Positions 1 to 64,000 of a DNA stretch of 64,000 bases are shown piece by piece. The notes below the pieces were generated by a model. That model had not been told where the DNA came from. It did no database searches and was given only the letters and a program-made list of their open reading frames with translations. A program made the translations under genes and the position numbers. Source of the DNA: Eukaryota sp. TZLM1-RC (lineage: Eukaryota > Protista > Metamonada: BaSk clade); contig JAUPSS010000007.1 in assembly GCA_040285825.1 (NCBI GenBank), positions 2,268,689-2,332,688 of the forward strand, given 5' to 3'. Positions within the stretch are counted from its first letter, which is position 1, and each line of letters opens with the position of its first letter.

Positions 1-1150
1 GCAATATTGATTTCTTGAGGTACTTCACCTCTTAATAAACTAATTGTTCTTTCAGTCATTTGATTAATTATACTTCTGTTTAAATCCATCTTTTGTTGCT
101 CTTCAGATGGTTCATAATTGGATAGATCAATCACTTTACCAGTAGAGTAACTTATTGTGATAAGAGAGTCATTCCATATGGTGTCTCTTATTCTTTTGAA
201 TTTGGAACTTTTTGACTCAAATCTTCGTTGATTTTGAGTGTACCTGAAATGACATATTTATCTCTCTCAGGTTTTTTTGAATGAGTCATTCCAGTAGCTA
301 AATTGGCAGAAAAATAGAGTAGATCAGATATCCCGGATCAACAGCAGCTATGGTCATATCTTGAAATTCAGAAGGATTGATGCTGGGGTCATCAATATAT
401 TTTTCCTTATCTTTCAATTCTTTTGCAGTTACTTTGTACTTTTTCAAGTCAATTCTAGATTGAATGAATGATACTACTACTCTATCAGTCTCGATACTAG
501 ACATGATGTATTTTGAACACTCTGAATAAAGTTTCATGTTCTTAATATCGTCCATTTTCAAAATGGTGTTCCATAGAACCAAATGAACAGCTTGATTATT
601 ACATTGGTAAGGCGACTTTTGACCAAAAATCTCCTTGAATTCGGCAAAGAACAAACCCAATAAACTTGTCTAGTCAATTCTGATATATGCGGAAATACAA
701 ATTTCTTCACAGGCAGAGCATAAAAGAGTTTGATCTCCCAATCTTCTAAGACATTATTAATATAAAACATTGGTCTCAAATACATATCTGATTTTAACGA
801 AAAATCAGATTTTGAATATTTCCCTTTCAGTAGTTGGAAGAAAATAAAAGATACGGTCATTAATCAAAAGCGAACTAATCGGCGTGACTGTCTTCTCATT
901 GCAGAAGTTCCACCACCAATATCTCTACATTCCTGTAGAATAAAGAGATTTAACGTTACTATTAAACAACGAAAAGTTTTTCTTATCCTGTTTTTTCAGG
1001 ACATTGTTGTTTCTCTTAACATCATAGAAAACATCAACAAACTGATCCAAATACTCAAAGTAATGCGCTTGGATGTTAGTTTTGAAATTCACCATCAGTT
1101 TGTCAATTGTGTTATACAAAATATTACTTATTTTTTTATAAAACTATTGG
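1..1150 (-). pseudogene. Fanzor1-type RuvC nuclease pseudogene (locus A), frameshifted, runs off the left edge of the window
   Basis: Joining frames gives Fanzor1-like motifs: NFKTNIQAHYFEY (925-1119), FYALPVKKFVFPHI (558-860), RuvC-I IAAVDPG then, after a frameshift, SDLLYF, and FRYTQNQRRFESKSSKFKRI (about 180-250). Confidence 0.75.
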
Positions 1151-1919
1151 AACAAGTTTTTCTTTGAAATGTGGGTAATAGAATTCCAACAATGGCGCAC
1201 AACGAGAATTTTGTAATGCTGTTTTTGTCTCTGCGTTAAGGGAACTTTCCTCCTCACTTTGAGATGTCACAACAAGAAAAGTCAACAACAATATATCGGC
1301 GCTTCCATTTTTGGTAAAGTATCTTTAAAGTTTAAGTCAAAAAGGTGCAAATTATAACCACAGATGAATTCTAAACCAACAATAGAAATTTCCTGACACC
1401 TAATTACTGCTTCATCGATCACGTCAATCATTTTCGGATCTCTGATGACATTTTTAGGTTGTCCTTATAACCGTTATAAGGTTTATGTTTAACAGAGTTT
1501 ATAAATTGGTCACTGTTGAAGAAATGAAATAATTTCATGGTCTGCATCTCTCAGACAATAAATTGCAACTGCATTTCTTCTTTTAGGTAAGGGGAAATCT
1601 GAAAAAAGATCATCTTCATGAACCTTCCAATATTTTGCAGTATACTGACGATTACGGTCAATTTTACTTTCCCCTAATAAAATCTATGAAACTATTTTTA
1701 ATTTGCGTGGTTGATAATAATTTGTGTAAATACTACAAATATCATCAACAAATCGACCAACAATCAAAGGGTTCAAGTGTTTGTGATTCAATTCTATTAG
1801 ATTTGAATTATAGCATTGAATCCTTTTACTAGCATCGATTTCACCTTTCAAAAAGCCCTTATTTTGAGAACGTTTCACGTTATGTGGAATGTCAAATTTG
1901 ACACTACTAAAACCACATA

Positions 1920-2246
1920 TTATATGAGGATTTTCAAAAATTTTAAAAAATTTTTAAAAAATTCATGATGGACTACTGGGACAAATTGACCCTTCTCTAC
2001 CAAAAAAGAGGAAAAGTCAATCTGACCACGTGACCCATTTTCGACCAAATGATAGGACGGGTCTTGAGAGGAAGTTCCTGTACTACCTTTGGTTGAACAA
2101 GAATTCACATGTGAAGGTGGAATCTCAGAAGGGCTGGAAATGAGCTCCCAGCAGTGCTCAGTCCAAGCCTGCTCCTGGATGGTTTCACTCAGCGGCGAAT
2201 CCATATAATCCTGAATCATTGTTGGTCCAGGGAGTGCGTCTAACAT
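1920..2246 (-). CDS. hypothetical protein (possibly a truncated gene)
   Basis: 108-aa ATG ORF with coding-like GC content; no recognisable domain. Confidence 0.25.
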   Translation of the reverse strand: MLDALPGPTMIQDYMDSPLSETIQEQAWTEHCWELISSPSEIPPSHVNSCSTKGSTGTSSQDPSYHLVENGSRGQIDFSSFLVEKGQFVPVVHHEFFKNFLKFLKILI

Positions 2247-2779
2247 GCAGTGACAATAATGATCTCATCTATCAAATTTTACGCTTGTCGAACTGTTCTC
2301 AACCTCTAGATGCTTCTGGGAGGTTTTCTCTTTTCACCTCACATTTCACTATCTTCATTACTTTCATTTCTAACACAGTCAACAATGTTGTTGACCTCGC
2401 GGTTGAATGTAGATCACCTCGACTACATTATCAGTTAAAGTACAATATTCTTATTGGTTTGTTTTTGGATTCGCTTGTTGTTCTCTAATCTAGGTTCTTT
2501 CAGGCATTGTCTTACCTTCTTTTTCGTCTCCATGTGCCAAACACTTTAGCCCTTCTCAATACGCTGAGACAAAAAGCAAAATTGTTTCATTTGTCCACGT
2601 TTATTTTCTGTTTTTTTGCTGTTTATGTTTTGTTTATTGAACCAGCCACAGCACTGCCCTCTGATCATGCCAATGGTTTCCGTTCAGCTGCTCACATGTA
2701 CTGTATCAACAACAATGTACGGAGAACAACGTTGAAATTTCAATAACACCAAGTCAAGAAATTACTTCTAACAATGAAG

Positions 2780-2890
2780 ATGGTTGTGTCTGTTTTTGAG
2801 ATGTAGAAGTAACTATTACTACTTGTGGACACTACATTTGTCTTGATTGTTTGGAGAAAAACAGATTAAGAAAAACATTTGTCTTTATTT
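2780..2890 (+). pseudogene. degenerate RING-finger fragment
   Basis: Manual translation CVCF*DVEVTITTCGHYICLDCLEK fits part of a C3HC4 RING pattern, with an internal stop. Confidence 0.35.
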
Positions 2891-4324
2891 ATCGAGGATT
2901 TAACTTGTTATTGACAAAAAATATTGTTTTTCATGAATGAACTATTAGAAAACTGCTTATCACTAATATTAATAATTAAACACACCTTTTCCGCTATAGC
3001 AAAATTTAATAAAAAACAATAATGACTTATCAACTCCTGAGACCTTTTATTGAACTCACCACTATTAAAGATAACGTTTTACATCTTTTTACTGATGAAG
3101 ATTTTAATATACATTCGATAGCATCAATTACAATAATAAAATTCTCAAAAGGAAATAATTTTAATCAAAACAGGGGTGAATTATACAATTACGATGATTA
3201 TACGATTATTTTCTTTTCCTATTTTACATAACCTTCTTCTCCACCCTCTAACGGCACATGATTTCACATTAAATTCACTAAACTGCCACTTTCACTTGCT
3301 GTTTCGACAATCACAAACTAGCATAACACACAGATCAGTATCACCTTAAAATAAAAGACGTGCAGAGATTATTAGTATATTTGTACTACAGCAGTGCGAG
3401 GCTTCGCACAAGGTAGAATCAAAAACCAAACTAAACAAAGGTATTTATTATAAACACAGATATTTCCAAATCTACCAAAAATCTGAGATGATTGGCAGAG
3501 TTAATTCCTTGGAGTATCTCATCAATACTATATTGCATCCGTTTGATTTGTTGTATGCAGCCGCAATGTTTAAGAGAAAAACAGATGAACAACCGTCAAC
3601 AGTTCACTGAGTACATAGCTGAGTGTCCAGCATCAAGCGTCTCGCATAAAGAAGAACAACCAAATGTAGTCTATGTGATCAAGAAGAACACAACCGTTCC
3701 TCATGTGAGTGTATGTAACTTACCATGTTTAATTAGCCATATTGATATCTCAAGCTGAAGTTGAAGATTTTCCAGAAAGTGGCTCATAAAGCAACGGTTA
3801 AAACAAAGAAAGTTCCCGTAAACAATTTTAAACAGAACAGTAGCAATTACCACAAGCAGTGAGTGCCAATGTATGATGAACACCTACACTACGAGAAACA
3901 ACGTGAGAGAAGAAGGGTAACTGGAAATTCTTTCTACTAGTAGCACGATGAGGAAAACATCGGGAGAGAACACCAGGTGTTGGAGATGAGAATAAAGAAA
4001 CAGAAGGTGCAACAGAGCCAATAAGGTTGATTCGTTTTGTGCGAGACCAGAGAATTGAGTTTGGACAAAGAAGTATCGTGGACTAATCTGTTGATGATGC
4101 TGAGAGCGTCTTTCATGAGTTACATAGAGTTGAAATTCCAGAAACTTTTACAAAGGAGACCTAGTTTATGAACCTAGTCTATGAAGTTAGGGGAAAGTGT
4201 GGGAATAGTGAAAACCTCCCAAATTCCAAGTTGAGGGTTAAAAACCTTCCAGAACAGGCAACAAGAAGTCGAAAATGGGGTGACAAGTGTAAAATTTGAT
4301 AGATGAGCTCTTTATTCTCACTAC

Positions 4325-6469
4325 ATGACAGACACCCACTCTGTGTCACGTGTATTCACTCGGTCTTGTGCACTTAACTCGCTGCTGACCCCTGCAGCGG
4401 TGCAACAAATTCGGACTGACCTTCCTTTGGTCACCCAGATTTGTCATGAAGCTTCTCTATTGCATCAATCTTTTCTTCTCAATTTTCCGTTGGCATCTAG
4501 AGCTTTAGTGGAACAGGTTTTATGGTATCCGTTTATGACCATCATCACCACTGGTTCTTTTCCAAAGCCTTCCACATCTAAAGGCCAACGCCAATTACTC
4601 CATATCATTTACAATGGATTTCTTCCTGAATGCTCACAAGACAGGTCTCTTGTTTCTTTGTGGGAAAATTCTTTAGTGCCTTACAGAAATTCATTCAATC
4701 TTTTTCTCAATGCTTGGCTGCAATCTCAGAATTTGTAATTTTATCAATAGACAAGGCTTTCTCTTTACCTTGCTTGTCGGGCTCGTCAATTTGCGTCTAA
4801 TGTGAAGACATGTTTACCTAAAATTTGTCAATCCTGGACAAAAAACTTTATTCGTGCTCATTTTAGAGCCTGCATAAAACAAATGTCTTTGCAAATAATA
4901 TTCTTTCACTTTTGCCAGATGAACCATTAGCCCAACCCGAGGAAGTAGTTGTTGATTCTGTTCTTGAATACTACATCAATTTCAATTTGAATAATTCTAG
5001 AGAAAGATTCTTTTTATTAAATGCATGTAAGTTTATCTTGACTCTCCTTCAAAGATTTCCTACCACCGCCTCTCTACTGTCCTCACATGATAAAATCACC
5101 TTTTCATCAAAGGAAATTGGTGAGCTTTTTCTCTTTAATCTTAAAATTTCACAATACTTACTCACTTTCTTTTCTCACATGCATTGCTGGAAGAAACTCA
5201 GAATAATACCTTTAGCCTCTCATAAAGGTTCTAAATTTCATGAGGTTTCTTCACATATTTTCCACTCTGTGAAAAAATTTCCACTTATTGAAGGATTATC
5301 TTCCAAAACAAAGTTTATCAAAAATACATGTCTGAAACGAATATTCAAACAATGTCCTTGTCAAAAATTTAATATCAACATAAAAAGTTTGAAAAATAGA
5401 TTTAAAAATTTTTATTGAAAACTAATGGTAATGAACTGCTTTTGACCTTTGAAGGTAAAAATAATGACTCGAAATTCCACTCTGTGAAAAAAATTCCACA
5501 TTTTGAAGGATTATCTTCCAAAACAAGGTTTATCAAAAATACATGTCTGAAACGAATATTCAAACAATGTCCTTGTCAAAAATTTAATATCAGTTTGAAA
5601 AATAGATTTAAAAATTTTTATTGAAAACTAATGGTAACCTTTGAAGGTAAAAATAATGACTCGAAAACAAAGATGAGTTGGATGAAGCACCGAAAAAGAA
5701 AAGAAGATCAAAACATGAAATAAAAAGTGACCCTAATGCCAACAAAACCAGAGAAACACAATTGAAGGACACTAAAGAAATGCCCCGTCGAAGATGTAGA
5801 CATCCAGTCGAAATTTTACCTGAAAGGCCCTTTATTGGCATTGATCTGGGCCAATCAAGATTATGTGGTTACTTCTTAAATGATAACCAATGTGGAATTA
5901 TTCCTTGTCCAACTGGCAGGAGGTACAGGACAAATCCTTCACCCAGTAAACACTCTCCCAACCAATATTCCGTTCAAAATTTCAACCAATATTTCAACCA
6001 TTGGAATTTGGTTAGGAGGAAAGTGTATTTGAAAAGTAATCGCCAGAAATGGAAGATAATTAAATTTGATAACCGAAGACGAAAAGAGAGACGGTTCAGA
6101 GAGACTCTCAACAAATTTCAAAGGCTGGCTGGACATCCTGATAAACTCTACCTTGCTGTGGGTTCTGCTAATTTCCCTTCACATGGCCGAAAAGTCAATC
6201 GATATGGATCAGCAAGGGCTTTCAGAAAATGGTTGTGTTATCAAAAGGACGTGAAGCACTTGTCAACCAGTGAATTTAATACAAGCAAACTGTCAAGTTG
6301 TTGCATGGCCGAGAATACTCAAACAGGCTCATGGCAGATGCGTGTTTGTACAGAGTGTCAAATAGTATATGACAGAGGTATTTCCGCTGCAAAAAATATT
6401 CAAATTAAGAAGAAAGCGGAATTGTGGCCGGAAAGATACATTTGCCCAGATGCTCTGTTGAGAAGATGA
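4325..6469 (+). pseudogene. Fanzor nuclease (locus B1), full length but frameshifted
   Basis: N-terminus RSCALNSLL...EQVLWYPF aligns with locus C. RuvC-I IGIDLGQSRLCG, RuvC-II region AVGSANF...SEFNTSKLSSCC, Zn finger and RuvC-III CTECQIVYDRGISAAKNI (Asp to Gly here, Asp in B2). Several frameshifts and an internal tandem duplication. Confidence 0.85.
5260..5666 (+). repeat. tandem duplication (about 215 bp plus about 192 bp) inside Fanzor B1
   Basis: ttccactctgtgaaaaaa...aataatgactcgaaa occurs at 5260-5474 and 5475-5666; single copy in paralogue B2. Confidence 0.9.
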
Positions 6470-6501
6470 ATGGGGAACCTGAGCATACAGAAACAAAAAC
6501 T

Positions 6502-6721
6502 TTTGAGACCGATCTACAAATGCCCTAGTAGCATTTGGTAGATCCACTTAGATACATCAAGTCGCGAGGCTTTGTTCTGTGAAAGCAGTAGGTGTATTTA
6601 AGTGAGGTAGCCCATTGATGAAGATCATGATTGTCTTTGTCAAATGATGCTACATGTCTCTTACAGCCTGTGAGTAGATATTGTGAAAGTTGAAAACAGG
6701 AGTGAATTTCACAGGGGAATG
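6502..6721 (+). ncRNA. putative Fanzor omegaRNA scaffold (type B)
   Basis: Directly 3' of the Fanzor stop and conserved at 30204-30413. Closing stem GAGAC/GTCTC encloses GATCTACAAATGC/GCATTTGGTAGATC, ACTTAGATACATC/GGTGTATTTAAGT (with a CTGT-GAAA-GCAG tetraloop arm) and GTAGC..TTGATGAAGAT/GTCTTTGTCAA..GCTAC. Confidence 0.7.
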
Positions 6722-6778
6722 TATGATAAGATAAACTCACAGTACTCCCAGGCTACAACAATAACATACCTGCTTTTG

Positions 6779-7504
6779 ATGGATAAGATCAGCAAGCTAT
6801 CGTTTTCATCAACTGTATATTCTGCTGTACTACTATTGACTTGTTTGTATATTTTTTATCCTTATGAAACCCGTCCATATTGCTCCTCTAGTTCATGTCC
6901 ATCTTTTTCATCAATTTTGCTCAACATAATCACTTCTATAGCTGCAGTCTCTTTCATCACAATACTCATAACAAGTATCTTCATTTTGAAATTATCAGGA
7001 CACAAACTAGATCATGCCTGGACCTTCAAGTCTCTTTCTCTCTTAGCTGTTTTCTTTTCTTGCATTTCGCTTCTCCTGTGCCTGTCTGTATTCTTCCGCT
7101 ACGCTCCTATGGTACAAGTGTCATTCTTATATGATATTGAGTTTATTCATGTAGACAGACCAGACAGCACATCATTGATCATATCTGGTTACCCTAAAGA
7201 GTGGATAACTCAATTGGATTCCTCAACTGAGTTCAAGGCCACACTATATAAAACTTTTGTTACTTTTTCCAATGATGATCTGCTCTATCCGCATGTATCA
7301 CTTGAATTGGTAGCCGAAGGAGTAACTCTGGCAGAAGATGATGGTGATTTGGTTGTTGTAATTACTGAGAAGTTATCTGGAGATTATTTAATAGTTTTGG
7401 AAGCAAGTACAAACTTTTTGAAGGTGAGTGACTTTGAATATCGAAGTGTTTTGTATGATTCACTCTATGTCGATTCTAGGTTCTTAATAAATATTTCTCT
7501 TTAA
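6779..7504 (+). CDS. hypothetical membrane protein (about 3 N-terminal hydrophobic segments)
   Basis: Long ORF; likely ATG at MDKISK; hydrophobic stretches followed by a soluble region. Confidence 0.55.
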   Translation: MDKISKLSFSSTVYSAVLLLTCLYIFYPYETRPYCSSSSCPSFSSILLNIITSIAAVSFITILITSIFILKLSGHKLDHAWTFKSLSLLAVFFSCISLLLCLSVFFRYAPMVQVSFLYDIEFIHVDRPDSTSLIISGYPKEWITQLDSSTEFKATLYKTFVTFSNDDLLYPHVSLELVAEGVTLAEDDGDLVVVITEKLSGDYLIVLEASTNFLKVSDFEYRSVLYDSLYVDSRFLINISL

Positions 7505-7983
7505 TTCTTTGAACGAGTTTTGGTTCTTGAATCACCACAAATGTAGCTTTTATATATTAATTCTATTTTAAATGTCATTGGCGAACATTTTCTAAAAGAT
7601 AGTAAATTCACAAGTAATAGTAGGTATAATGGAATATACCCCTAATCCATATCACTAAATTGGTGTTTCTTATATCATACATCGTGAAAATTACACCTTA
7701 CGCATCGGATTATCAGGAGTATAAACAATTCTTCAATATCTATAGGTCTACCGGGAGTGGAATGGGTACAAAAGCTCAAACAGAATTTTGATCAAAAATG
7801 TCTCTGATAACAAAGTCTTTTTGCATTAATTGATTTAAAGATTTAGTACTGACTATCACCATCTATTTTTCATAAAAAATATGGCATTTATTAACAAAAA
7901 AGTGAGAATCCAAATCACACCTTAAAAACATTGAAAGATCAACAAGACTATAAAGACTAAAAAATTCTACAAAGAAGCAAATG

Positions 7984-8633
7984 TCATGACGAATAAGAAT
8001 AATGAGGCCATCCACCCATCTGCATTGGTGGATACATGGGTGGCTGACTAAACTGCATTCCTTGAGATAATGGAGGGAACGATTGTGACCAAGGTCCCGG
8101 TTGCGCCAATACGTTTGGAGCCGTTCCTGGGATTGATGGTGGAGTAGACACTGGTTCGTTTCGTTGTTTTCTATAGACATAAAAGGCTAAACAAGCATGC
8201 TTAGCTGCTCTAGAAAAAGCACATTGAGGAGAAAAGGGATTTACATTTATAAGAGGATTTTGTTGAAAAGTGGGTGGTACTTGTTGTTCAATCACAGGTA
8301 CAGTAAGAGTTTGTGATGGCTTGGTGTCTTCAGTCTTTGGCTTCTTGGTTGGCCGTTTTGCCTTTGCAGCTTCAGCCTTCCTGCGACGATCCCTCTCGGT
8401 TATGAATGTGTAAATTTTTTCTTGGGACAGTCCAACCAGTATGAGTGCGATTTCTTTCTCAGATTTGTTCAAAGTGGTCTTCACTGTACGGGTTGCTAAT
8501 GATGAGAGGAACACAAGATCATACACTTTCGTCTAGGTTTAGCACGAGATCGAGCGCGGGGTTTGTAAAGTTCATCGTCATCGTCATCCGGTTCTTCAAA
8601 CGAATACTTAAGTCCTCTCGTTGATCGGGCCAT
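7984..8633 (-). CDS. hypothetical basic, Pro/Gln-rich protein with one 29-nt intron (8496-8524)
   Basis: ATG at 8633 (MARSTRGLKYSFEEPDDDD) joins the 7984-8526 ORF in frame only if gtatgatcttgtgttcctctcatcattag is spliced out. Confidence 0.7.
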
Positions 8634-9284
8634 TAAGTTGTCTCAAAGTTGTAAAACTTGCCACTGAGAGACAATTGGTGGAGTCAAAGAAATGTCAGTC
8701 TTGAAAGATTTCCGAAATTGTCAGTCAGATTGAAAAATGATTGTTCCAAATATAGTTCCACCTTGTGTGATGCACCTCTATCTGTTTCCGTTGGTCACTG
8801 TCATTCTTATTAACCTTTGTTTTGAGCTCTGGTCTCCTCATGTTTACCAAAATGTGATTCAATGCTGCATGAATACATCATGCCAGCCTGGTCTTATGTA
8901 AATTCTTCCAATCTCCATTATGATAGTTAAAAAACTTCATCCTACACTGACAGTACAACTGTTGGAAACAACTTCAGTGTAGTTTATGCTATGTTACTTT
9001 TTGAACTCAACCCTAATTTCCAACTTGCTGATAAACTTCATGACTCGACTTGACTTACATCAAATCTCAGGGTTAACTGGCTTTGTATCTAGTTTGTTGC
9101 TCCTCAACAAAGCGGCTGTATCAATTGTTTTCAACATACAGTTGATGGTTGCAGTTGTGTCTTCGAACCTTGTGAGAAAGTACATGTAAGAAAATAAACT
9201 TAATTTAAGAGTTTATCTCAATGAATATTTACATAAAAAACTAAAAATACAAAAAAAAAGAAAAATACTAATAACTATACTATA

Positions 9285-11060
9285 CTACGACACTTTTGCT
9301 CGATGCTTCTTAACCTTTTGTGCTGATAGATTAAGGGTGTTGAATTCATTTCTCTTTTCCAGCTTCCTTAGCAACTCTGAGATTCGATACGGAAGCCGCT
9401 TTGTATTAAGGAACCCAGAAGAGGCGAGATACCAACCATTATGGTCAAAATTATCAATTTTCTTGATTTTTCTCCCATTAAGATCAAAAATACAAGTGAC
9501 GGGGCCAGTGGGTAGTCTTAGCTTTGACGAGAGATAACCAAACAAATGATCAATAGTTCTAAACTTTGTTCTCAGCAAAACCACCTGCATACCTCTATCA
9601 TGAAGCTCCCCATCCTTGAAAATGGTGATGCAAGGTGGAGGGGCTGAGACAAGGGGAGTTGGTGTTGGAGAGGAGGAGAGAGAAGGCATATGACTAACGG
9701 AAGAGTCAACAATAGTCTTGTGCAATTGTGAGCCCTTAATGACCTTGAATTGATGAGGAAGTCTCACAAAATCAAGCCCTTCAGCTCCAGTCAAAACATA
9801 CTGTCCCCCATGTCGAAATCCACTCCATTTAGTTACTTTCTTCCCTTCCTGGTCATACACATTCCTCACCGTCCCTGTATTTATGTATCCGCCTACTGAC
9901 TCTGTGAGGAAAGCTCGGAGTTGATCATGAGTTCTTATACGTTCCCTATTCAGCACAACAGGGAGAGGGGAGTCATGAAGGTGACCGTTACGGAATACAT
10001 AGATGGTGACTACAGAAGAAGGAATAGTGACTGTTTCATTGGATTCAGCCTCATTAACCTCATTCCCCATCTTGATTGGATCATCCTGCTGGTGAGAACC
10101 ATGGACGTACCGCTGAGAAGAGGTAGAGGGGCTGGTAGAGGAGAAACGAGATGTAAGTTTAATTGGAAGTTGAACTAAATCAAAAGGATCAAAATTGCGA
10201 ACTGCCACGTAATTCTCATGATTTCTGAGTGAGTGTATTGACCTGACAGGACTTCCATTAACCGTGAACAACCCTGTGACATTGCCATCAAACAATCGAG
10301 TGTCAGATACCTCTTGAAAATTCCATTTTGAATCCTTTTCTTCTTCCATTTTCTTGTCTAATGCATCCCTACATCGATGGAGAATCTCTGTGAACAATTC
10401 AACAGTAGAAGGACGTTCACTTACACTTGGAAGAGTAATGGGAACCGCAACCCCATTGTGAGTACAACAACCATTTTCAAACACATTAATGACAAAATCA
10501 GAGGAGGATACCCTAGGTGTTTGTGGAGAACTTTCCCTTAATCTATGGACGGTTTCAAAAACCTTTCTGGGGACTTCACTAGGCACTCTCTCGAGGCTAG
10601 GTACATGGTGGACCTCAATGGTCTCATCAACTGGGCGAGGGGGATCCGTAGAAAAGGCAAGAGGAGTGGAATCAGCAGTCATTTGCTGCTGGTTCCTTCT
10701 TACAGCGTTAAACGGAATTCTATTGAAGTCAAACCCTTCGCCACTACAAATGATGTACGCAAACCTGTCTTTGAATTCGTAAATGCTGGTTACTTGGTGA
10801 CCATCAATAGAGTGAATTCTACGAACAGGACCAGTGAATGGACGGAGAATACGTGTTATTTGGGAGTAGAGGTGAGCCATAGAAGGGGTAGATCGAGGGT
10901 TGACAGCAAAGGGATGACCAGACTCATGGTAGGCACCATTTCTGAAAAGATAGATCAGAGGACCCTTAGTGCCATCGTAGTTGTACTTCTTGATTGTTCT
11001 TTTAGTAAGAGGAGGCTTGTAAGGAAATGTAGGCGTTGATGGAGGTAGATAGCCCCACAT
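9285..11060 (-). CDS. doublecortin (DCX) domain protein with four DCX-like repeats
   Basis: Four repeats of the pattern I.(L/V/I)F(R/E/K)(N/D)G...V..I...(D/E/N)G..(V/I)......Y, e.g. IYLFRNG...GPVRRIHSIDGHQV and ITIFKDG...GPVTCIFDLNGRKI. Confidence 0.85.
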   Translation of the reverse strand: MWGYLPPSTPTFPYKPPLTKRTIKKYNYDGTKGPLIYLFRNGAYHESGHPFAVNPRSTPSMAHLYSQITRILRPFTGPVRRIHSIDGHQVTSIYEFKDRFAYIICSGEGFDFNRIPFNAVRRNQQQMTADSTPLAFSTDPPRPVDETIEVHHVPSLERVPSEVPRKVFETVHRLRESSPQTPRVSSSDFVINVFENGCCTHNGVAVPITLPSVSERPSTVELFTEILHRCRDALDKKMEEEKDSKWNFQEVSDTRLFDGNVTGLFTVNGSPVRSIHSLRNHENYVAVRNFDPFDLVQLPIKLTSRFSSTSPSTSSQRYVHGSHQQDDPIKMGNEVNEAESNETVTIPSSVVTIYVFRNGHLHDSPLPVVLNRERIRTHDQLRAFLTESVGGYINTGTVRNVYDQEGKKVTKWSGFRHGGQYVLTGAEGLDFVRLPHQFKVIKGSQLHKTIVDSSVSHMPSLSSSPTPTPLVSAPPPCITIFKDGELHDRGMQVVLLRTKFRTIDHLFGYLSSKLRLPTGPVTCIFDLNGRKIKKIDNFDHNGWYLASSGFLNTKRLPYRISELLRKLEKRNEFNTLNLSAQKVKKHRAKVS

Positions 11061-11239
11061 AAAAAACTTGTAAAGTCAAATGGTCTGTAGGTGTAAGAGA
11101 CTAGGTATGTTCGTAGGTTCGTAGGGTCAACCTGAAAGTCAACCTGATTGATTTTGAAACTACCCCTGTTTTTGTCAGAAAGGTTAACAAAGATAATTCA
11201 AATGTAGATTTCTGAATATTGTTTTGACAAAAGCCAAAA

Positions 11240-11965
11240 CTTTAAAATAAAATAAAAACGTCATTTATTTATTCAAAACATCAATGAAAAAAAACTAGAA
11301 AAAAGACATCTGAGTTTAACAAGATAAAGATCCTCAGCGAATCTTTGACTGCACTACATGTCTTCCAACAAACAAGGAAGATATGTCTTGATTTGTGGAT
11401 AAAGTGTAACAAAAGTAATCTGCAAACGATACCACCCAATGATGAATGAGGCCAGGTTCGAGTATTGAGATCATCACCGGCTGCTTATTCTTGATTCTTA
11501 AAAATACAGATACATGTAATATCTTCAATGATATTGGGATAGTGTAGTGGGTAAATTGGATGGTTTTATAGTTACAAAAAGGCAAGAGCCATTATGCAGT
11601 TTAGCTACTTTGTTTAAATGGATTTTGTTACCAACACGTTTTGAGCACTACAGAAGAAGAACTGACATGTACCATGTGAACTGGGATTTATATATTTTGT
11701 TGATATGTAAAGCAATGAAGCAGGAATGTTACAAGGTAAGTCACTCTAAGAACACTCTCGTAGCAAGACTTGGTAGGTATGTACTCTAACCATTTGAACT
11801 GCTTAAAGGATTTCACAAATTCTAAATTTCCCATATTCCCACATCATGCCACAACCCAAAAGGAAAGACCTTCACTTCAAAGACGACCCATTTTCCATGG
11901 ACATTTTTTTCCATGTGAAAAGCCACAGGCAGAAATGGCAACACATTGTGAATAACCCTTCTGCA
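11240..11965 (+). repeat. segment duplicated at 54820-55718
   Basis: Near-identical sequence (e.g. gacatctgagtttaacaagataaaga...cacattgtgaataacccttctgc) at both places. Confidence 0.9.
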
Positions 11966-12700
11966 GTGCACATTTTCAGAAACGAAACTACTCCTACTTC
12001 CTGTCTAGATTTAAAGGGAAAACGACGTTTCTCACAAGATTTAAAATGGATATCATTATTGTCATTCATAGAAAAAAGTCCATCTCCATCAGATACTTCC
12101 AAACTAGGTAGAAAACGTACTACTGCTACTGCACGTGACCTTCCACCAAGAAAAGTTAAAAGAGAAACGGAAAGTTCTATAAATATGGACGAAAGTTTGT
12201 CAGAAACCGTACCCTCCTCTCCTGTGCAATACTCTTCTGCTTTAGGTCGATCTAAATCTTCAACTGTTCAGGATTCGAATTCATTTAAAAAATCTGGTCC
12301 AGATCAAATTAGGCCATTCACATCCAAAGATTCTTCAACTTCCAGTCCTCTCAGTGTTGAAAACTCTCCTGTTATCAACAAGTCTGTTTCCAACAATGTT
12401 AAACATGAACCACTGTCGTTTTGTCATTTTACTGAATGTCTCAATGTGACTCATCCTACATCTCAACATTCACCATTTTGTTCAGTCTATTGTAGATCTT
12501 CCATGGAGAACATAGAACATGGCCTAATCAAACCAAGGAAGAGCAATCAGCTAATCAGGTCTGCCGTAGAAACTCTATGCAAGGACGGTGTGATTTCTCA
12601 TCCACGTTCAATCTCAAACTTTACAAAGACCCTGCAGCAGAAGGGCATTTGTTCAGTGAATGAAGCCGTGGATATGATACGACAGCATTTAAAGGTATAG
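11726..12700 (+). CDS. hypothetical Ser-rich protein with C-terminal Cys/His cluster; probably two short 5' introns
   Basis: 284-aa ORF (11846-12700) with CHFTEC...HSPFCSVYC. Removing gtaagtcactctaagaacactctcgtag (28 nt) and gtatgtactctaaccatttgaactgcttaaag (32 nt) extends it in frame to MLQARLGRISQIL. Start uncertain. Confidence 0.55.
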
Positions 12701-13382
12701 TTGGAAGGCTTTTTTCGCATTGTTGGTTTTATGTGTTTCTTTCATGAGCAATTGTCTTTTCGTTTTGTATTTGTTTGAATTGCTGTGGGCAATTTGTAAT
12801 ACTCTTTTTAATTAATGTTACTGCTCTTTTTTGTTGATCAAAGTAGTTCGATTTATAAAACATATCTTTTTCTAAGTTTTTAATTCACCTTTCAAAGACT
12901 TTGAAGCCCGTTTCGACACAATCCAATCTCAGCAACACATTACAGAACTGACAGAAGGCTATCAAAGTTGAGCTCCTGATCTATAACAAAGTTTAGAGCA
13001 GCAACTAATAACCACACAGAATTTTGTTTTCGAAAGTAGTCAATTTATTACCAGCCTTTTACGATAAAAAATCTGTCAAAAATTGTCTGATTGATCTCAA
13101 CAATTGTTCAGAACATCAATCGGAATCAGTAATGTTACATCACTTGTTGAGCAATTGGTTATCAAATTCCTGAAATATATAATACGCCTCATTGGAGACT
13201 TGATTCAATTTAAATTAATTTTGTTAACCTCTTTCTTCATTTCCCAGAACATTATGATATTTACTGCGATTTAACAAAGCACAAAAATCATTGTGTACAA
13301 TTGTTTTGGTGGTGACTGGGTGGTGAATCAGTAATTGTACAAACAATAACCACAAACTCTTTTACTCACAAAAAAACAACAC

Positions 13383-15554
13383 CTAATCTACTCTCAAAGA
13401 CAAAGGTTTCTTTTGCATCAACTCCTCAAACTCATTTTCAAAGTATTTTTTCAGTTGCTTTCGTTTAAGTTTGTATGTGGGGGTTGCTAATCCATTATCT
13501 GGGCTAAAGCTATAATTACAAATATACAAATGCTTAGGAATTTCAAATCCTCGAAGCGAAGCAGCGCGGCAAACTCTGTTAATGTCAACCATGACGGACA
13601 GAAGCAAATCACTCCAATAAATCCTCTGAGAATCAATAGGTACATTGCGACGACGACAATCAGCCTCATTTGCAATCAACTCAGTCGATTCAAGGTCGTT
13701 TTGGGGTTTAATAACCTCTTCGCCGTCACTTTCTCGTAGAATAGCTTCCTTTTCGTCATCCGAAACATCAGTCAAAAGACCTGCTCTGTGAGCTTCCCAG
13801 GCCTCATCAGAAGGACAGACAAAGGCAGCAACGTGAGGGAACCTTCCATCACCTGTAACAAAAATATCGTTTATAAGAGGCGAACGTTTACAAATGGTTT
13901 CCACTGCTTCAGGATTTACGAATTCCCCTTGAGATACCTTGAACGTGTTGGACATTCTATCTATAAGTTTAAGATAACCACCATCTAAAAACACTCCAAT
14001 ATCACCAGTATGAAAATACCCTTCTTCATCAACTGCAATCTCACCTTTTCTTTTCCAATAACCAGGAGACACTGCTTTACTCTTGATCAAAACTTCCCCA
14101 ACAGGATTAGTAAGATTATCTCCAAGGAATTCATAATCAGGCTGAGGATTTACCTTGATGTCAACTCCTTCTAGTGCAGGACCCACTTGACCATAACGAC
14201 CACAGGGAATACGATTGCAACTAGCACAAGAAGTTGTTTCAGAGAGGGCATAACCTTCTGCGATGTAAGTCTTGAACGCAATTTGGCAAAACTCTGCTAA
14301 ATCAGAATCCAAAGGTGAACTTCCAGATATAATTACTAATAACCGATTACCTAATAGTTTAGCAATCTTATTAAATACTAAAGAGTCCCAAAAAAAGTGA
14401 GTTACTTTCTGCTCACTTCGCAGTAATTGCTTCTTAGCCTCAAAAGCCTTATTGAACATATACTGCTTAAATGAAGAACCTTCACCGACCCTAGCCATTA
14501 TCCTACTGTGTAGCTTGGCTAAAACACGAGGAACGAGGCAGAGAAGCGTTGGGTTGCACTGTTGAATATCGTCTAGCAACCGGGTAAGGTCTTGACTAAA
14601 GAAGGCTAATCTTCCTACGACACTAAAGCACCAAAACTCATGTAATCGGGCTAGAATGTGTGAGGTCGGAAGAAAGGAAAGACCAGTGTGGTGATGGGAG
14701 ACACTTCTATTAGGAAGCACAGGTAGCAAGTGGTTAAAACTGCTAAGCGCGCTTAAGAGATTGAGATGGGTAATCATAACCCCTTTGGGAGTCCCACTGG
14801 TGCCGCTGCTGTAAACAATCGTGCATAGAGGAGAAGTGAGATCACCATAGTGTTCTTCGTTGGCTTGCTGTTCTTCCAAGGATGGTGGGGTGAGGTTTGA
14901 ATCATCATCACCTGAAACAACCATATCTTCATAGGATTTGATCAGCAGTACACCGTTGTTGAGGGATTCGGGTCGTTCCAAAGGGTTGTTCAAGGTGATT
15001 ACAAGCTTTGGATTCTTGAGGGATTGGAAGCAGGTGAACACTTTATTGAAAGAGTCCCTGTCATTACCAGCAGAACGAGCAGCATAGAGCCATTCAGACG
15101 GGTACTTTCCTTTAGGTATTTGATAAGGGATATCAGAGTTGGATCCAAGGTTACCGATAACGACGGCGGAAATGTCTGCATCCTCAACCACAAGTTTGAG
15201 GTCTTCAGGACGTAGAGCAGCATAGAGAGGAACAGTGACAATTCCAGCAGCCTGACAAGCCAAATCCAAAGTAGTGAGCTCTTCACAGTTCAAAGAAAGA
15301 AAAGCAAGACGAGAACCAACGGGAAGGATGGCTTTGAGGGCCCTCGCCAGACGATTGATTATACTGAGAAATTCTCCATAAGTACGCCATGAGTAAGAAC
15401 CAAATGTGTTGTCTTCATTACGTACACGGGTACCTACAGCCTGTTTATGCTTGTGTGCATCGGCTGTTGCAACAAAGAACTCATAAAGAGTATCATATTG
15501 CTCATTGAATTCGGTGAACTCGGTGTGATACGCAATATGTTCCAGCTTTGCCAT
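13383..15554 (-). CDS. long-chain fatty acyl-CoA synthetase (AMP-binding family)
   Basis: AMP-binding motif IVYSSGTSGTPKGVMITH, plus EGYALSET, FHTGDIG and LKLIDR...FKVSQGEFVNPE. Confidence 0.95.
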   Translation of the reverse strand: MAKLEHIAYHTEFTEFNEQYDTLYEFFVATADAHKHKQAVGTRVRNEDNTFGSYSWRTYGEFLSIINRLARALKAILPVGSRLAFLSLNCEELTTLDLACQAAGIVTVPLYAALRPEDLKLVVEDADISAVVIGNLGSNSDIPYQIPKGKYPSEWLYAARSAGNDRDSFNKVFTCFQSLKNPKLVITLNNPLERPESLNNGVLLIKSYEDMVVSGDDDSNLTPPSLEEQQANEEHYGDLTSPLCTIVYSSGTSGTPKGVMITHLNLLSALSSFNHLLPVLPNRSVSHHHTGLSFLPTSHILARLHEFWCFSVVGRLAFFSQDLTRLLDDIQQCNPTLLCLVPRVLAKLHSRIMARVGEGSSFKQYMFNKAFEAKKQLLRSEQKVTHFFWDSLVFNKIAKLLGNRLLVIISGSSPLDSDLAEFCQIAFKTYIAEGYALSETTSCASCNRIPCGRYGQVGPALEGVDIKVNPQPDYEFLGDNLTNPVGEVLIKSKAVSPGYWKRKGEIAVDEEGYFHTGDIGVFLDGGYLKLIDRMSNTFKVSQGEFVNPEAVETICKRSPLINDIFVTGDGRFPHVAAFVCPSDEAWEAHRAGLLTDVSDDEKEAILRESDGEEVIKPQNDLESTELIANEADCRRRNVPIDSQRIYWSDLLLSVMVDINRVCRAASLRGFEIPKHLYICNYSFSPDNGLATPTYKLKRKQLKKYFENEFEELMQKKPLSLRVD

Positions 15555-16059
15555 CGCGTTATCTTGATTGAAGTGATTGAAACAAATTGAGGATTTTTGT
15601 CACTCGTCACATTTCCATTGTTGTCAGAGGGCTAACACCGACTTACTATTGTCTGATAATGATTTCCGTCGCCTCAATGTACATAGTAGCCAACAAACCA
15701 AATTTTTTTTGATACAGGACTAATTGATTTGGACATAAAATAGAAGGTCATCTTCATTTTTCGAATTGAATAATTAATGTTTTTATAGCATAAGCAGAAC
15801 AATTGATTATAGATAAGTTTTAGTTGTATCCTTAATGACAAACGACACATATCCAAAAATCTATTAAACATAAATTTTGATGCAGCAAAATGTGTTGATT
15901 TTTGCTCTTTTGAAAATCTTGTGCAAACATCCTCATCAGTAACCGAAACGAAAAAACAGCCGAATTCATGGTGGTGTACTAAACCAAGTCTTATAAAAAT
16001 ATAATGAACTTTTTTCTTCTAAAGCTTTTAACTTTTTATTAAACAACCAATAAACAGAA

Positions 16060-16780
16060 CAGTTTCAAATACACAAATAATGTTCAATATTCTCAGCTCT
16101 AGCCTCTCCAATATCGAAACAGTCAATGACTAAAGATTCAGAAAATTTACCAAAAGAAGATAGTCAATTAGATATAGATTCACCATTCTCTTAAAAATAG
16201 AAAACACGATCCTGCATTGCCAGTCAACACGATTGAAATATCTTCCAGTCCTTTTCTTTACAACTACACTGATTTCTTCAAAAAATGCCAAAGCAGCCTT
16301 CCCTAAAGAACGGAGAAAAGAAAAACAAAAGCACATAAATCATATTGGGCATGAGAATATTCATTTACCGAAGGAAACAGTTTCGCCTATTCAGCAGTTT
16401 GATATTTTCCGACACGTAAGAGGATTGTTTACATCAGAATTAATGAAATGTTTATTAGCAAATTTACAAGGGTTAAAGGACATAGCATCTACAATGGTGA
16501 AGCTTTCATTTAAGGCACTAACAATCAAATCACCTCTTGTCAGACACAGAGATGCTCTATTTTAACACGTACTATTATTGTTGGGGTCTTCGAGAGATGA
16601 TTTTGTTAACAATGGTTCTAAAAATGAATCTACTCGATATGATTTGCACAGGACATAAATTTGGTCCCTTACATTATTATATACTTTACTTCTAACTGTA
16701 ATAAAAAGGTCATTATTCTAGAAATGAGTGAATAGAAGAGCTTTAAACCATTTAACCACAGTTACATGTTAAATGATTAG
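16060..16780 (-). mobile_element. degenerate 3' remnant of RLE non-LTR retrotransposon (family RLE-2)
   Basis: GKAALAFFEE...KRTGRYFNRVDWQCRIVFSIFK matches the C-terminus of the 46707-47891 ORF. Confidence 0.8.
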
Positions 16781-16854
16781 CCCGAAACGTGAGCATTTTT
16801 GAAACTTCAAAATGAAAACGTGAGCATTTTTGTAAATCACCCGTTTTTTAACAC

Positions 16855-17991
16855 ATGCAACGAAGCAGAACACCCTCTCCTGTGCTTTCTGATCAGCCCT
16901 CCGAAACCTCTGGAGTATCATATCCCAAATCTACAGCTGCTGTTGCTGGTTCAATCGATCTTAAATCTGCTCCTTCACCTTACTCTTCTCCTCCTGGTAG
17001 TGTTCAGGGTAGTATTCATGAAGATGCTCTGTGGGAATTTGAAGAGGTTGAAGATGATGTAACACTTCTCCATGATGTTGATAACAGTCTTCACTCCCTT
17101 AAACAGACCCTCCTACAACACTTTGTCAACACTAAGCGCAAAATTCAACTCCGGGCATCTCAACACTTTAAAGCCCAACGTGCTCATCATGAACAGCAGG
17201 TCTCCACCCTATACGCTGACCTCGACGACTGTAAGAATTCCCTTTACGAGTACAAGGTAGATACCGAACGATCCCAGCAGATAGCCGCCAGAGCATGTGT
17301 ATTGCTGGGAAGAAGAGCCACACAGTCAAAGGAAGAGTCATTTCTCCGATTGATTCTCACTTCGTGGAGAGCTCTCTCTGCTCGTTCTTCACGCCTTTTG
17401 AATGCTGTTGATGTCTTGACTGTTCATGCTGACAACACTTTTATGAGATCTATCTTGACAAAGTGGAGGAGATTGGCAATGGAGAATAGCCGAGAAGAGT
17501 TTATTTCAAGGCTAAAACGAGATTTTTCTGAAGAAACTCAGATACTACAATCCCATTATGAAGAAGAAATTTCACATCTCACTAGTGAAGTGTCTAGTTT
17601 AAAACAGTTATTAGAAGAATCTAAGAGAGATCGTAATGAAGCTGAAAGTAGTTTTAGGGAGGCGATGCTGAGAGGCATGTCGGCGTTTCAAAAGGAACTG
17701 TCGACTGAGATGACGTCATCAGGGTCAAGAACTCGGCAACTAACGTCGATGACGTCAACTGGACCGTTTGTGAATCACGGAGGTCAGCTTCCTCCCCAAC
17801 CAGAGGCTCAACCCGAACCTCCCAAATCTACTATTGGATTGGATTCGATTGAATCTGGTATTACCCACTGTACAGGTCAAGTTGCTGTTGTTAGCGAGAA
17901 GCCAAGGAGAAGAGTGGTTAGTGGAAAGAAGGAACAGTTTGTGTCGATACCACCTGTGAAGAAAGATTCGTGTAGGAAAATTAAAAAATAG
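16855..17991 (+). CDS. POC5: centrosomal protein POC5-like
   Basis: Coiled coil with Sfi1-type centrin-binding repeats (FLRLILTSWR, FMRSILTKWRR) followed by FREAMLRGMSAF, resembling the POC5 box (AFMRGVCAL). Confidence 0.6.
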   Translation: MQRSRTPSPVLSDQPSETSGVSYPKSTAAVAGSIDLKSAPSPYSSPPGSVQGSIHEDALWEFEEVEDDVTLLHDVDNSLHSLKQTLLQHFVNTKRKIQLRASQHFKAQRAHHEQQVSTLYADLDDCKNSLYEYKVDTERSQQIAARACVLLGRRATQSKEESFLRLILTSWRALSARSSRLLNAVDVLTVHADNTFMRSILTKWRRLAMENSREEFISRLKRDFSEETQILQSHYEEEISHLTSEVSSLKQLLEESKRDRNEAESSFREAMLRGMSAFQKELSTEMTSSGSRTRQLTSMTSTGPFVNHGGQLPPQPEAQPEPPKSTIGLDSIESGITHCTGQVAVVSEKPRRRVVSGKKEQFVSIPPVKKDSCRKIKK

Positions 17992-18265
17992 CATTAGTTA
18001 AATTGTTAGTTAAATCTTCAATTTATTTTTTCGTTGGTTCTTTCAATAACCTAACTGATTGTTTTAAAATTTTGTATTATAAATTTCAATTATTTTATTT
18101 TAAATCAACAATTTATTTTTCTGCAACAAAAACATAGTCCTTGTTGGTGTGAACGCAAGCAGATCAGGATTTTATAGAGGGAATCTTGATGAATGCAATT
18201 CTTCCCATTAGTTATGAATCTTTTATGATAGGTGATTAAGCTCAATTACTAGAAACTATTGTTTT

Positions 18266-19408
18266 TCACGAACTCTTTAGTTTATTAAACACTGTCAATG
18301 AAACATCTTTGATATGTTTGATTAAAATACTTGACAAATTCCTAAAAACCCGATGAGATCTAAAGTTCTTATCACTATCAGTTGGAGTTTTTCCCTGAAT
18401 CATAAATTTTTCCATAGCATTTCCCATCACCCGTATAATCCATCTTTCAATTTCCCTTTGGAGAGCAGGAAGTCTTGGGCACATATTGCGATCAGGAAAT
18501 GTTGTGCATACATTAAGTAAAAAGACCAATACACCGAGAAAGTGAATAGATCTATTCTCCATAATGCACATCTGAAATACTTCATCGAAAAGCAATGACA
18601 GATCCAACTTGATACAATTGAAAATGATTGCAGCTGCTCTGGACACATTTTCCTCTGATGCAAAAGTGTCGCCGTCTTGACGAAAACGATCTGTGAGGTG
18701 TGCAATGGTGTTATTGATGAAATTTTGTTTTTCAGCTTCATCAGCAAAGTGAAGGACTTCACCATCCACTGTCTTTGTTTCAACAGCAGGAGCAAGCGGT
18801 GTATGTACAGTATAGCCACCAAAAGGGAAAGTGACTGCTAAAAAGTGTTTTACAGCACCATCTTGGTCAAACATCCTACTTTTCTCAAGAGCCACTCTCC
18901 AACAAAAGTATGGAAAGAGTTCATTGTTTGGACGAGCAAATTTCAAGTCTGTAATACCAATAAAGTCAAATAACTCGATAACTTTATCAATATCAGGACA
19001 TTGTGCCGTTAGTTTCGCAACATCAATAATTAGCTTTGCTAGGCTAGGTGATGTAGGTGGTTGTATTGTAAGATAATCTCTAGTGATTCGGTTGTGATCT
19101 GATTCAAAAGTCATCCTTTCATCTTTAGCTTCAGCTTTGAGATACTTACGCTTGACACCCCAATGTGTCTTTAACTCTTTCCCCTGAAAACTGACTCCAT
19201 CAAGGTTTTGAACAGCATTGTATGCAGAATGAGAACTATGAAAATAAACATATGCAAGATAAACATCAGAGGACACAATAATTTCTTCTATAGATCCGAG
19301 AAATAGTATATGAGATTGAAGAACATCTGGTGAAACATATGGAGGTAGATTGGACAGGATCACCTCAGTGAAACCAGTAGGATGTATTTTGATGGGTTTC
19401 TGAGACAT
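18266..19408 (-). CDS. RRM plus SURP domain protein (U2SURP/SR140-like splicing factor); 5' end uncertain
   Basis: RRM (VILSNLP...LAYVYF...AVQNLDG...LKTHWG) followed by a SURP-like motif (LIIDVAK...LKF...YFCWRV). Confidence 0.65.
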   Translation of the reverse strand: MSQKPIKIHPTGFTEVILSNLPPYVSPDVLQSHILFLGSIEEIIVSSDVYLAYVYFHSSHSAYNAVQNLDGVSFQGKELKTHWGVKRKYLKAEAKDERMTFESDHNRITRDYLTIQPPTSPSLAKLIIDVAKLTAQCPDIDKVIELFDFIGITDLKFARPNNELFPYFCWRVALEKSRMFDQDGAVKHFLAVTFPFGGYTVHTPLAPAVETKTVDGEVLHFADEAEKQNFINNTIAHLTDRFRQDGDTFASEENVSRAAAIIFNCIKLDLSLLFDEVFQMCIMENRSIHFLGVLVFLLNVCTTFPDRNMCPRLPALQREIERWIIRVMGNAMEKFMIQGKTPTDSDKNFRSHRVFRNLSSILIKHIKDVSLTVFNKLKSS

Positions 19409-19785
19409 TAGGCACTTGTTGAATCGTGGTTTTCTCTGGAAATGCATTATCTGAAATGTCAAATTCCAATACTTCAAGCACATCGACATGTCTAAACTCA
19501 ACCATCCGAAGATGATCGGCTTAGATCAAAATACGTTGGATTTGAAGACTCTTATTGAGGTCTTCTTATAGCTGGGGGTCTTGTATTCAAACAATACCCA
19601 CTTACTGCAATCTCCCACTGGTTTATAATAACCCACTCAGTATTACTGTGAGACAAAACTGTCCATCAATTGGATTGAATTCATCCATGTGATTTGTTCA
19701 AAATGCATTTTTTAGTTACATTTTGGAACAATTCATCAAAATTGACACCCATTTAATCACATATAATTTTATACAAAACCGAAAA

Positions 19786-20058
19786 CTAGTCATCAATATC
19801 AGGACTGAAAGATAAAATCCTGAGAGGAACTCTACCTAGAGTTGACTCCACCTCTGAGGGTTGAGGGTTTTTGCAATTCAACGTCCTACTCTTGTCTATA
19901 TCACAATCAATACTGTTTCTTGGAGATTCAAAGAATTGTATAGAACTCTGACTTCGTATCTTTGAATGTGATGAAGCATCAGGGGTCGCGTTAAGACTAC
20001 GGAGTTGTTGCTCCCCAAATGAAGCAGAACGAACAGGAACCGGGGAAAGTAACGTCAT
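19786..20058 (-). CDS. small hypothetical protein
   Basis: ATG ORF MTLLSPVPVRSASF, divergent from the hydrolase gene; no domain recognised. Confidence 0.35.
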   Translation of the reverse strand: MTLLSPVPVRSASFGEQQLRSLNATPDASSHSKIRSQSSIQFFESPRNSIDCDIDKSRTLNCKNPQPSEVESTLGRVPLRILSFSPDIDD

Positions 20059-20196
20059 TTTTGTGACTGTAACGTGTATAATTGGAAATCGGGGAAGGTC
20101 GTTGAAGTTCAAATGAAAGGATTTCAAATAAGGATTTCAGGGAGATTGGATTAATGATTAACCTATTTCCAACTGAGAATTTGTTGTGATATTACA

Positions 20197-20961
20197 ATGA
20201 GCTTCTTCAAATCTATCCATACCTCAATGATTAAGTTCGATCCCAAACAACCTTTGTGGTGTGTTTGCATTCCAGGACTTGGTTGTACTTCTGACGACTT
20301 TGACAATCTAAGCAGTTATTTGAACATTAACTGTTTTTGTTTAGATCTGCGCAACTTTCCACTTGAGATTTCATCTATCCAAGAGTTTACAGAGACAATA
20401 TCATGCATCATTCAGCATATTAAAACAAAATACAACCTAGGCGAACCCTCAATGATCGTTGGACATTCATTTGGGGGTAGCCTTGCAATGGAGTGTTTTC
20501 ACCTTGCTAACATAATTGTTTCATTAGAAGGTAACGTTAATAAGGACTGTTGTGGCATTATTTCTCAGCAAATATCCAGCTATTCAAGAGAAGATTTCAT
20601 TCAACATTTTGACGAGTTTCTGGATGTTGTTGGTAAGAAACATTCCTTGTATTATTGGTCGACGATGGCTGTATCATGGGAACCAGCATCGTTACACCAT
20701 GCCTCAGAATTGTTAGTAGAATGGTCACACAATAGAGGAGAAGAGTTATGTCATGTGATTAATACTGAAAGGTTCTACTATTGCTATTCACAAAAGGTAA
20801 GACCTCTCCATGCCATTAAAATGTTGCAACGGTGTGGCTTGGATGAGACACATATTGTAGAGATCCCATCTTGTGGACATTTTATGTTGAAAGACAACCC
20901 TGAGTTCGTTAGCAGATTCCTCAATACAATTGCAACAGAGTCAGGCGGCAATCTACCATAA
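20197..20961 (+). CDS. alpha/beta-fold hydrolase
   Basis: IPGLG oxyanion region, nucleophile motif VGHSFGG, catalytic His in CGHFM. Confidence 0.85.
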   Translation: MSFFKSIHTSMIKFDPKQPLWCVCIPGLGCTSDDFDNLSSYLNINCFCLDLRNFPLEISSIQEFTETISCIIQHIKTKYNLGEPSMIVGHSFGGSLAMECFHLANIIVSLEGNVNKDCCGIISQQISSYSREDFIQHFDEFLDVVGKKHSLYYWSTMAVSWEPASLHHASELLVEWSHNRGEELCHVINTERFYYCYSQKVRPLHAIKMLQRCGLDETHIVEIPSCGHFMLKDNPEFVSRFLNTIATESGGNLP

Positions 20962-21279
20962 TAGCATGGCTTCACTTTTGTCTGCAACACTAGCTCTCAT
21001 TACAAACTCTTTGTGTAAACTTTATAATTTATCTGGAGAGTTTGTTCAAAACAAAATGTCAGAACACACACACACACTATTCACCATCGTTGGTTGTATT
21101 TATTAAACTTTTCACTCAAATATTGACTCTAATACCAAAGCAAATTTTCTGCAAAAACTTTATGTTCAACAAATTATTTTTAATTTATTGAACTTGCACA
21201 CTTAACAAAATAAACTCTCAACTATTTTTGAACAAAAAATACAAAAAGTAATATAGCTTACATATTTATGCAATAACGA

Positions 21280-23790
21280 ATAAAAAATCATCAAAGACAC
21301 AACTAAAACTACACATCCTCAACCTGCATCTCCTGCATCGAAACAGTTAATTTCTAAAAATTCTGAAATTTTAACAAAAGAAGAAAGTCAATCAGAAAAT
21401 AATTTCACCATTCTCTTGTAAATAGAAAATACAATCCTTTTTTGCCAGTAAAGACGATTGAAAATTTTTCCAGTTCTTTCCTTTACAACTACAACAAAAT
21501 TCTCGAAATAAACCATAGCAGCCTTTCCTAAAGATCCAAGCAAGGAAAAAACAAAGGGACATGAATTATATTGGGCATGAGAATGTTCATTGACAGAAGA
21601 TATGGGCTTAGCATATTTTTTTTAAAAAATTTAATTTTATTCTAAACCTATAAATCAACATCTAATAAATCCATCTCTCCCAAAACAAAAACACTAGATG
21701 CAACTCTCTCATAGTGAGATCCAAGAGAAAGCAAAGCATCAGAAACCATCTTCAACATCCCCTTAAAAATAGAAAACACAATTCTATTTTGCCAAAACAA
21801 TCTGTTGAAATTTCTGCCAGTTCTTCTCTTTACAATCATTTCAAAATCATCCAAAAAACGTAAAGCAGTTGATGCAAGTGAACCAAAAAGGGAAAATACA
21901 AATGGATACAAATTGTATTTTGCATGCTGTAGACTGGCCAATTTGGACAAAGGTTCATTGTATTTTTGAATTTAAAATTTTCAGCATTTGAAAGGGGATT
22001 ATGAATTTCAGAATTAACAAGCCTTTCATTTGAGGCATTAAAAGGATCAACAGACATTACATCCAATAAAATGAAGCTTCCATCTAATCCAGGTAATATG
22101 ACATCACCTCTATTATTCTTATGAAAATCATTTTCAGCATCAAACAGATTTGACAACAAAGGTTCCAAGAAGGATTCAATTCTATGAGATTTACACATAC
22201 AATATAACTGGTCTCTTACAGCATCATGAACCTTGCTTCTAAAAGTAATAAAATGTTTACAATTTAACAAATGAGTAGTTGTAATTTCTCGAGAACATTT
22301 ACAAATTAAATTATGAGGTAAATTATCAGGCCAGATAAAGGAACGAAATCTCATATTCAGAGTCCAAGCAGAATCGGATAAGAGAGTACCATAAACTTGT
22401 GGAATTGTTGTTACTAAGGCAGAAGAAGTACTGTCACACATATCTTGTAAAAAGATTTGCAAAAGCGGGATTCTTTTTCTTGGCCAAGCCAAGTCTAACA
22501 TCAAAATCCAAGCTTTCAAAAATCTTTGACAATTTTTGTTGAAGCTTTTTACAGCAAAACTGTAAATTAAATAGAGATCGGTTTGGAATTTCTTGAATTG
22601 ATTGAGGAAAACATTTGGTCCAAATTTGTGGCGGTAATTTTTCAAGTTCACAAGATAACTCATACAAATAGGGACTACAATTGGGGACTAACAGATGAGA
22701 ATCATCAGGAAATCTACGAGAAAATTCATAAATAAAATTTTTGCCACCACCCAAGAATGCTGATTGACACAAAATTGAAGATTTAGTAAAACCAATACCA
22801 CCCAAATTTGCTGAAGAAAATAAATGGCTTTTCAACATTCCTGGTTCTACATCCAATAAATCAGCAAAAAATTCTGTTCTCAATGAATTAAAAGAACGAC
22901 AAAAATCTAATGCTATGGAAGGAGCACAAGATCTCAAAATGTGGGTTATTCTCCCAGTGTAGCAAATTTTAAGCATGAAAAATTTAATATGCTTTTCTAT
23001 ATCTAAAGAAGAAATTGAATCAAGTTCAATTTTCATTTTTTCCAAAATAACTTGCAATTCATTCTGAATTTGAGGCACATTTCCTAACCAACAACCAAGG
23101 AACTTAAAAGCATCACTACTATAATTAGTAAAAGGTACAATAGAATATTTATACAATAGAATACTTAGCATATTTAGCAATTTTGTATTTTTCGCCAGCA
23201 AGAAGAGGATCATTGACATCTGAATTAATGAAATGTTCGTTAAAAGAATAACAAGGGTTTACGGACATGGCAGCTGAAGTAGTAAAACTTCCATTTAAGC
23301 TGGGAACAATCAAATCAACTCTTGTCAGACCCATAGAAGCTCTGTTGCAGGGCGTACTATCAATATTGGCGTCTTCAAGAATTAATGTTGAAAGCAAAGG
23401 CTCTGAAAAAGAATCTACTCGATATGATTTACACATTACATAAATTTGGTCCCTAGCGTTATTATTTACCTTGCTTCTAAATGTAATGAAATTTTTACAG
23501 TTCAAAAGATCAGTAAACTAAAGAGGTTTACCACATTTACCTATTGAATGATTGGGTAAATTGTTTGGTCAAAGAAAACAACGATTACGCATGTTTGAAA
23601 GCCATTCATTGTTTTCTACAAGAAGTGCATAAACGGAAGGAATTTGAGTAACTAAAGCAGCAGCGGAACTATTTCAAAAATCTTTTCCACAATTTCCGAA
23701 AATGTGATTTTCAGTTTTAGGCAAGCCCAGTCTTGCTCCATAATTGAAGTTTTCATACAATTTAACCAGAAAAATACAAATAACATCTAC
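21280..23790 (-). mobile_element. RLE-2 non-LTR remnant split by a younger RLE-1 insertion (21619-23163)
   Basis: Flanks join into ...GEKYKIAKYAKPISSVNE..., matching 46707-47891. Confidence 0.85.
21619..23163 (-). mobile_element. 5'-truncated RLE-1 non-LTR retrotransposon with 12-bp TSD
   Basis: Nearly identical to the 3' part of 35543-37541; TSD cttagcatattt at 21607-21618 and 23164-23175; T-run/A-run 3' tail. Confidence 0.9.
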
Positions 23791-25975
23791 CTGATTTTGA
23801 GAACAACGATCAACCAGTATGTCATTGATGGTCTTTGAATGCTGAAACTGAACAATCATAGTAAGAATACCTACTCTATAGTCATATTAAAATATTCACC
23901 AAACACATGTATGAAAACTAAATTTTAAAAACCAGACTTGACCCACAACATCTTGATTTGGTTGCTTTATTGATATGGACTATCTTATACAATTGAACAG
24001 AAAATTAAATTCTGTTTATCAGAGGTTAATAATGGATATGTAAAGTTCCACTAATTTTCAAAACGAACCCAAGGCAAAATCGACAGGAAAAAACTAATAC
24101 CAATGAAATTTTTGAATCTCATTTTTCAGACACAAATTGTTCAATTCTTCAAGTCAAATAACTGTAATTTCAAAGACAATGTTATCCAACAAGTTTTTGT
24201 TCAATAAACAATTCAAAAAGCATCTACATGATTGTGAGAATAACGCATGCCTGTCTTGAACTCTGATAAATCTATTCATTTCTATCAGCAGCTATGAGTA
24301 TAAGAAATAAGGTCTTCATATCTTCGACAACTTCTTGGTTTTGTTCAGGATTTTCAATGGAGAACAGAAAGAAAGAAATTTGATAAGAAATTGTCAATCG
24401 ATAGTAAGATTTTGAGTGTAACTGAAGAAAACAATCAACACCCGGAAAACCGTTTTGAAGAGTACCCTTACTCTTATTTACCCTTGTTTGACGTAATAGT
24501 GATATGACAATTCGGACTCATAGTGGAGCAAGAATTGGTTTAGAAAGATCAAATCATATTATTCAACTATTAGGATGTCCTAAATTTGCCCAATTTTCAT
24601 TTAAGATTGATCCCAATTGTAATATGAAAACATAATTCCAAAAACTATTGACAAAAACCATGAAGTTGAATAAGATCAGGACGTATTTAATAAATAAGTG
24701 GCTTCATGGTTCATTTAGTAATTCGTTTTGGTAATTCTTTTCCAAACCCATCCACCTCCCAAGGACAACACCAACTACTACTTATCTTTTACAGTGGATT
24801 TCATCCTGAATGCCCACAAGACAGGGCTCTTGTTTCTACATCGGAAAATTCTCTACTTCCTTATAGAAATTCATTCAATATTTTCCTCAATGATTGGCCG
24901 CAGTTACAGAGATGCAATTTTATTATAGAAAAGTACTTTTTCCTTACCTTGCGTGTCGGGCTCGTCAATTGGCATTCAATGTTAAGAGGAGTTTACCTAA
25001 AAATTGTCAATCCTGAACAAAAAACTTGATTCGTGCTCATTGTAGAGCTCTGGATAAAACGATTGTTTTTACCAATTATCTTCTCTCTCTTATACCAGGT
25101 GAACCCTTGGCACCCCTAGAAGCTAGTGAAATAACAAAAGGTGAGCAACCCGAAGAAGTAGTTATTTATTCTATTCTCAAGCCCTACAGAAATTTCCATT
25201 TTATTAAATCAAAAGAAAGATTCCTTTTATTTAATACGTGTAATTTTATCTTGAATATTTTTCAAAAATTTCCTGCCACTGCATCTTTACTATCTTCAAG
25301 TGATAGAATCACCTTTTCTTCAAAGAATTGGTGAGCTTTTTCTCTTTAATCTTAAAATTACACAATACTTACTCACTTTTTTTCTCATTTGCATTGTTGA
25401 AAGAAATTTAGAATAGTACCATCAACTTTTCACACAGGTTCTAAATTTCTTGAGGTACCTTCACATGTTGTCCATTGTGAAAAAATTTCCGCTTATTGAA
25501 GAGTCATTTTCCAAAACAAAGTTTATCAAAAATCGATGTTTAAAAAGCATATTGATACAATGTCCTTACAAAAAGTTTAATATCAACAGAAAATGTTTGA
25601 AAAATAGATTTAAACAATTTTTATGAAAACTAATGGTAAAGAACTGCTTTTGACCTTTGAAGGTGAAAATAAGGACTCAGAAAACACAGATGAGCTGGAT
25701 GAACTACCGAAAAAGAAACGAAGATTAAAAAAAGAAATGAAAAGTGACCCTGATGCCAACAAAATCAGAGAAATACAGTTGAAGGGTACTAAAGAATTCC
25801 CTGTCGAAGACGAAGATATCCCGTCGAATTTTTACTTGAAAGGCCCCTCATTGAACATTGATCTGGGCCAATCTAGATTATGTGGTTACTTCTTAAGTGA
25901 TAATCAATGTGGAGTTATTCGTTGTCCAACTGACAGAAGATACATGACAAAACCTTCACCCAGTAAACACTCTCC

Positions 25976-27200
25976 TCTTCGTTTGAATCCTTTTTTATAA
26001 TTCAAAAAGTTCAAAATGAATTGATTCCCAGTTTATTTTTATTAAAATCATTACAACTACAAAATCAGTTTTTAATATTCAGACACTGTATAAATTCAAT
26101 TTATGATGTACTGGCACCCCGAACAGTTCCTTATGAATGCACCACGATGGGTTTTCATCTTGGGGTTTCAGAATTTGTTGCTTATGTCAACTTAATAGGA
26201 ATGGAAGAATCAAATAATTTTGACTTAATTTATTTGCCTCATTCTTTGGGTGGATTAGGGTTTCTCCATCTGGGACAAGTTACACATATTTGCTATTCAG
26301 TTTCTGTATACTTGGCTGTACGTGATCTTGATTTAACGAATTTAATTCCAAATGATCAGTATAGGGTTTTACTATCAGCTTTATCACCTTCTTTTGCAGG
26401 TTTTGACTCGATTTGGGACAAACGAATCAAAATTTGCCAACGTCAAATCACTCATTTATTTTATAAGGAAAAATTGAGTCTTTTGAAGGAAAAACTATCA
26501 GAATGTGAACGACTACAATTTATTTCAAATTGTAACAGTCAATCATCTTGTTTTTTGAAAGTTTTGCCTATTTCTCAAAATTTTACGTTCTCAGATGATT
26601 GCTTTAAATATCTAATATATATGAGATTGCTTCAAGGATAACAATTTGTGATATGTCCTTTGTGTGGTTATGGCCTAGGCTTTGATCACTCGTTTCAATG
26701 TAGAAAAGTCTCGAGAATGGTTACACAAAGACATGACGAAGTAAATAATTTTATTAACGAACTAAATAATTTTGAATCTGAAAAGGAATTTAAATTTGGT
26801 TTAAATAAGCAGTTACGTGTTGATGGCTTTCAAACGTCAACTAAAATTGCTTTTGATGTTACCATAGTTGGAAGTTATGGTAATAATTGGAGTGATGCTT
26901 TTTCGAAAGCTTATTCTAATAAAATTGCAAAATATTCCATTTTAAAAGAATTAAATTTAATTAACCAAATTGTTCCTCTCGTTTTTAGTGTTCATGGGGG
27001 TTTTTACACTAAAACAAAAATACTGTTTGACCAATTTGGATGGAATGAGGTAGCAGATGAAATTAGTTGTATCATTTTGAAGAATAGCTTTAAATGCCAC
27101 AGTGCTTTTAATTATATACTTCAAAAGAAAAGAGAAGATCGTCAATGTTGGTAGGTAGTTTTTTTAGTGTTCAAATAGTTTCTTCTTAATTCTCAATAAA
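25976..27200 (+). mobile_element. 5'-truncated RLE non-LTR retrotransposon (family RLE-4) with 14-bp TSD
   Basis: IYLPHSLGGLG thumb motif, CPLC...H..QC knuckle, RHD, RVDG...FDVT...KIAKY...PLVFSVHG endonuclease; TSD agtaaacactctcc at 25962-25975 and 27201-27214. Confidence 0.9.
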
Positions 27201-27502
27201 AGTAAACACTCTCCCAACCTATATTCCGTTTAAAATTTCAACCAATTTTTGAAACATTTGAATTTGGTTAAGAGAAAAGTGTACTTGGAAAATAATCGCC
27301 GGAAATGGAAAATAATTAAATTTGATAAGATTTTCGAGATCTTGACGAGATCTTTGCCTAATCTTCATCTTGCTGTTGTGAAATTACAGAAATCTGTTTC
27401 AACTGGTTTTGAAGACCTGGATTTTTCTAAACGACTTAGTGTGACTAAGATTAATAATCCCGTCTTTGCTGCCTTTTTATCAGACATCCAGAATTGCACT
27501 AG

Positions 27503-28922
27503 TGTTGCCTAAAGTCTATTGTAGTAAAGAAAAGTCAATGAGGAAAAGTTGATTTATTTTCTAATCATAACACATAAGCCTTAGGGCGCCAACACTGCTT
27601 CTTCCCTTTTTCAAAATAAATCAGCTTATATGAATATGATACTAAAACTATGAACAAATAACTAAATAACTATAATTACTAAGAACTAAATACTGAATTC
27701 TACTGTTTTCTATTGTCTACAATTATCTCTGTAGTGATTGGGATTCGCGCAAGAAACTGGTTTTATATTTTTAAGATCGACAATTGATGTACTATGACTC
27801 TCCTACAATAATGTTAGTATAAGATAGTAAGCAAATAACTGAAAAGGGCCTCGTTCCAAGATCTCTGTGTTTGAATACTTTGTTGTGTATGTTTTAATCG
27901 CTACATAAAGCGCTCTGCTTCTTCCCTTTTTCGTAAACGAGAAACGTGGTAGTGTCGTTTAGTAAAGGTATCATGGAATCGAAGAATGGATTCGCTAATG
28001 ATCATGCAGGGTCTATGTTGGATCAAAACAACAGTTAACGAAGTAACAAACTTCAGAAATTTGAAGGCGGCGTCTTTTGTTGTTAAAGTACTGGCTTTAC
28101 GACTAAAAATATCAGAGGAGCAAAGACCGTATCTTTGCATTTTAGTACAATAACAGTGGAGGTGGAGTTTCTACTCGTAACCTCGTTTTTGGTCGACTTC
28201 TCTTGTGTTTGGCTCCATAAGGAAGAGAGCTGCTCGAATGAATAAAAGTCCATTGATTCGAGGTAAGGCTCTGTGTCCTTGTTAGGAGGATCCATCAATG
28301 GAGTCATCTTCTCCTTCCATCTCATCAAATTTAGATTATGTGAATTTCTTCATATTCTCCTAATGCAGAAGACGTGTCTAAGGTGGGATTTCCATCCGTT
28401 CCCTTTGAGACAGGTTCTACAATTGGGAGGGGAGAGGGAGCCAGGTCCGTTCTCGTTACCTCTTCCATTGCTTTGAGGGGAGAGGGAACCGGGTCCGTTC
28501 TCGTTACCTCATCTGTTTCTTCTTTTCTTTTGACGGGAGAGGGAGCCGGGTCCGTTCTCGTTACCTCTTCTGTTGCTGAAGATGGAGGGACCTCGTCCAC
28601 TCTTTCATCTTCTTCTACTTTAAGGGAGGGGGAGGTGGGATCCGGGTCCGTTGCCTCGTTACCCTCTATATCATGTATATGTGACGCTGGTACCTGCTGC
28701 ATATTAAGTGGGGGATTAAAGTCAGAGATATCTGGTTGGAAGATGTCTGACATGCTGTAAAGTGTCTGGAGATGTTCACTAATGCTGGAGTTATGGTATA
28801 CCTTTTGACTTTAAAATGGCCAATAATTATTGTTGCCTAAAGTCTATTGTAGTAAAGAAAAGTCAATGAGGAAAAGTTGATTTATTTTCTAATCATAACA
28901 TATAAGCCTCAGGGCGCCAACA
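27503..28922 (-). mobile_element. miniature non-autonomous LTR retroelement (TRIM-like), 92-bp LTRs, 4-bp TSD
   Basis: Direct repeats 27503-27594 and 28831-28922 (2 mismatches), each TGTTG...CAACA; TSD CTAG at 27499-27502 and 28923-28926; polypurine tract aaaaagggaagaagcag abutting the 3' LTR on the minus strand. Confidence 0.88.
28331..28753 (-). CDS. acidic Pro/Thr repeat ORF inside the mini-LTR element
   Basis: 140-aa ORF with three EVTRTD(P/L)(A/V)PSP repeats; the reading frame decays downstream. Confidence 0.4.
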   Translation of the reverse strand: MSDIFQPDISDFNPPLNMQQVPASHIHDIEGNEATDPDPTSPSLKVEEDERVDEVPPSSATEEVTRTDPAPSPVKRKEETDEVTRTDPVPSPLKAMEEVTRTDLAPSPLPIVEPVSKGTDGNPTLDTSSALGEYEEIHII

Positions 28923-30203
28923 CTAGTTTAATATCTCAGCAACCAAGGCCATTTGGTCTTCACTTATCAAATGAAGCTTGGAAAAAAAACATGCGTTTGA
29001 GATTAAGGATGTATCCAAGTGGTCTTTTGGATAATTCTGTTTGTATTTGTAACGAAAAACCGTCTGCAAATCTCCGTCATATTGTAAGTTGTAAGAAATT
29101 TCTTCAATATCGGTCAGTTCTTCATAATGCTGTTCGTGATGTGACATATGAGATGTTCAAGTGTTACAATTTTAGTTGCAAAGTAGAAGCCTTGCTGAAA
29201 CATTATAGCGATAATAATTTGTTTAATTCACGTCGAGGTGATTTAATTGCTCCTTTTGTGGATTCCTTTCAAGTTGTTGTTGATTTTACTACAGTTGATC
29301 CCTTTGCTATTATTTATCGTGGTGATGTTTTAGTTAGTTCTAATGGTCACTTGAACAAGGCTGAGGTTCGTAAACAAAACAAATATACTGAGATATTAAA
29401 TGATTTAAATAAGAACCTTTACTCGAAGTTTTCGTTGTTCCTTTTGCCTTCTCGATTTTTGGCAACATTGGACAATCTGCCTTGATTTTTCTCAATGATT
29501 TTGATAATTTATGTCGTTCATATGGAAAGAATTTTCAATGAATTTATGGAAGAATCGTATCATTTTTGCTTTGTACAGAAGTGTTCCCGAGTACTTAAAT
29601 TTAATGATGTCCAAGCTGTATAAGGATTCATCAAGAGTTGGCGTGGAGAATTTTGTTTCTTATGTGTTTTAATGTGTTTTGTTTTGTTTTGTTTCTTCGT
29701 AGAATAAATAATTCTTTTTTTAAAAAATTTGATAACCGAAGACGAAAAGAGAGCCGGTTCCGAGAGAGCCTCAACAAATTTCAAAGGCTGGCTGGACATC
29801 CTGAAAAATTCTACCTTGCTGTGGGTTCTGCTAATTTCCCTTCTCATTGCCGAAAAGTCAATTGATATGGATCAGCAAGGGCTTTTAGAAAATGGTTGTG
29901 TTATCAAAAGGACGTGAAGCACTTGTCAACCTGTGAATTTAATACAAGCAAACTATCCAGCTGTTGCATGGCCGAGAATATTAAGCAGGCTCATGGAAGA
30001 TGCGTAATTGTACTGAGTGTCAAATAGTATATGACAGAGATATTTCCGCTGCAAAAAATATTCAAATTAAAAAGAAAGCAGAATTGTGGCCGGAAAGATA
30101 CATTTGCCCATAAGCTTTGTTGAGGAAATGAAAGAAGAACCAGAGCATACAGAAACAAAAATTCTCGAAATTCTTTTGTTTTATTTTGATTTTTTTAAAA
30201 ATT

Positions 30204-30413
30204 TTTGAGACCGATCTATAAATGCCGTAGTAGCATTTGGTAGATCCAATTAGATACATCGAGTTGCGAGGGTTTGTTCTGTGAAAGCAGTAGGTGTATT
30301 TAAGTGAGGTAGCCCATTGATGAAGATCATGATTGTCTTTGTCAAATGTGTCTTACAGCCCGTGAGTAGATATAGAGAAAGTTGAAAACAGGAGTGAATT
30401 TCATAGGGGAATG
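30204..30413 (+). ncRNA. second copy of putative Fanzor omegaRNA (type B)
   Basis: Homologous to 6502-6721; several substitutions keep pairing (e.g. GATCTATAAATGC/GCATTTGGTAGATC uses U-G). Confidence 0.65.
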
Positions 30414-30498
30414 ATTTTTTTTTCTTTGTTGGTTGATAGTTAGTGTAGTAGAACTAGTTTAGTTCGGGTGAACTAGTTCAGTAATTCTAACATTGGGG

Positions 30499-31881
30499 AC
30501 ATTATAAGACTGTGTTTTAGTTCCAATTTTAATCATATATTTCGATCTACAAATCCTCTCGTCACTAGACCTTTGGCTCAAAAGTTTAATGAGTTACGTG
30601 CAAAAGTTCTGTCTCAATTACTGGGATGTAAAATGTTTCAAATTCCAGATCATGCTTACCTTAGTCCACATTATGGTGGTTTAGGGTGGACGAAGGCTTC
30701 TATTCTTACCTCGTGTGCTTTTGTTGGTGGATGCAGAAATGCAATCTTTGAGTTTTCCGAAAGATTTGCAGATTGGGAAGATTTATTGATGACAACGCAA
30801 AGTTCCACTGTTTTTGCATTAAATGAAGAAATTTCAAGAATTGATGTAGAAAAATGGGGTCGATGTTTTCCCCAATCATTCAATGGCAATATTCCAGAAA
30901 AAATGTTTTAAATTTGAAGTACACTCTTCGAACATTACAGAAAAGATTGACTGGAATGTATGAAAAAGATCTTTATAATAATATTTGCAGCTCGGCTGTT
31001 TTTAAATCAAGATCTTCACTCATTGTTATTGGAAAAGGGTGTTTGTGAAAACAAGGCGTCAGATTCTTCACTTTTGTAACCATTGTACCACGAAGATTTG
31101 GATTGTGTGCCACTAATGAAGCATTTGTAACAAAAATGAGATTATATTTGAACATCCCCATTAACCAATTATTATCAAAAGAAAAATGTATTTGTTCGAA
31201 TTCACCTCAACTCACTTTGCGCCATGCTCTAAATTGCTCTAAATTGATAACTTATCGTTCTTCATTACATGATGCTGTTAGAGACACTGTTTTCAATATG
31301 GCACAAACTGCAAGGATATCGTGTATCAAAGAGCCCCTGCTGAAGGAAACACTTTCTCTGAATAATTTTGGTTCTGATGATAGAGGTGATGTATACTGTG
31401 ATTGGATTGATAATTCTGAAGCTATTGTTGACTTTGTCTCATGTAATGTTGCAAACGATACTTTGGTTCACAGAAGAAAACTTAATCCTGTGGCTGCTCT
31501 GGATTTTTAAAGCAAAAGAAAAACATAGAAAATATGATAAGGAAATTGAAGATGCAAATGTCGATAGAAATACACAGCTGGTTTTTATTGCTTTCCCATT
31601 TTCGATAAATGGAAGATTATCAGTTGAAGCAGAAACTTTTTTGGATGACTTCCAAAAAATGGTGAAAGAAAAAACAATGAAAAGATTTGATATTTTTTTA
31701 TGGCGTTCACGGATTCAATTTGCCATTATTAATAGATTACCGCGGTTTTTCAATCGAATTAGAGAAGCTTTAGCTAGACAGCAAGCAAATCAAGATTTTG
31801 TAGAGGAAATCTTGGTTTAATGATAGTCGTCCCATTAGTTATGATTTAATTTAATCAAGTGTGCAAATTCAATAAATATAA
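30499..31881 (+). mobile_element. 5'-truncated RLE non-LTR retrotransposon (family RLE-6) with 12-bp TSD
   Basis: YLSPHYGGLG, CIC...HALNC, RSSLHDAVRD, RGD...DFV...KHRKY...FPFSING; TSD ctaacattgggg at 30487-30498 and 31882-31893. Confidence 0.88.
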
Positions 31882-31955
31882 CTAACATTGGGGGAATTCA
31901 TGTATTTTTTGAAATCATTCCCTAATCTTACTACATCAACACATTTTCATTTCCA

Positions 31956-32486
31956 ATGGGAAATGAAGGAGGCTCTGTTCCAAAGAGAAGGGAGCTCGTG
32001 AAAACCAAGTCACCTCATCAGTTAAATCCTCAACAAAGGGTTTTGGTTTGTGCCTTAAGCGCCACAGAACTCTGTACAGAAAATGCCATTTGTATTTGTA
32101 AGTTGGGTTATGTCTTTAACAAAGAGGTTGTTCTTCAAGCCATGATTGACAAAGACCCTGTTTTGAGAGAAGGTTATCCACACATTCGCAGGTTAAAGGA
32201 TCTTCGTGACATACATCCAACTCCCAGTTCACTGCAACCTGGTTTTGATAACGAATCTGACTTTATGTGCCCTATTACTAAAGTTCCCTTAACTGATTCT
32301 AATAAGTTTGTTGCATTGTTTGGGTGTGGGTGTGTCGTATCAAAGGGCTGTTTATCCAATCTAGGTAGTTCCATTTGTCCAAAATGCCAAACCAAAATTG
32401 TGGATATGATTCCTGTCTTTCCAGATGAAGATGAAAGGTCACAACTGATTGAAGAAATAATGGCCAAAAAAAGATCTGTCAAGTAG
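31956..32486 (+). CDS. RTF2: replication termination factor 2 (Rtf2 RING-like family)
   Basis: Signature N-terminus MGNEGGSVPKRRELVK, plus CALS, LGYVFNKE, FMCPIT, FVALFGCGCV and CPKC. Confidence 0.92.
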   Translation: MGNEGGSVPKRRELVKTKSPHQLNPQQRVLVCALSATELCTENAICICKLGYVFNKEVVLQAMIDKDPVLREGYPHIRRLKDLRDIHPTPSSLQPGFDNESDFMCPITKVPLTDSNKFVALFGCGCVVSKGCLSNLGSSICPKCQTKIVDMIPVFPDEDERSQLIEEIMAKKRSVK

Positions 32487-32658
32487 ATTTGCTATCATCT
32501 TTTTACATATCATTCTTGTATCTTTTGGTTTACAAGTTTGGATTTTTCACCAGTTTAATTATATTGCGTTTTAACAATATAAATAAGTGAAATAAGAAAC
32601 TTTTGATTGATAAATAAATTTAAAATGAAATTTATTAAATTACAGAAAAAAGTACAAA

Positions 32659-33087
32659 TTACAGGCAATCAGAACACAAATGATCTAGTATCCGTATTTG
32701 TGAGGTCAACTGGGCATGTGTCTTTTCAAAACGATGAATTAAATGTTCAAACTGTGTTGCAGTAGTGTAAAGTGAGTTAGACTCGGTATTTGGGACTTCT
32801 TTAAACGAAGTTGAAGCAAATGTCGCTAAGGGGGAAGTAGAACTGTACAAAATAGGAGTTGATGATGGATTCTGAGGAACTGATGAGGGATTAGATCTTG
32901 GAGGAGAAGATTCCACCATGAACGAGCCAGGAACGTAGCCTTCTCGTTGAGGAGAACTAACAGTAGTAACAAGAATCCATTCATCTTCCACTAGCTGTTG
33001 ATTTGAAGTAACCAGTTCTCCTTTTGAAACGGTAAGTTCAGATTCATCAGCTGCCTCAAAATCGTATGCAACTAAATAGTAAAACAT
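32659..33087 (-). CDS. SH3 domain protein
   Basis: VAYDFEAADESELTVSKGELV...DEW...EGYVPGSF. Confidence 0.8.
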   Translation of the reverse strand: MFYYLVAYDFEAADESELTVSKGELVTSNQQLVEDEWILVTTVSSPQREGYVPGSFMVESSPPRSNPSSVPQNPSSTPILYSSTSPLATFASTSFKEVPNTESNSLYTTATQFEHLIHRFEKTHAQLTSQIRILDHLCSDCL

Positions 33088-33129
33088 TTAGGTGAAAAAG
33101 GTGCTGCCTATTGCTAGTGCAAAGTGGAA

Positions 33130-35360
33130 ATAATTTTCTTCCAATAAATAATCTAAGTTTAACTAAACCAATTAATTTATAACTTTATCTAACGTTGATC
33201 ATGTTGATTCAGTCCCTAATTCTCACATTTCTGTTTTCTGTTTAAAAGGTATAACTGAGTCAGTCAATGGACGGACGATTTTATTTTGCAATTGTTGTAC
33301 TGCTTCAGATACCATGAGACTCCCTGTCAAAATTCCTGTCGAAACAAGCCCTACCAGTTCCATTCTTTTGTCTTTTGAATTGCGAAAATTTTATTCTCAA
33401 TTGAAGAATAATAAATGGGCCAAATCGGATTTATAGAAATTTTTTTGCAAAGAAAAAATCAACTGTACCTTCACTCAAGTTTAAAGTGGTGAGAAAAGTG
33501 TGTTCAAGAGGTCGCTATGGTTTAGCCAAGAAAGCTATTTTTGTTCTCAATTGGCCGAACCTTCAGACGAAACAATGAGGAAATTAGAAAAACTTCACCC
33601 TGTTGAAAATTTCTGTTGTCCAATCTGTAAGTTCTGGATTGATGCTCCTATTAATTCATCTGAAGTACAGGCTGCTATCATTCATCTTCCTTAAGGAAAA
33701 GCAGCAGGTCATTCTGGTATTTCATTTGATGGTCTAAAGTGAGCATGTAGAAAAGTTCCCGAAATTTGTGATGATCTTGTTGAATTTTTTCAAAATTTAG
33801 TTTGCCTCAAAAACACTCCTCCAACCGAATTATTAGCTGCTCGTTTGATCGCCTGAGTAAAACCTGGAAATGGTACGAGGCCTGATGGAATTCGTCTAAT
33901 TGCAATTGTGAATCAATTACTCGACTCTTTGCATCAATTGTTTTCAATTGTGTTTCTTCAAGGACTGAATTTTTTTGGCTCCTTTTCAATTTGGTATTAC
34001 AACAATTGAAAAGGCATCAGTTGCTGTTTTGACTTCTGATTTATTTTTTAATTCTACTAATCACTATTATATTTTTTATTTGGATTGTAAAAATGCCTTC
34101 AATTCTGTACATCGAAGTGTAGTTTATGATGTTATTCAGAAAGAATTTCCAGAATTATTCACTTATTTTTATTTATTGATGGCAAAGCAAGTGAACAAAT
34201 TTATGAATCTTCTACTCTATTCTCTTCTTCTGAACTTCAGCAAGGTGATCAGCTTGGACCATTACTTTTCTGTTTAGCAATTCACAAGTCTTTAATTCAT
34301 TTTAGTAAATATTATCCAATGTTGAAAATTGTAGGAAATATGGTTGATATCTCAATTATTGGCTTTTTTAAATGTTTTGAATAAATTTGCTTCTGACGCT
34401 TCATTTCTTACCGAAATATTGGACTTTTGATCAAAATCGACAATTGTCTCATCATTGGAAATGTCAAAGAGAGTTTAACCATTGATGCTGTTGAAATTTT
34501 TTTCAACAAACTATTTCGTAAACTATTCCTGAAATGCTTTTCGTTTCCAAGGCTGCTAACTTGGAAATGTTTCTGAAATTACCGATGGATTAAATAATGT
34601 TTTGCTGAAATTGGGTTCTCAACTTGATACAATTTCTTCTTTTGAAATAGAGAAACATAATAAGTTTTTTATCTTAAAAATTTGTTAGTTACGTAAAATT
34701 ACTCACATATTAAGAACAACTTCTCCTAATATCTCATGTGAGTTCTGCCGCTCTCCTTTAACCACTTGAGAACAAAATTTTTTGCATCTTAGATTGATGT
34801 CAATCCTGAACTAATTCGAAGTCATGTATTTTCATCATCTGATTTTGATGGTATTAATTTCAACAAATCGTCTTTTCTATGTCAAGCTGTTTCTTTTGGA
34901 GGAGGGAAGAACATTGTTTTTGAATTTTGCAACCAATTTCCTTATGATGTTGATTTACTGAATTCTACAAGTAGTAATTATTTAAGGGACCTTGAAAATG
35001 CTGTTGATTGCTTGCTCCTGACTTTTGGAGTACATGTTTCCCCGAAAAAGTACAGCAAATACCTCCTAGAACGCTAGTAAATTTGAGTTATAGTGCCAAA
35101 AAATTGCAGCAAAAATTAACAATGAGTGTTGAAGGCTTGGATTTTAATGTTCGCCTCGGCTCAGCCAAAATTGATATTCCCGCTTTCGCAAATTTTTTGT
35201 TAGATGCCCAAAATAGTTTTTCTTCTTGTTTAATTTCTTATATTCCTCAAACTTATAGTCTTCTTTTAGATGATACCACGTTTTCTTGTGCAATGCGCCT
35301 TCGATGTTTCATTTGGCCCAACAATGTGCCCCATAATTTGATTTGCAAATGTGGATAATA
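33130..35360 (+). mobile_element. degenerate RLE-3 non-LTR retrotransposon (N-terminal region, RT, start of knuckle)
   Basis: KLHPVENF, GKAAG.SG, DGIRLIAI, APFQFG, LDCKNAFNSVHR, QGDQLGP, LICKCG; many stops. Confidence 0.85.
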
Positions 35361-35542
35361 AATTTCTCCAAATCATCAAAATCAACATTGATTGTTTTTT
35401 TGTTGTTTGATTGTTTGTTTTTGTGGTGCTTAAATGAAGACAATTACATTTGGCTAAAAATTGGAAACAACAACAGCAATTTGGTTCACACATGCAACTA
35501 CTACCCTTTTTAGAAGGGAGCAGAATTTGCACTTAGTTATTT

Positions 35543-37541
35543 TTTTAAAAAAATTTAATTTTATTCTAAACCTATAAATCAACATCTAATAAATCCATCT
35601 CTCCCAAAACAAAAACACTAGATGCAACTCTCTCATAGTGAGATCCAAGAGAAAGCAAAGCATCAGAAACCATCTTCAACATCCCCTTAAAAATAGAAAA
35701 CACAATTCTATTTTGCCAAAACAATCTGTTGAAATTTCTGCCAGTTCTTCTCTTTACAATCATTTCAAAATCATCCAAAAAACGTAAAGCAGTTGGTGCA
35801 AGTGAACCAAAAAGGGAAAATACAAATGGATACAAATTGTATTTTGCATGCTGTAGACTGGCCAATTTGGACAAAGGTTCATTGTATTTTTTGAATTTAA
35901 AATTTTCAGCATTTGAAAGGGGATTATGAATTTCAGAATTAACAAGCCTTTCATTTGAGGCATTACAAGGATCAACAGACATTACATCCAATAAAATGAA
36001 GCTTCCATCTAATCCAGGTAATATGACATCACCTCTATTATTCTTATGAAAATCATTTTCAGCATCAAACAGATTTGACAACAGAGGTTCGAAGAAGGAT
36101 TCAATTCTATGAGATTTACACATACAATATAACTGGTCTCTTACAGCATCATGAACCTTGCTTCTAAAAGTAATAAAATGTTTACAATTTAACAAATGAG
36201 TAGTTGTAATTTCTCGAGAACATTTACAAATAAAATTATGAGGTAAATTATCAGGCCAGATAAAGGAACGAAATCTCATATTCAGAGTCCAAGCAGAATC
36301 GGATAAGAGAGTACCATAAACTTGTGGAATTGTTGTTACTAAGGCAGAAGAAGTACTGTCACGCATATCTTGTAAAAGATTTGCAAAAGCGGGATTCTTT
36401 TTCTTGGCCAAGCCAAGTCTAACATCAAAATCCAAGCTTTCAAAAATCTTTGACAATTTTTGTTGAAGCTTTTTACAGCAAAACTGTAAATTAAAAAGAG
36501 ATCGGTTTGAAATTTCTTGAATTGATTGAGGAAAACATTTGGTCCAAATTTGTGGCGGCAATTTTTCAAGTTCACAAGATAACTCATACAAATAAGGACT
36601 GCAATTGGGAACTAACAGATGAGAATCATCAGGAAATCTACGAGAAAATTCATAAATAAAATTTTTGCCACCACCCAAGAATGCTGATTGACACAAAATT
36701 GAAGATTTAGTAAATCCAATACCACCCAAATTTACTGAAGAACAGAAATGGCTTTTCAACATTCCTGGTTCTACATCCAATAAATCAGCAAAAAATTCTG
36801 TTCTCAATGAATTAAATGAACGACAAAAATCTAATGCTATGGAAGGAGCACAAGATCTCAAAATGTGGGTTATTCTCCCAGTGTAGCAAATTTTAAGCAT
36901 GAAAAATTTAATATGCTTTTCTATATCTAAAGAAGAAATTGAATCAAGTTCAATTTTCATTTTTTCCAAAATAACTTGCAATTCATTCTGAATTTGAGGC
37001 ACGTTTCCTAACCAACAACCAAGGAACTTAAAAGCATCACTTCTATAATTAGTAAAAGGAACAATAGAATCGTTTATCACAAGATCTTGAGCACAGAAGC
37101 CAATCAGAAGGCATTTGCTCGCATTAAGATAAAGCCCAATATTTTCATATGAATTGGCAATTTCTTGAGCAACCAATTCTAGTAAATCAAATGAACCAAT
37201 CAAGGATATATCATCCATATAAGCAACTATTTTTACAGAAGGGTATTTTTGCTTGATGCTATTTAAAGTTTTGTGAATAGCTAAACAAAACAATAACGGG
37301 CCTAAAGGATCACCTTGCTTCACACCAGAAGATGATTTAAGACCAAATGAATTAAAAATTAAATCTGATTCTTTCTTATAAAAATGGTAGAAAAAACTCG
37401 ATAGCTCAGGAAAATCAGATTTAATAACTTCAAAAATTGCTTCTCGCTTTACAGAATTAAAAGCATTTTTAAAGTCGAGATTAAAAATAAAATTATTTTC
37501 CTCTGCATTAAAAAAGGTATCAGAGGCAATAGCAGCAACAG
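35543..37541 (-). mobile_element. young 5'-truncated RLE-1 non-LTR retrotransposon (CRE/SLACS-like) with uninterrupted RT-knuckle-RLE frame and 10-bp TSD
   Basis: Open frame to 35572: LDFKNAFNSVKR, GVKQGDPLGPLLF, AYMDD, FLG, LGGIG, CKC...HLLNC, RSKVHD, RGD...LDV...KFKKY, PFVFSLFG; TSD ttagttattt at 35533-35542 and 37542-37551. Confidence 0.93.
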
Positions 37542-38164
37542 TTAGTTATTTGTTCGGTATATGAGTACCTTTTCTTTTCTAAAGTCATACAAATTGACTA
37601 GATGTACCTTCGTCCTGCAGGTAAGAACCATTCATAATTGACAAATTATCACCCTATATGTACCATGAATAGTGAACAGCCAACTAATTTTATCTAAGAA
37701 CTGATTCATAATTAATGAACTAGTTCAAATAATTAATTAGTGTATTGTCAGGCCAAGACAGTATTTTAGCATTCTAGAATTTTATTTTTGATGTAACAAC
37801 GCATTTTTGTAATTATTCTCAACATCATCTTTAAGTTTATTGTAAAAATCCATTTCTTTAGTGTGTAACATTTATTTGTTTGATCCTACAGATCTGTTAA
37901 AATTATCTTGTTTGAACCTGTAACTGAATAAAGTATGTTGTATTATCATCATGTGCAGCTGCGGCATCGGACAAAAGCCAGTTGCACTACAACATGCACA
38001 GTTATTTAACTCCCTCAATAAATGCACATGGTAAAAACAGCATATTATAAAAATGGAAATAGGCTACTACTGTGCACTGGAACAAACTTTTTATTGTTGA
38101 TGAACATACTAAACAAGATTCACAGTTGTGTTTAATATCAAGGATGAAAACTATGATATAGAGT

Positions 38165-38612
38165 CTATAACTTGGCTTGCTTTTTAAGGATATTGAAATG
38201 CTCGTTGCTCTTTTGGTTGAGAGTCTTCTTGGCAATCATGACCTTGAATCTGTCGAAATCGGTGGCTTGAGCACGGGACACGCGCTTGGCGAGTTTCTTT
38301 CCACGGGATGACTCGTTGAACTTCTTTTCAATTTCAGCGTCTTCAAGGCGTTTTCTCAAAAGGCTAGAACGAATACCTCTTGGGATTTTGACTTTGAAGT
38401 CAGTGAGGGCTACTCTTTTGAGAGAGAATGGTTGGCGAACCATCTGTGAATCAGCAGCTACACCTTCTACGATGACCTATAATGAGATCGGGAAAGTGAC
38501 GTACTCTGTTACCATCAAGGACATCAGTGACAACAGCAAGCTTACCATTGTATTCGCCGAAGTTGACGAGGACAATGCGGCCAATTTCTATGAAACGTGA
38601 ATAGAGAGGCAT
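38165..38612 (-). CDS. RPL14: 60S ribosomal protein L14 (eL14), one 28-nt intron (38477-38504)
   Basis: [36 protein letters not shown]|VIVEG...[11 protein letters not shown]...TDFDRFK; intron gtacgt...ttatag restores the frame. Confidence 0.95.
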
Positions 38613-38688
38613 AGTGGCAACAGAAAAGAGAGTCTACCAAGTTTACTTTGTGAACAGAATCCTCTCTTTTGCCCTTTCATATTCACTA
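38613..38688. promoter_or_regulatory. 76-bp bidirectional promoter region between RPL14 and RPS28
   Basis: Head-to-head ATGs; pyrimidine-rich tracts point outwards on both strands (ctctcttttc on minus, cctctcttttgccc on plus). Confidence 0.6.
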
Positions 38689-38918
38689 ATGGTATAGTGA
38701 ATGACCTTCTATTAAGCTTATCCCAGGAACAACCTAAGTACGCTGAAGTAATTGATATTCTTGGCCGCACTGGTTCTCGTGGTGGTATCACCCAAGTCCG
38801 TGTCCAATTCACCCACGATGCTGATCGTAAGATCATCCGTAACGTCAAGGGACCCGTCAGAATTGGTGATGTTTTGACTCTCCTCGAATCTGAACGTGAA
38901 GCTCGTCGTCTCCGTTAA
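38689..38918 (+). CDS. RPS28: 40S ribosomal protein S28 (eS28), 35-nt intron right after the ATG (38692-38726)
   Basis: M|[28 protein letters not shown]...[28 protein letters not shown]. Confidence 0.97.
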
Positions 38919-39160
38919 CTTCTATCCTGTTTTCATAGTTACATCTTTCCCTTTTTGCATTATTCCACTTAGTTCATTTGGATTCTAATCCATCAACAGC
39001 ATTCGTTGTTTCTAGCAATAAAAGCAATTCGTATACACATTTATTTAATCGCAATAATTTCAAACCAGCATCGAACTTCAATGTACTTTCCATTGATGTT
39101 GTAATAACCAGCAAACTTAATGTTGTGACAATTACATTTCTACAATGGTTCGATCAATAG

Positions 39161-39388
39161 TTATGAAGATTGATCCTTTAAGCCTAACACAAATGATTCA
39201 TATACATCAGAATACAGCTTCCACGTACACTCCCCATACTGTTCAGCCAACGAAAGATTGATGGACTGCTGAAGAGCAATCTCCGACATGATGTTGGGAT
39301 TACTTGTATCAATTTGTTTATACGAAAGTGGTTGTCCAGCAGCCACACGCTCTAATTCCCGTTGCAAAGTATCAGTAAGGAAAGTCAT
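39161..39388 (-). CDS. SPF27/BCAS2-like splicing factor (short or partial)
   Basis: ELERVAAGQPL and NLSLAEQYGECTWKLY resemble BCAS2 motifs; 3' part may be spliced or degenerate. Confidence 0.5.
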   Translation of the reverse strand: MTFLTDTLQRELERVAAGQPLSYKQIDTSNPNIMSEIALQQSINLSLAEQYGECTWKLYSDVYESFVLGLKDQSS

Positions 39389-40419
39389 TTGTGAATTTAT
39401 AGCAGACAAATTTGACAAGCTTATTTTGTTAAGCAACATCTACATCTAAATTGTCAAAAACAATTCAATGTCTAAATATCTTCCAAGAAATGCACCAACA
39501 ATTGTTTACAACTTATAGACTACGAAAGTGCGAACATTGAAAGTATAATACCAGAATGTGTTCTACAGTAGCATTTTTAAAGGAAAAGTTCCTTAGAATA
39601 CTGAAAAAATCTTACATTGTCAATTTCATTATCAACGCAATTGTCGACAGCGATACAAAAAGTCATTAATGTGAAACAATTGGAAGCATAGCGTAATGTA
39701 AATGTGTACAAAGTGGAAAACTTGTACACATATTAAAAGCGATTGTTCTCTTGCTTCGCGACAAAATGACTTGTTTTGTTTTATAAATTTCTTGGTATAT
39801 TGGTTTTTCATTTTATGATCTTGTATGCTGTACAACTCAATTGGAGAAACAGATCTGGTTTATGAATACAATGCCTTCGAGAACTATAAGTTCCACGTTT
39901 TTTAAAACTATTATGGTAATGATCGATCATGGATCTTGAACTTATGAAGTAAATTTGATTCTATTTTGCGAGGAGAACTGATTTTTGAAATTGGTAACCA
40001 TTATTGATTGCTCTACTCCTGAAATTTTTGCACATGTTTGAAGCAAATCAATGACAATAGTTTTGGTATCTATTTGACTAAAAAATTCACAAACAATTTC
40101 TTATCATTGGCTGCTCTCAGTTATTCAATGATGATTGTGAATATAATTAAATCGACTTTCAAGCTATTCTAAATTCTAGTTACTCGACTCAACTTGTTTG
40201 CATATGTTGAAAGTATTTGAACACTTGTTGTTCGCTAAAGAAGGAAGACATGTTGTCTATGGTTTAGATAATCTTCTTGGAAACCCAAATGGTAAAAGTG
40301 TTGGAAAAACAATTACTATACCATGTTTCTAAAAACTTTGGGGTCACAATGGCAAAATTCCGAGAGTTTTTAGAAAAACAGAAATCATAAAGATCTGAAT
40401 ACACTACCCATCTTTCCAG

Positions 40420-42009
40420 ATGTCACTCCCTCTTCAACATGATGATACAATAATAATACCTATGCGCTCTGGTGTCCGTCGTAAATTCATCCTTGGTGTT
40501 TCTACATATGTATTCCTTATCCTTTCCATCATTCTTTGCTTCTCTCTCATTATTATGTACGCCAAAAACAGTCATGACCCTGGTCTCGCAGATTTCCTTG
40601 ATTTTGCTGGATCTGACTATGGATACAATGGCCAAATCTCATCCATTCGAAAGATCTACTTTCCTCAACTCAAGGACCAAACTTACTTAGATTACACTGC
40701 TGCTGGAATACCTACCTCCACGGTCGCATCTCATGCAAGACGTACCTTATCCAACCAGATATTCACCAATCCCCATTCTGGGAGTCAACGGCATGTGATT
40801 GAAGAACAAAGGAAGTTTGTTTCAGACTTTTTCAATGCAAAAGATTATGAATTTGTATTCACTTCAGGAACCACAAATTCTTTAGAATTGATTGCACGTG
40901 ATTTCAGCTTAAAAATGTGCCAATTTTCTAGATTTTTTTATTCGATTGATAATCATTTATCTGTTTTAGGAATGAGAAGTTATTTTAATAACAGTAATTG
41001 GCAGGGTCTTGAATTTAATAGTTTATTGGACAGTGTTTTGAAACGAAATGAGTTTTTGTACAGAAATGAGTTGTTGAATGTTGAAAATATGATTGTCATA
41101 CCGGCTCAATCAAATTTTGATGGAACAGTTTTTGATTATCATGATTTATTTCAACGTATTGAGAAAGATTGCTTAGAAAAAGGAGTTAAAAAATGGACAT
41201 TCGTCCTCGATGCAGCTGCCTACGTTTCTACACATTCTCTAGATCTCAACACCCACAACTACATTGATTACATCCCACTTTCCTTCTACAAGATTATAGG
41301 TTATCCTACTGGTGTGGGGGGATTTTTTGTTAGAAAGACACTTCTTCCCACCTTTGAAAGAGGATACTTTGGCGGAGGCTCTGTTGTCCTCGCCTTACCA
41401 GAAAATGATGTCATTATTGAAAGAGGTAATGACGTCCAAAGAATAGAAACTGGCACCGTTAGTTTTACAGACATACAGTTCCTTACAACAGCATTTGACC
41501 TGATCAACACGTTAGGAATGGATGTTATAGAAAAACATGTTCAATCACTTGTGAAATGGACTGTGGAAAAGATGACTTCTTTGACTCACCAAAATGGACA
41601 ACCATTAATCAAGATATATGGGCCACATTCACCTAAAAGAGGCTCAACAATAGCATTTTCGATATTGGATGACACGGGTCATGTGATTTCTCCTTCTACA
41701 GTATCCAGTAAAGCTGCACTGGCAGGTGTACTCTTCCGCACAGGTTCCATGTGTAACCATGGTGCTTTCATGTCCAATCTTGGAATATCAGAGGAAGAAC
41801 TCTTAAAGTACATTACTGCTGGGTGTGAATGTGTACCAGACTTTTGTAGACACTTTGATGTATCTGCTAATGATTCTGGTGACCCTTGTTTGCCTGATTT
41901 TCTAGATGGTGGTCAACCTAATGCTGTACATAGAATATCATTTGGCTACCCATCTAGTTATCAAGATGTTGTTGCTTTCCTAAAGTTTCTAGAGATTTTT
42001 TCTGGTTGA
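40420..42009 (+). CDS. class V PLP aminotransferase, molybdenum cofactor sulfurase-like (NifS-like domain only) with N-terminal transmembrane anchor
   Basis: YLDYTAAG, NPHS, FTSGTT, DNHLSVLGMR, LDAAAY, SFYKIIGYPTGVG (PLP lysine), RTGSMCN, RISFG; no MOSC domain. Confidence 0.85.
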   Translation: MSLPLQHDDTIIIPMRSGVRRKFILGVSTYVFLILSIILCFSLIIMYAKNSHDPGLADFLDFAGSDYGYNGQISSIRKIYFPQLKDQTYLDYTAAGIPTSTVASHARRTLSNQIFTNPHSGSQRHVIEEQRKFVSDFFNAKDYEFVFTSGTTNSLELIARDFSLKMCQFSRFFYSIDNHLSVLGMRSYFNNSNWQGLEFNSLLDSVLKRNEFLYRNELLNVENMIVIPAQSNFDGTVFDYHDLFQRIEKDCLEKGVKKWTFVLDAAAYVSTHSLDLNTHNYIDYIPLSFYKIIGYPTGVGGFFVRKTLLPTFERGYFGGGSVVLALPENDVIIERGNDVQRIETGTVSFTDIQFLTTAFDLINTLGMDVIEKHVQSLVKWTVEKMTSLTHQNGQPLIKIYGPHSPKRGSTIAFSILDDTGHVISPSTVSSKAALAGVLFRTGSMCNHGAFMSNLGISEEELLKYITAGCECVPDFCRHFDVSANDSGDPCLPDFLDGGQPNAVHRISFGYPSSYQDVVAFLKFLEIFSG

Positions 42010-42139
42010 GACAGTGGATCCAATAGTCTAACCTTGGCTTGAGGAAGAATTTACAAAAAACATTAAAGAGGTCACAAATATTTAGAGTTCTGAAGAATAA
42101 AGAATTTTTATTGGCAAATAATAACTACACAATATTCTG

Positions 42140-42279
42140 TGGTTTTCATTTGAAATGCATACTTTCGTCAAGCATCATTCAAACTTATTCCAAGAACTTT
42201 CATTCTTGGTGAGATCGTCCACAGACGTTCTAGAATCCTCGAATAATTGGCCACCAATCTCAGTGAGCCCATTTCTCCT
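42140..42279 (-). ncRNA. putative Fanzor omegaRNA scaffold (type C)
   Basis: Directly after the locus C stop. Hairpins CCAAGAAT-GAAA-GTTCTTGG, CGTC-TGTG-GACG, GGCTCAC/GTGGCC and AC-GAAA-GT; stems TTATTC/GAATAA and GAAATG/CATTTC. Confidence 0.65.
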
Positions 42280-44133
42280 CTAGAACAATACGTAGCTTTG
42301 AAGCTGGTTTCTTTGTGGTCTCTGGAACGCTTCTGGTCTTGTTCCATAGTAGTGCTCACTAATTGCAATTTCTAGCTGATTTAGTGATGCAGAAATGTCT
42401 CTAGACCATACTTGATTACATTCCGGACAACTGAAATAGGCGTTGTGAACTTTAACTTCACCATCAACTTCTCGATAGATCTTTTGGTGTAGCATCTTAC
42501 AGCAGTTCACCTTTGCAGATGTCGTATATTCATCTCCGATCTTCACATTAGCAAATGAACATTGTAACAACTTGAGAAACGCCTTACGTGGAGTTTTCAC
42601 TTTTTGACGTGATGTACCACCACCTCCATTGCCAAACCACACCTTTACTTCTCGACCGTTTGCAAATTTTTTCACTTTGTTGATAATGGAGCTGAATCTT
42701 TTCTGTTTTCTTATAAAGAAGTCAAATGTGTGTCTCCTCAATGCTTTTCGAGCACTCAGATATAATTGCTGCTTGAGCAATGATCATCTTACGTTATTAC
42801 CTTCATAGTCCTTATAGTCACCGATAGTTGATATTTCAAGCAGATAATGGTTCAATTTCTGCACGTCATAAACATCTATTGATGAGTGGGTCAGTGAAGC
42901 GGAGTGATTGATTTTTCGTTGCTTTGGTGCCAAGAAGATATTGGATACGGTCGGCCCTGAACGTGTTCCAATACTGGAACCACATAGATTTGAGTGGTTG
43001 GGGTCGATGGCCCAGAACACCATTTCCGTTTCGTCATCAGGTGCCTGCCACTCAGTAGCTTTTGGTTTCTGGCGAGGTCTTGGCCGTTCAACCTTGGCTT
43101 GCAAGGTATGTTTTCTATTCCGAGTGGTTTCATAGTAATCAAGTTCCCCTTTGGATCTCTTATCAGCCAAGGCTTCTCCGGACAATCTCACTCGTGTTGC
43201 TTTGGGGTGCGGTTTGAAAGTTATACGGACACTATCACCATTAGAAGACATGGTGTAGTCATTAGCTTTTGTTTTAAACAATAAATAAGGGTTTTTCAAA
43301 ATTGTTTGTGATGTGTTTTTGGAGATAAAATGGTTGAGAACCCATGTGGAAAAGGGGACAAAAGCAGGCTTCAAACTAGCGATGGGAGTGAGTCTATGTC
43401 GTCTAAAGTTATATGGAAAGGCTTGCTCCAGGTCGTTTTGGATTGTTAAGCCGCAACGAAAGATGTAGGTACTGTTCTCTTGATTAAGAGTCACTCTTCG
43501 AGAAGAAAGAAGAGTGTTGTACCTTTGAGGATCACCAACCAAAAAGTTAAACAGAGTAAGAGCCATGGTATGGTGAGTGTTGAACCAAAAAAGAAGAGGT
43601 TCACGAAAGTTCGTGCTATTGTGAAGAACAGAACCAGCATAAGTGGCTGGTGCAGGGCAGTTATAACCTACCGCATACGAGCGGAAGAAGTTAAGCTTCC
43701 ACGACACAAGTCCATCAGCAAGAAGCTGCTGGTAGTTGCCTTGCAGCTGGCGGCACTTTGCATCCACTAGTTGTTGTAGAGGCCTACTAGTGGGTAGTGC
43801 ATGATTACGACCTGTTCGTGACAAGAACAAGACAGCAAACGGCCATGATGTAGAGATTCGCTCGAGCTTCTCATACACATGGCCTTTGCCAGGTCTGTTA
43901 AATGGATGTCTGACTTCTGGCTTAGAGACCGCCACAAAGTCAAGACACTGGATCCAGAATTGATGCTGAGTCAGGAAATGACTGTCTTCAGGGAAGCGCA
44001 CAGCAAAAACTCTGGCCAGCAAACTGCCGAGGTGAGCCATGGTGGTAACCTTGGTCAGCTGTCCATCAATGTAATCACACACTGGCCGCTCAAAGAACTG
44101 ATGAAGGGAGCAGGCACGTGCCCATGACTGCAT
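42280..44133 (-). CDS. Fanzor RNA-guided RuvC endonuclease (locus C), 617 codons, single in-frame TGA at codon 450
   Basis: RuvC-I VFWAIDPN, bridge-helix region LRRHTFDFFIRKQKRF, VWFGNGGG...GDEYTTSAKVNCC (Fanzor-type shifted Glu), CPEC...WSRDISASLN, RPEAFQR. The two ORFs are in the same frame across TGA 42784-42786. Confidence 0.9.
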
Positions 44134-45248
44134 AGTCCTTACTGAAAACGGAAGGTGCAGACAATCAAAAATGATTGATTTCTCAGTTTCAGTTACTTTT
44201 AAAATTTGGTTTATTTTCAACTCCTTACATCCACAAAACAATGAAACATGCACAAACTGATAAATAGATACATTTATAATAGATACTGGACATGCTTTAA
44301 GCATTTTCTTTCCTAAAAATAGTAAACTGATGCGAAATTTGACGAAATTGTTGTTAGTCAAAGCAGTTGTTCGTTTAATCAACGGTGTTTGTAGATTCAA
44401 TAAATTCGTAAAGTTTCACAATGTAATTCCTTTATTCAGAACACACATGTTACCAAGGGAAGTCACAACACCCGTTTCTTCCTTACCATTTCTTTCCCTC
44501 TTTGACGAAGAACCTTTTGCTCTTCGTTCAACTATATCTGAGTTTGCCATGGATCTTTGTGGAACTGTTGGCTTTTCTATTATAGCGATTATAGGTTTCG
44601 TTTAGTGCGCTCACACATTGACTATAAAACATTGAATCCCATAAAATAGACTAACAAAAGACAGTCTGTAGAGACACTACTGGCTATTCTTGAGTCTAAA
44701 CTCGAGTCTATTGCAGATCGTCCATCCCAAGCTGTGCCAACAACTTCTGCTGTGTCACCCCTTTCAGCTGCACTTCTTGTCTTGAAACTAGACATCTGAA
44801 TACTTATTATTACCTTGTCTCTCTACTTCGCCCTCTTCACCCTCTTTCTACTCATCTTTCTTCCATAGAAGATGTTCCTCCTGTCTTCACTTGTATTACC
44901 ATCACTTATCAATATACACCCTTACACCTCTGGTATCGTTTGTTCACTCTCTACGAATCAACTCACTCCAATCTTAATCTACTCCACTCTAACCTACTGC
45001 TGATATACATGAACTTCTAAAGTCTAATGAGCAGAAGATTATTGAACTTAATGAACTCCAATTGAAACTGCATTGAAGACACTTGTAATGTTAGTTACAT
45101 GGCTTCCTTGCAGAGATTGATTTTGACTAATTTCATATTAATGTAGTGTGATACGATAATAAGTCTGAAGACGTCCACGCTGCTATGAGTGAAACCTATC
45201 CCCTTGATTTCAGGTTCGGACTCTTGAGAAAGAAGATTTTCTGGTTAA

Positions 45249-45302
45249 TAACCTATTTCTACCTATAAATAACCTAAAGTAACCTATAAATAACCTATAA
45301 CT
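45249..45302. repeat. short tandem repeat (about 10-11 bp, AACCTATAAAT-like)
   Basis: taacctatttctacctataaataacctaaagtaacctataaataacctataact. Confidence 0.6.
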
Positions 45303-45605
45303 AATAGTTCCAAAATAAAATATTATCGATTCATGTTTTATTATAGTGTTCGTTCAAGTGTTGGTAAAAAGAATAGTGTTGGTGAAAGAAGTGGTGTGGT
45401 GAAAGAGGACTTTATAATTAAGGTGAAGATTGAGGAAGATTTACCTGTTCAATGAATAGAATCTGATACTCCTCTTTTAAAATTAACACAGTAATGTTAT
45501 TAATTCTAGGATCTGACATATATGTCATATATGGTGTAGAAGTTTAGCTAAACTTCAATTCTTATCACATAAAGAAAGTATGTGTTGCTTCAAGTAGAGC
45601 AAAAA

Positions 45606-46004
45606 CTAAGCAGCCCTCAGTACAAAATGCCTTCCTCTATATTTGACATCAACAACAATTGTGCTTCTTCCAGCAGTACCATAAAGTGGTATACCTCTAT
45701 CAGCCAATCGTTGAAGCACAACCGAAGAGAGGATGTCCATAACCATTGGTTGCAGAGGCCGAGTCAATTGTATTTTAGTGTTTACAGCATGAAAGATGTA
45801 AAACTTCCTAAAAGTTTTACATCTTCCATGGTGAACAACTTTCAGCAATTGGGCACTGAGGTTGTTTAACTTAATAGAATTCATTGCTCTTTCGGTTGAT
45901 TCTTCAGCATCACCTGTAAACACAGCCTTGAAATCACCGTATACAGCCCGTAGATAGACACATTTAGCATGAAGATCAGAGCCAATAAATATGGGATTCA
46001 ACAC
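45606..46004 (-). pseudogene. ComEC/Rec2-type metallo-beta-lactamase-fold fragment
   Basis: YGDFKAVFTGDAE...LSAQLLKVVHHG, then GYGHP in another frame, and VLQRLADRGIPLYGT; frameshifted. Confidence 0.7.
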
Positions 46005-46439
46005 TTCTAGGGCAACTGATCAACTTCAATAGCTTAATGGGATTACTCTTCTCTTGCTTTATGATGAGATTGGAGACGAGAGAGGGTGCGTTCGCAAGCA
46101 GTATAGTTTTGATGAGAGCGATCCAACTGGGAAAGCAATAGAGCATTCTCATCACCAATAGTTTGTGTAGAAAAACAGAACACAACAGAAATCAGAGCAA
46201 CAATGTTTGGTTGTAATTGTGTCAATTATTGGCACAATAAATTGAAGATGGTGGCATATATGGTTGAGAAATATGGGGTAAGTAGCAGCAAAAAAGAAGT
46301 GACGAAATGAAATTCAAATGTAAATCTGAGGAATGGTAACCACACAACCAAACTCATCTCACCAATTTTTGTATCATGTAATTCTTTTTTGAAGAAAGGA
46401 AAACATTCAACATGTAAACTGAAGTGATATGTACCATCA

Positions 46440-47930
46440 ATAAATATTTAAAACTTACTTTACTTTGAATTGCCAACTATAAGTTTGATTGTTTTATTGC
46501 TGAATGTGACATTGAGAAACACATCAAATTTTTTATTTTAAAAATTTGTTATTCTGGAAAATTCACTCATATTTTAAGGTCAACTCCCCCATCGGTATCT
46601 CTCAATTCTTGCAGATCTTTTAACAAACTTCGAGTCAAATTTTTTTTCTTCTTTATAAGAAGTAAATGAATCTTTAATTCGAAGTCATGTATTTTGTTCA
46701 GCAGCTTTGGGTGGAATTGGACTCACCAAATCTTCGATTCTGTGTAAAGCAGCATTTTTGGGAGGTGGTAAAAATTTTGCTTTTGAATTTTTCCAAAGGT
46801 TCCCTTTTGATGTTCATCTGATCAATGGTGAATCAAATTTTTACTTGAATCAACTCCAATTTGAATTAGAAAATTTGCCAAGTGATATCTGGATTCAGTG
46901 TTTTCTTCCAAATGTTCAAGAAATTCCCACCCGATCACTTCCAAATTTACGTTTTTGCTTGAAAAAGCTTCAGCACCATCTGGTTAAATTATATGAAGGC
47001 TTGGATTATGAAGTAAGACTTGGCTTGCCCAAAACTAAAAATCCCGCTTTCGGTAATTTTTTAAAGGATATTCGTGATAGTTCAGCTGTTGCTTTAGTAG
47101 CTCAAGTTCCCTCTGTTTATGGACTTTTGTTAAAAAACAATGAATGGCTTCTAAACATGCGTTTTCATTGTTTTCTGTGGCCAAACAATTTGCCCAATCA
47201 TTTAACTTGTAAATTTGGTAAACCTCTTTTGTTTACTCATCTTTTGAACTGTAAACATTTCATTGCGTTTAGAAGCAAAGTGCATAATAACGTCAGGGAC
47301 CAAATTTATGTAATGTGTAAATCATATCGAGTACATTCCTTTTTAGAACCGCTGTTATCAAAATTAATTCTTGATGATCCCAATATTGATAGTACGCGTT
47401 ACAACAGAGCTTCTATGGGTCTGACTAGAGAAGATCTAGTTGTTCCTGGTTTAAATGGTAGTTTTACTATTTTGGACGCCATGTCTATTGACCCTTGTAA
47501 TTCCTCTAACGAACATCTCATTGACTCGGATGTAAATAATCCTCTTCTTGCAGGCGAAAAATATAAAATTGCTAAATATGCGAAACCCATTTCCTCGGTT
47601 AATGAAACTTCTCATGCCCAATATAATTTATGTCCATTTGTTTTTTCTTTGCTTGTATCTCTAGGTAAGGCTGCTATGGCTTTCCTTGAGGATTTTGTTG
47701 TAGTTGTAAAGGAAACAACTGGAAGAATTTTCAATCGTGTTTACTGGCAAAACAGGATTGTATTTTCTATTTTTAAGGGAATGGTAAAACTAATTTCTGA
47801 TTCACTATCTTCTTTTGGAAAATTTTCTGAATCTTTAGCAATTAATTGTTTTGATGTAGGGGAGGCAGGTTTTGAGGATGTGGAGTTTTAATTGTGTATT
47901 TCATATTTGTTGTTGAATAAAAATTAGTAG
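46440..47930 (+). mobile_element. RLE-2 non-LTR retrotransposon, 5'-truncated (ORF 46707-47891)
   Basis: LGGIGLTK, HLLNCKHF, RSKVHNNVRD, DAMSIDP, KIAKY, CPFVFS. Confidence 0.9.
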
Positions 47931-48026
47931 AATAAACAAAATAAGTTTGATTGATTTCCTTGAATTTTCTGATTAAGGAAACCAATTGTTAATCATGTCC
48001 AACTGTATTTTTTTGTGTTGACTGTC

Positions 48027-49573
48027 ATGAATAACGCTCTACAAACCACAACTGTGGGAGCGTCTGCCAACCAGTTTTTTGGCTCAGAAGCAGGATAATC
48101 TATGGAAAGGCAATTCGAAGTTCTCGCTAGTATTGGAGCTCATGCTACTCATTTAGCACGACCCTCTATACTCCAATACCCAGAACACTCTATGTGGCTT
48201 ACTCAAAGCCAGTTCTGGTGCCTCTGTTTCGACTTTGTTTTTGAAAGAGAACCTAAACAAAAAAACCATTATAGAACCAGCCTGTGGATTTTCTAGCGCT
48301 GCAACATCTTGTTCAGCACTTTTGGCTATGGCGCCCACTGAATGAAACCACGTCAGCTAACGGTGTGAGAATCTGGTGCCACTCCAGTCTGCTTGGCAGT
48401 CTAGCCATTCAACTGTAGGAAGCTTTCTGCCAACTGTTGGCTGACAGCCTGTTGTGTGGAAACACAATTGTTTCAACAGCTTTGACCAGAATCGTCCCAA
48501 AAAGTACACTGGGTGTGTACTTAGAGATCTTCGGCCGGTGATACCATTTCACAATGGAATGCACCAACATATTTTGACTCACTGGCTACATAGGACAGTA
48601 AATGCCTATATTGGTGGAATTCAAAATATGTTGGAAACCTCAATGAGAAATAAACTATTTATCATAAATGTGCAAACTGCAGCCACAATCTGTCAGTCAG
48701 GACTGAACATTTTATCTTTTTCAGAAGATAAATGCCCTGCGGTTATGAAAAGGCACTCTCTCGCCTTTATCCAGTTGGTATCAATGCTTCTGCAGTTTGA
48801 ATAAAAAAGCCCAATCTAATTTACAGTGTTCGGCGGTGCGGGGTGTACGGGTTCGTGCTGGGTGCGCACCCCGTACCCTCAGTGCGTGAAGAAAGTGGTG
48901 TGGTGCGGGTACAGGGTGCGTTGTTCTATTTAACAATAAAAGAAATTACATATAATTTATACTAGATCAATAAGGTATTAGTCAATAGTCAAATCATCTA
49001 ACATTGGTCAAATCATCAAAAAATGGATCTACAAACCACTCAGCTTCAGATACTTCATCCTCAGACTCAACTTCATCAACCTCACAATCTTTTGATGTCT
49101 CCGATCCCAAATTTTCTTCAAGCTCATAATTGCTATCATTTTCTTCTTCGATGATGCTTTGGACACCCATTCCGTCTCCTAAATAGTCTACTGCTAGTAC
49201 TTGTCTAGCTAACTTCTCATTGTGCTTGATGAAGACTAATTTCCGAAGTTTTTCTGACAAGATTCTGTTTCTCTTCTTAGTATGAATAGCTTCATACTGA
49301 GACCAGTTTCTCTCACAGGCTGAAGCTGAAGCAACTTGGGCTAGAATTCTTTGCGCAACAAACTGCAGTATCTTTCATAGAACGATCTATCATGATGACG
49401 GAAGGGTAAATAACGCTAAGTTCGATTGCCCTCGATGTCAGACCAACTGGTCTAAGGACATCTTAGCCTCCAGAAATCAGCTGGAGATTACAATCAGTGA
49501 GTATTTCACTGGTACTAGGTCAGAACCATTCCAAAGACCAAGGCGTGTGAGACGTCTAAGGAGACAGCAGTAG
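48027..49573 (+). pseudogene. Fanzor locus D, central part replaced by a hAT remnant
   Basis: YPEHSMWLTQSQFWCLCFDFV aligns with locus C FPEDSHFLTQHQFWIQCLDFV; 49371-49573 reads CPRCQTNWSKDILASRNQLEITISEYFTGTRSEPFQRP, matching the locus C C-terminus. Confidence 0.85.
48824..49370 (-). mobile_element. hAT DNA transposon 3' remnant
   Basis: hAT dimerisation domain ILAQVASASACERNWSQYEAIHTKKRNRILSEKLRKLVFIKHN; terminus CAGTGTT at 48824 with GC-rich subterminal repeats. Confidence 0.85.
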
Positions 49574-49685
49574 CTGTTTTCGCCAACGAAAATCCAAGGT
49601 GTTTAGTGTATACTAACCCTTGGTACTGAGAAGTTTACATCAGTGTTGGCGATATTTATTCCTTTCCATTTGATGTGAAATTCTT
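49574..49685 (+). ncRNA. putative Fanzor omegaRNA scaffold (type D)
   Basis: Starts just after the stop. Closing stem TCGCCAAC (49580-49587)/GTTGGCGA (49645-49652) encloses CCAAGG..TTAGTGTATACTAA..CCTTGG and ACTGA..TCAGT hairpins. Confidence 0.65.
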
Positions 49686-50149
49686 AGTAGTTCTCACTCC
49701 TATCAATTTGATATAGTCAACATCGACACATAATGGACCACAACGTATTTCTGAAATTTGCAATTCAAATACATTGTTTTGATTTTCCTTTTGCATTTCC
49801 CTTTACAACACCCAGCACAATTGTTGCGGCTTGGTCAATTGATTAACAAAACAATAAGATTACCACATACTGACGGTTATAATTAACAACAAATAGATTC
49901 AAAATAATTGAAGTATCATATTTGGCATTTTTTCAATTGAACCAGTATATTATTTCCAATATTCAATGCATAATCGAATAGGTTGTACTGTAAATTCACA
50001 ATCTTGTCTTGTTCAGTAAACGAAGAACAACCATGTACAAAAGTGTTTAAAATCTGTCTGTTGATTTTATAAAAGTTTAAAATTTCATTTTTTGGCAAAT
50101 CACTAAATTGAAAACAAGACAATACACAGAGTTTATACAACATTCACAA

Positions 50150-51241
50150 CTATTCAGTCTTTGAATCTGAATCACTTCTCTTCTTTGCTTTTTTTACAAA
50201 CAAAATCTCACCTTGCTGAGCCAGTGGACTCTTCTTTGGAGAATCAGGAACAACTACTGAACCCCAATCAAGAGACAGAGAACTAACAACTGCATGTCGC
50301 TGTTGTGCTGGCACTTCATCATCACTATCATCATCAGAGCTGGACATAAAAATCTCTTCCTCCTCTTGCTCAATGTTTTCGGTTTTTTCCTCTTTTATAG
50401 TTTCCTCCACTTTTGGTGATTCTACCTCACTATCAGAGTCACTATCAGAGTCACTATCAGAGTCACTATCAGAGTCACTTAAAACAATAAGCTGTTTCTG
50501 CACCTTTCTAGTCTTCACAACAGTTTTAGGCTGTTCCATCATGTCCAATGGTGGAGGTAATTCAGTAGGAGCAGCCAAGGTAGGAGCTTCTGACGTTTCC
50601 ACAGGTTGAAACGGGGATGACGAGAACAGTGAGTGAGAAGACTCATCTAAGGCAGCAATTTCTGAGCTATAATGTTGAAATGGGTTCATTGCAGGTTCCA
50701 TCATTGAAACATCTGTAGGTAATGTTGGTAGGTCAGCAAGTACACTGTCATGAATGTTAGAGAAATCCAAGGCGGTCTTAGCAGGAGTAGGACTTAGGAC
50801 ATGTACTGAGTCTTCTACAGGCTCAGGTTCCAGAGGAGAGTGTGAAGATTGAGAAATGGTAGAGGGAGGTGATGATGTAATGTAGGAGGCTCGACGCTCT
50901 TGACGCTCCTGTTCCATTTCGGGGTTGATGAAAGAATCAATAGTTGCCCCGTCCATTGGTTCATCCCATAAAATAGCTGGGTCGTCAATCTCTGGTTCCT
51001 CAAACTGTTCAGGTGGCGGGGTAGTCGTATCCCGTTGCTTTTGTTTCTGACCTTGCTTCCTTGTGTTATTTGGTGAAGTGGGGTTTTGGCCCCTGCCTTT
51101 GCGTGGATTATGGGTTTTCTTATTGCCTTTGCCAGCCAGGGAAGTTTTGAACACATTCATATCCAACTCAACAAGAGGATTACAAATACCCAAGCTGATG
51201 GTATTAAACTCATCCCTGGTGTAGCAAGTTCGGGTGGCCAT
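50150..51241 (-). CDS. hypothetical low-complexity acidic protein with a Ser-Asp repeat
   Basis: 363-aa ATG ORF; 12-bp tandem repeat (tcactatcagag) at about 50427-50478 encodes SDSDSD. Confidence 0.6.
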   Translation of the reverse strand: MATRTCYTRDEFNTISLGICNPLVELDMNVFKTSLAGKGNKKTHNPRKGRGQNPTSPNNTRKQGQKQKQRDTTTPPPEQFEEPEIDDPAILWDEPMDGATIDSFINPEMEQERQERRASYITSSPPSTISQSSHSPLEPEPVEDSVHVLSPTPAKTALDFSNIHDSVLADLPTLPTDVSMMEPAMNPFQHYSSEIAALDESSHSLFSSSPFQPVETSEAPTLAAPTELPPPLDMMEQPKTVVKTRKVQKQLIVLSDSDSDSDSDSDSDSDSEVESPKVEETIKEEKTENIEQEEEEIFMSSSDDDSDDEVPAQQRHAVVSSLSLDWGSVVVPDSPKKSPLAQQGEILFVKKAKKRSDSDSKTE

Positions 51242-51404
51242 TACTGGGCAATTAAGATGAAAGACTGGATTGTGAAGTCAAGAAACTTGAAAAATTTTAA
51301 TGATTTTTTAAACAACTCAAAAATACTTGTTTCAAACCATTCGAAAGTTTCTTTTCCAACACTCACAAATCTTGACAATAGCTTTGGTGATCATCAAATA
51401 TGAA

Positions 51405-52130
51405 ACAAATAGAGAAAATACAAATGGATACAAATTGTTTTTGCATGCTGTTAAACAGACAATTTGGACAAAGGTTCACTACATTTTTTGATTTTCAAAT
51501 TTTCAAGATTTAAAAAAGGCTTATGAATTTCAGAATTAGCAAGCCTTTCATTTTAGACATTGAAAAGGATCAACAGACATTACATCCAATAAAATGAAGG
51601 TTCCAACTAATCCAGGTAATATGAATCAACCTGTTATTCTCATGAAAATCATCTTCAGTATCAAACAGATTTGACAACAGAGGTTCCAAAAAATATTTCA
51701 ACTCAATGAGAATTACACATTCAATATAAATGGTCTCTTACAGCATCATGAACTTTGCTTCTAAAAGTAATAAAATGCTTACAATTTAACAAATAAGTAG
51801 TTGGAAATTTTCGAGAACATTTTCAAATTAAAATTTGATGCAAATTATCAAACCAGATTAAGGAACGAAGTCTCATATCCAAAGTATAGACAGAATCAGA
51901 TGAAAGAGTGCCATAAACTTGAGGAATGGTTGTTACTAAAACAGAACATCACTATCACACACATCTTTTCAAAGATTTGCAAAAGCAATATTTTTTTTCC
52001 TAGCCACACCAAGTCCAACATCAAAATTCAAGCTTTCAAGAGTCTTTGACTGAAGTTTTTTTTACAACATAACTGCAAATTCAAAAGATATCGCTCAGAA
52101 TAACTTGAATTGATTGGGTTGAAATTATTG
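51405..52130 (-). mobile_element. degenerate RLE-1-related non-LTR remnant
   Basis: Nucleotide similarity to 35810-36520 (e.g. ggtctcttacagcatcatgaac, ggatcaacagacattacatccaataaaatgaag). Confidence 0.85.
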
Positions 52131-52289
52131 GAAATTTCTTGTAAGCTCTTTTTCAATGTCTTTATTAATTCCAACCAGAAACTAAACAACAATCTTAAAG
52201 CTGCACAACAATACCAAATCAGCAAAAGAGAATTGACCGGAAGTTTTGCCCTCAAAAAAACGACCAAAAGATGATAAAGCAGAAAATAA

Positions 52290-52950
52290 CAAGGGCACAA
52301 CCCTTTAAAATTTGAAAATATAATTCTGTTCTGTCAAGACATTTTGTCCAAAATTCTTGGTGTTCGTTGTTTTACAAGATCAACAAAATCATCCAAGAAA
52401 GATAAAGCAAGTGGTCCAAGCGTGCCATGTAGGGAAAAAACAGATGGACAAAGGACATAATGAGTATGCGATTCGCCATTAAAGGATAACAACTTTGATA
52501 TTGATTCATCAATTTTTTAGTGTTTTCGGTAAGAAACAGCGTATTCTTGTATTTTGATTAAGCTAACGGTATAAAAGAATTATTGAGGGATCTCCTCACA
52601 TCAGTCATGATAGTCATCCCTTTATGACCTTCAAGCATCAAATCACCTTTATTTCGACCAACAGAATTTAAAGTATCAACCAACAGAAATGCTGTCTAAA
52701 AACAAAATCCAATGCAAAAAGTTAAACAACTACGACAACTGTGTCTTCGAGGAAGATGTGGTGCTGGAGTTCAGTCAATATTTTCCTCTGATATTGCTAA
52801 ACCAATTCTTGGAACTGTACAAGAAGCTCCATCCTGAAGAAAATTTTATTTGTCCAAAACCCAATATTTGTCATTTTTGGACTAATTATCCAATTAATGC
52901 TTTATTGTTATTTGCATTTTCAAGTCTATTCCAACAATGATTTCAAAGGC
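52290..52950. mobile_element. mixed degenerate RLE non-LTR fragments
   Basis: Minus strand CPSVFSLHGTLGPLALSFLDDFVDLVKQRT (RLE C-terminus); plus strand KKLHPEENFICP (pre-RT region). Confidence 0.6.
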
Positions 52951-53119
52951 ACTTTTAGCTATTGGTGTAGAATATGAACGTAATGCTGTGAGTAGGTTCA
53001 GTAATAGTGACGCTTGTTTGGAGGATATTGAATTCTAGATGGGTTTTTTATCTCAATAAATATTCCAGTTTTTTTAAAAAAATTAATGCTTCTAAAATTC
53101 TTGTTTTTAAATACATTCA

Positions 53120-54780
53120 TTCAATGGAAAACTTATAAATCAACATCTAAATAATCCATCTCTCCCAAAACAAAACAACTAGATGCAACTCTCAAAATTT
53201 GATGATGAAAATACATGACTTCGGATTAGTTCAGAATTGACATCAATCAAAGATGCAAAAAAATTGTTCTTAAGTGGTTAAAGGTGCGGCAGAACTCACG
53301 TGAAATATTAGGAGAAGTTGTTTTTAAAATGTGAGTAATTTTCCCTGAGTAACAAATTTTTAAGATAAGAGACTTAATATGTTTCTCTATTTTAAGTGAA
53401 GAAATTGTATCAAGTTCAGAGCCAAATTTCATTAAAAAATTATTCAATTTATCCATAATTTCGGGAACATTTTTAAGCCAGCAACCAAGGAAACGAAAAG
53501 CATTTCAGGAATAAGTTTACCAAAGGAATTTCAGCATGATCAATGGTTAATCTATCTTTCACATTTCCCGACAATTGCCGATTTTGAGCAAAAGTCCAAT
53601 ATTTTGGTAAAATAGTGGAGCCTTAGAAGCAATTTTATTCAAAACATTTAAAAAAGCCAATAATTGAGATATCATCCATATTTCCAACTATTTTCAACAT
53701 TGGATAACGTTTGCTGAAATAAATCAAGGACTTGTAAATTGCTGAACAAAACAGTAATGGCCCAAGGATATCACCTTATTCAACTCCAGAAGAAGAAAAG
53801 AGTGTAGGATTTATAAATTAGTTCACTAGTTACGCCATAAAATAAATAGAAATAGCTGGATAATTCTGGAAATACTTTTTGGTTAACAACATTAACTGCA
53901 CTTCGATGTACAGAATTAAAAATATAATTCTGATTATTAGAACCAATATATAAATCAGAAGTGAATGCGGAAACTGAAGGACCATCAATTGTTTTAACTC
54001 CAAATTTAAAAGGTGCTAAAAAATTTGGAGCCTTTGAAGCAACACGATTGACAACAATTGATGCAAGGAGACTATGTAAGAGAGTAAAAAAGAGAAAAAA
54101 AGCAAAGATAGTAATTGATTCACCAATGGCAATTAGACGAATTCCATCTTGCTTCTTCTCATTTTCAGGTTTTATCAAGGCGATCAGGCGAGCAGTAAGT
54201 AATTCAGAAAGAGGAGTAATAAATTTTAGGCTTACAACAACAGAAATTTTCCGCAGGGTAAAGTTGTTCCAATTTCATCACTGTTTTATCAGAAGGTTCA
54301 GCCAATCGAGAAGAAAAACGGCTTTCTTAACTGAACCGTAACGACCCTTTAGACACATTTTTACAACCAATTTAGATTTATGTGAAGGCGAAGTTGAATT
54401 TCGCGATTTACTTGATTTTTTCAATTGAGATTTTTCTTTGTAAAAAATTTCCAAAATTCGTCATGATCCAATTAATATTCTTCAATTGGAACAAAATTTA
54501 GCAATTCATAAGACAAAGAAATCGAACTGGCAGGGCTTTTTTTGACAGCAATTTTGACAGGGGGTCTCAAGGTATCTGAAGCAGTACAGCAATTGCAAAA
54601 TAAAATCGGTCGACCTTGACTGACTCAGTTAGAGCTTTTGAACAAAAAATACAATGGAAAGAATAAGGGACTCGACCATCGTGATCAACGTTAGTTAAAG
54701 TTGAAAAATTAGAATATTTTCCTGAGGAGAATTTATTCCGAACAAACCAATTTTTAACTTCAAAGGAGTTTTTCCTTTAA
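53120..54780 (-). mobile_element. degenerate RLE-3 non-LTR copy with a short RLE-1 3' fragment at its left end
   Basis: Reverse-complement similarity to 33130-34850; DGIRLIAIGE, APFKFG, KICYSGKITHILK. Confidence 0.85.
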
Positions 54781-54819
54781 CTCCAAAATTTCCAGCATTA
54801 ATTTTCAGAAGCAAACTCA

Positions 54820-55718
54820 AACTTTGAAATAAAATAAAACGTCGACTATTTATTCAAACAAACATCATTGCATGAACAATCAAACTAGGAAAAAAACATC
54901 TGAGTTTAACAAGATAAAGAACCTCAGCGAATCTTTGACTACACTACATGTCTTCCAACAAACAAGGAAGATATGTTGTTGATTTGTGGATAAAGTGTAA
55001 CAAAAGTAATCTGCAAACGATACCATCCAATAATGAATGAGGCCAGGTTCGAGTATTGAGATTATGCCCGGCTGCTTATTCTTGATTCTTAAAAATACAG
55101 ATACATGTAAAATCTTCAATGATATTGAGATAGTGCAGTGGGACGTAAATTGAATGGTTTTATAGTGACAAAAAGGCAGGAGCCATTATGTAGTTTAATT
55201 ACTTTGTTTATATGGATTTTGTTACCAACACGTTTTGAGCACTACAGAAGAAGATCTGACATGTGTTGGCTCCTCGCCATAGTTAGTTGTTTGTTCTTTA
55301 CAGTAATCACATGATGCCACGTCATCACGTATTAATCTAGATATAATTTCATTTGATTATTCACTCCCGTTGTAATAAACACCCTGTTTTCCCGTTTATT
55401 ACCCGATGCATGCCCATGATGATATTGACCCAACACATGTACCATGTGAACTGGGATTTATATATTTTGTTGACATGTAAAGCAATGAAGCAGGAATGTT
55501 ACAGGGTACGTCACTCTAAGAACACTCTCGTAGCAAAACTTGGTAGATATGTACTCTAACCATTTGAACTGCTTGAAGGATTTCACAAATTCTAAATTTC
55601 CCATATTGCCACATCGTGCCACAACCCAAAAGGAAAGACCTTCACTTCAAAGACGACCCATTTTCCATGTGAAAATCCACATGCAGAAATGGCAACACAT
55701 TGTGAATAACCCTTCTGC
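54820..55718 (+). repeat. decayed duplicate of 11240-11965, including the 5' part of the 11726-12700 gene
   Basis: Second intron donor mutated (gt to at), small deletion, solo LTR inserted, truncated where Fanzor E begins. Confidence 0.85.
55264..55435. mobile_element. solo LTR (172 bp) with CATG TSD
   Basis: TGTTG...CAACA termini, CATG on both sides, internal AATAAA; the empty site gacatgtacc is visible in the paralogous segment near 11665. Confidence 0.85.
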
Positions 55719-55719
55719 T

Positions 55720-58075
55720 ATTTGTTTCGTTAAATACGAACTGTCTGCGTCTTGGCCTGTCGTCTTGCTCAATAATTTATGCTGCTGCATCCGCAGATAG
55801 GTCACTGGTTGTATCATCAACAGTTCTGGTATCAGTGTATGGACTTTGTGATGAAGGTCAATCCTCCAGTCCAAGCAATCTTTGAGAACCATCAGGAAGT
55901 TTACAAGGCCTTCTCTTATGCGAATGACCCAACCGAATGACCTGTATACCCTCTGGGTTGTGATAAAAGGACTGAAAACTGGTGTCATTCTGTCATCCGG
56001 AGCTTTTGCGCATTTCAAATGTCGACCAGCTTCTGTTAAACTATGACAGATGGCCCAGTTGTATAAAAGCTCAACTTCTATAAAACCATGGCAGTGTTTT
56101 TTGACTGTGAATCTCCGAAAAAATACGTTGTTGCCGTTCTCAAAGATGCAGCCGTTTCTGAGCAGTTACTGGGTTGGTGTGAGCAACATCATGCTTTCAA
56201 CCTTGATTTATTTAACCAACAAGTAGGTGACCTTGCCGAGTTCAAAGCCCTCATGGAACGCTGAACCAATGACCTTTAGCTTCGCCGCCAGCTTCCGTAT
56301 TTTGTCCTTCCTCGAGAATGAGGCGGGTGAAAAAATGAAAAGGCGTGCTCTGGCTCCCTCCGCAAGTTACTCTCCTGGCTTTATTTTATTCAGCCAGATA
56401 TTGACAAAACACCTTTTACGTTTGAACCCAGACAAACAATCTTTGAGGAACCCATTCAAACATTTCAACATGAAAAATGTTTCCCCATAGACCATTGCAT
56501 CGGATGGAGTACAAGTCAGATTAACTTTTTGGGCAGCCCTAAAAAAACCAAAAACCGCCGCACAGCCAGAGAATTCGCAGCCGATAAAACCAGTGGCGAA
56601 TACGATATGCTTGCAAAGAGTCGAAAGCGAAACTGCGAACTTCAACAACAGGTTTGTCCCAGGCAATTTCCAAAAACTGATGACGCCTACGAATACTCAG
56701 TTTGTGCAAATAATCTTACCCAGAAAAATTTGTGTGGCTATTCAATTGGATAAAGAAAAGATGATAACAGTGTTGACCATCAACTTTTGGGCCTTGTTTT
56801 AAATTCAAAGGCAAGGAAGATCATTCATCCACTGGTCTAGACCCATGTATCATCTAAGTTGCTATTTTGTACAGGATTTCCGCGAATGTCTGTGTGAAAT
56901 AGCAACGCCATTGGCATTGGTATTGACAAAGGAAGAAATCAGGAATCCCGGCTTCCGTCCGAGAACTATACTAGACCAATTGCTGATAAATGGAGATTGC
57001 TGAGTCCTGCGCCGCAACAAGTTTGACTTCTTTAAAAAAAGCAAAAATTGACTAATAATATTTATTGAAAAAATACACTGGTGCCTGTAATTAGTCTCAC
57101 TGAGACTAATTTTGTACTCCGTATTTTCAATGTTTAGGACAATATTAGTTTCAGTGAAACTAATTCTGCACTGAGACTAATTCTGCACTGAGACAAAATT
57201 TGTCCTGATGTTCTGAAGTAATAAAAACACTTTATTTGGTCGAAATATTCCAATACATAGCAATCTTCATCATCTCCCTCCAAGATTGAGGAAGATTGTT
57301 GTCTGTTTCATTTTCATCAGTAGAGGGAGATTCATTAGCAGCATTATAAGACGAAGGATTGCGGAGCTCAACTTTCGCAAATGCTCAAAGGATAAGGGAC
57401 CCTGAAAAGATATTGTTCATTAACAAAGGGTAGGAGCTACTGAAAGGAACAAACTAGACAGAATACAATCTTTGATATGTGTTTAATACCACACTATAGT
57501 TATGTTTTCGAAGTTTCATATGTGAATGCTCCATGAAAAAGAGGTCTTGTTTACTGTTGAGCTATTACATCCATTGCAAACTTTATCAAATGGAATAATT
57601 TTAAACAATATTAGTCTCACTTGAGGAGTTTGGGACACCTCTTGAACAATATTAGTCTCAGTGAGACTAACTGTGCACTGAGATTAATTTTGCACTGAGA
57701 CTAATTACAGGCATGAGTGTAAATAGCTAGTGAAAGAGAAACAAAAATTTGGTTTGGAAGTGGGGGTGATAAGCTTTCAAGACAAGCTCTTAAGACCCCA
57801 GAGAATCTCTTTTAGAAGGAGATTCAGAAACATTTTACATATGTGAAGCCTAATGGAGATGAATTCTACACATCTGCCAAAACTAATTGCTGTAAGGTAT
57901 TGAATCAAAAATTGTATCATGATAATGGGAGTTAAACAATGATAGGTTTGTTTGCCCTCAATGTCAGACATTTTGGTCGATAGACATCTCAGCCTCCAGA
58001 AACCAGCTGAAGATTGCCATGTGTGAGCATTGCTACAATAAAAGACCTAAGGCGTTTTGGAAACCCCATAGATAA
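55720..58075 (+). pseudogene. Fanzor locus E, 5'-truncated, degenerate, split by a MITE
   Basis: HPQIGHWLYHQQFWYQCMDFV; RRALAPSASYSPGFI; TIASDGVQVRLTF; NLCGYSIG; KWRLL; LRRNKFDFF; after the MITE IWFGSGG...GDEFYTSAKTNCC...CPQCQTFWSIDISASRNQL...KRPKAFWKP. Confidence 0.85.
57076..57719. mobile_element. MITE (644 bp), Tc1/mariner-type TA TSD
   Basis: TIR CACT(GG/CA)TGCCTGTAATTAGTCTCA at both ends, TA at 57074-57075 and 57720-57721, subterminal TGCACTGAGACTAATT repeats; removing it rejoins the Fanzor E sequence. Confidence 0.9.
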
Positions 58076-58205
58076 GTGTTTTTCCATGTATTGCGTACCT
58101 GTACGCGTATTGTGGTGTTGCTGCTGCAACTATCATTTGATCGTGATATCATATAGTTATAGAACTAAAGTAAGTTTAACGTTGATCAAGATTACATGAA
58201 ATTTC
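58076..58205 (+). ncRNA. putative Fanzor omegaRNA scaffold (type E)
   Basis: Directly after the stop. Closing stem CATGTA/TACATG encloses GCGTAC/GTACGC, GTTGC-TGCT-GCAAC, TTGATC/GATCAA and TAGTT-ATAG-AACTA. Confidence 0.65.
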
Positions 58206-58209
58206 TATT

Positions 58210-60385
58210 AATGCAAGGGATTATTTGAAGCCTTTTCAATTTGATATTAAAACCAATGAAGGTGCTTCTGTTGCTTCAATGTCTTCAGACCTTTTTTTCA
58301 TTAGTCAGCAACATCATTATATTTTCAATTTGGATTTTAACAATGCTTTTAGTTTCGTAAAGCGTGACTGTATTTATGAAGCGCTTTTTCAAGAAATTCC
58401 TGAACTTTCTGTTTATTTATATTTATTCAATGGAAATAAGTCGGACTTAAATTTTGACACCTTTACCCTTGAATTTTTTTCTAGTGTGAAACAAGATGAC
58501 CCTCTTGGCTCATTCTTTTTGTTTGGCTCAACATAATATTATTAAAATTACCCAAAAGGAATTCCCTGAATGAGGTATTGTTGCATAATTGGATGACATT
58601 CCTATTATCGGTTCTTCTGAAAGCATTTGTAGTGTTTCTGAAGGCATTGCAGCGAAATACAACGAAATTGGGTTAGCTTTAGATCCATCGAAATGTCTCT
58701 TGATTTGAAGAAAAAAACAAGCTTCATTGATTAATGGTGCTCAAATTCCTTTTATTTATTATGATTGTTGGCACCCTAAGGCTTATATGTTATGATTAGA
58801 AAATAAATCAACTTTTCCTCATTCACCTTTCCTCATTATTTTTATCTCAACCACTTTTGCAACCTACGGCATCATGACCAACAAGCGTTTAAATTTCTTG
58901 GATGTTGGCTTGGTAATGTGGATGAAATTTATTCCCAGTTAAACCATATATTGGAGAACTTTGACAAGGATCTTGGCTTTATTACTGCATGTGACATTGA
59001 AAACACATCAAATTTTTTGTTTTCAAAACTTGTTATTCTGGATAACAAACTCATATTTTAAGGTAAACTTTCCCCTCACTATCTCTTAATTTTTACAGAC
59101 ATTTCGACAAACTTTGGGTTTTTTCTTTATTAGAAGTAAATGAATCTTTGATTCGAAGTCATATATCTTGTTTTGCTGAGTTGGGTGGAATTGGTTTCAC
59201 CAAATCTTCAAATTTTTATGTGAAGCAGCATTTTTAGGAGGTGGTAATTTTCATGAATTTTTCCAAAGGTTCTCTTATGATGTTCATCTGATCCATTGTG
59301 AATTAAATTTTTACTTAAATCAACTTCAAACTGAATTAGAATATTTGCCCAGTGATATCTAGATTCAGTGTTTTCCTCAAAATATTCAAGAAATCCCCGA
59401 CCCATCATTGACAAATTTACGTTTTTGTTTTGAAAAATCTTCAGCACCAGGTGGTAAAATTATATGAAAGCTTGGATTATGAAGTAAGACTTGGTTTGGC
59501 CAAAACAGAAAATCCTGCTTTCAAAAAATTTCAAGTGACATTCGTAATAGTTCTGCTGCTGCTTTAGTTACTCAAATTCCCTCTGTTTATGGATTTCGTT
59601 GAAAAGACAATGGATGGCTTCTAAACATCCGTTTCGTGGTTTTCTTTGACCAAACAATTTGCCCAATTATTCAATATGTAAATGTTGTAAACCTCTTTTG
59701 TTTACTCATCTTTTGAACTGTAAACATTTCATTACATTTAGGAGCAAAGTAAATAATAACGTCAGGGACTAAATTTATGTAATGTGCAAATCATTTCGAG
59801 TAGATTCCTTTTTAGAGCCTTTGCTATCAAAGTTAAGTCTAAATGACCCTAATATTGATGGTACACGCTATAACAAAGCTTCTATGGGTCTGACAAGAGG
59901 TGATTTGGTTGATAACGGCTTAAGTGGAAGTTTTACTATTTTAGATGCCATGTCCATAGACCCTCGTAATTCTTCTAACAAACATTTCATTAATTGATAT
60001 GTCAAAAATCCTCTTCTTGCTGGAGAAAAATATAATATTACTAAATATGCGAAACTCATTTTCTCAGTTAATAAAAATTCTCATGTCCAATATAATTTAT
60101 GTTCCTCTGTTTTTTCTTTGCTTGGCTTTCCTGGAGGATTTTGTTGTAGTTGTAAAGGAAACAACTGGAAGAATTTTCAATCGTGTTTACTGGCAAAACA
60201 GGATTGTATTTTCTATTTTTAAGGGAATGGTGAAATTAATTTCTGATTCACTCTCTTTTTTTGGGAAATTTTCTGATTCTTTAGTGAATAATTGTTTTCA
60301 TGTAGGGGAGGCAGGTTTTGAGGATGTGGACTTTTAGTTGTGTATCTGATGATTTCTTATTCCTTGTTCGATAAATAAATTCAAA
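58210..60385 (+). mobile_element. degenerate RLE-2 non-LTR retrotransposon
   Basis: KPFQF, LDFNNAFS, KQDDPLG, FLGCWLG, RGDL...DAMSIDP, WQNRIVFSIFKG. Confidence 0.88.
58766..58874 (+). mobile_element. solo LTR related to the 27503-28922 element
   Basis: First about 60 nt match the reverse complement of the 92-bp LTR (tgttggcaccctaaggcttatatgttatgattagaaaataaatcaacttttcctcatt); TG...CA ends; TSD TGAT/TGAC. Confidence 0.8.
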
Positions 60386-60549
60386 TTATCGAAAAAAAGA
60401 TGACATGAAAAGTGCCAATTAAAGACCTCAGTATTTGTGTAGTAGATAGTTTTTGTAATTATTCGACACCAAAATTGATCGTGTATTTATGGGAATTTCC
60501 TGCAGAAAGATTCATTTCCCCAAACCGATTTCTTACGATATCTTTAACA

Positions 60550-61164
60550 ATGACGTCCTCTCTGGCAAGAGCTACTCGAGGACGAGTTCTCACTATATCT
60601 TACACTAACGCTCGTCATGACCGACATAATCACAAATCCTCCAGCAATGCATCCCACTGTGAAGTTGTTTCTCCCCACACTTTAAATAATGATGATTTTT
60701 CAGGATTTTTTTACACTTCTGGGAAGCCAGACAGGATACGTCCCACGTCTGCATCAACAACCTTTTTGAAAACGGTTCATCGAGTAGAAGATTCCACTCC
60801 TTCACCCCAAAATCGACCTGCTTCTGCAGCTGTTAGACCATCTTCAGCTAGTCCTCGAAAGCGACCATCTACGACTCAATCTGTGCGCTCTAGACCCCAC
60901 TCCGCTCAACTTGATCAAACAAACTCTTCCAAGACAAAGTCAACGAAAAGTCCTGCCGGTAGTATAAAAACAGCCACATGCTTAATAGGGCAACCCCCTT
61001 CATTATTGCACCGACCCAGAACTTCTCCCTTTTCTCCTGTCCGTACCAGTTCTACCTCGCCTGCTCGACCACCGTCAAGGACTCCAGAAATGAAGTTACC
61101 TCAAAGTAGGTTTCCTGATCATCAGCAAACTGAAGCAATTGCATCTCCTTTAGGCTATAGGTAG
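60550..61164 (+). CDS. hypothetical Ser/Pro/Arg-rich protein with RP(S/T/A/H)SA repeats
   Basis: Long ORF from MTSSLARATRG with RPTSA, RPASA, RPSSA and RPHSA motifs. Confidence 0.55.
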   Translation: MTSSLARATRGRVLTISYTNARHDRHNHKSSSNASHCEVVSPHTLNNDDFSGFFYTSGKPDRIRPTSASTTFLKTVHRVEDSTPSPQNRPASAAVRPSSASPRKRPSTTQSVRSRPHSAQLDQTNSSKTKSTKSPAGSIKTATCLIGQPPSLLHRPRTSPFSPVRTSSTSPARPPSRTPEMKLPQSRFPDHQQTEAIASPLGYR

Positions 61165-61946
61165 GTGGAATCATGTTTGTATCATAGTGTATTTTTTTGA
61201 ATTCGGCAGTTGTAAATTGTATTTTAATGTAAATAGGACCTTTTTTATTTTGTGTATTCTGTTGCATTAAGACAAAATAATATCATCCAAATACTTGAAT
61301 GATTATTGACATTGAATGAATGGTATTTCGGCAAAGGTGATCTTGTTTCTTTTCATATTATATAAGCCCAAGAAGAACAAAATTTCTTTTGTTTTTCCAC
61401 GAACTTGAAGGCATGCCTGATATGTCTTCTAGATAGTAGTGCTCTTGTGTCAAAAACGGGAAATAAGAAAAACGACTACCTCTAGAAGCTGTTTTACGTT
61501 TTTAGTGGCAGAAGTACTTGATTTACATTTAGGTGACATCAACGTTTAACAATAGTGAAGGAATAAATTATAGTAAATATTGATAATCAGTTTAACATAA
61601 AATGCGAACTTTATGGGTTCTGTTACGACGGTTGTTAACCTAAATACGAATTTTAAAATGAATATGATAACAAAGTCTCGTTAATTCTACTTTTACTTTT
61701 TTATTTATTTTTACTTGCGCTTGGCACTCCAGTCTCGCTTAGCCAACTATGAATCCCCAGAGGGATGTGAGGAATAAAATTGTTGAATGGGAAATCTATT
61801 TCAATTTGCAAAAATTCACAGAATTGAATAAAAGAGGAAAACTTAACTCAGGAGGTTGAAAGTTGGATGTGACTAGCTGTGACTATGTGTATTTTATTGG
61901 AAATCGGAATCTTGAAACAATTCAGATTATTTTTACTCTGTTTCCA

Positions 61947-63500
61947 ATGAATCGTTTGGTACTGCTTTTCGTGATCACTTTTACACTGGCTTTTGCCGAT
62001 GTTCTCTCAGATAATAACAAGTATATGGAGTCCATCCCTATCTACAAGGGAACTGTCAAAGCCAACAAACCCACGACTTTTTCTGCAAGTTGCTTTAAGT
62101 TAACTACTGTCAGCATGGTGCTTGGCCGTGATAGTGCCGAACTTAACATCCAGGCTTATGAACCTAAATCTTTCGTTTGTGCTGACTGGTTTTTAATCAG
62201 TGACGGTAAACATTTCAAGCTTAAGAGTGCCTTCAGAAAGGGCGATCACCGCATGTCCATCAAGCTTACTCCTGAGGAAGTTCAATCGGTTCGTTCTTCT
62301 GGCTTTTCTATCTTCCAAATCTCTCTCCATGTCATAGACTATATCAGAGACGTTGTTGAATTCTACAACATCATCAAACGAGAAGACCCACTCGCAATTA
62401 AGAAGCTCATTGAAGACCAAATGGGTTTTGTCTATGAAAACAGAAACGCTGACTGGATCGACCCAATTAAGGTTGAACCATTTATTCAAAGTGGTGATGG
62501 TTTGTTCAACTTCCCCATTTCTAAATGTAGTCATTGCTATGACCAAGTTCAACACTGTTGAGGCCTTCATTACCAGTGCTACTCTTTCCCGTGCTGGTCA
62601 CTCCGCTATGGCCCTCCGTGACCCAGATACTCGTGAACTCTTTATTGTTGAAAATCAGCCCGCTCCAAGGTATCGTCAACCTTTTTTTTCTCACTCCAGA
62701 AACGTTTTCCGAACTCCTTTCAAACAATGGATGGAGGAACTAACCAATGGAACCTTCGATAATTGTTTTGCTTCTCATTGTGCTGCCGTGTGGATGCCCT
62801 TGAGTGACAAGGCTAGAGCTGCCTTTGATGAACAAAAAGCCTGGGAGTACTTCTTGGTTGCCGAAAAACACTTCCCTTATTCGTATGTAATGTTTCTAGG
62901 ACTAACATTAGCGATTTCGCTGAAGCTTTCTCTGGAATTGACTCCACTGATCCCAACAGCTGGGCCCAACCTTTGTCTCCCAGTCTCTTGCCATTCATTG
63001 GTATCCTCGCTGACAGCTTCCTTCCTGACATGAGAGACGCTTACTTGCTCAGAGGGTTTGAAAAGCGTTTGAACCTCAAGGATGGACACTTTAAGACCTT
63101 TGCCCAGATTCTGGAATACTGCCACGAACATGACTTGGATATTGTTGAAATCGCCGCCATTCCTGAGCGTGACGAATGGATGTATGGCGGTCTTCCTTCT
63201 CTTCATTGTTCCTCATTAGTGTTCTCTATCCTCAAAGCTTCTGGTATGGTAGACGCCCTAACTGGAGGAAAGGGGGATATGATTCAAGCTACCGAAATGA
63301 CTCCTCGAGATATCTATCATTTGGGCATTTACAAGACTGGTCGCCCCTCAGTTTGTGATGTTGATGATCTCCCCTATTGTCAAATCTTGGGCAACTTTAA
63401 GGTTGAACTTCCTGGATTTAACAGTGTACCTTTGTATCCACATATGAATGAAAAGTGCTTCATCAATCCTGTATCTCCAAGAACACCTGAAAATTGTTAG
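61947..63500 (+). CDS. secreted protein with permuted papain-like (NlpC/P60-type) domain; three introns of 31, 30 and 29 nt
   Basis: Signal peptide MNRLVLLFVITFTLAFA; spliced frame gives QSGDVIAM...AGHSAMALRD (His) and later LHCSSLVFSILKASG...TEMTPRDIY (Cys). Introns 62500-62530, 62670-62699 and 62883-62911 join the three ORFs. Confidence 0.75.
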
Positions 63501-63618
63501 ATTTTAGTATTCTTTACGATGGCGCCCTGTAAATGATAAATATATTGCGTTGTGTGTTTATTTTATAACCATTCTATTTTCCATATTTAATTGAATAAAA
63601 ACATATACAAAATAAGAC

Positions 63619-63900
63619 CTACATTAAACTACATCCACAGCAAGAAGAGCAGCATCGCTTCTCCAATCTAGACTTTAACTCATCTCTTTCTTCTTCCAGT
63701 GATTCGCTATATTCTAACAACGACTTGTACATTTGTTCAGTTGGTCTTCCAGCAATGATATTAGAATGGCCAAACAAATGAAATTCAATTCCAGAGGAGA
63801 GGTAATGTAGGAAATCATCATGGTGATCAACATAAAAGAGCTCACAATAACCAAAGTCGCCACCGTTCCATAAATCGGGCAACCTAGAGGTCATTTCCAA
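63619..63900 (-). CDS. hypothetical protein (possibly the 3' part of a longer gene)
   Basis: 93-aa ORF ending in a Cys-rich tail with CSLM (CaaX-like). Confidence 0.4.
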   Translation of the reverse strand: MEMTSRLPDLWNGGDFGYCELFYVDHHDDFLHYLSSGIEFHLFGHSNIIAGRPTEQMYKSLLEYSESLEEERDELKSRLEKRCCSSCCGCSLM

Positions 63901-64000
63901 TGAATCAGCATGGGGAAAATTAAATTCAAGAAATAAAGAACCATATTGCTTTGGATCAATGTTGGATAAATCAGAAATAGATAAAGATACTGCCGATATC

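Follow-up and report, generated by a model that had tools for sequence, protein, structure and literature searches.

A 64-kb stretch of the genome of Skoliomonas litria (TZLM1-RC), a free-living anaerobic flagellate, holds six broken copies of TnpB-family/Fanzor genes (B1, B2, C, D, E and F; Table 1), none of them intact. We refer to this stretch, taken at its full length, as the window. It raises the question of what kind of element these copies derive from, and by what route such elements spread and are kept.

Fanzor relics in the window and their intact relatives

An earlier note on this DNA had described B1, B2, C, D and E as homologous TnpB/Fanzor relics with long DNA similarity restricted to B1 and B2, and both statements held; F, a sixth remnant, was absent from its list. 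Pfam profiles place the proteins below threshold, with Cas12f1-like_TNB matching B1 and C just under its curated cut-off and PF07282 matching 11 of 13 members, also below cut-off, and a PDB sequence search matched no chain. A model of an intact sister of C (pLDDT 80) returned Fanzor1 in all of its top seven PDB matches, at E values between 1e-12 and 1e-8, Z scores of 17.1-19.7 and alignments of about 500 residues, with the next family at Z 13, TnpB at Z 11 and the Fanzor2 structure 9b0l at only E 3e-3. The structure comparison that the earlier note had proposed for its Fanzor assignment thus bears that assignment out, as a Fanzor1 fold over the length of the protein (Z 17-20). At about 600 aa these proteins are of ordinary Fanzor1 size.

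Intact copies conserve a D-E-D triad (D377/E535/D579) and a CC..CxxC zinc finger followed by RD. E535 sits 8 residues before C543, the alternative position of the RuvC-II glutamate, and a shift of this residue to a few positions ahead of the zinc finger is a described Fanzor trait (PMC10711439); B keeps the corresponding E..TS....CC. With the triad intact, a TldR-like nuclease-dead regulator is unsupported. For Fanzors, the RuvC-I motif DPG has been described as near exclusive (PMC10711439). Here the C, D and E types carry DP followed by an invariant N (DPN) and B carries DLG, as seen in B1, which at the level of sequence is a variant of that motif. Full-length families also share the counterpart of the TDG motif that marks the WED domain of Fanzor1, here (S/T)(N/D)G before a beta strand, which reads TDG in P0043 and TNG in B.

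The earlier note had treated the five loci as one lineage. This stood for the C, D and E types but not clearly for B, which has DLG instead of DPN, is 19% identical by profile and falls on a long, unplaceable branch of a weakly resolved tree. By sequence, B is a distant family and not clearly of the same lineage; its Fanzor assignment is a profile match, to which the Fanzor1 fold of the C-type sister is not extended (B fragment model pLDDT 31). The family tree has no outgroup and a poorly supported branching order, and we draw no order of events from it. Likewise, the protein motifs said to be common to all loci do not extend to D, which lacks G(N/S)G and E..TS: its residues ~266-513, including RuvC-I and RuvC-II, are missing and replaced by a hAT piece. 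This hAT fragment (TIR at 48824, weak Pfam match to Dimer_Tnp_hAT) and the MITE in E are later insertions, as had been claimed. In B1 there is an internal tandem duplication of ~200 bp (5268-5470 / 5483-5685), and B2 is interrupted twice: a non-LTR retroelement occupies ~25977-27200, with a 14-bp duplication, and an LTR/non-LTR block occupies ~27330-29724, with an 11-bp duplication. The window copies are dead, and their worth is as markers of families.

Table 1. Features of the window in order of position
Feature	Coordinates	Strand	Remarks
B1 Fanzor relic	4325..6469	+	at least 3 frames
B1 candidate omegaRNA scaffold and right end	6498..6714	+	conserved in 4 copies; z to -6.8
Host ORF, 261 aa	6719..7504	+	3' of B1
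F 3' segment	19425..19554	-	terminates in motif common to C and GEM-RC1 copies
F remnant	19555..19626	-	last 24 C-terminal codons of a C/D/E-type protein; tblastn E 3e-5 within region
B2 Fanzor relic	~24706..30131	+	split by two insertions
B2 candidate scaffold and right end	30191..30406	+	decayed: 10-nt deletion, fold not significant
C candidate omegaRNA scaffold	42137..42303	-	5' hairpin, closing stem, two GAAA-capped hairpins
C Fanzor1 gene	42280..44133	-	one in-frame stop, 42786-42784
C left region, non-coding	44134..45517	-	common to sister copies up to 45260, 45389 or 45517
D element upstream region	46297..46491	+	separated from gene by non-LTR retroelement, ~46493-47940
D Fanzor relic	48027..49573	+	hAT fragment, 48824 to ~49335, in place of RuvC-I/II
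D candidate omegaRNA scaffold and right end	49570..49687	+	best supported fold; z -4.5
E Fanzor relic	~55725..58075	+	5' end cut off by another repeat; numerous frameshifts and stops; MITE at 57084-57711
E conserved 3' segment and right end	58073..58200	+	87% identity to sister L009; fold not significant

Sisters of C on other contigs have intact 609-aa ORFs at 98% DNA identity, which stop at the codon corresponding to 42306-42304. TGA reassignment as the cause of the in-frame stop in C is unsupported, as the sisters carry arginine there. Codon changes among these 98%-identical copies are near-neutral (8 synonymous to 19 non-synonymous, and 7 to 15). Two copies of the RCL family differ by 36 synonymous and 30 non-synonymous changes, which indicates purifying selection between sublineages.

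Relatives were found only in the three Skoliomonas genomes, assemblies GCA_040285825.1, GCA_040285855.1 and GCA_040285805.1, where intact multi-copy families occur and at least ten protein families are present in the one genus, so that the radiation proposed earlier is both genome-wide and genus-wide and has intact members. A word search of 5.8 billion proteins, limited by length and in one search unable to reach full-length B, found none outside Skoliomonas; 38 matches among 1.84 billion representatives were from Skoliomonas wherever checked, and viral, metagenome and prokaryotic contigs scanned with one or two short patterns gave no match. By language-model features the nearest clusters are giant-virus Fanzor-like proteins, which we note as a lead only. 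Our literature search gave no paper with both Fanzor and metamonad, in keeping with the suggestion that the family was probably undescribed, and the genus was not found in the Fanzor papers searched.

Right ends and candidate RNA scaffolds

Copies of one family lie at unrelated sites and have a common right end, fixed to the base and with a closing stem; for C, five copies match up to 42137 and then diverge. Left ends are ragged, sometimes with captured neighbouring DNA, and the left part of two D copies contains a captured retroelement tail. The closing-stem architecture described earlier is present, in that the terminal stem ends at the copy-defined boundary. The conserved B1 end may extend some 11-13 nt past 6714.

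A conserved structured 3' region reaches the element boundary in B1, C, D and the GEM family; that of E is conserved with an unsupported fold. The folds 3' of B1, C and D are strong, with z reaching -6.8 for B1 and -5.3 for C and ranging from -4.5 to -6.5 for D, against a chance level of 1.7% of random 130-nt windows at z<-3. Those of E (z about -1, as in its sister L009) and B2 (z between -1.5 and -2.5) do not rise above chance. The claim of a multibranched fold after every locus therefore holds for B1, C and D and fails for E and B2; when the window is set at 130 nt and placed to end on the boundary, D alone is clearly significant. All 26 stem pairs of D are kept across 3 copies. A covariation check yielded 2 two-sided changes in D, which are not significant against shuffles (68/500, from 3-4 close copies), and none in the B scaffold stems across 4 copies. 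Rfam gave no match in four sister loci, including no group I intron. The count of four different RNAs does not survive: a 3' motif is common to the RNAs of C, F and the GEM-RC1 copies, C and F are homologous, and the RNA of E is unsupported. Nor is RNA divergence the surprise it was taken for, since Fanzor1 omegaRNAs of 75-150 nt with differing scaffolds have already been published (PMC11423790).

A spliceosomal intron is unsupported as an identity for these elements. YAG is present at the ends of B, C and D but not at those of E, RCL and some GEM copies, no matching donor was found, and the host introns examined are ~31-37 nt. We favour several families of non-autonomous mobile elements, now decayed, each element with one Fanzor1 gene and a right-end omegaRNA scaffold; this forms part of a joint explanation, completed below, to which we assign a probability of roughly 0.55.

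Placement ahead of host start codons

Right ends lie at most 80 nt before a same-strand host start codon in 9 of 20 cases, spread over all three species, compared with a background placement rate of 3.6% (p about 1e-8). Two of the six ends in the window are docked in this way: the B1 terminal stem is followed 4 nt on by the start of a host ORF (second ATG at 64 nt) with no confident Pfam family, and a host gene with an RRM domain has its ATG (19408) 16 nt past the F right end. Start-codon placement is the more unusual property of these elements and is missing from the earlier note.

Docking might reflect survivorship and not targeting, if in a compact genome only insertions with a promoter-supplying right end are tolerated and remain intact. 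The sampling leans that way, in that the fetched loci are skewed to intact copies (7 of 15 docked) and four of the six decayed window copies are undocked. Nonetheless, the docked B1 and F are themselves decayed relics, selection alone gives no reason for positions 8-80 nt ahead of an ATG to be preferred to neutral intergenic DNA rich in repeats, and at L010 a C element separates the host gene from a B right end, a sign that this class of site is used repeatedly. We consider survivorship a doubtful account of the pattern.

In known Fanzor and TnpB systems, the RNA extends beyond the scaffold into the right flank, of which 15-20 nt act as the guide. At docked sites this guide would then consist of the 5' leader of the host gene and its first codons, and transcription of that gene would have to start inside the element or pass through it. 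We tentatively raise the possibility, which we would not call likely, that transposase-free RNA-guided elements are steered to the bases before host start codons, use the host leader and coding start as guide and take control of host-gene transcription, which would make them impossible for the host to lose; at least ten protein families, their RNA scaffolds partly re-invented, would have radiated in this niche within one genus. If the placement is real targeting, it would constitute an undescribed integration rule tying a selfish nuclease to host gene expression.

Routes of spread and known systems

As the earlier note had claimed, no transposase ORF lies beside any locus and no TIR pair bounds any. 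Direct repeats of 6-8 bp occur at both ends of L006 and L008-D, and most copies have no target duplication. A TIR cut-and-paste transposon (Mariner, hAT, MuDR, Sola) is rejected on the lack of a bounding TIR pair and on duplications that are absent or, in two copies, 6-8 bp; IS607/Fanzor2 is rejected on the absence of a serine recombinase TnpA from 13 loci and on the Fanzor1 fold. The window and 12 loci yielded no Helitron Rep/helicase, and of Helitron2 features neither a shared left motif nor a TTTT target was seen, the left ends being ragged; because of these ragged ends the TAM is not readable. The D copies share a frameshift, the GEM copies share a frameshift or intron, and both are multi-copy, which suggests spread apparently without need of a working protein in cis.

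The joint explanation as a whole, at the probability given above, combines Fanzor1 elements, one-ended copy-in in trans and retention by the nuclease. New copies would arise by one-ended DNA copy-in from the fixed right end, and this copy-in may prefer gene starts; its enzyme would act in trans, as for the CRe elements of Helitron2 type or the unclassified MCi-2. With its right-flank guide, the nuclease would cut an occupied site in its empty form, and through break-induced repair could keep or re-copy the element site by site.

An alternative form of help in trans is target-primed reverse transcription (TPRT) by the abundant restriction-like-endonuclease non-LTR retroelements, with sense insertion behind a host promoter giving a full-length transcript. 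A fixed 3' end, a variable 5' end and occasional duplications are all consistent with TPRT, and helper retroelements that make 11-14 bp duplications occur throughout the window. However, no right end has a poly(A) or simple-repeat tail, most copies lack duplications and the C copies lack donor 3' flank, and we judge TPRT unlikely. Still less probable is spread with no helper at all, in which the Fanzor-RNA complex cuts new or off-target sites and repair copies the donor in a transposase-free form of homing. In favour of such homing are the lack of a nearby transposase, a triad that is intact, the purifying selection seen on the protein between sublineages, and left ends with captured flank, which fit strand-invasion copying, but the right flanks of copies are unrelated, so that a donor guide would not match a new site, and the multi-copy D and GEM families with their shared lesions suggest that a working protein in cis is not needed. 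Finally, the 3' folds could be DNA end-recognition hairpins for a rolling-circle enzyme with Fanzor as passive cargo, as the Helitron-like hairpin ~12 nt before the fixed end and the weak E and RCL folds might indicate, but this is very improbable for multi-branched folds of 120-220 nt with G-U pairs and GAAA tetraloops, both RNA-like, at the position of all characterised Fanzor RNAs.

Among known systems, SpuFz1, GtFz1 and PpFz1 (PDB 8gkh, 9cer, 9cf1; PMC11423790) have the same whole-length fold and REC/WED/RuvC/TNB order, the alternative RuvC-II glutamate, ~600 aa and a structured 3' RNA of varying length and scaffold with a terminal stem. The Skoliomonas proteins are 10-15% identical to them, have DPN or DLG and not DPG, and lack a TIR transposon context. 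Fanzor1 elements without transposase or TIR, with fixed 3' and variable 5' ends, have already been published as CRe-1/2/3, MCi-2 and CMe-1A (PMC3627910). The Helitron2-type CRe elements of Chlamydomonas share with ours intact 3' ends, frequent 5' truncation, captured 5' sequence and, in some copies, variable duplications, whereas their Helitron similarity, TTTT target and asymmetric terminal repeats were not found here and start-codon placement is not reported for them. The unclassified MCi-2, MCi-5 and CMe-1A likewise lack TIRs and have near-identical 3' but different 5' regions; in MCi-2, however, duplications of 11-12 bp are regular and follow a pattern, and fragments of a transposase are present, while duplications are rare here. 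TnpB homing in IS605/IS607 and IStrons (PMC10690162) offers the same presumed role, with a right-flank guide that cuts the empty site and drives retention, although those elements are bacterial and carry TnpA, and the four sister loci searched with Rfam contain no group I intron. Skoliomonas may offer a way to learn what Fanzors do in their native hosts: the organism is cultured, and its intact, recently spread copies with base-precise RNA ends make guide choice and homing directly testable. About ten divergent natural Fanzor1-RNA pairs, with mutual identity of 24-45%, also provide a panel for protein-RNA co-evolution and a source of editors.

Fanzor1 identity and diversity

Strain TZLM1-RC, presumably Skoliomonas litria, a free-living anaerobic metamonad, carries in the window the five homologous loci listed in the earlier note (B1, B2, C, D and E), all of which were recovered by a translated search that also yielded a sixth remnant, F. 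All six copies are broken: C by a single in-frame stop, B1 by frameshifts and an internal duplication, B2 by two retroelement blocks that split the gene (duplications of 14 and 11 bp), and E by many stops, with a MITE inside. In D a hAT fragment stands in place of about 250 missing codons, RuvC-I and RuvC-II among them, and for this reason the motif list proposed as common to all five loci fails for D. The annotated proteins closely homologous to that of C all belong to this strain. The C cluster comprises 24 members, among them intact 609-aa copies on three further contigs, and the family is present too in the sister genomes GEM-RC1 and TZLM3-RCL.

The proposed Fanzor fold was borne out by an AlphaFold2 model of one intact C sister (pLDDT 80), for which the top seven matches in a structure search were SpuFz, PpFz and GtFz. 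Against Fanzor1 structures the model scored Z 17.1-19.7 with about 500 residues aligned, and Cas12, TnpB and Fanzor2 ranked far below. Intact copies from each of the three species retain the D377/E535/D579 triad, the WED motif is found as (S/T)(N/D)G, and E535 lies in the alternative glutamate position that is a mark of Fanzors (PMC10711439).

The reading of the five loci as one lineage holds in that all are homologous, but B is distant and not clearly part of it. Pairwise identity among the C, D and E types is 39-44%, and these types have DPN at RuvC-I; B matches their profile with a probability of 99.3% (E 3e-20) at only 19% identity, has DLG, and was given no stable place in the tree. Genus-wide there are at least ten families, 24-45% identical, and neither protein searches nor scans of viral, metagenome and prokaryotic contigs with one or two short patterns found sequence-level relatives outside Skoliomonas. 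The radiation had been called probably undescribed, which applies in part: the nuclease class is already known, as are RNA diversity among Fanzor1s (PMC11423790) and transposase-free, one-ended Fanzor1 elements (PMC3627910), whereas the new features are the lineage with DPN, the extent of the radiation within one genus and the placement of elements before start codons. In a literature search of incomplete coverage, no paper was found joining Fanzors and metamonads, or on Fanzor placement at gene starts.

Several proteins and gene copies show further peculiarities. P0097, a 775-aa family protein of TZLM3-RCL from a cluster of 24, has an N-terminal extension weakly matching Ulp1/C48 protease (E 0.002). 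All three GEM-RC1 copies (fetched sister loci L001, L005 and L006) change frame at the same place, codon ~297, which the annotation skips by means of a 29-nt GT-AG intron whose removal would take out the beta strand that follows the WED motif; this may be a real intron, a shared lesion, a programmed frameshift or an assembly error. Likewise, all three D copies (window ~48750-48790, L007 and L008) shift frame at one CT-rich spot, the window copy, which is 80% identical, among them. A separate broken Fanzor1-like relic with a canonical DPG motif is cut by the window edge and does not significantly resemble the C/D/E proteins.

Element ends and candidate RNAs

Five C copies, 98% identical, match up to 42137 and diverge immediately beyond. 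Sharp right ends were also found for D (49687), E (58200), B (about 6714-6727), one GEM-RC1 family and one TZLM3-RCL family. Left ends are ragged: those of C have at least three extents and two alternative outer segments, and two D copies have a captured retroelement tail in common. As the earlier note had stated for its five loci, no TIRs flank the copies examined in the window and fetched loci, nor was poly(A) found there. Direct repeats occur at both ends of L006 (6-7 bp) and of the D element at L008 (8 bp), and B1, whose left end is not independently defined, has a 10-bp candidate duplication (3868-3877); no flanking duplications were seen at other copies. In L007, a D element and its downstream host gene form an inverted duplication (1-3936/5393-9328, 99.7% identical). 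The outermost C left boundary is common to two copies, and different small hairpins lie at or overlap this junction in the window (45531-45514 region) and in L004 (4504-4516), which may be chance.

A structured RNA had been claimed after every locus. Best-window fold z-scores reach -5 to -7 for B1, C and D, which E and B2 do not reach; with folding windows fixed at 130 nt and placed to end on the boundary, they are -5.0 for D, -2.0 for C, -1.5 for B1 and B2, and -1.0 for E. Thus D is the firm case, the signal of B1 and C hinges on window choice, and E and B2 lack one. In B, C, D and the GEM-RC1 family the terminal 6-8 bases can pair with a segment further upstream, and the resulting stem closes at the element boundary, matching the terminal stem without pseudoknot described for Fanzor1 RNAs. 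The D fold retains 26 of 26 pairs across three copies, with two two-sided and two G-U changes, covariation that falls short of significance in so small a set; the B fold shows one-sided changes only. C, F and the GEM-RC1 family have a 3' motif in common, which indicates that their RNAs are partly homologous and contradicts the count of four different RNAs.

Placement before start codons and mode of spread

Loci were fetched by protein identity, and all counts cover the 12 fetched loci and the window, with start codons taken from gene predictions or ORF starts. Nine of 20 right ends lie no more than 80 nt before a same-strand host ORF, compared with 3.6% of non-coding positions drawn at random from these loci (p about 1e-8; 6e-5 if the background is 10%). 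This docking is seen in six families and all three species; within the window, C, D, E and B2 lack it. At L010 a B-family right end (3366-4759) is followed directly by the left end of a C element (4748-7991), which itself stops 80 nt ahead of a 615-aa host gene, two families thus being stacked at one gene start.

Docked right ends and other features (distance in nt from right end to host ORF)
Feature	Locus	Position	Distance
Right end	L002		+14
Right end	L004		+41
Right end	L010		+80
Right end	L005		+8
Right end	L006		+48
D right end	L008		+28
Right end	L012		+24 (RtcB)
B1 right end	window		+4/+64
F	window	19626-19555 (-)	+16 (RRM gene)
Fanzor1-like relic	window	1-~1500 (-)	
Non-LTR retroelement copies	window	21265-23770, 33170-37323, 46493-47940, 51400-54700, 58225-60375, 29000-31884	
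Unclassified repeat	window	11237-11964, 54819-55718	
Small LTR element	window	27500-28924	
ComEC-like fragment	window	45606-46004 (-)	

The fixed right end and the ragged, flank-capturing left ends indicate that copying begins at the right end, a pattern also seen in the CRe and MCi-2 elements (PMC3627910). Our first choice would be one-ended DNA copying by an enzyme in trans; retrotransposition in trans ranks next, ahead of self-propagation by the nuclease. If these elements act like the Fanzors characterised so far, the guide RNA would consist of the scaffold and 15-20 nt of right flank and, as for TnpB (PMC10690162), the nuclease would cut the empty allele, repair favouring element retention. 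The protein is under selection between TZLM3-RCL sublineages and C copies drift neutrally, which fits a Fanzor that functions while the element spreads but no longer once it has inserted. Docked elements may drive host transcription.

Neighbouring repeats

Just outside the C left end lies a fragment that by eye we take to resemble a bacterial ComEC/metallo-beta-lactamase-fold protein; a Pfam search of it gave no match. At L011 an LTR (7865-7964) starts 3 nt past the right end of a TZLM3-RCL copy, and retroelement DNA likewise follows the right ends of E and B2. Non-LTR retroelements encoding RT with a restriction-like endonuclease C-terminus have many copies in the window, the longest open piece being 35572-37323. 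The two copies of an unclassified repeat are 91-97% identical, the second cutting off the 5' end of E, and a small LTR element with 97-bp direct repeats and a repetitive ORF has copies in L007 and L010.

What the first reader, a model, noticed from the sequence alone, without database searches (positions are those of the whole stretch)
42140..42279. Type-C omegaRNA candidate with two GAAA-tetraloop hairpins
On the Fanzor strand the 140 nt after the stop contain CCAAGAAU-GAAA-GUUCUUGG (8 bp), AC-GAAA-GU, CGUC/GACG and enclosing stems. G-U pairs and GNRA loops work only on this strand, which supports an RNA-level structure in the Fanzor orientation. The candidate guide would be the flank starting near CACAGAATATTGTGTAG.
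Basis: partly seen in the sequence, partly recalled or inferred. Interest (0 to 1): 0.78.

Follow-up and report, generated by a model that had tools for sequence, protein, structure and literature searches.

The report
Fanzor guide-RNA scaffold at element end
The last ~150 bases of a multicopy mobile element in a free-living protist are predicted to fold into the guide-RNA scaffold of its RNA-guided DNA cutter (Fanzor1-like), likely a new example of a known system, lying beside a broken copy of the gene.

Summary
Five contigs of other copies leave the window at 42135-42138 with different flanks, so the element ends at about 42136 and the guide would start at about 42135, not at CACAG. The family's real stop is 42306-42304; this copy reads through it and also carries a premature stop at 42786-42784. 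With the true end included, the predicted fold changes: a long first hairpin (42286-42227), then a 7-bp terminal stem UCUGUGG/CCACAGA closing a three-way junction with the CCAAG-GAAA hairpin and a third hairpin (150 nt: z -3.7 minus, -2.8 plus). The CGUC/GACG stem falls to P 0.06-0.00. The second 'GAAA tetraloop' has P 0.03-0.04 and is broken in most sister contigs. A diverged paralogue at 19.5 kb keeps hairpins 1 and 3 with three two-sided changes (hand-anchored) but lacks the GAAA hairpin. An intact sister protein folds like solved Fanzor1s (Z 18-20). Expression, binding, the left end and the TAM are untested. Verdict: likely a Fanzor1-type omegaRNA; new host lineage, known principle.

The parts
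42136..42286 (-). Predicted omegaRNA scaffold, about 151 nt (5' end inferred from the first helix; the 3' UTR begins at 42303)
   Evidence: Fold; element end; family stop
42227..42286 (-).
   Evidence: Basal pairs P 0.93-1.0; 7 of 7 basal pairs kept in the 19.5-kb paralogue with 2 two-sided and 1 one-sided change, hand-anchored
42219..42225 (-). 5' strand (UCUGUGG) of the terminal stem
   Evidence: P 0.72-1.0 with 42142-42136; unchanged in the loose end of one diverged contig that differs at about 5 of 30 neighbouring places (read by eye)
42136..42142 (-). 3' strand (CCACAGA) of the terminal stem, which is also the last bases of the element
   Evidence: Loose ends at 42135 (2 contigs), 42136 (2) and 42138 (1); chance of such a stem at a random end 57 of 2552 and 15 of 400
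42190..42209 (-).
   Evidence: P 0.95-1.0; the commonest variant, A to G at 42204, keeps a G-U pair; absent from the paralogue
42148..42184 (-). Hairpin 3, with a 5-nt variable loop (not a GAAA tetraloop)
   Evidence: variants 42167 and 42168 fall in the loop; the paralogue pairs 10 of the same 3'-strand positions, with the same U bulge and one U-A to G-C change
42121..42135 (-). Predicted guide: host flank just past the element end (15 nt assumed from published Fanzor1s)
   Evidence: Flanks differ among copies; length from PMC10432273 and PMC10711439 passages
42304..44133 (-). Fanzor1-like ORF, 609 codons in intact sister copies; here a pseudogene
   Evidence: PF07282 E 3.8e-5; fold of sister P0023
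42784..42786 (-). Premature TGA in this copy; sister copies read Arg here
   Evidence: (1 of 1 covering contig in each of X1, X2, X3)
42304..42306 (-). Family stop codon, lost in this copy (read-through to 42282-42280)
   Evidence: 2 X1 contigs and 1 X2 contig, all of the depth; P0014, P0017, P0023 end at RPQRN
19424..19626 (-). Diverged, decayed paralogous Fanzor 3' remnant with a homologous, shorter 3' structure (UUCG-loop hairpin 1, hairpin 3, shared end motif)
   Evidence: tblastn E 0.007; 19 of 22 nt end motif; fold z -2.09 minus and -0.17 plus
42115..42152 (.). Imperfect palindrome (15 of 19) across the element end: the flank resembles an inverted copy of the last 17 nt
   Evidence: 4 of 63,951 centres (2 sites) in the window reach this; unexplained

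Best explanation
The stretch 42286-42136 (minus strand) is the right end of a multicopy mobile element carrying a Fanzor1-like gene, and it likely encodes that nuclease's omegaRNA scaffold, predicted to fold into a long first hairpin and a terminal stem that closes a three-way junction, with the host flank from about 42135 as the would-be guide. SHOWN: the gene, its intact sister copies, the sharp right end, the true stop, two lesions in this copy. PREDICTED: the fold. INFERRED from published Fanzor1s: a transcript runs through the end into the flank; it is trimmed to the scaffold plus about 15 nt; the protein binds hairpin 1 and the terminal stem; the guide directs a cut at the empty insertion site next to a TAM from the left flank, which would help copies persist or spread. 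This copy's own protein is truncated before most of the RuvC domain, so its RNA could only work with protein from an intact copy, like the Spu-1 'ghost' loci.
For: Element end: 5 contigs with loose ends at 42135-42138, and no cover of 42090-42134 in 3 of 3 runs. The terminal stem ends exactly there (P 0.72-1.0); chance 57 of 2552 random ends for a perfect 7-mer partner and 15 of 400 random 168-nt windows for a confident long-range terminal stem. Folding z -3.71 for 150 nt and -4.9 for the 90-nt core, where 7 of 710 window tiles fall below -4 and 2 below -4.9. Paralogue at 19.5 kb: shared 19 of 22 end motif (chance mean 0.05); hairpins 1 and 3 kept with 3 two-sided changes and 1 one-sided; folds on the minus strand only (z -2.09 against -0.17). 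Of 12 variant rows in sister contigs, 6 are at unpaired places; the commonest stem change (42204, 5 of 5 X1 contigs) keeps a G-U pair that exists only on the minus strand. Protein: 24-member cluster with intact 609-aa copies; RuvC D, E, D invariant or nearly so; the AF2 model of P0023 (pLDDT 88) matches SpuFz1, GtFz1 and PpFz1 over its whole length (Z 17.8-20.0, rmsd 4.5-6.1 A, 458-511 aligned) against Fanzor2 Z 11.3 and TnpB Z 12.2 (Foldseek E 3e-14 against 4e-3). Literature: Fanzor1 RNAs abut the right end, lack the pseudoknot and end in a double-stranded stem (PMC10711439, PMC11832414 passages); GtFz1's is 150 nt with several stem-loops (PMC11423790 passages).
Against: No expression or binding evidence. 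Of the 6 stem variants, 4 break a pair (each in a single contig of depth 3-4.5), and none is a two-sided change within the family; by row count the plus strand keeps as many (2 of 6) as the minus. The paralogue covariation is two sequences, anchored by hand: MAFFT and RNAalifold did not recover it. The paralogue lacks the GAAA hairpin and forms the terminal stem only when forced (-24.0 against -25.7 kcal/mol). X2's contig departs at 42138, so it may break the second terminal pair. With the last 12 codons included, the terminal stem drops to P 0.11-0.16. The plus strand and ssDNA on both strands also beat shuffles (z -2.7 to -3.9). The family-only profile and single proteins do not find Fanzor1 in PDB by sequence; the folding alignment held distant Fanzor1-like hits and may lean the model. 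RuvC-I reads DPN, not DPG. X1 and X2 are one sample.
Confidence: 0.72

Rival explanations
1. The inverted repeats are a DNA-level end signal (ssDNA hairpins or a protein-binding end, as in Helitron2 or IS200/605-type ends), with no selected RNA function.
For: ssDNA folds about as well on both strands (z -3.15 to -3.85). The 3'-most 22 nt are the best-conserved part between paralogues. No TIR or TSD was found. Some Fanzor1s ride Helitron2 elements (PMC3627910 passages).
Against: Six G-U pairs in the model, the majority A to G variant, and the paralogue's minus-only folding favour the transcribed strand. Hairpin 1, 90-150 nt inside the end, keeps its pairing through changes. No CTRR end, and no transposase or helicase found upstream. 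The two roles are not exclusive.
Confidence: 0.1
2. The hairpins are chance folding or an ordinary mRNA 3' UTR structure of a decaying element.
For: Four singleton variants break stems. The 5' core boundary was chosen after the fact.
Against: z -3.7 to -4.9 with corrected ends; the terminal stem coincides with an end defined independently; helices are kept in a diverged paralogue.
Confidence: 0.1
3. It is an omegaRNA, but with a TnpB/Fanzor2-type pseudoknot: the (C)GUC/GAC(G) hairpin forms and its UGUG loop pairs with the terminal CACA.
For: The same bases are complementary; the CGUC/GACG hairpin has P 0.9 when the last 4 nt are missing; such pseudoknots escape nested folding (PMC11832414 passage).
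Against: C42227 is taken by hairpin 1 (P 0.99), leaving a 3-bp stem, and the nested 7-bp stem dominates. Published Fanzor1 RNAs lack the pseudoknot and the protein folds as Fanzor1. Pseudoknot energy was not computed here.
Confidence: 0.08

Closest known systems
GtFz1 omegaRNA, Guillardia theta Fanzor1 (PDB 9cer; PMC11423790)
   Same: About 150 nt; a first stem-loop followed by several further stems before the guide; protein fold match Z 19.7
   Different: No sequence likeness tested; here two branch hairpins are predicted inside a terminal stem; protein identity 12%; this locus is a pseudogene
SpuFz1 omegaRNA and Spu-1 ghost loci, Spizellomyces punctatus (PDB 8gkh, 9cez; PMC10432273)
   Same: [quoted passage not shown]
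   Different: 75-nt two-stem scaffold and 30-nt inverted repeats there; about 151 nt and no inverted repeat found here; DPN instead of DPG; 15-16% identity
SfAV Fanzor1 reRNA (PMC10711439)
   Same: Predicted three-stem shape, no pseudoknot, last bases in a double-stranded stem, possibly including a target-site base
   Different: TIR and TSD are defined there; neither was found here
ApmFz2 and ISDra2 TnpB RNAs (PDB 9b0l, 8h1j; PMC11832414)
   Same: The scaffold's last bases pair with a distant upstream segment
   Different: There it is a pseudoknot, here a nested stem is predicted; the proteins match much more weakly (Z 11.3, 12.2)

Membership tests
Fanzor omegaRNA | Lies between the 3' end of a Fanzor ORF and the element's right end | tested here: met
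   Family stop 42306-42304, end about 42136
Fanzor omegaRNA | Conserved scaffold followed by a variable flank (guide) | tested here: met
   5 contigs with loose ends at 42135-42138; flank agreement 0.63-0.68 within rows
Fanzor omegaRNA | Stable secondary structure on the coding strand | tested here: met
   z -3.71 and -4.9; the plus strand is also below -2.7
Fanzor omegaRNA | Structure conserved by covariation | tested here: inconclusive
   3 two-sided changes in one hand-anchored paralogue; not recovered by RNAalifold; none within the family
Fanzor omegaRNA | Expressed as a small RNA running about 15 nt past the end | not testable with these tools
   Needs small-RNA reads of the host
Fanzor omegaRNA | Binds the Fanzor and guides cleavage next to a TAM | not testable with these tools
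   Needs RNP purification and a TAM screen
Fanzor1 omegaRNA | Last scaffold bases in a double-stranded stem, no pseudoknot (PMC10711439) | tested here: inconclusive
   Nested stem predicted at P 0.72-1.0; pseudoknot not modelled; the paralogue forms it only when forced
Fanzor1 omegaRNA | TIR or TSD built into the scaffold | tested here: inconclusive
   No TIR above chance and no TSD found; left end unknown, sister contigs run past 45000
Fanzor1 protein | RuvC D-E-D with the glutamate moved next to the zinc finger | tested here: met
   D377, E535, D579 with C545, C569, C572 nearly invariant; the first zinc-finger Cys position holds Val or Thr
Fanzor1 protein | RuvC-I DPG fingerprint ('near exclusively', PMC10711439) | tested here: not met
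   DPN in 10 of 12 aligned family members, none DPG; hence called Fanzor1-like
Fanzor1 protein | TDG motif in WED | tested here: inconclusive
   SNG or TNG in this family; TDG in the relative P0041
Fanzor1 protein | Full-length fold of solved Fanzor1s, distinct from Fanzor2 and TnpB | tested here: met
   Z 17.8-20.0, rmsd 4.5-6.1 A, 458-511 aligned, against 11.3 and 12.2; atlas TM 0.64-0.69 to clusters of 625-818 aa
Helitron-borne Fanzor1 | CTRR 3' end, or asymmetric terminal repeats with end hairpins, and a Rep-helicase partner | tested here: inconclusive
   The end reads CCACAGA, not CTRR; no family hit in six frames of 44416-45602; left end unknown

The most novel reading that the evidence does not exclude
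A deeply diverged Fanzor1-like lineage (12-16% identity to solved Fanzor1s, DPN active site, altered zinc finger) has expanded into several families in skoliomonad metamonads as elements with a sharp right end but no terminal repeat, target duplication or transposase. It spreads by RNA-guided homing or borrows the genome's abundant non-LTR machinery, and the palindrome across this end is a footprint of insertion next to end-like sequence that makes the guide partly self-complementary.
Probability: 0.12. Interest if true: 0.62.

Novelty: new member of a known kind. Interest (0 to 1): 0.33.

Why it matters
If right, it gives exact scaffold and guide boundaries for an untested, very divergent Fanzor1-like family with intact 609-aa copies, so a TAM screen can be set up at once. 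It would also extend Fanzor guide RNAs to free-living metamonads, for which I found no report in the library ('Fanzor' + 'metamonad': 0 papers; no listed paper held 'Skoliomonas' with 'Fanzor' or 'TnpB'; supplements of the Fanzor surveys were not read and may list them). The principle, an omegaRNA built from the element end, is already established, so the surprise is small.

Tried and rejected
No whole genome is held, so the about 24 genomic copies could not be aligned at DNA level. No RNA holder listed; this says nothing on expression. Rfam: 1 chance match (E 2.3) in 41900-42500. Viral contigs: 5 pattern hits, 0 relatives. Metagenome contigs: 350 pattern hits, 0 relatives; a 19-nt scaffold pattern gave 16 loci, 0 of 16 similar beyond the pattern and no tblastn hit. 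X3 and X4 do not cover the right end. TIR search: the terminal 13-mer has 2 matches against 4.0 expected; the best upstream match is 12 of 16 at 46331, not above chance. TSD: the flank 8-mer has no copy upstream. No transposase in 44416-45602. MAFFT and RNAalifold on the two paralogues gave no consensus structure. The 3' regions of the paralogues at 49.5 kb and 58.1 kb and of the other family (6.5 kb, 30.1 kb) show no significant likeness to this scaffold; an apparent CUGUG/CACAG stem in the 6.5-kb copy is not in its predicted fold and was dropped. Sequence-only PDB searches with the window protein, the family profile and P0041 missed Fanzor1. The bacterial promoter/terminator scan is uninformative for a eukaryote. 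TGA recoding was rejected as the cause of the internal stop: sister copies read Arg there, and the neighbouring host gene ends in TGA. Earlier-findings look-ups by place and by sequence were empty.

Full report
Setting. The window is eukaryotic, about 36% GC and rich in decayed non-LTR retrotransposon ORFs. On the minus strand at 44133-42304 lies a TnpB-family gene (PF07282, E 3.8e-5), convergent with a class-V aminotransferase gene at 40420-42009. Of the 12 homologues found, 11 are named, all from 'Eukaryota sp. TZLM1-RC', 'GEM-RC1' and 'TZLM3-RCL'; the twelfth is the window's own protein. PMC11603281 (passages) describes these isolates as Skoliomonas, free-living metamonads, so the host is likely a skoliomonad (inference). 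The window protein's 90% cluster has 24 members. Of the 4 long members read, 3 are intact at 609 aa and one has lost the first catalytic motif.

The gene in this copy. It has two lesions. One is a premature TGA at 42786-42784, where the covering contig in each of three runs and the intact proteins read Arg. The other is loss of the family stop at 42306-42304, where 3 of 3 covering contigs have TAG and the intact proteins end at RPQRN.

Protein class. D377, E535, D579 and three cysteines are nearly invariant among 44 aligned relatives. Sequence alone does not reach solved Fanzors from this family. The link is transitive: family profile to P0098 (E 5e-12), and P0098 to SpuFz1 (E 5e-41); a broadened profile gives E 2e-67 to SpuFz1 against 5e-10 to Fanzor2. 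An AF2 model of the intact sister P0023 (pLDDT 88, pTM 0.82) matches SpuFz1, GtFz1 and PpFz1 over its full length: Z 17.8-20.0, rmsd 4.5-6.1 A, 458-511 residues, 12-16% identity, against Z 11.3 for ApmFz2 and 12.2 for TnpB. The alignment used for folding held Fanzor1-like distant hits (43 other rows, chosen by me). The Atlas's own model independently matches clusters of 625-818 aa at TM 0.64-0.69. RuvC-I is DPN rather than the DPG fingerprint of PMC10711439 (passages), so I call the protein Fanzor1-like.

The element end. Contigs from runs X1 and X2 (one sample) cover the element but nothing left of 42135. Five contigs have loose ends at 42135 (2), 42136 (2) and 42138 (1), with differing flanks. 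The last shared base is about 42136. The left end was not found: sister contigs run past 45000, and no TIR, TSD or transposase was detected.

The fold. Adding the 4 missing bases switches the prediction: UCUGUGG (42225-42219) pairs with the terminal CCACAGA (P 0.67-0.93; 0.72-1.0 with the whole UTR), and CGUC/GACG falls from 0.9 to 0.06 and then 0.00. The model is hairpin 1 (42286-42227), then a terminal stem enclosing the CCAAG-GAAA hairpin (P 0.95-1.0) and hairpin 3 (42184-42148). AC-GAAA-GU has P 0.03-0.04 in all 9 folds. The 150-nt region scores z -3.71 against -2.80 on the plus strand; the 90-nt core scores -4.9 against -2.7, with 7 of 710 tiles below -4 (20 shuffles each; the core's 5' edge was chosen afterwards). 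A perfect 7-mer partner occurs for 57 of 2552 random ends, and a confident long-range terminal stem in 15 of 400 random windows, so the coincidence with the end is modest evidence (p about 0.02-0.04). Against: when the last 12 codons are included the terminal stem falls to P 0.11-0.16, which either weakens the model or means that the mature fold needs 5' trimming. Single-stranded DNA folds as well on both strands.

Variation. The other 6 lie in the GAAA hairpin: 2 keep pairing (A to G at 42204 in 5 of 5 X1 contigs gives G-U, possible only on the minus strand; X2's contig has the window's letter) and 4 singletons break it. By rows the plus strand keeps 2 of 6 too. A decayed paralogue at 19626-19424 shares the end motif (19 of 22; chance mean 0.05) and folds on the minus strand only (z -2.09 against -0.17). 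Anchored by hand, it keeps 7 of 7 basal pairs of hairpin 1 (G-C to A-U, A-U to G-U, G-U to C-G) and hairpin 3 with the same U bulge and one U-A to G-C change. It lacks the GAAA hairpin, and forms the terminal stem only when forced, at 1.7 kcal/mol above its minimum. Automatic alignment did not recover these pairs.

Mechanism. By analogy (inference) with SpuFz1 (PMC10432273 passages), GtFz1 (PMC11423790 passages), SfAV Fz1 (PMC10711439 passages) and the fRNAs of PMC10530073 (passages), a transcript through the right end would be trimmed to the scaffold plus about 15 nt of flank, load the nuclease and direct a cut at the empty site. Fanzor1 RNAs end in a double-stranded stem in place of the TnpB/Fanzor2 pseudoknot, as predicted here. 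This locus could act only in trans, with protein from an intact copy.

Unexplained. The flank 42115-42133 is an imperfect inverted copy of 42134-42152 (15 of 19); only two such sites exist in 64 kb. The one unmixed sister flank (X2) does not show it by eye. The terminal stem survives it in prediction (P 0.85-1.0).

Novelty and verdict. Literature searches found no Fanzor report for metamonads. I saw search listings and the passages cited above, of PMC3627910 and of 10.1101/2023.05.03.539051; I read no whole text and no supplement. Four earlier AI notes on other genomes describe the same arrangement (leads, not support).

Noticed in passing
window 42115-42152: Imperfect palindrome (15 of 19) centred 2 nt outside the element end; the would-be guide matches the element's own end on the other strand at 14 of 18.
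   Followed up: partly
window 5660-6721 and 29725-30413 (+), pieces at 25476-27328: A second Fanzor-like family in at least three broken copies; the 250 nt after the stop at 6469 are predicted to be highly structured (-76.4 kcal/mol, with a U-GAAA-G loop), and the two copies part at about 6721/30413, a candidate right end.
   Followed up: partly
window 48036-49574 (+) and 55734-58075 (+): Two further decayed paralogues of the Fanzor family (41-47% identity subfamilies); the 49.5-kb one has long predicted hairpins after its stop.
   Followed up: partly
window 19424-19409 (-): The paralogue's end motif stops about 15 nt before the likely start codon of an RRM-domain host gene, so a guide from that copy would run into the gene's 5' end.
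   Followed up: no
protein P0206 (related genome, 1323 aa): A predicted protein joining XPG/Exo1-type nuclease domains (E 1e-13, 5e-12) to a full Fanzor of the second family; a real fusion, a cargo gene or a gene-model artefact.
   Followed up: no
window 45606-46200 (-), hairpin at 45785-45833: Broken ORF with GDAE and VVHHG motifs recalled from ComEC-type metallo-beta-lactamase-fold proteins (recalled; my one Pfam scan, used another frame, so untested); it holds the window's other long palindrome.
   Followed up: no
window 11237-11964 and 54819-55718: A 91% identical repeat of about 700 nt, one copy directly upstream of the 55.7-kb Fanzor paralogue; its nature is unknown.
   Followed up: no
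window 21-23 kb, 33-37 kb, 46-48 kb, 51-54 kb, 58-60 kb: Many non-LTR retrotransposon remnants with reverse-transcriptase and C-terminal endonuclease-like motifs, in several subfamilies.
   Followed up: no

Follow-up and report, generated by a model that had tools for sequence, protein, structure and literature searches.

The locus studied here lies in a window of 64,000 nucleotides of genomic DNA from strain TZLM1-RC, that is, Skoliomonas litria, and all positions below refer to this window unless another locus is named. A preliminary description, made from the letters of the window, recognized on its minus strand a near-intact Fanzor one base away from an open frame, and held it to be the best candidate here for resurrecting a compact programmable nuclease. 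This raises the question of what the gene is, what interrupted it, and whether it stands alone or belongs to a repeated family. A literature search found no paper that joins Fanzor with Skoliomonas or with any metamonad.

Reading frame and its interruption

Translation of the minus strand from 44133 to 42280 gives 617 sense codons and then a terminal TAG, with a lone internal stop, a TGA at codon 450 (42786–42784, in the context NNVR*SLLKQQLYL), so that the otherwise open frame reported at first is confirmed. The start ATG at 44133 agrees with the N-termini of the relatives P0012, P0014, P0017 and P0019. The claim that there is no frameshift also stands, since both halves are collinear with the uninterrupted relatives P0017 and P0019: residues 5–437 of the piece before the stop (the N piece) align to P0017 4–427, and residues 1–155 of the piece after it (the C piece) to P0017 434–588. 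The window copy is annotated only as the 449-aa N piece (P0001) and, as assembled, has no uninterrupted coding sequence, owing to the TGA at codon 450. Long host open reading frames in the window terminate in TAA, TAG and TGA, the neighbouring class-V aminotransferase gene in TGA, which shows that the standard genetic code applies and that the TGA at codon 450 is a stop.

The same codon is CGA (Arg) in all nine paralogs that keep the site, and Arg is also found at this position in the annotated fragments P0005 and P0011 and in the relative P0012 of GEM-RC1. The C of codon 450 sits in a CpG (AGA CGA to AGA TGA), and the paralogous codons indicate that the stop arose by a C-to-T change at this CpG, which turned Arg into a stop (R450*). 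The stop had first been read as a TGG turned into TGA, an inference that rested on distant copies within the window; the check for TGG in other copies that was proposed with it returned CGA in every paralog keeping codon 450, and a repair to W450 would put in the wrong residue, because the ancestral one is Arg. The TGA is the single internal stop, as had been stated, but it is not the only lesion: 11 private amino-acid changes are present and the native stop at codon 610 is lost. At that codon the TAG of the family reads CAG in the window copy (Table 1), which makes the window frame 8 codons too long; by comparison with the paralogs, the family protein ends at residue 609.

Table 1. Features of the Fanzor1 locus and of the element that carries it, in window coordinates.
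Feature	Position	Strand	Basis or remark
Whole repeated element, ~3.4 kb	42134..45517	-	blastn against paralogous loci; left end approximate
5' shared part, non-coding, putative leader or promoter	44134..45517	-	80–96% identical between copies, with indels
Fanzor1 reading frame	42280..44133	-	617 codons + TAG, one interruption
RuvC-I Asp, D377	43003..43005	-	Aligns with SpuFz1 D383 through the A2 profile
N379	42997..42999	-	Aligns with SpuFz1 N385 through the A2 profile
In-frame TGA, codon 450, ancestrally CGA (Arg)	42784..42786	-	CGA in 9/9 paralogs keeping the site
RuvC-II Glu, putatively rearranged, E535	42529..42531	-	Aligns with SpuFz1 E541; E in 46/48 family rows
Zinc-ribbon (TNB) region, C544, C545, C569, C572	42418..42504	-	Sub-cutoff PF07282
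RuvC-III Asp, D579	42397..42399	-	Aligns with SpuFz1 D606; D in 46/48 rows
Codon 610, CAG in the window copy	42304..42306	-	TAG, the family stop, in 9/10 paralogs
3' non-coding tail and right end	42134..42279	-	Ends in the conserved motif at 42160–42137

Assignment to Fanzor1

Neither PDB searches with the single N and C pieces nor a search of the PDB with a profile of eight skoliomonad sequences only (A1) gave a match, and Pfam returned no family for the N piece. The Pfam profile PF07282 (Cas12f1-like_TNB) matched the window copy at E = 3.8e-5 with 24.2 bits, under its cutoff of 26.3, which the relatives P0019 and P0026 pass. An exhaustive profile search recovered 272 relatives, and only a profile of 50 sequences from this search (A2, both window pieces included), not the shallower searches, linked the family to Fanzor1. 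The A2 profile matches SpuFz1 (8gkh) at E = 6e-79 over profile positions 11–570, nearly the whole length, GtFz1 at E = 2e-72 and PpFz1 at E = 4e-68, and its match to TnpB, Cas12f, Fanzor2 and TranC is confined to the C-terminal ribbon.

Predicted structures point the same way. An AlphaFold2 model of the uninterrupted relative P0019 (pLDDT 87.8; pTM 0.82) has Fanzor1 structures as its top seven Foldseek matches (E = 3e-13 to 1e-9; TM ~0.5), and for the model of the window's own 449-residue N piece (pLDDT 83) the sole PDB matches at E < 1e-3 are PpFz, SpuFz and GtFz (E = 3e-7 to 2e-5). With the Fanzor1 fold, full-length homology, catalytic residues and zinc ribbon all found, the window gene is, on its profile matches and modelled fold, a Fanzor1, which upholds the earlier identification as a Fanzor and narrows it. 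Membership of Fanzor2 was considered and rejected: ApmFz2 (9b0l) ranks 27th against the P0019 model (E = 0.018; TM 0.23) and in sequence it matches only at the zinc ribbon.

In SpuFz1 the residues D383, N385, E541 and D606 coordinate Mg2+ or bind metal (PMC10432273), and the window residues aligned with them are listed in Table 1. The rearranged RuvC-II of Fanzors carries a non-acidic residue at the position of the canonical Glu and an alternative Glu downstream (PMC10530073). In the comparison with SpuFz1, E535 aligns to the Fanzor-type Glu, and a strand ~34 residues upstream of it (VWFGNGG, with G501 and N502) aligns with VVMGDWS, a pattern that would fit such a rearrangement. Three of the four zinc cysteine columns are nearly invariant in A2, and the ligands in the window frame take the form CC...CxxC, not CxxC...CxxC. 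All the RuvC and zinc positions that had been called intact are indeed so (AIDPN with D377, GDEYTTS with E535, SRDIS with D579, C544/C545 and C569/C572).

Compared with the solved Fanzor1 structures, namely SpuFz1 (8GKH, 9CEU), GtFz1 (9CER) and PpFz1 (9CF0), the window family is alike in overall fold and full-length profile match, has the same active-site residues (the DPN motif, the E in D-E-[YF]-x-T-S and the R-D in RuvC-III), is of similar size (~600 aa) and is likewise carried by a eukaryotic element that occurs in multiple copies and ends in structured 3' non-coding sequence. It differs from them in an identity of only 10–14%, in a first zinc pair of adjacent cysteines (CC) instead of CxxC, in the 1.4 kb of non-coding DNA on the 5' side of the element, in its metamonad host and in the nonsense codon of the window copy. 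SpuFz1 loci are flanked by 30-nt inverted repeats (PMC10432273), whereas none was found at the window element. What the family has in common with prokaryotic TnpB, Cas12f and Fanzor2 (ApmFz2, 9B0L) is the RuvC-II, zinc-ribbon and RuvC-III region, where the profile matches at E = 1e-9 to 1e-5 on its last ~70 positions, with nothing outside the C-terminal region; the REC lobe is much larger in the window family.

The repeated element and its copies

The gene had been placed between host genes and away from any transposase. There is no transposase gene, but the Fanzor1 frame proved to be the 3' 55% of a repeated element of ~3.4 kb, and the left neighbour of this element is other repeated DNA. The right end is sharp, the shared DNA stopping at 42134–42136 in L001, L003 (twice), L004, L005 and L009. 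The left end is approximate and backed by two junctions; the shared DNA extends to 45517 in L005 only, a contig loose end lies at 45517, and similarity is lost near 45420 in L001 and near 45388 in L006. In the 1.4 kb 5' part an 8-copy consensus has no open reading frame above ~120 aa and the window none of note; neither a transposase nor a second open reading frame was found there in the window or in the consensus, and nothing there resembles the N-terminal exonuclease or protease portions of the larger Fanzor fusions in the same genome. No terminal inverted repeats were found in the element, the two usable left junctions have no motif in common that could be a shared TAM, and Rfam gave only sub-threshold miRNA noise, outside the element.

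The 146-nt 3' tail closes with ATGCAT-N7-GAAA-N2-CACAG (42160–42137, minus strand), a motif with one match in the window against 0.02 expected. It is common to four subfamilies in three strains (the window, L003, L007, L011 and L012), at L007:6911–6934 in GEM-RC1 and at L011:4861–4884 and L012:4864–4887 in TZLM3-RCL, ~80–135 nt past the stop codon in the subfamilies of these two strains. Across subfamilies whose proteins are 30–50% identical, its form is ATGCAT-N(3-12)-GAAA-N(1-3)-CACAG. Single-sequence folds of the element's 3' 287 nt and of its terminal 67 nt have z-scores of -3.3 and -3.4 respectively, and every subfamily has a terminal hairpin with UAUGCAU as its 3' arm, the outer stem differing in sequence with its pairing kept. 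RNAalifold predicted no pairs on four diverged 3' tails, because the alignment of these tails is poor. The 3' tail is probably the 3' part of an omegaRNA scaffold, with a guide that would start just past CACAG. L008 has a second, isolated motif at 8673–8696, separate from the aligned copy and 67 nt upstream of where an E2F/DP-like gene starts.

Of the seven complete right ends known from other copies of the family, five lie at host start codons; the window copy is an exception, its right end converging on the 3' end of the class-V aminotransferase gene. At right ends of the family (L001:5885–5900, L003:9959 and 15889, L004:6720–6766 and L005:6565) and of the TZLM3-RCL subfamilies (L011:4884–4890 and L012:4887–4933), the ATG of a same-strand host gene follows 4–46 nt beyond the end, and the genes that start there include MINDY4-like, ankyrin, LBP/BPI, PDCD2_C and others. 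On the other side of the window element, at 46500–47000, lies a different repeat that occurs six times in the window with 67–82% identity (again at 22537–23003, 34643–34954, 36461–36927, 53200–53390 and 58978–59471), so that the left neighbour of the element is not a plain host gene.

The family comprises at least 11 copies. We aligned ten paralogous copies with that of the window (loci L001–L006 and L008–L010, L003 holding two); the copies examined are those with annotated protein fragments, and loose contig ends show further ones. All ten are dead: each has 3–10 lesions, which are frameshifts, deletions or stops. A majority consensus of the 11 copies gives an open frame of 609 codons, from which the window copy deviates at 26 sites (15 synonymous, 11 non-synonymous), all of them substitutions and none an indel. 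Its distance from the consensus is ~1.4%, compared with 2.8–6.4% for the other copies, and its independent terminal branch is the shortest in a maximum-likelihood tree (0.016 versus 0.036–0.094). Its dN/dS is ~0.21 (binomial P ~1e-4 against the site-count expectation), that of the other copies 0.41–0.86 (Fisher test of window versus rest, P = 0.037). The private replacements (T5A, K73E, H157Y, S182F, H234D, H241Y, T242N, T323A, R328K, N468H and M537T) all fall at alignment columns that vary within the clade. By these sequence measures the window copy is the youngest and best preserved of at least 11 Fanzor1 copies in S. litria TZLM1-RC. It would stem from the latest insertion, made by a master lineage on which purifying selection acted, and have decayed very little afterwards.

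Several observations concern the older copies and remnants. The two copies of L003, at 7969–9959 (+) and 15889–17263 (-), are inverted and ~6 kb apart; both have TGA as codon 435 and the same sequence on the right flank; they are a segmental duplication and not two insertions. The oldest copy, L009, is split at 6006–7786 by a 1.8 kb insertion, in which a gene encodes a hAT dimerisation domain (PF05699). The annotated TZLM1-RC proteins P0002–P0011 are gene-model artefacts in which the models skip lesions. With the pieces and the TZLM3-RCL Fanzor proteins as queries, tblastn located five or more additional Fanzor-like remnants, of greater divergence, within the 64 kb window (4355–6463, 24936–25955, 29719–30125, 48039–49531 and 55734–58072).

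The sister strain TZLM3-RCL has naturally uninterrupted relatives, a status verified for two reference genes: P0019 (KAL0227877.1), of 592 aa, whose 90% cluster includes another seven members of 592 aa, and P0017 (KAL0227833.1), of 604 aa, whose cluster includes three of 605 aa. They belong to the same clade as the window copy and are collinear with it over the full length, at 29–30% identity in the N part and 50–53% in the C part, and they have in common with it the motifs AIDPNH, GDE[YF]xTS and SRDISAS and the right-end motif ATGCAT..GAAA..CACAG, placed there ~80–110 nt past the stop. They differ in subfamily and strain and have shorter 3' tails. The GEM-RC1 gene P0012 (L007:5001–6799) was rejected as an intact relative: a 29-nt 'intron' in its gene model covers up a frameshift. 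The window copy is the best-preserved copy of its family so far, as the choice of it for resurrection had implied, but the case for resurrecting it is weakened by these uninterrupted relatives.

Standing of the stop and meaning of the locus

Taken together, we consider it likely that the window copy is the youngest member of a transposase-less, repeated Fanzor1 family, in which the gene once encoded an RNA-guided endonuclease of ~609 residues and was broken at codon 450. The main challenge to this reading is that the TGA could be an error of assembly or base-calling, in which case the real locus would have CGA and the gene would be an intact, possibly active Fanzor1 of 617 aa. Nanopore R9.4 reads with Illumina correction underlie the assembly (PMC11316075), and a CpG in a multi-copy repeat is the hardest kind of site to correct. 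For read evidence we used Logan contigs from three DNA runs, all of which have G at 42786 (the CGA state) and none the letter of the window; the sole source of the T at 42786 is the published assembly. However, wherever else the window copy has a private letter (42775, 42732, 42524, 42499, 42306 and others), the same contigs show that of the paralog consensus, and some of those over codon 450 have flanks other than its own. They are therefore collapsed paralogs, uninformative on the window locus, and contigs of this kind drop rare variants. Mis-correction in repeats, moreover, draws a copy toward the family consensus and not away from it, and 26 private differences made up of substitutions only, with no indels, are unlike raw Nanopore error, all of which makes an erroneous TGA unlikely. 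One further run, X3, labelled as another organism of the same study, yielded low-depth contigs 98–99% identical to the family over window positions 42475–45194, and the proteome of that organism has no such close relative. The S. litria and GEMRC Nanopore libraries received barcodes from the same kit (PMC11316075). Read bleed-through is one possible cause of the X3 contigs.

Two other readings accept the sequence as it stands. Were the TGA decoded, as Trp, as selenocysteine or by programmed read-through, a full-length protein would be made; the frame downstream is open and conserved for 167 codons, and the preliminary description had aligned the stop to W in distant copies within the window. 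An open downstream frame is, however, simply accounted for by the youth of the copy, host genes in the window, that of the aminotransferase among them, end at TGA, and the position is CGA (Arg) in nine paralogs and R or another residue other than W in the relatives. On host stop-codon usage and paralog codons we reject decoding as Trp, and decoding in any form seems extremely improbable to us. Domestication by the host, which would make this a Fanzor-derived gene and not a copy of a mobile element, could draw on the lack of both a transposase and inverted repeats and on the purifying selection seen on the lineage leading to the window copy. Such selection is also what a master-copy lineage would leave, and at least 11 dispersed copies at unrelated loci share ~3.4 kb that includes the non-coding ends, ten of them decayed; we regard domestication as very unlikely.

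Under the preferred reading, that of a young copy in a repeated family, the ancestral protein of ~609 residues would have had WED and REC lobes, a zinc ribbon and a split RuvC whose glutamate is of the 'rearranged' type. If it worked as SpuFz1 does, it may have bound an omegaRNA made from the element's 3' end, and may have cut DNA that matches a guide beginning just past the right end. In the window copy the C-to-T change at the CpG has made Arg codon 450 (CGA) into TGA, and the predicted product of the assembled sequence is a 449-residue fragment with RuvC-I only, which cannot cut because it is without RuvC-II, RuvC-III and the zinc ribbon. A more far-reaching reading, tentative and on balance doubtful, is that of a Fanzor1 lineage without a transposase that was active very recently, is confined to skoliomonads and has a conserved right end that comes to lie, repeatedly, a few bases before host start codons, with the window copy carrying Arg at 450 (or as it is, if the T is an error) being a working RNA-guided nuclease. 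In that case the window copy would be an experimental handle on start-codon-proximal targeting.

For those who seek a compact nuclease, the uninterrupted multi-copy relatives of TZLM3-RCL are a better start than a repaired pseudogene, and the target of any repair is corrected to Arg (CGA) and not Trp at codon 450, with the natural C-terminus at residue 609. The right-end motif gives a precise predicted boundary between scaffold and guide, relevant to the placement of these elements beside start codons. The locus adds a divergent Fanzor1 clade, from Metamonada, to the known proteins, and the window copy would preserve a dated picture of a family on which selection acted until very recently.
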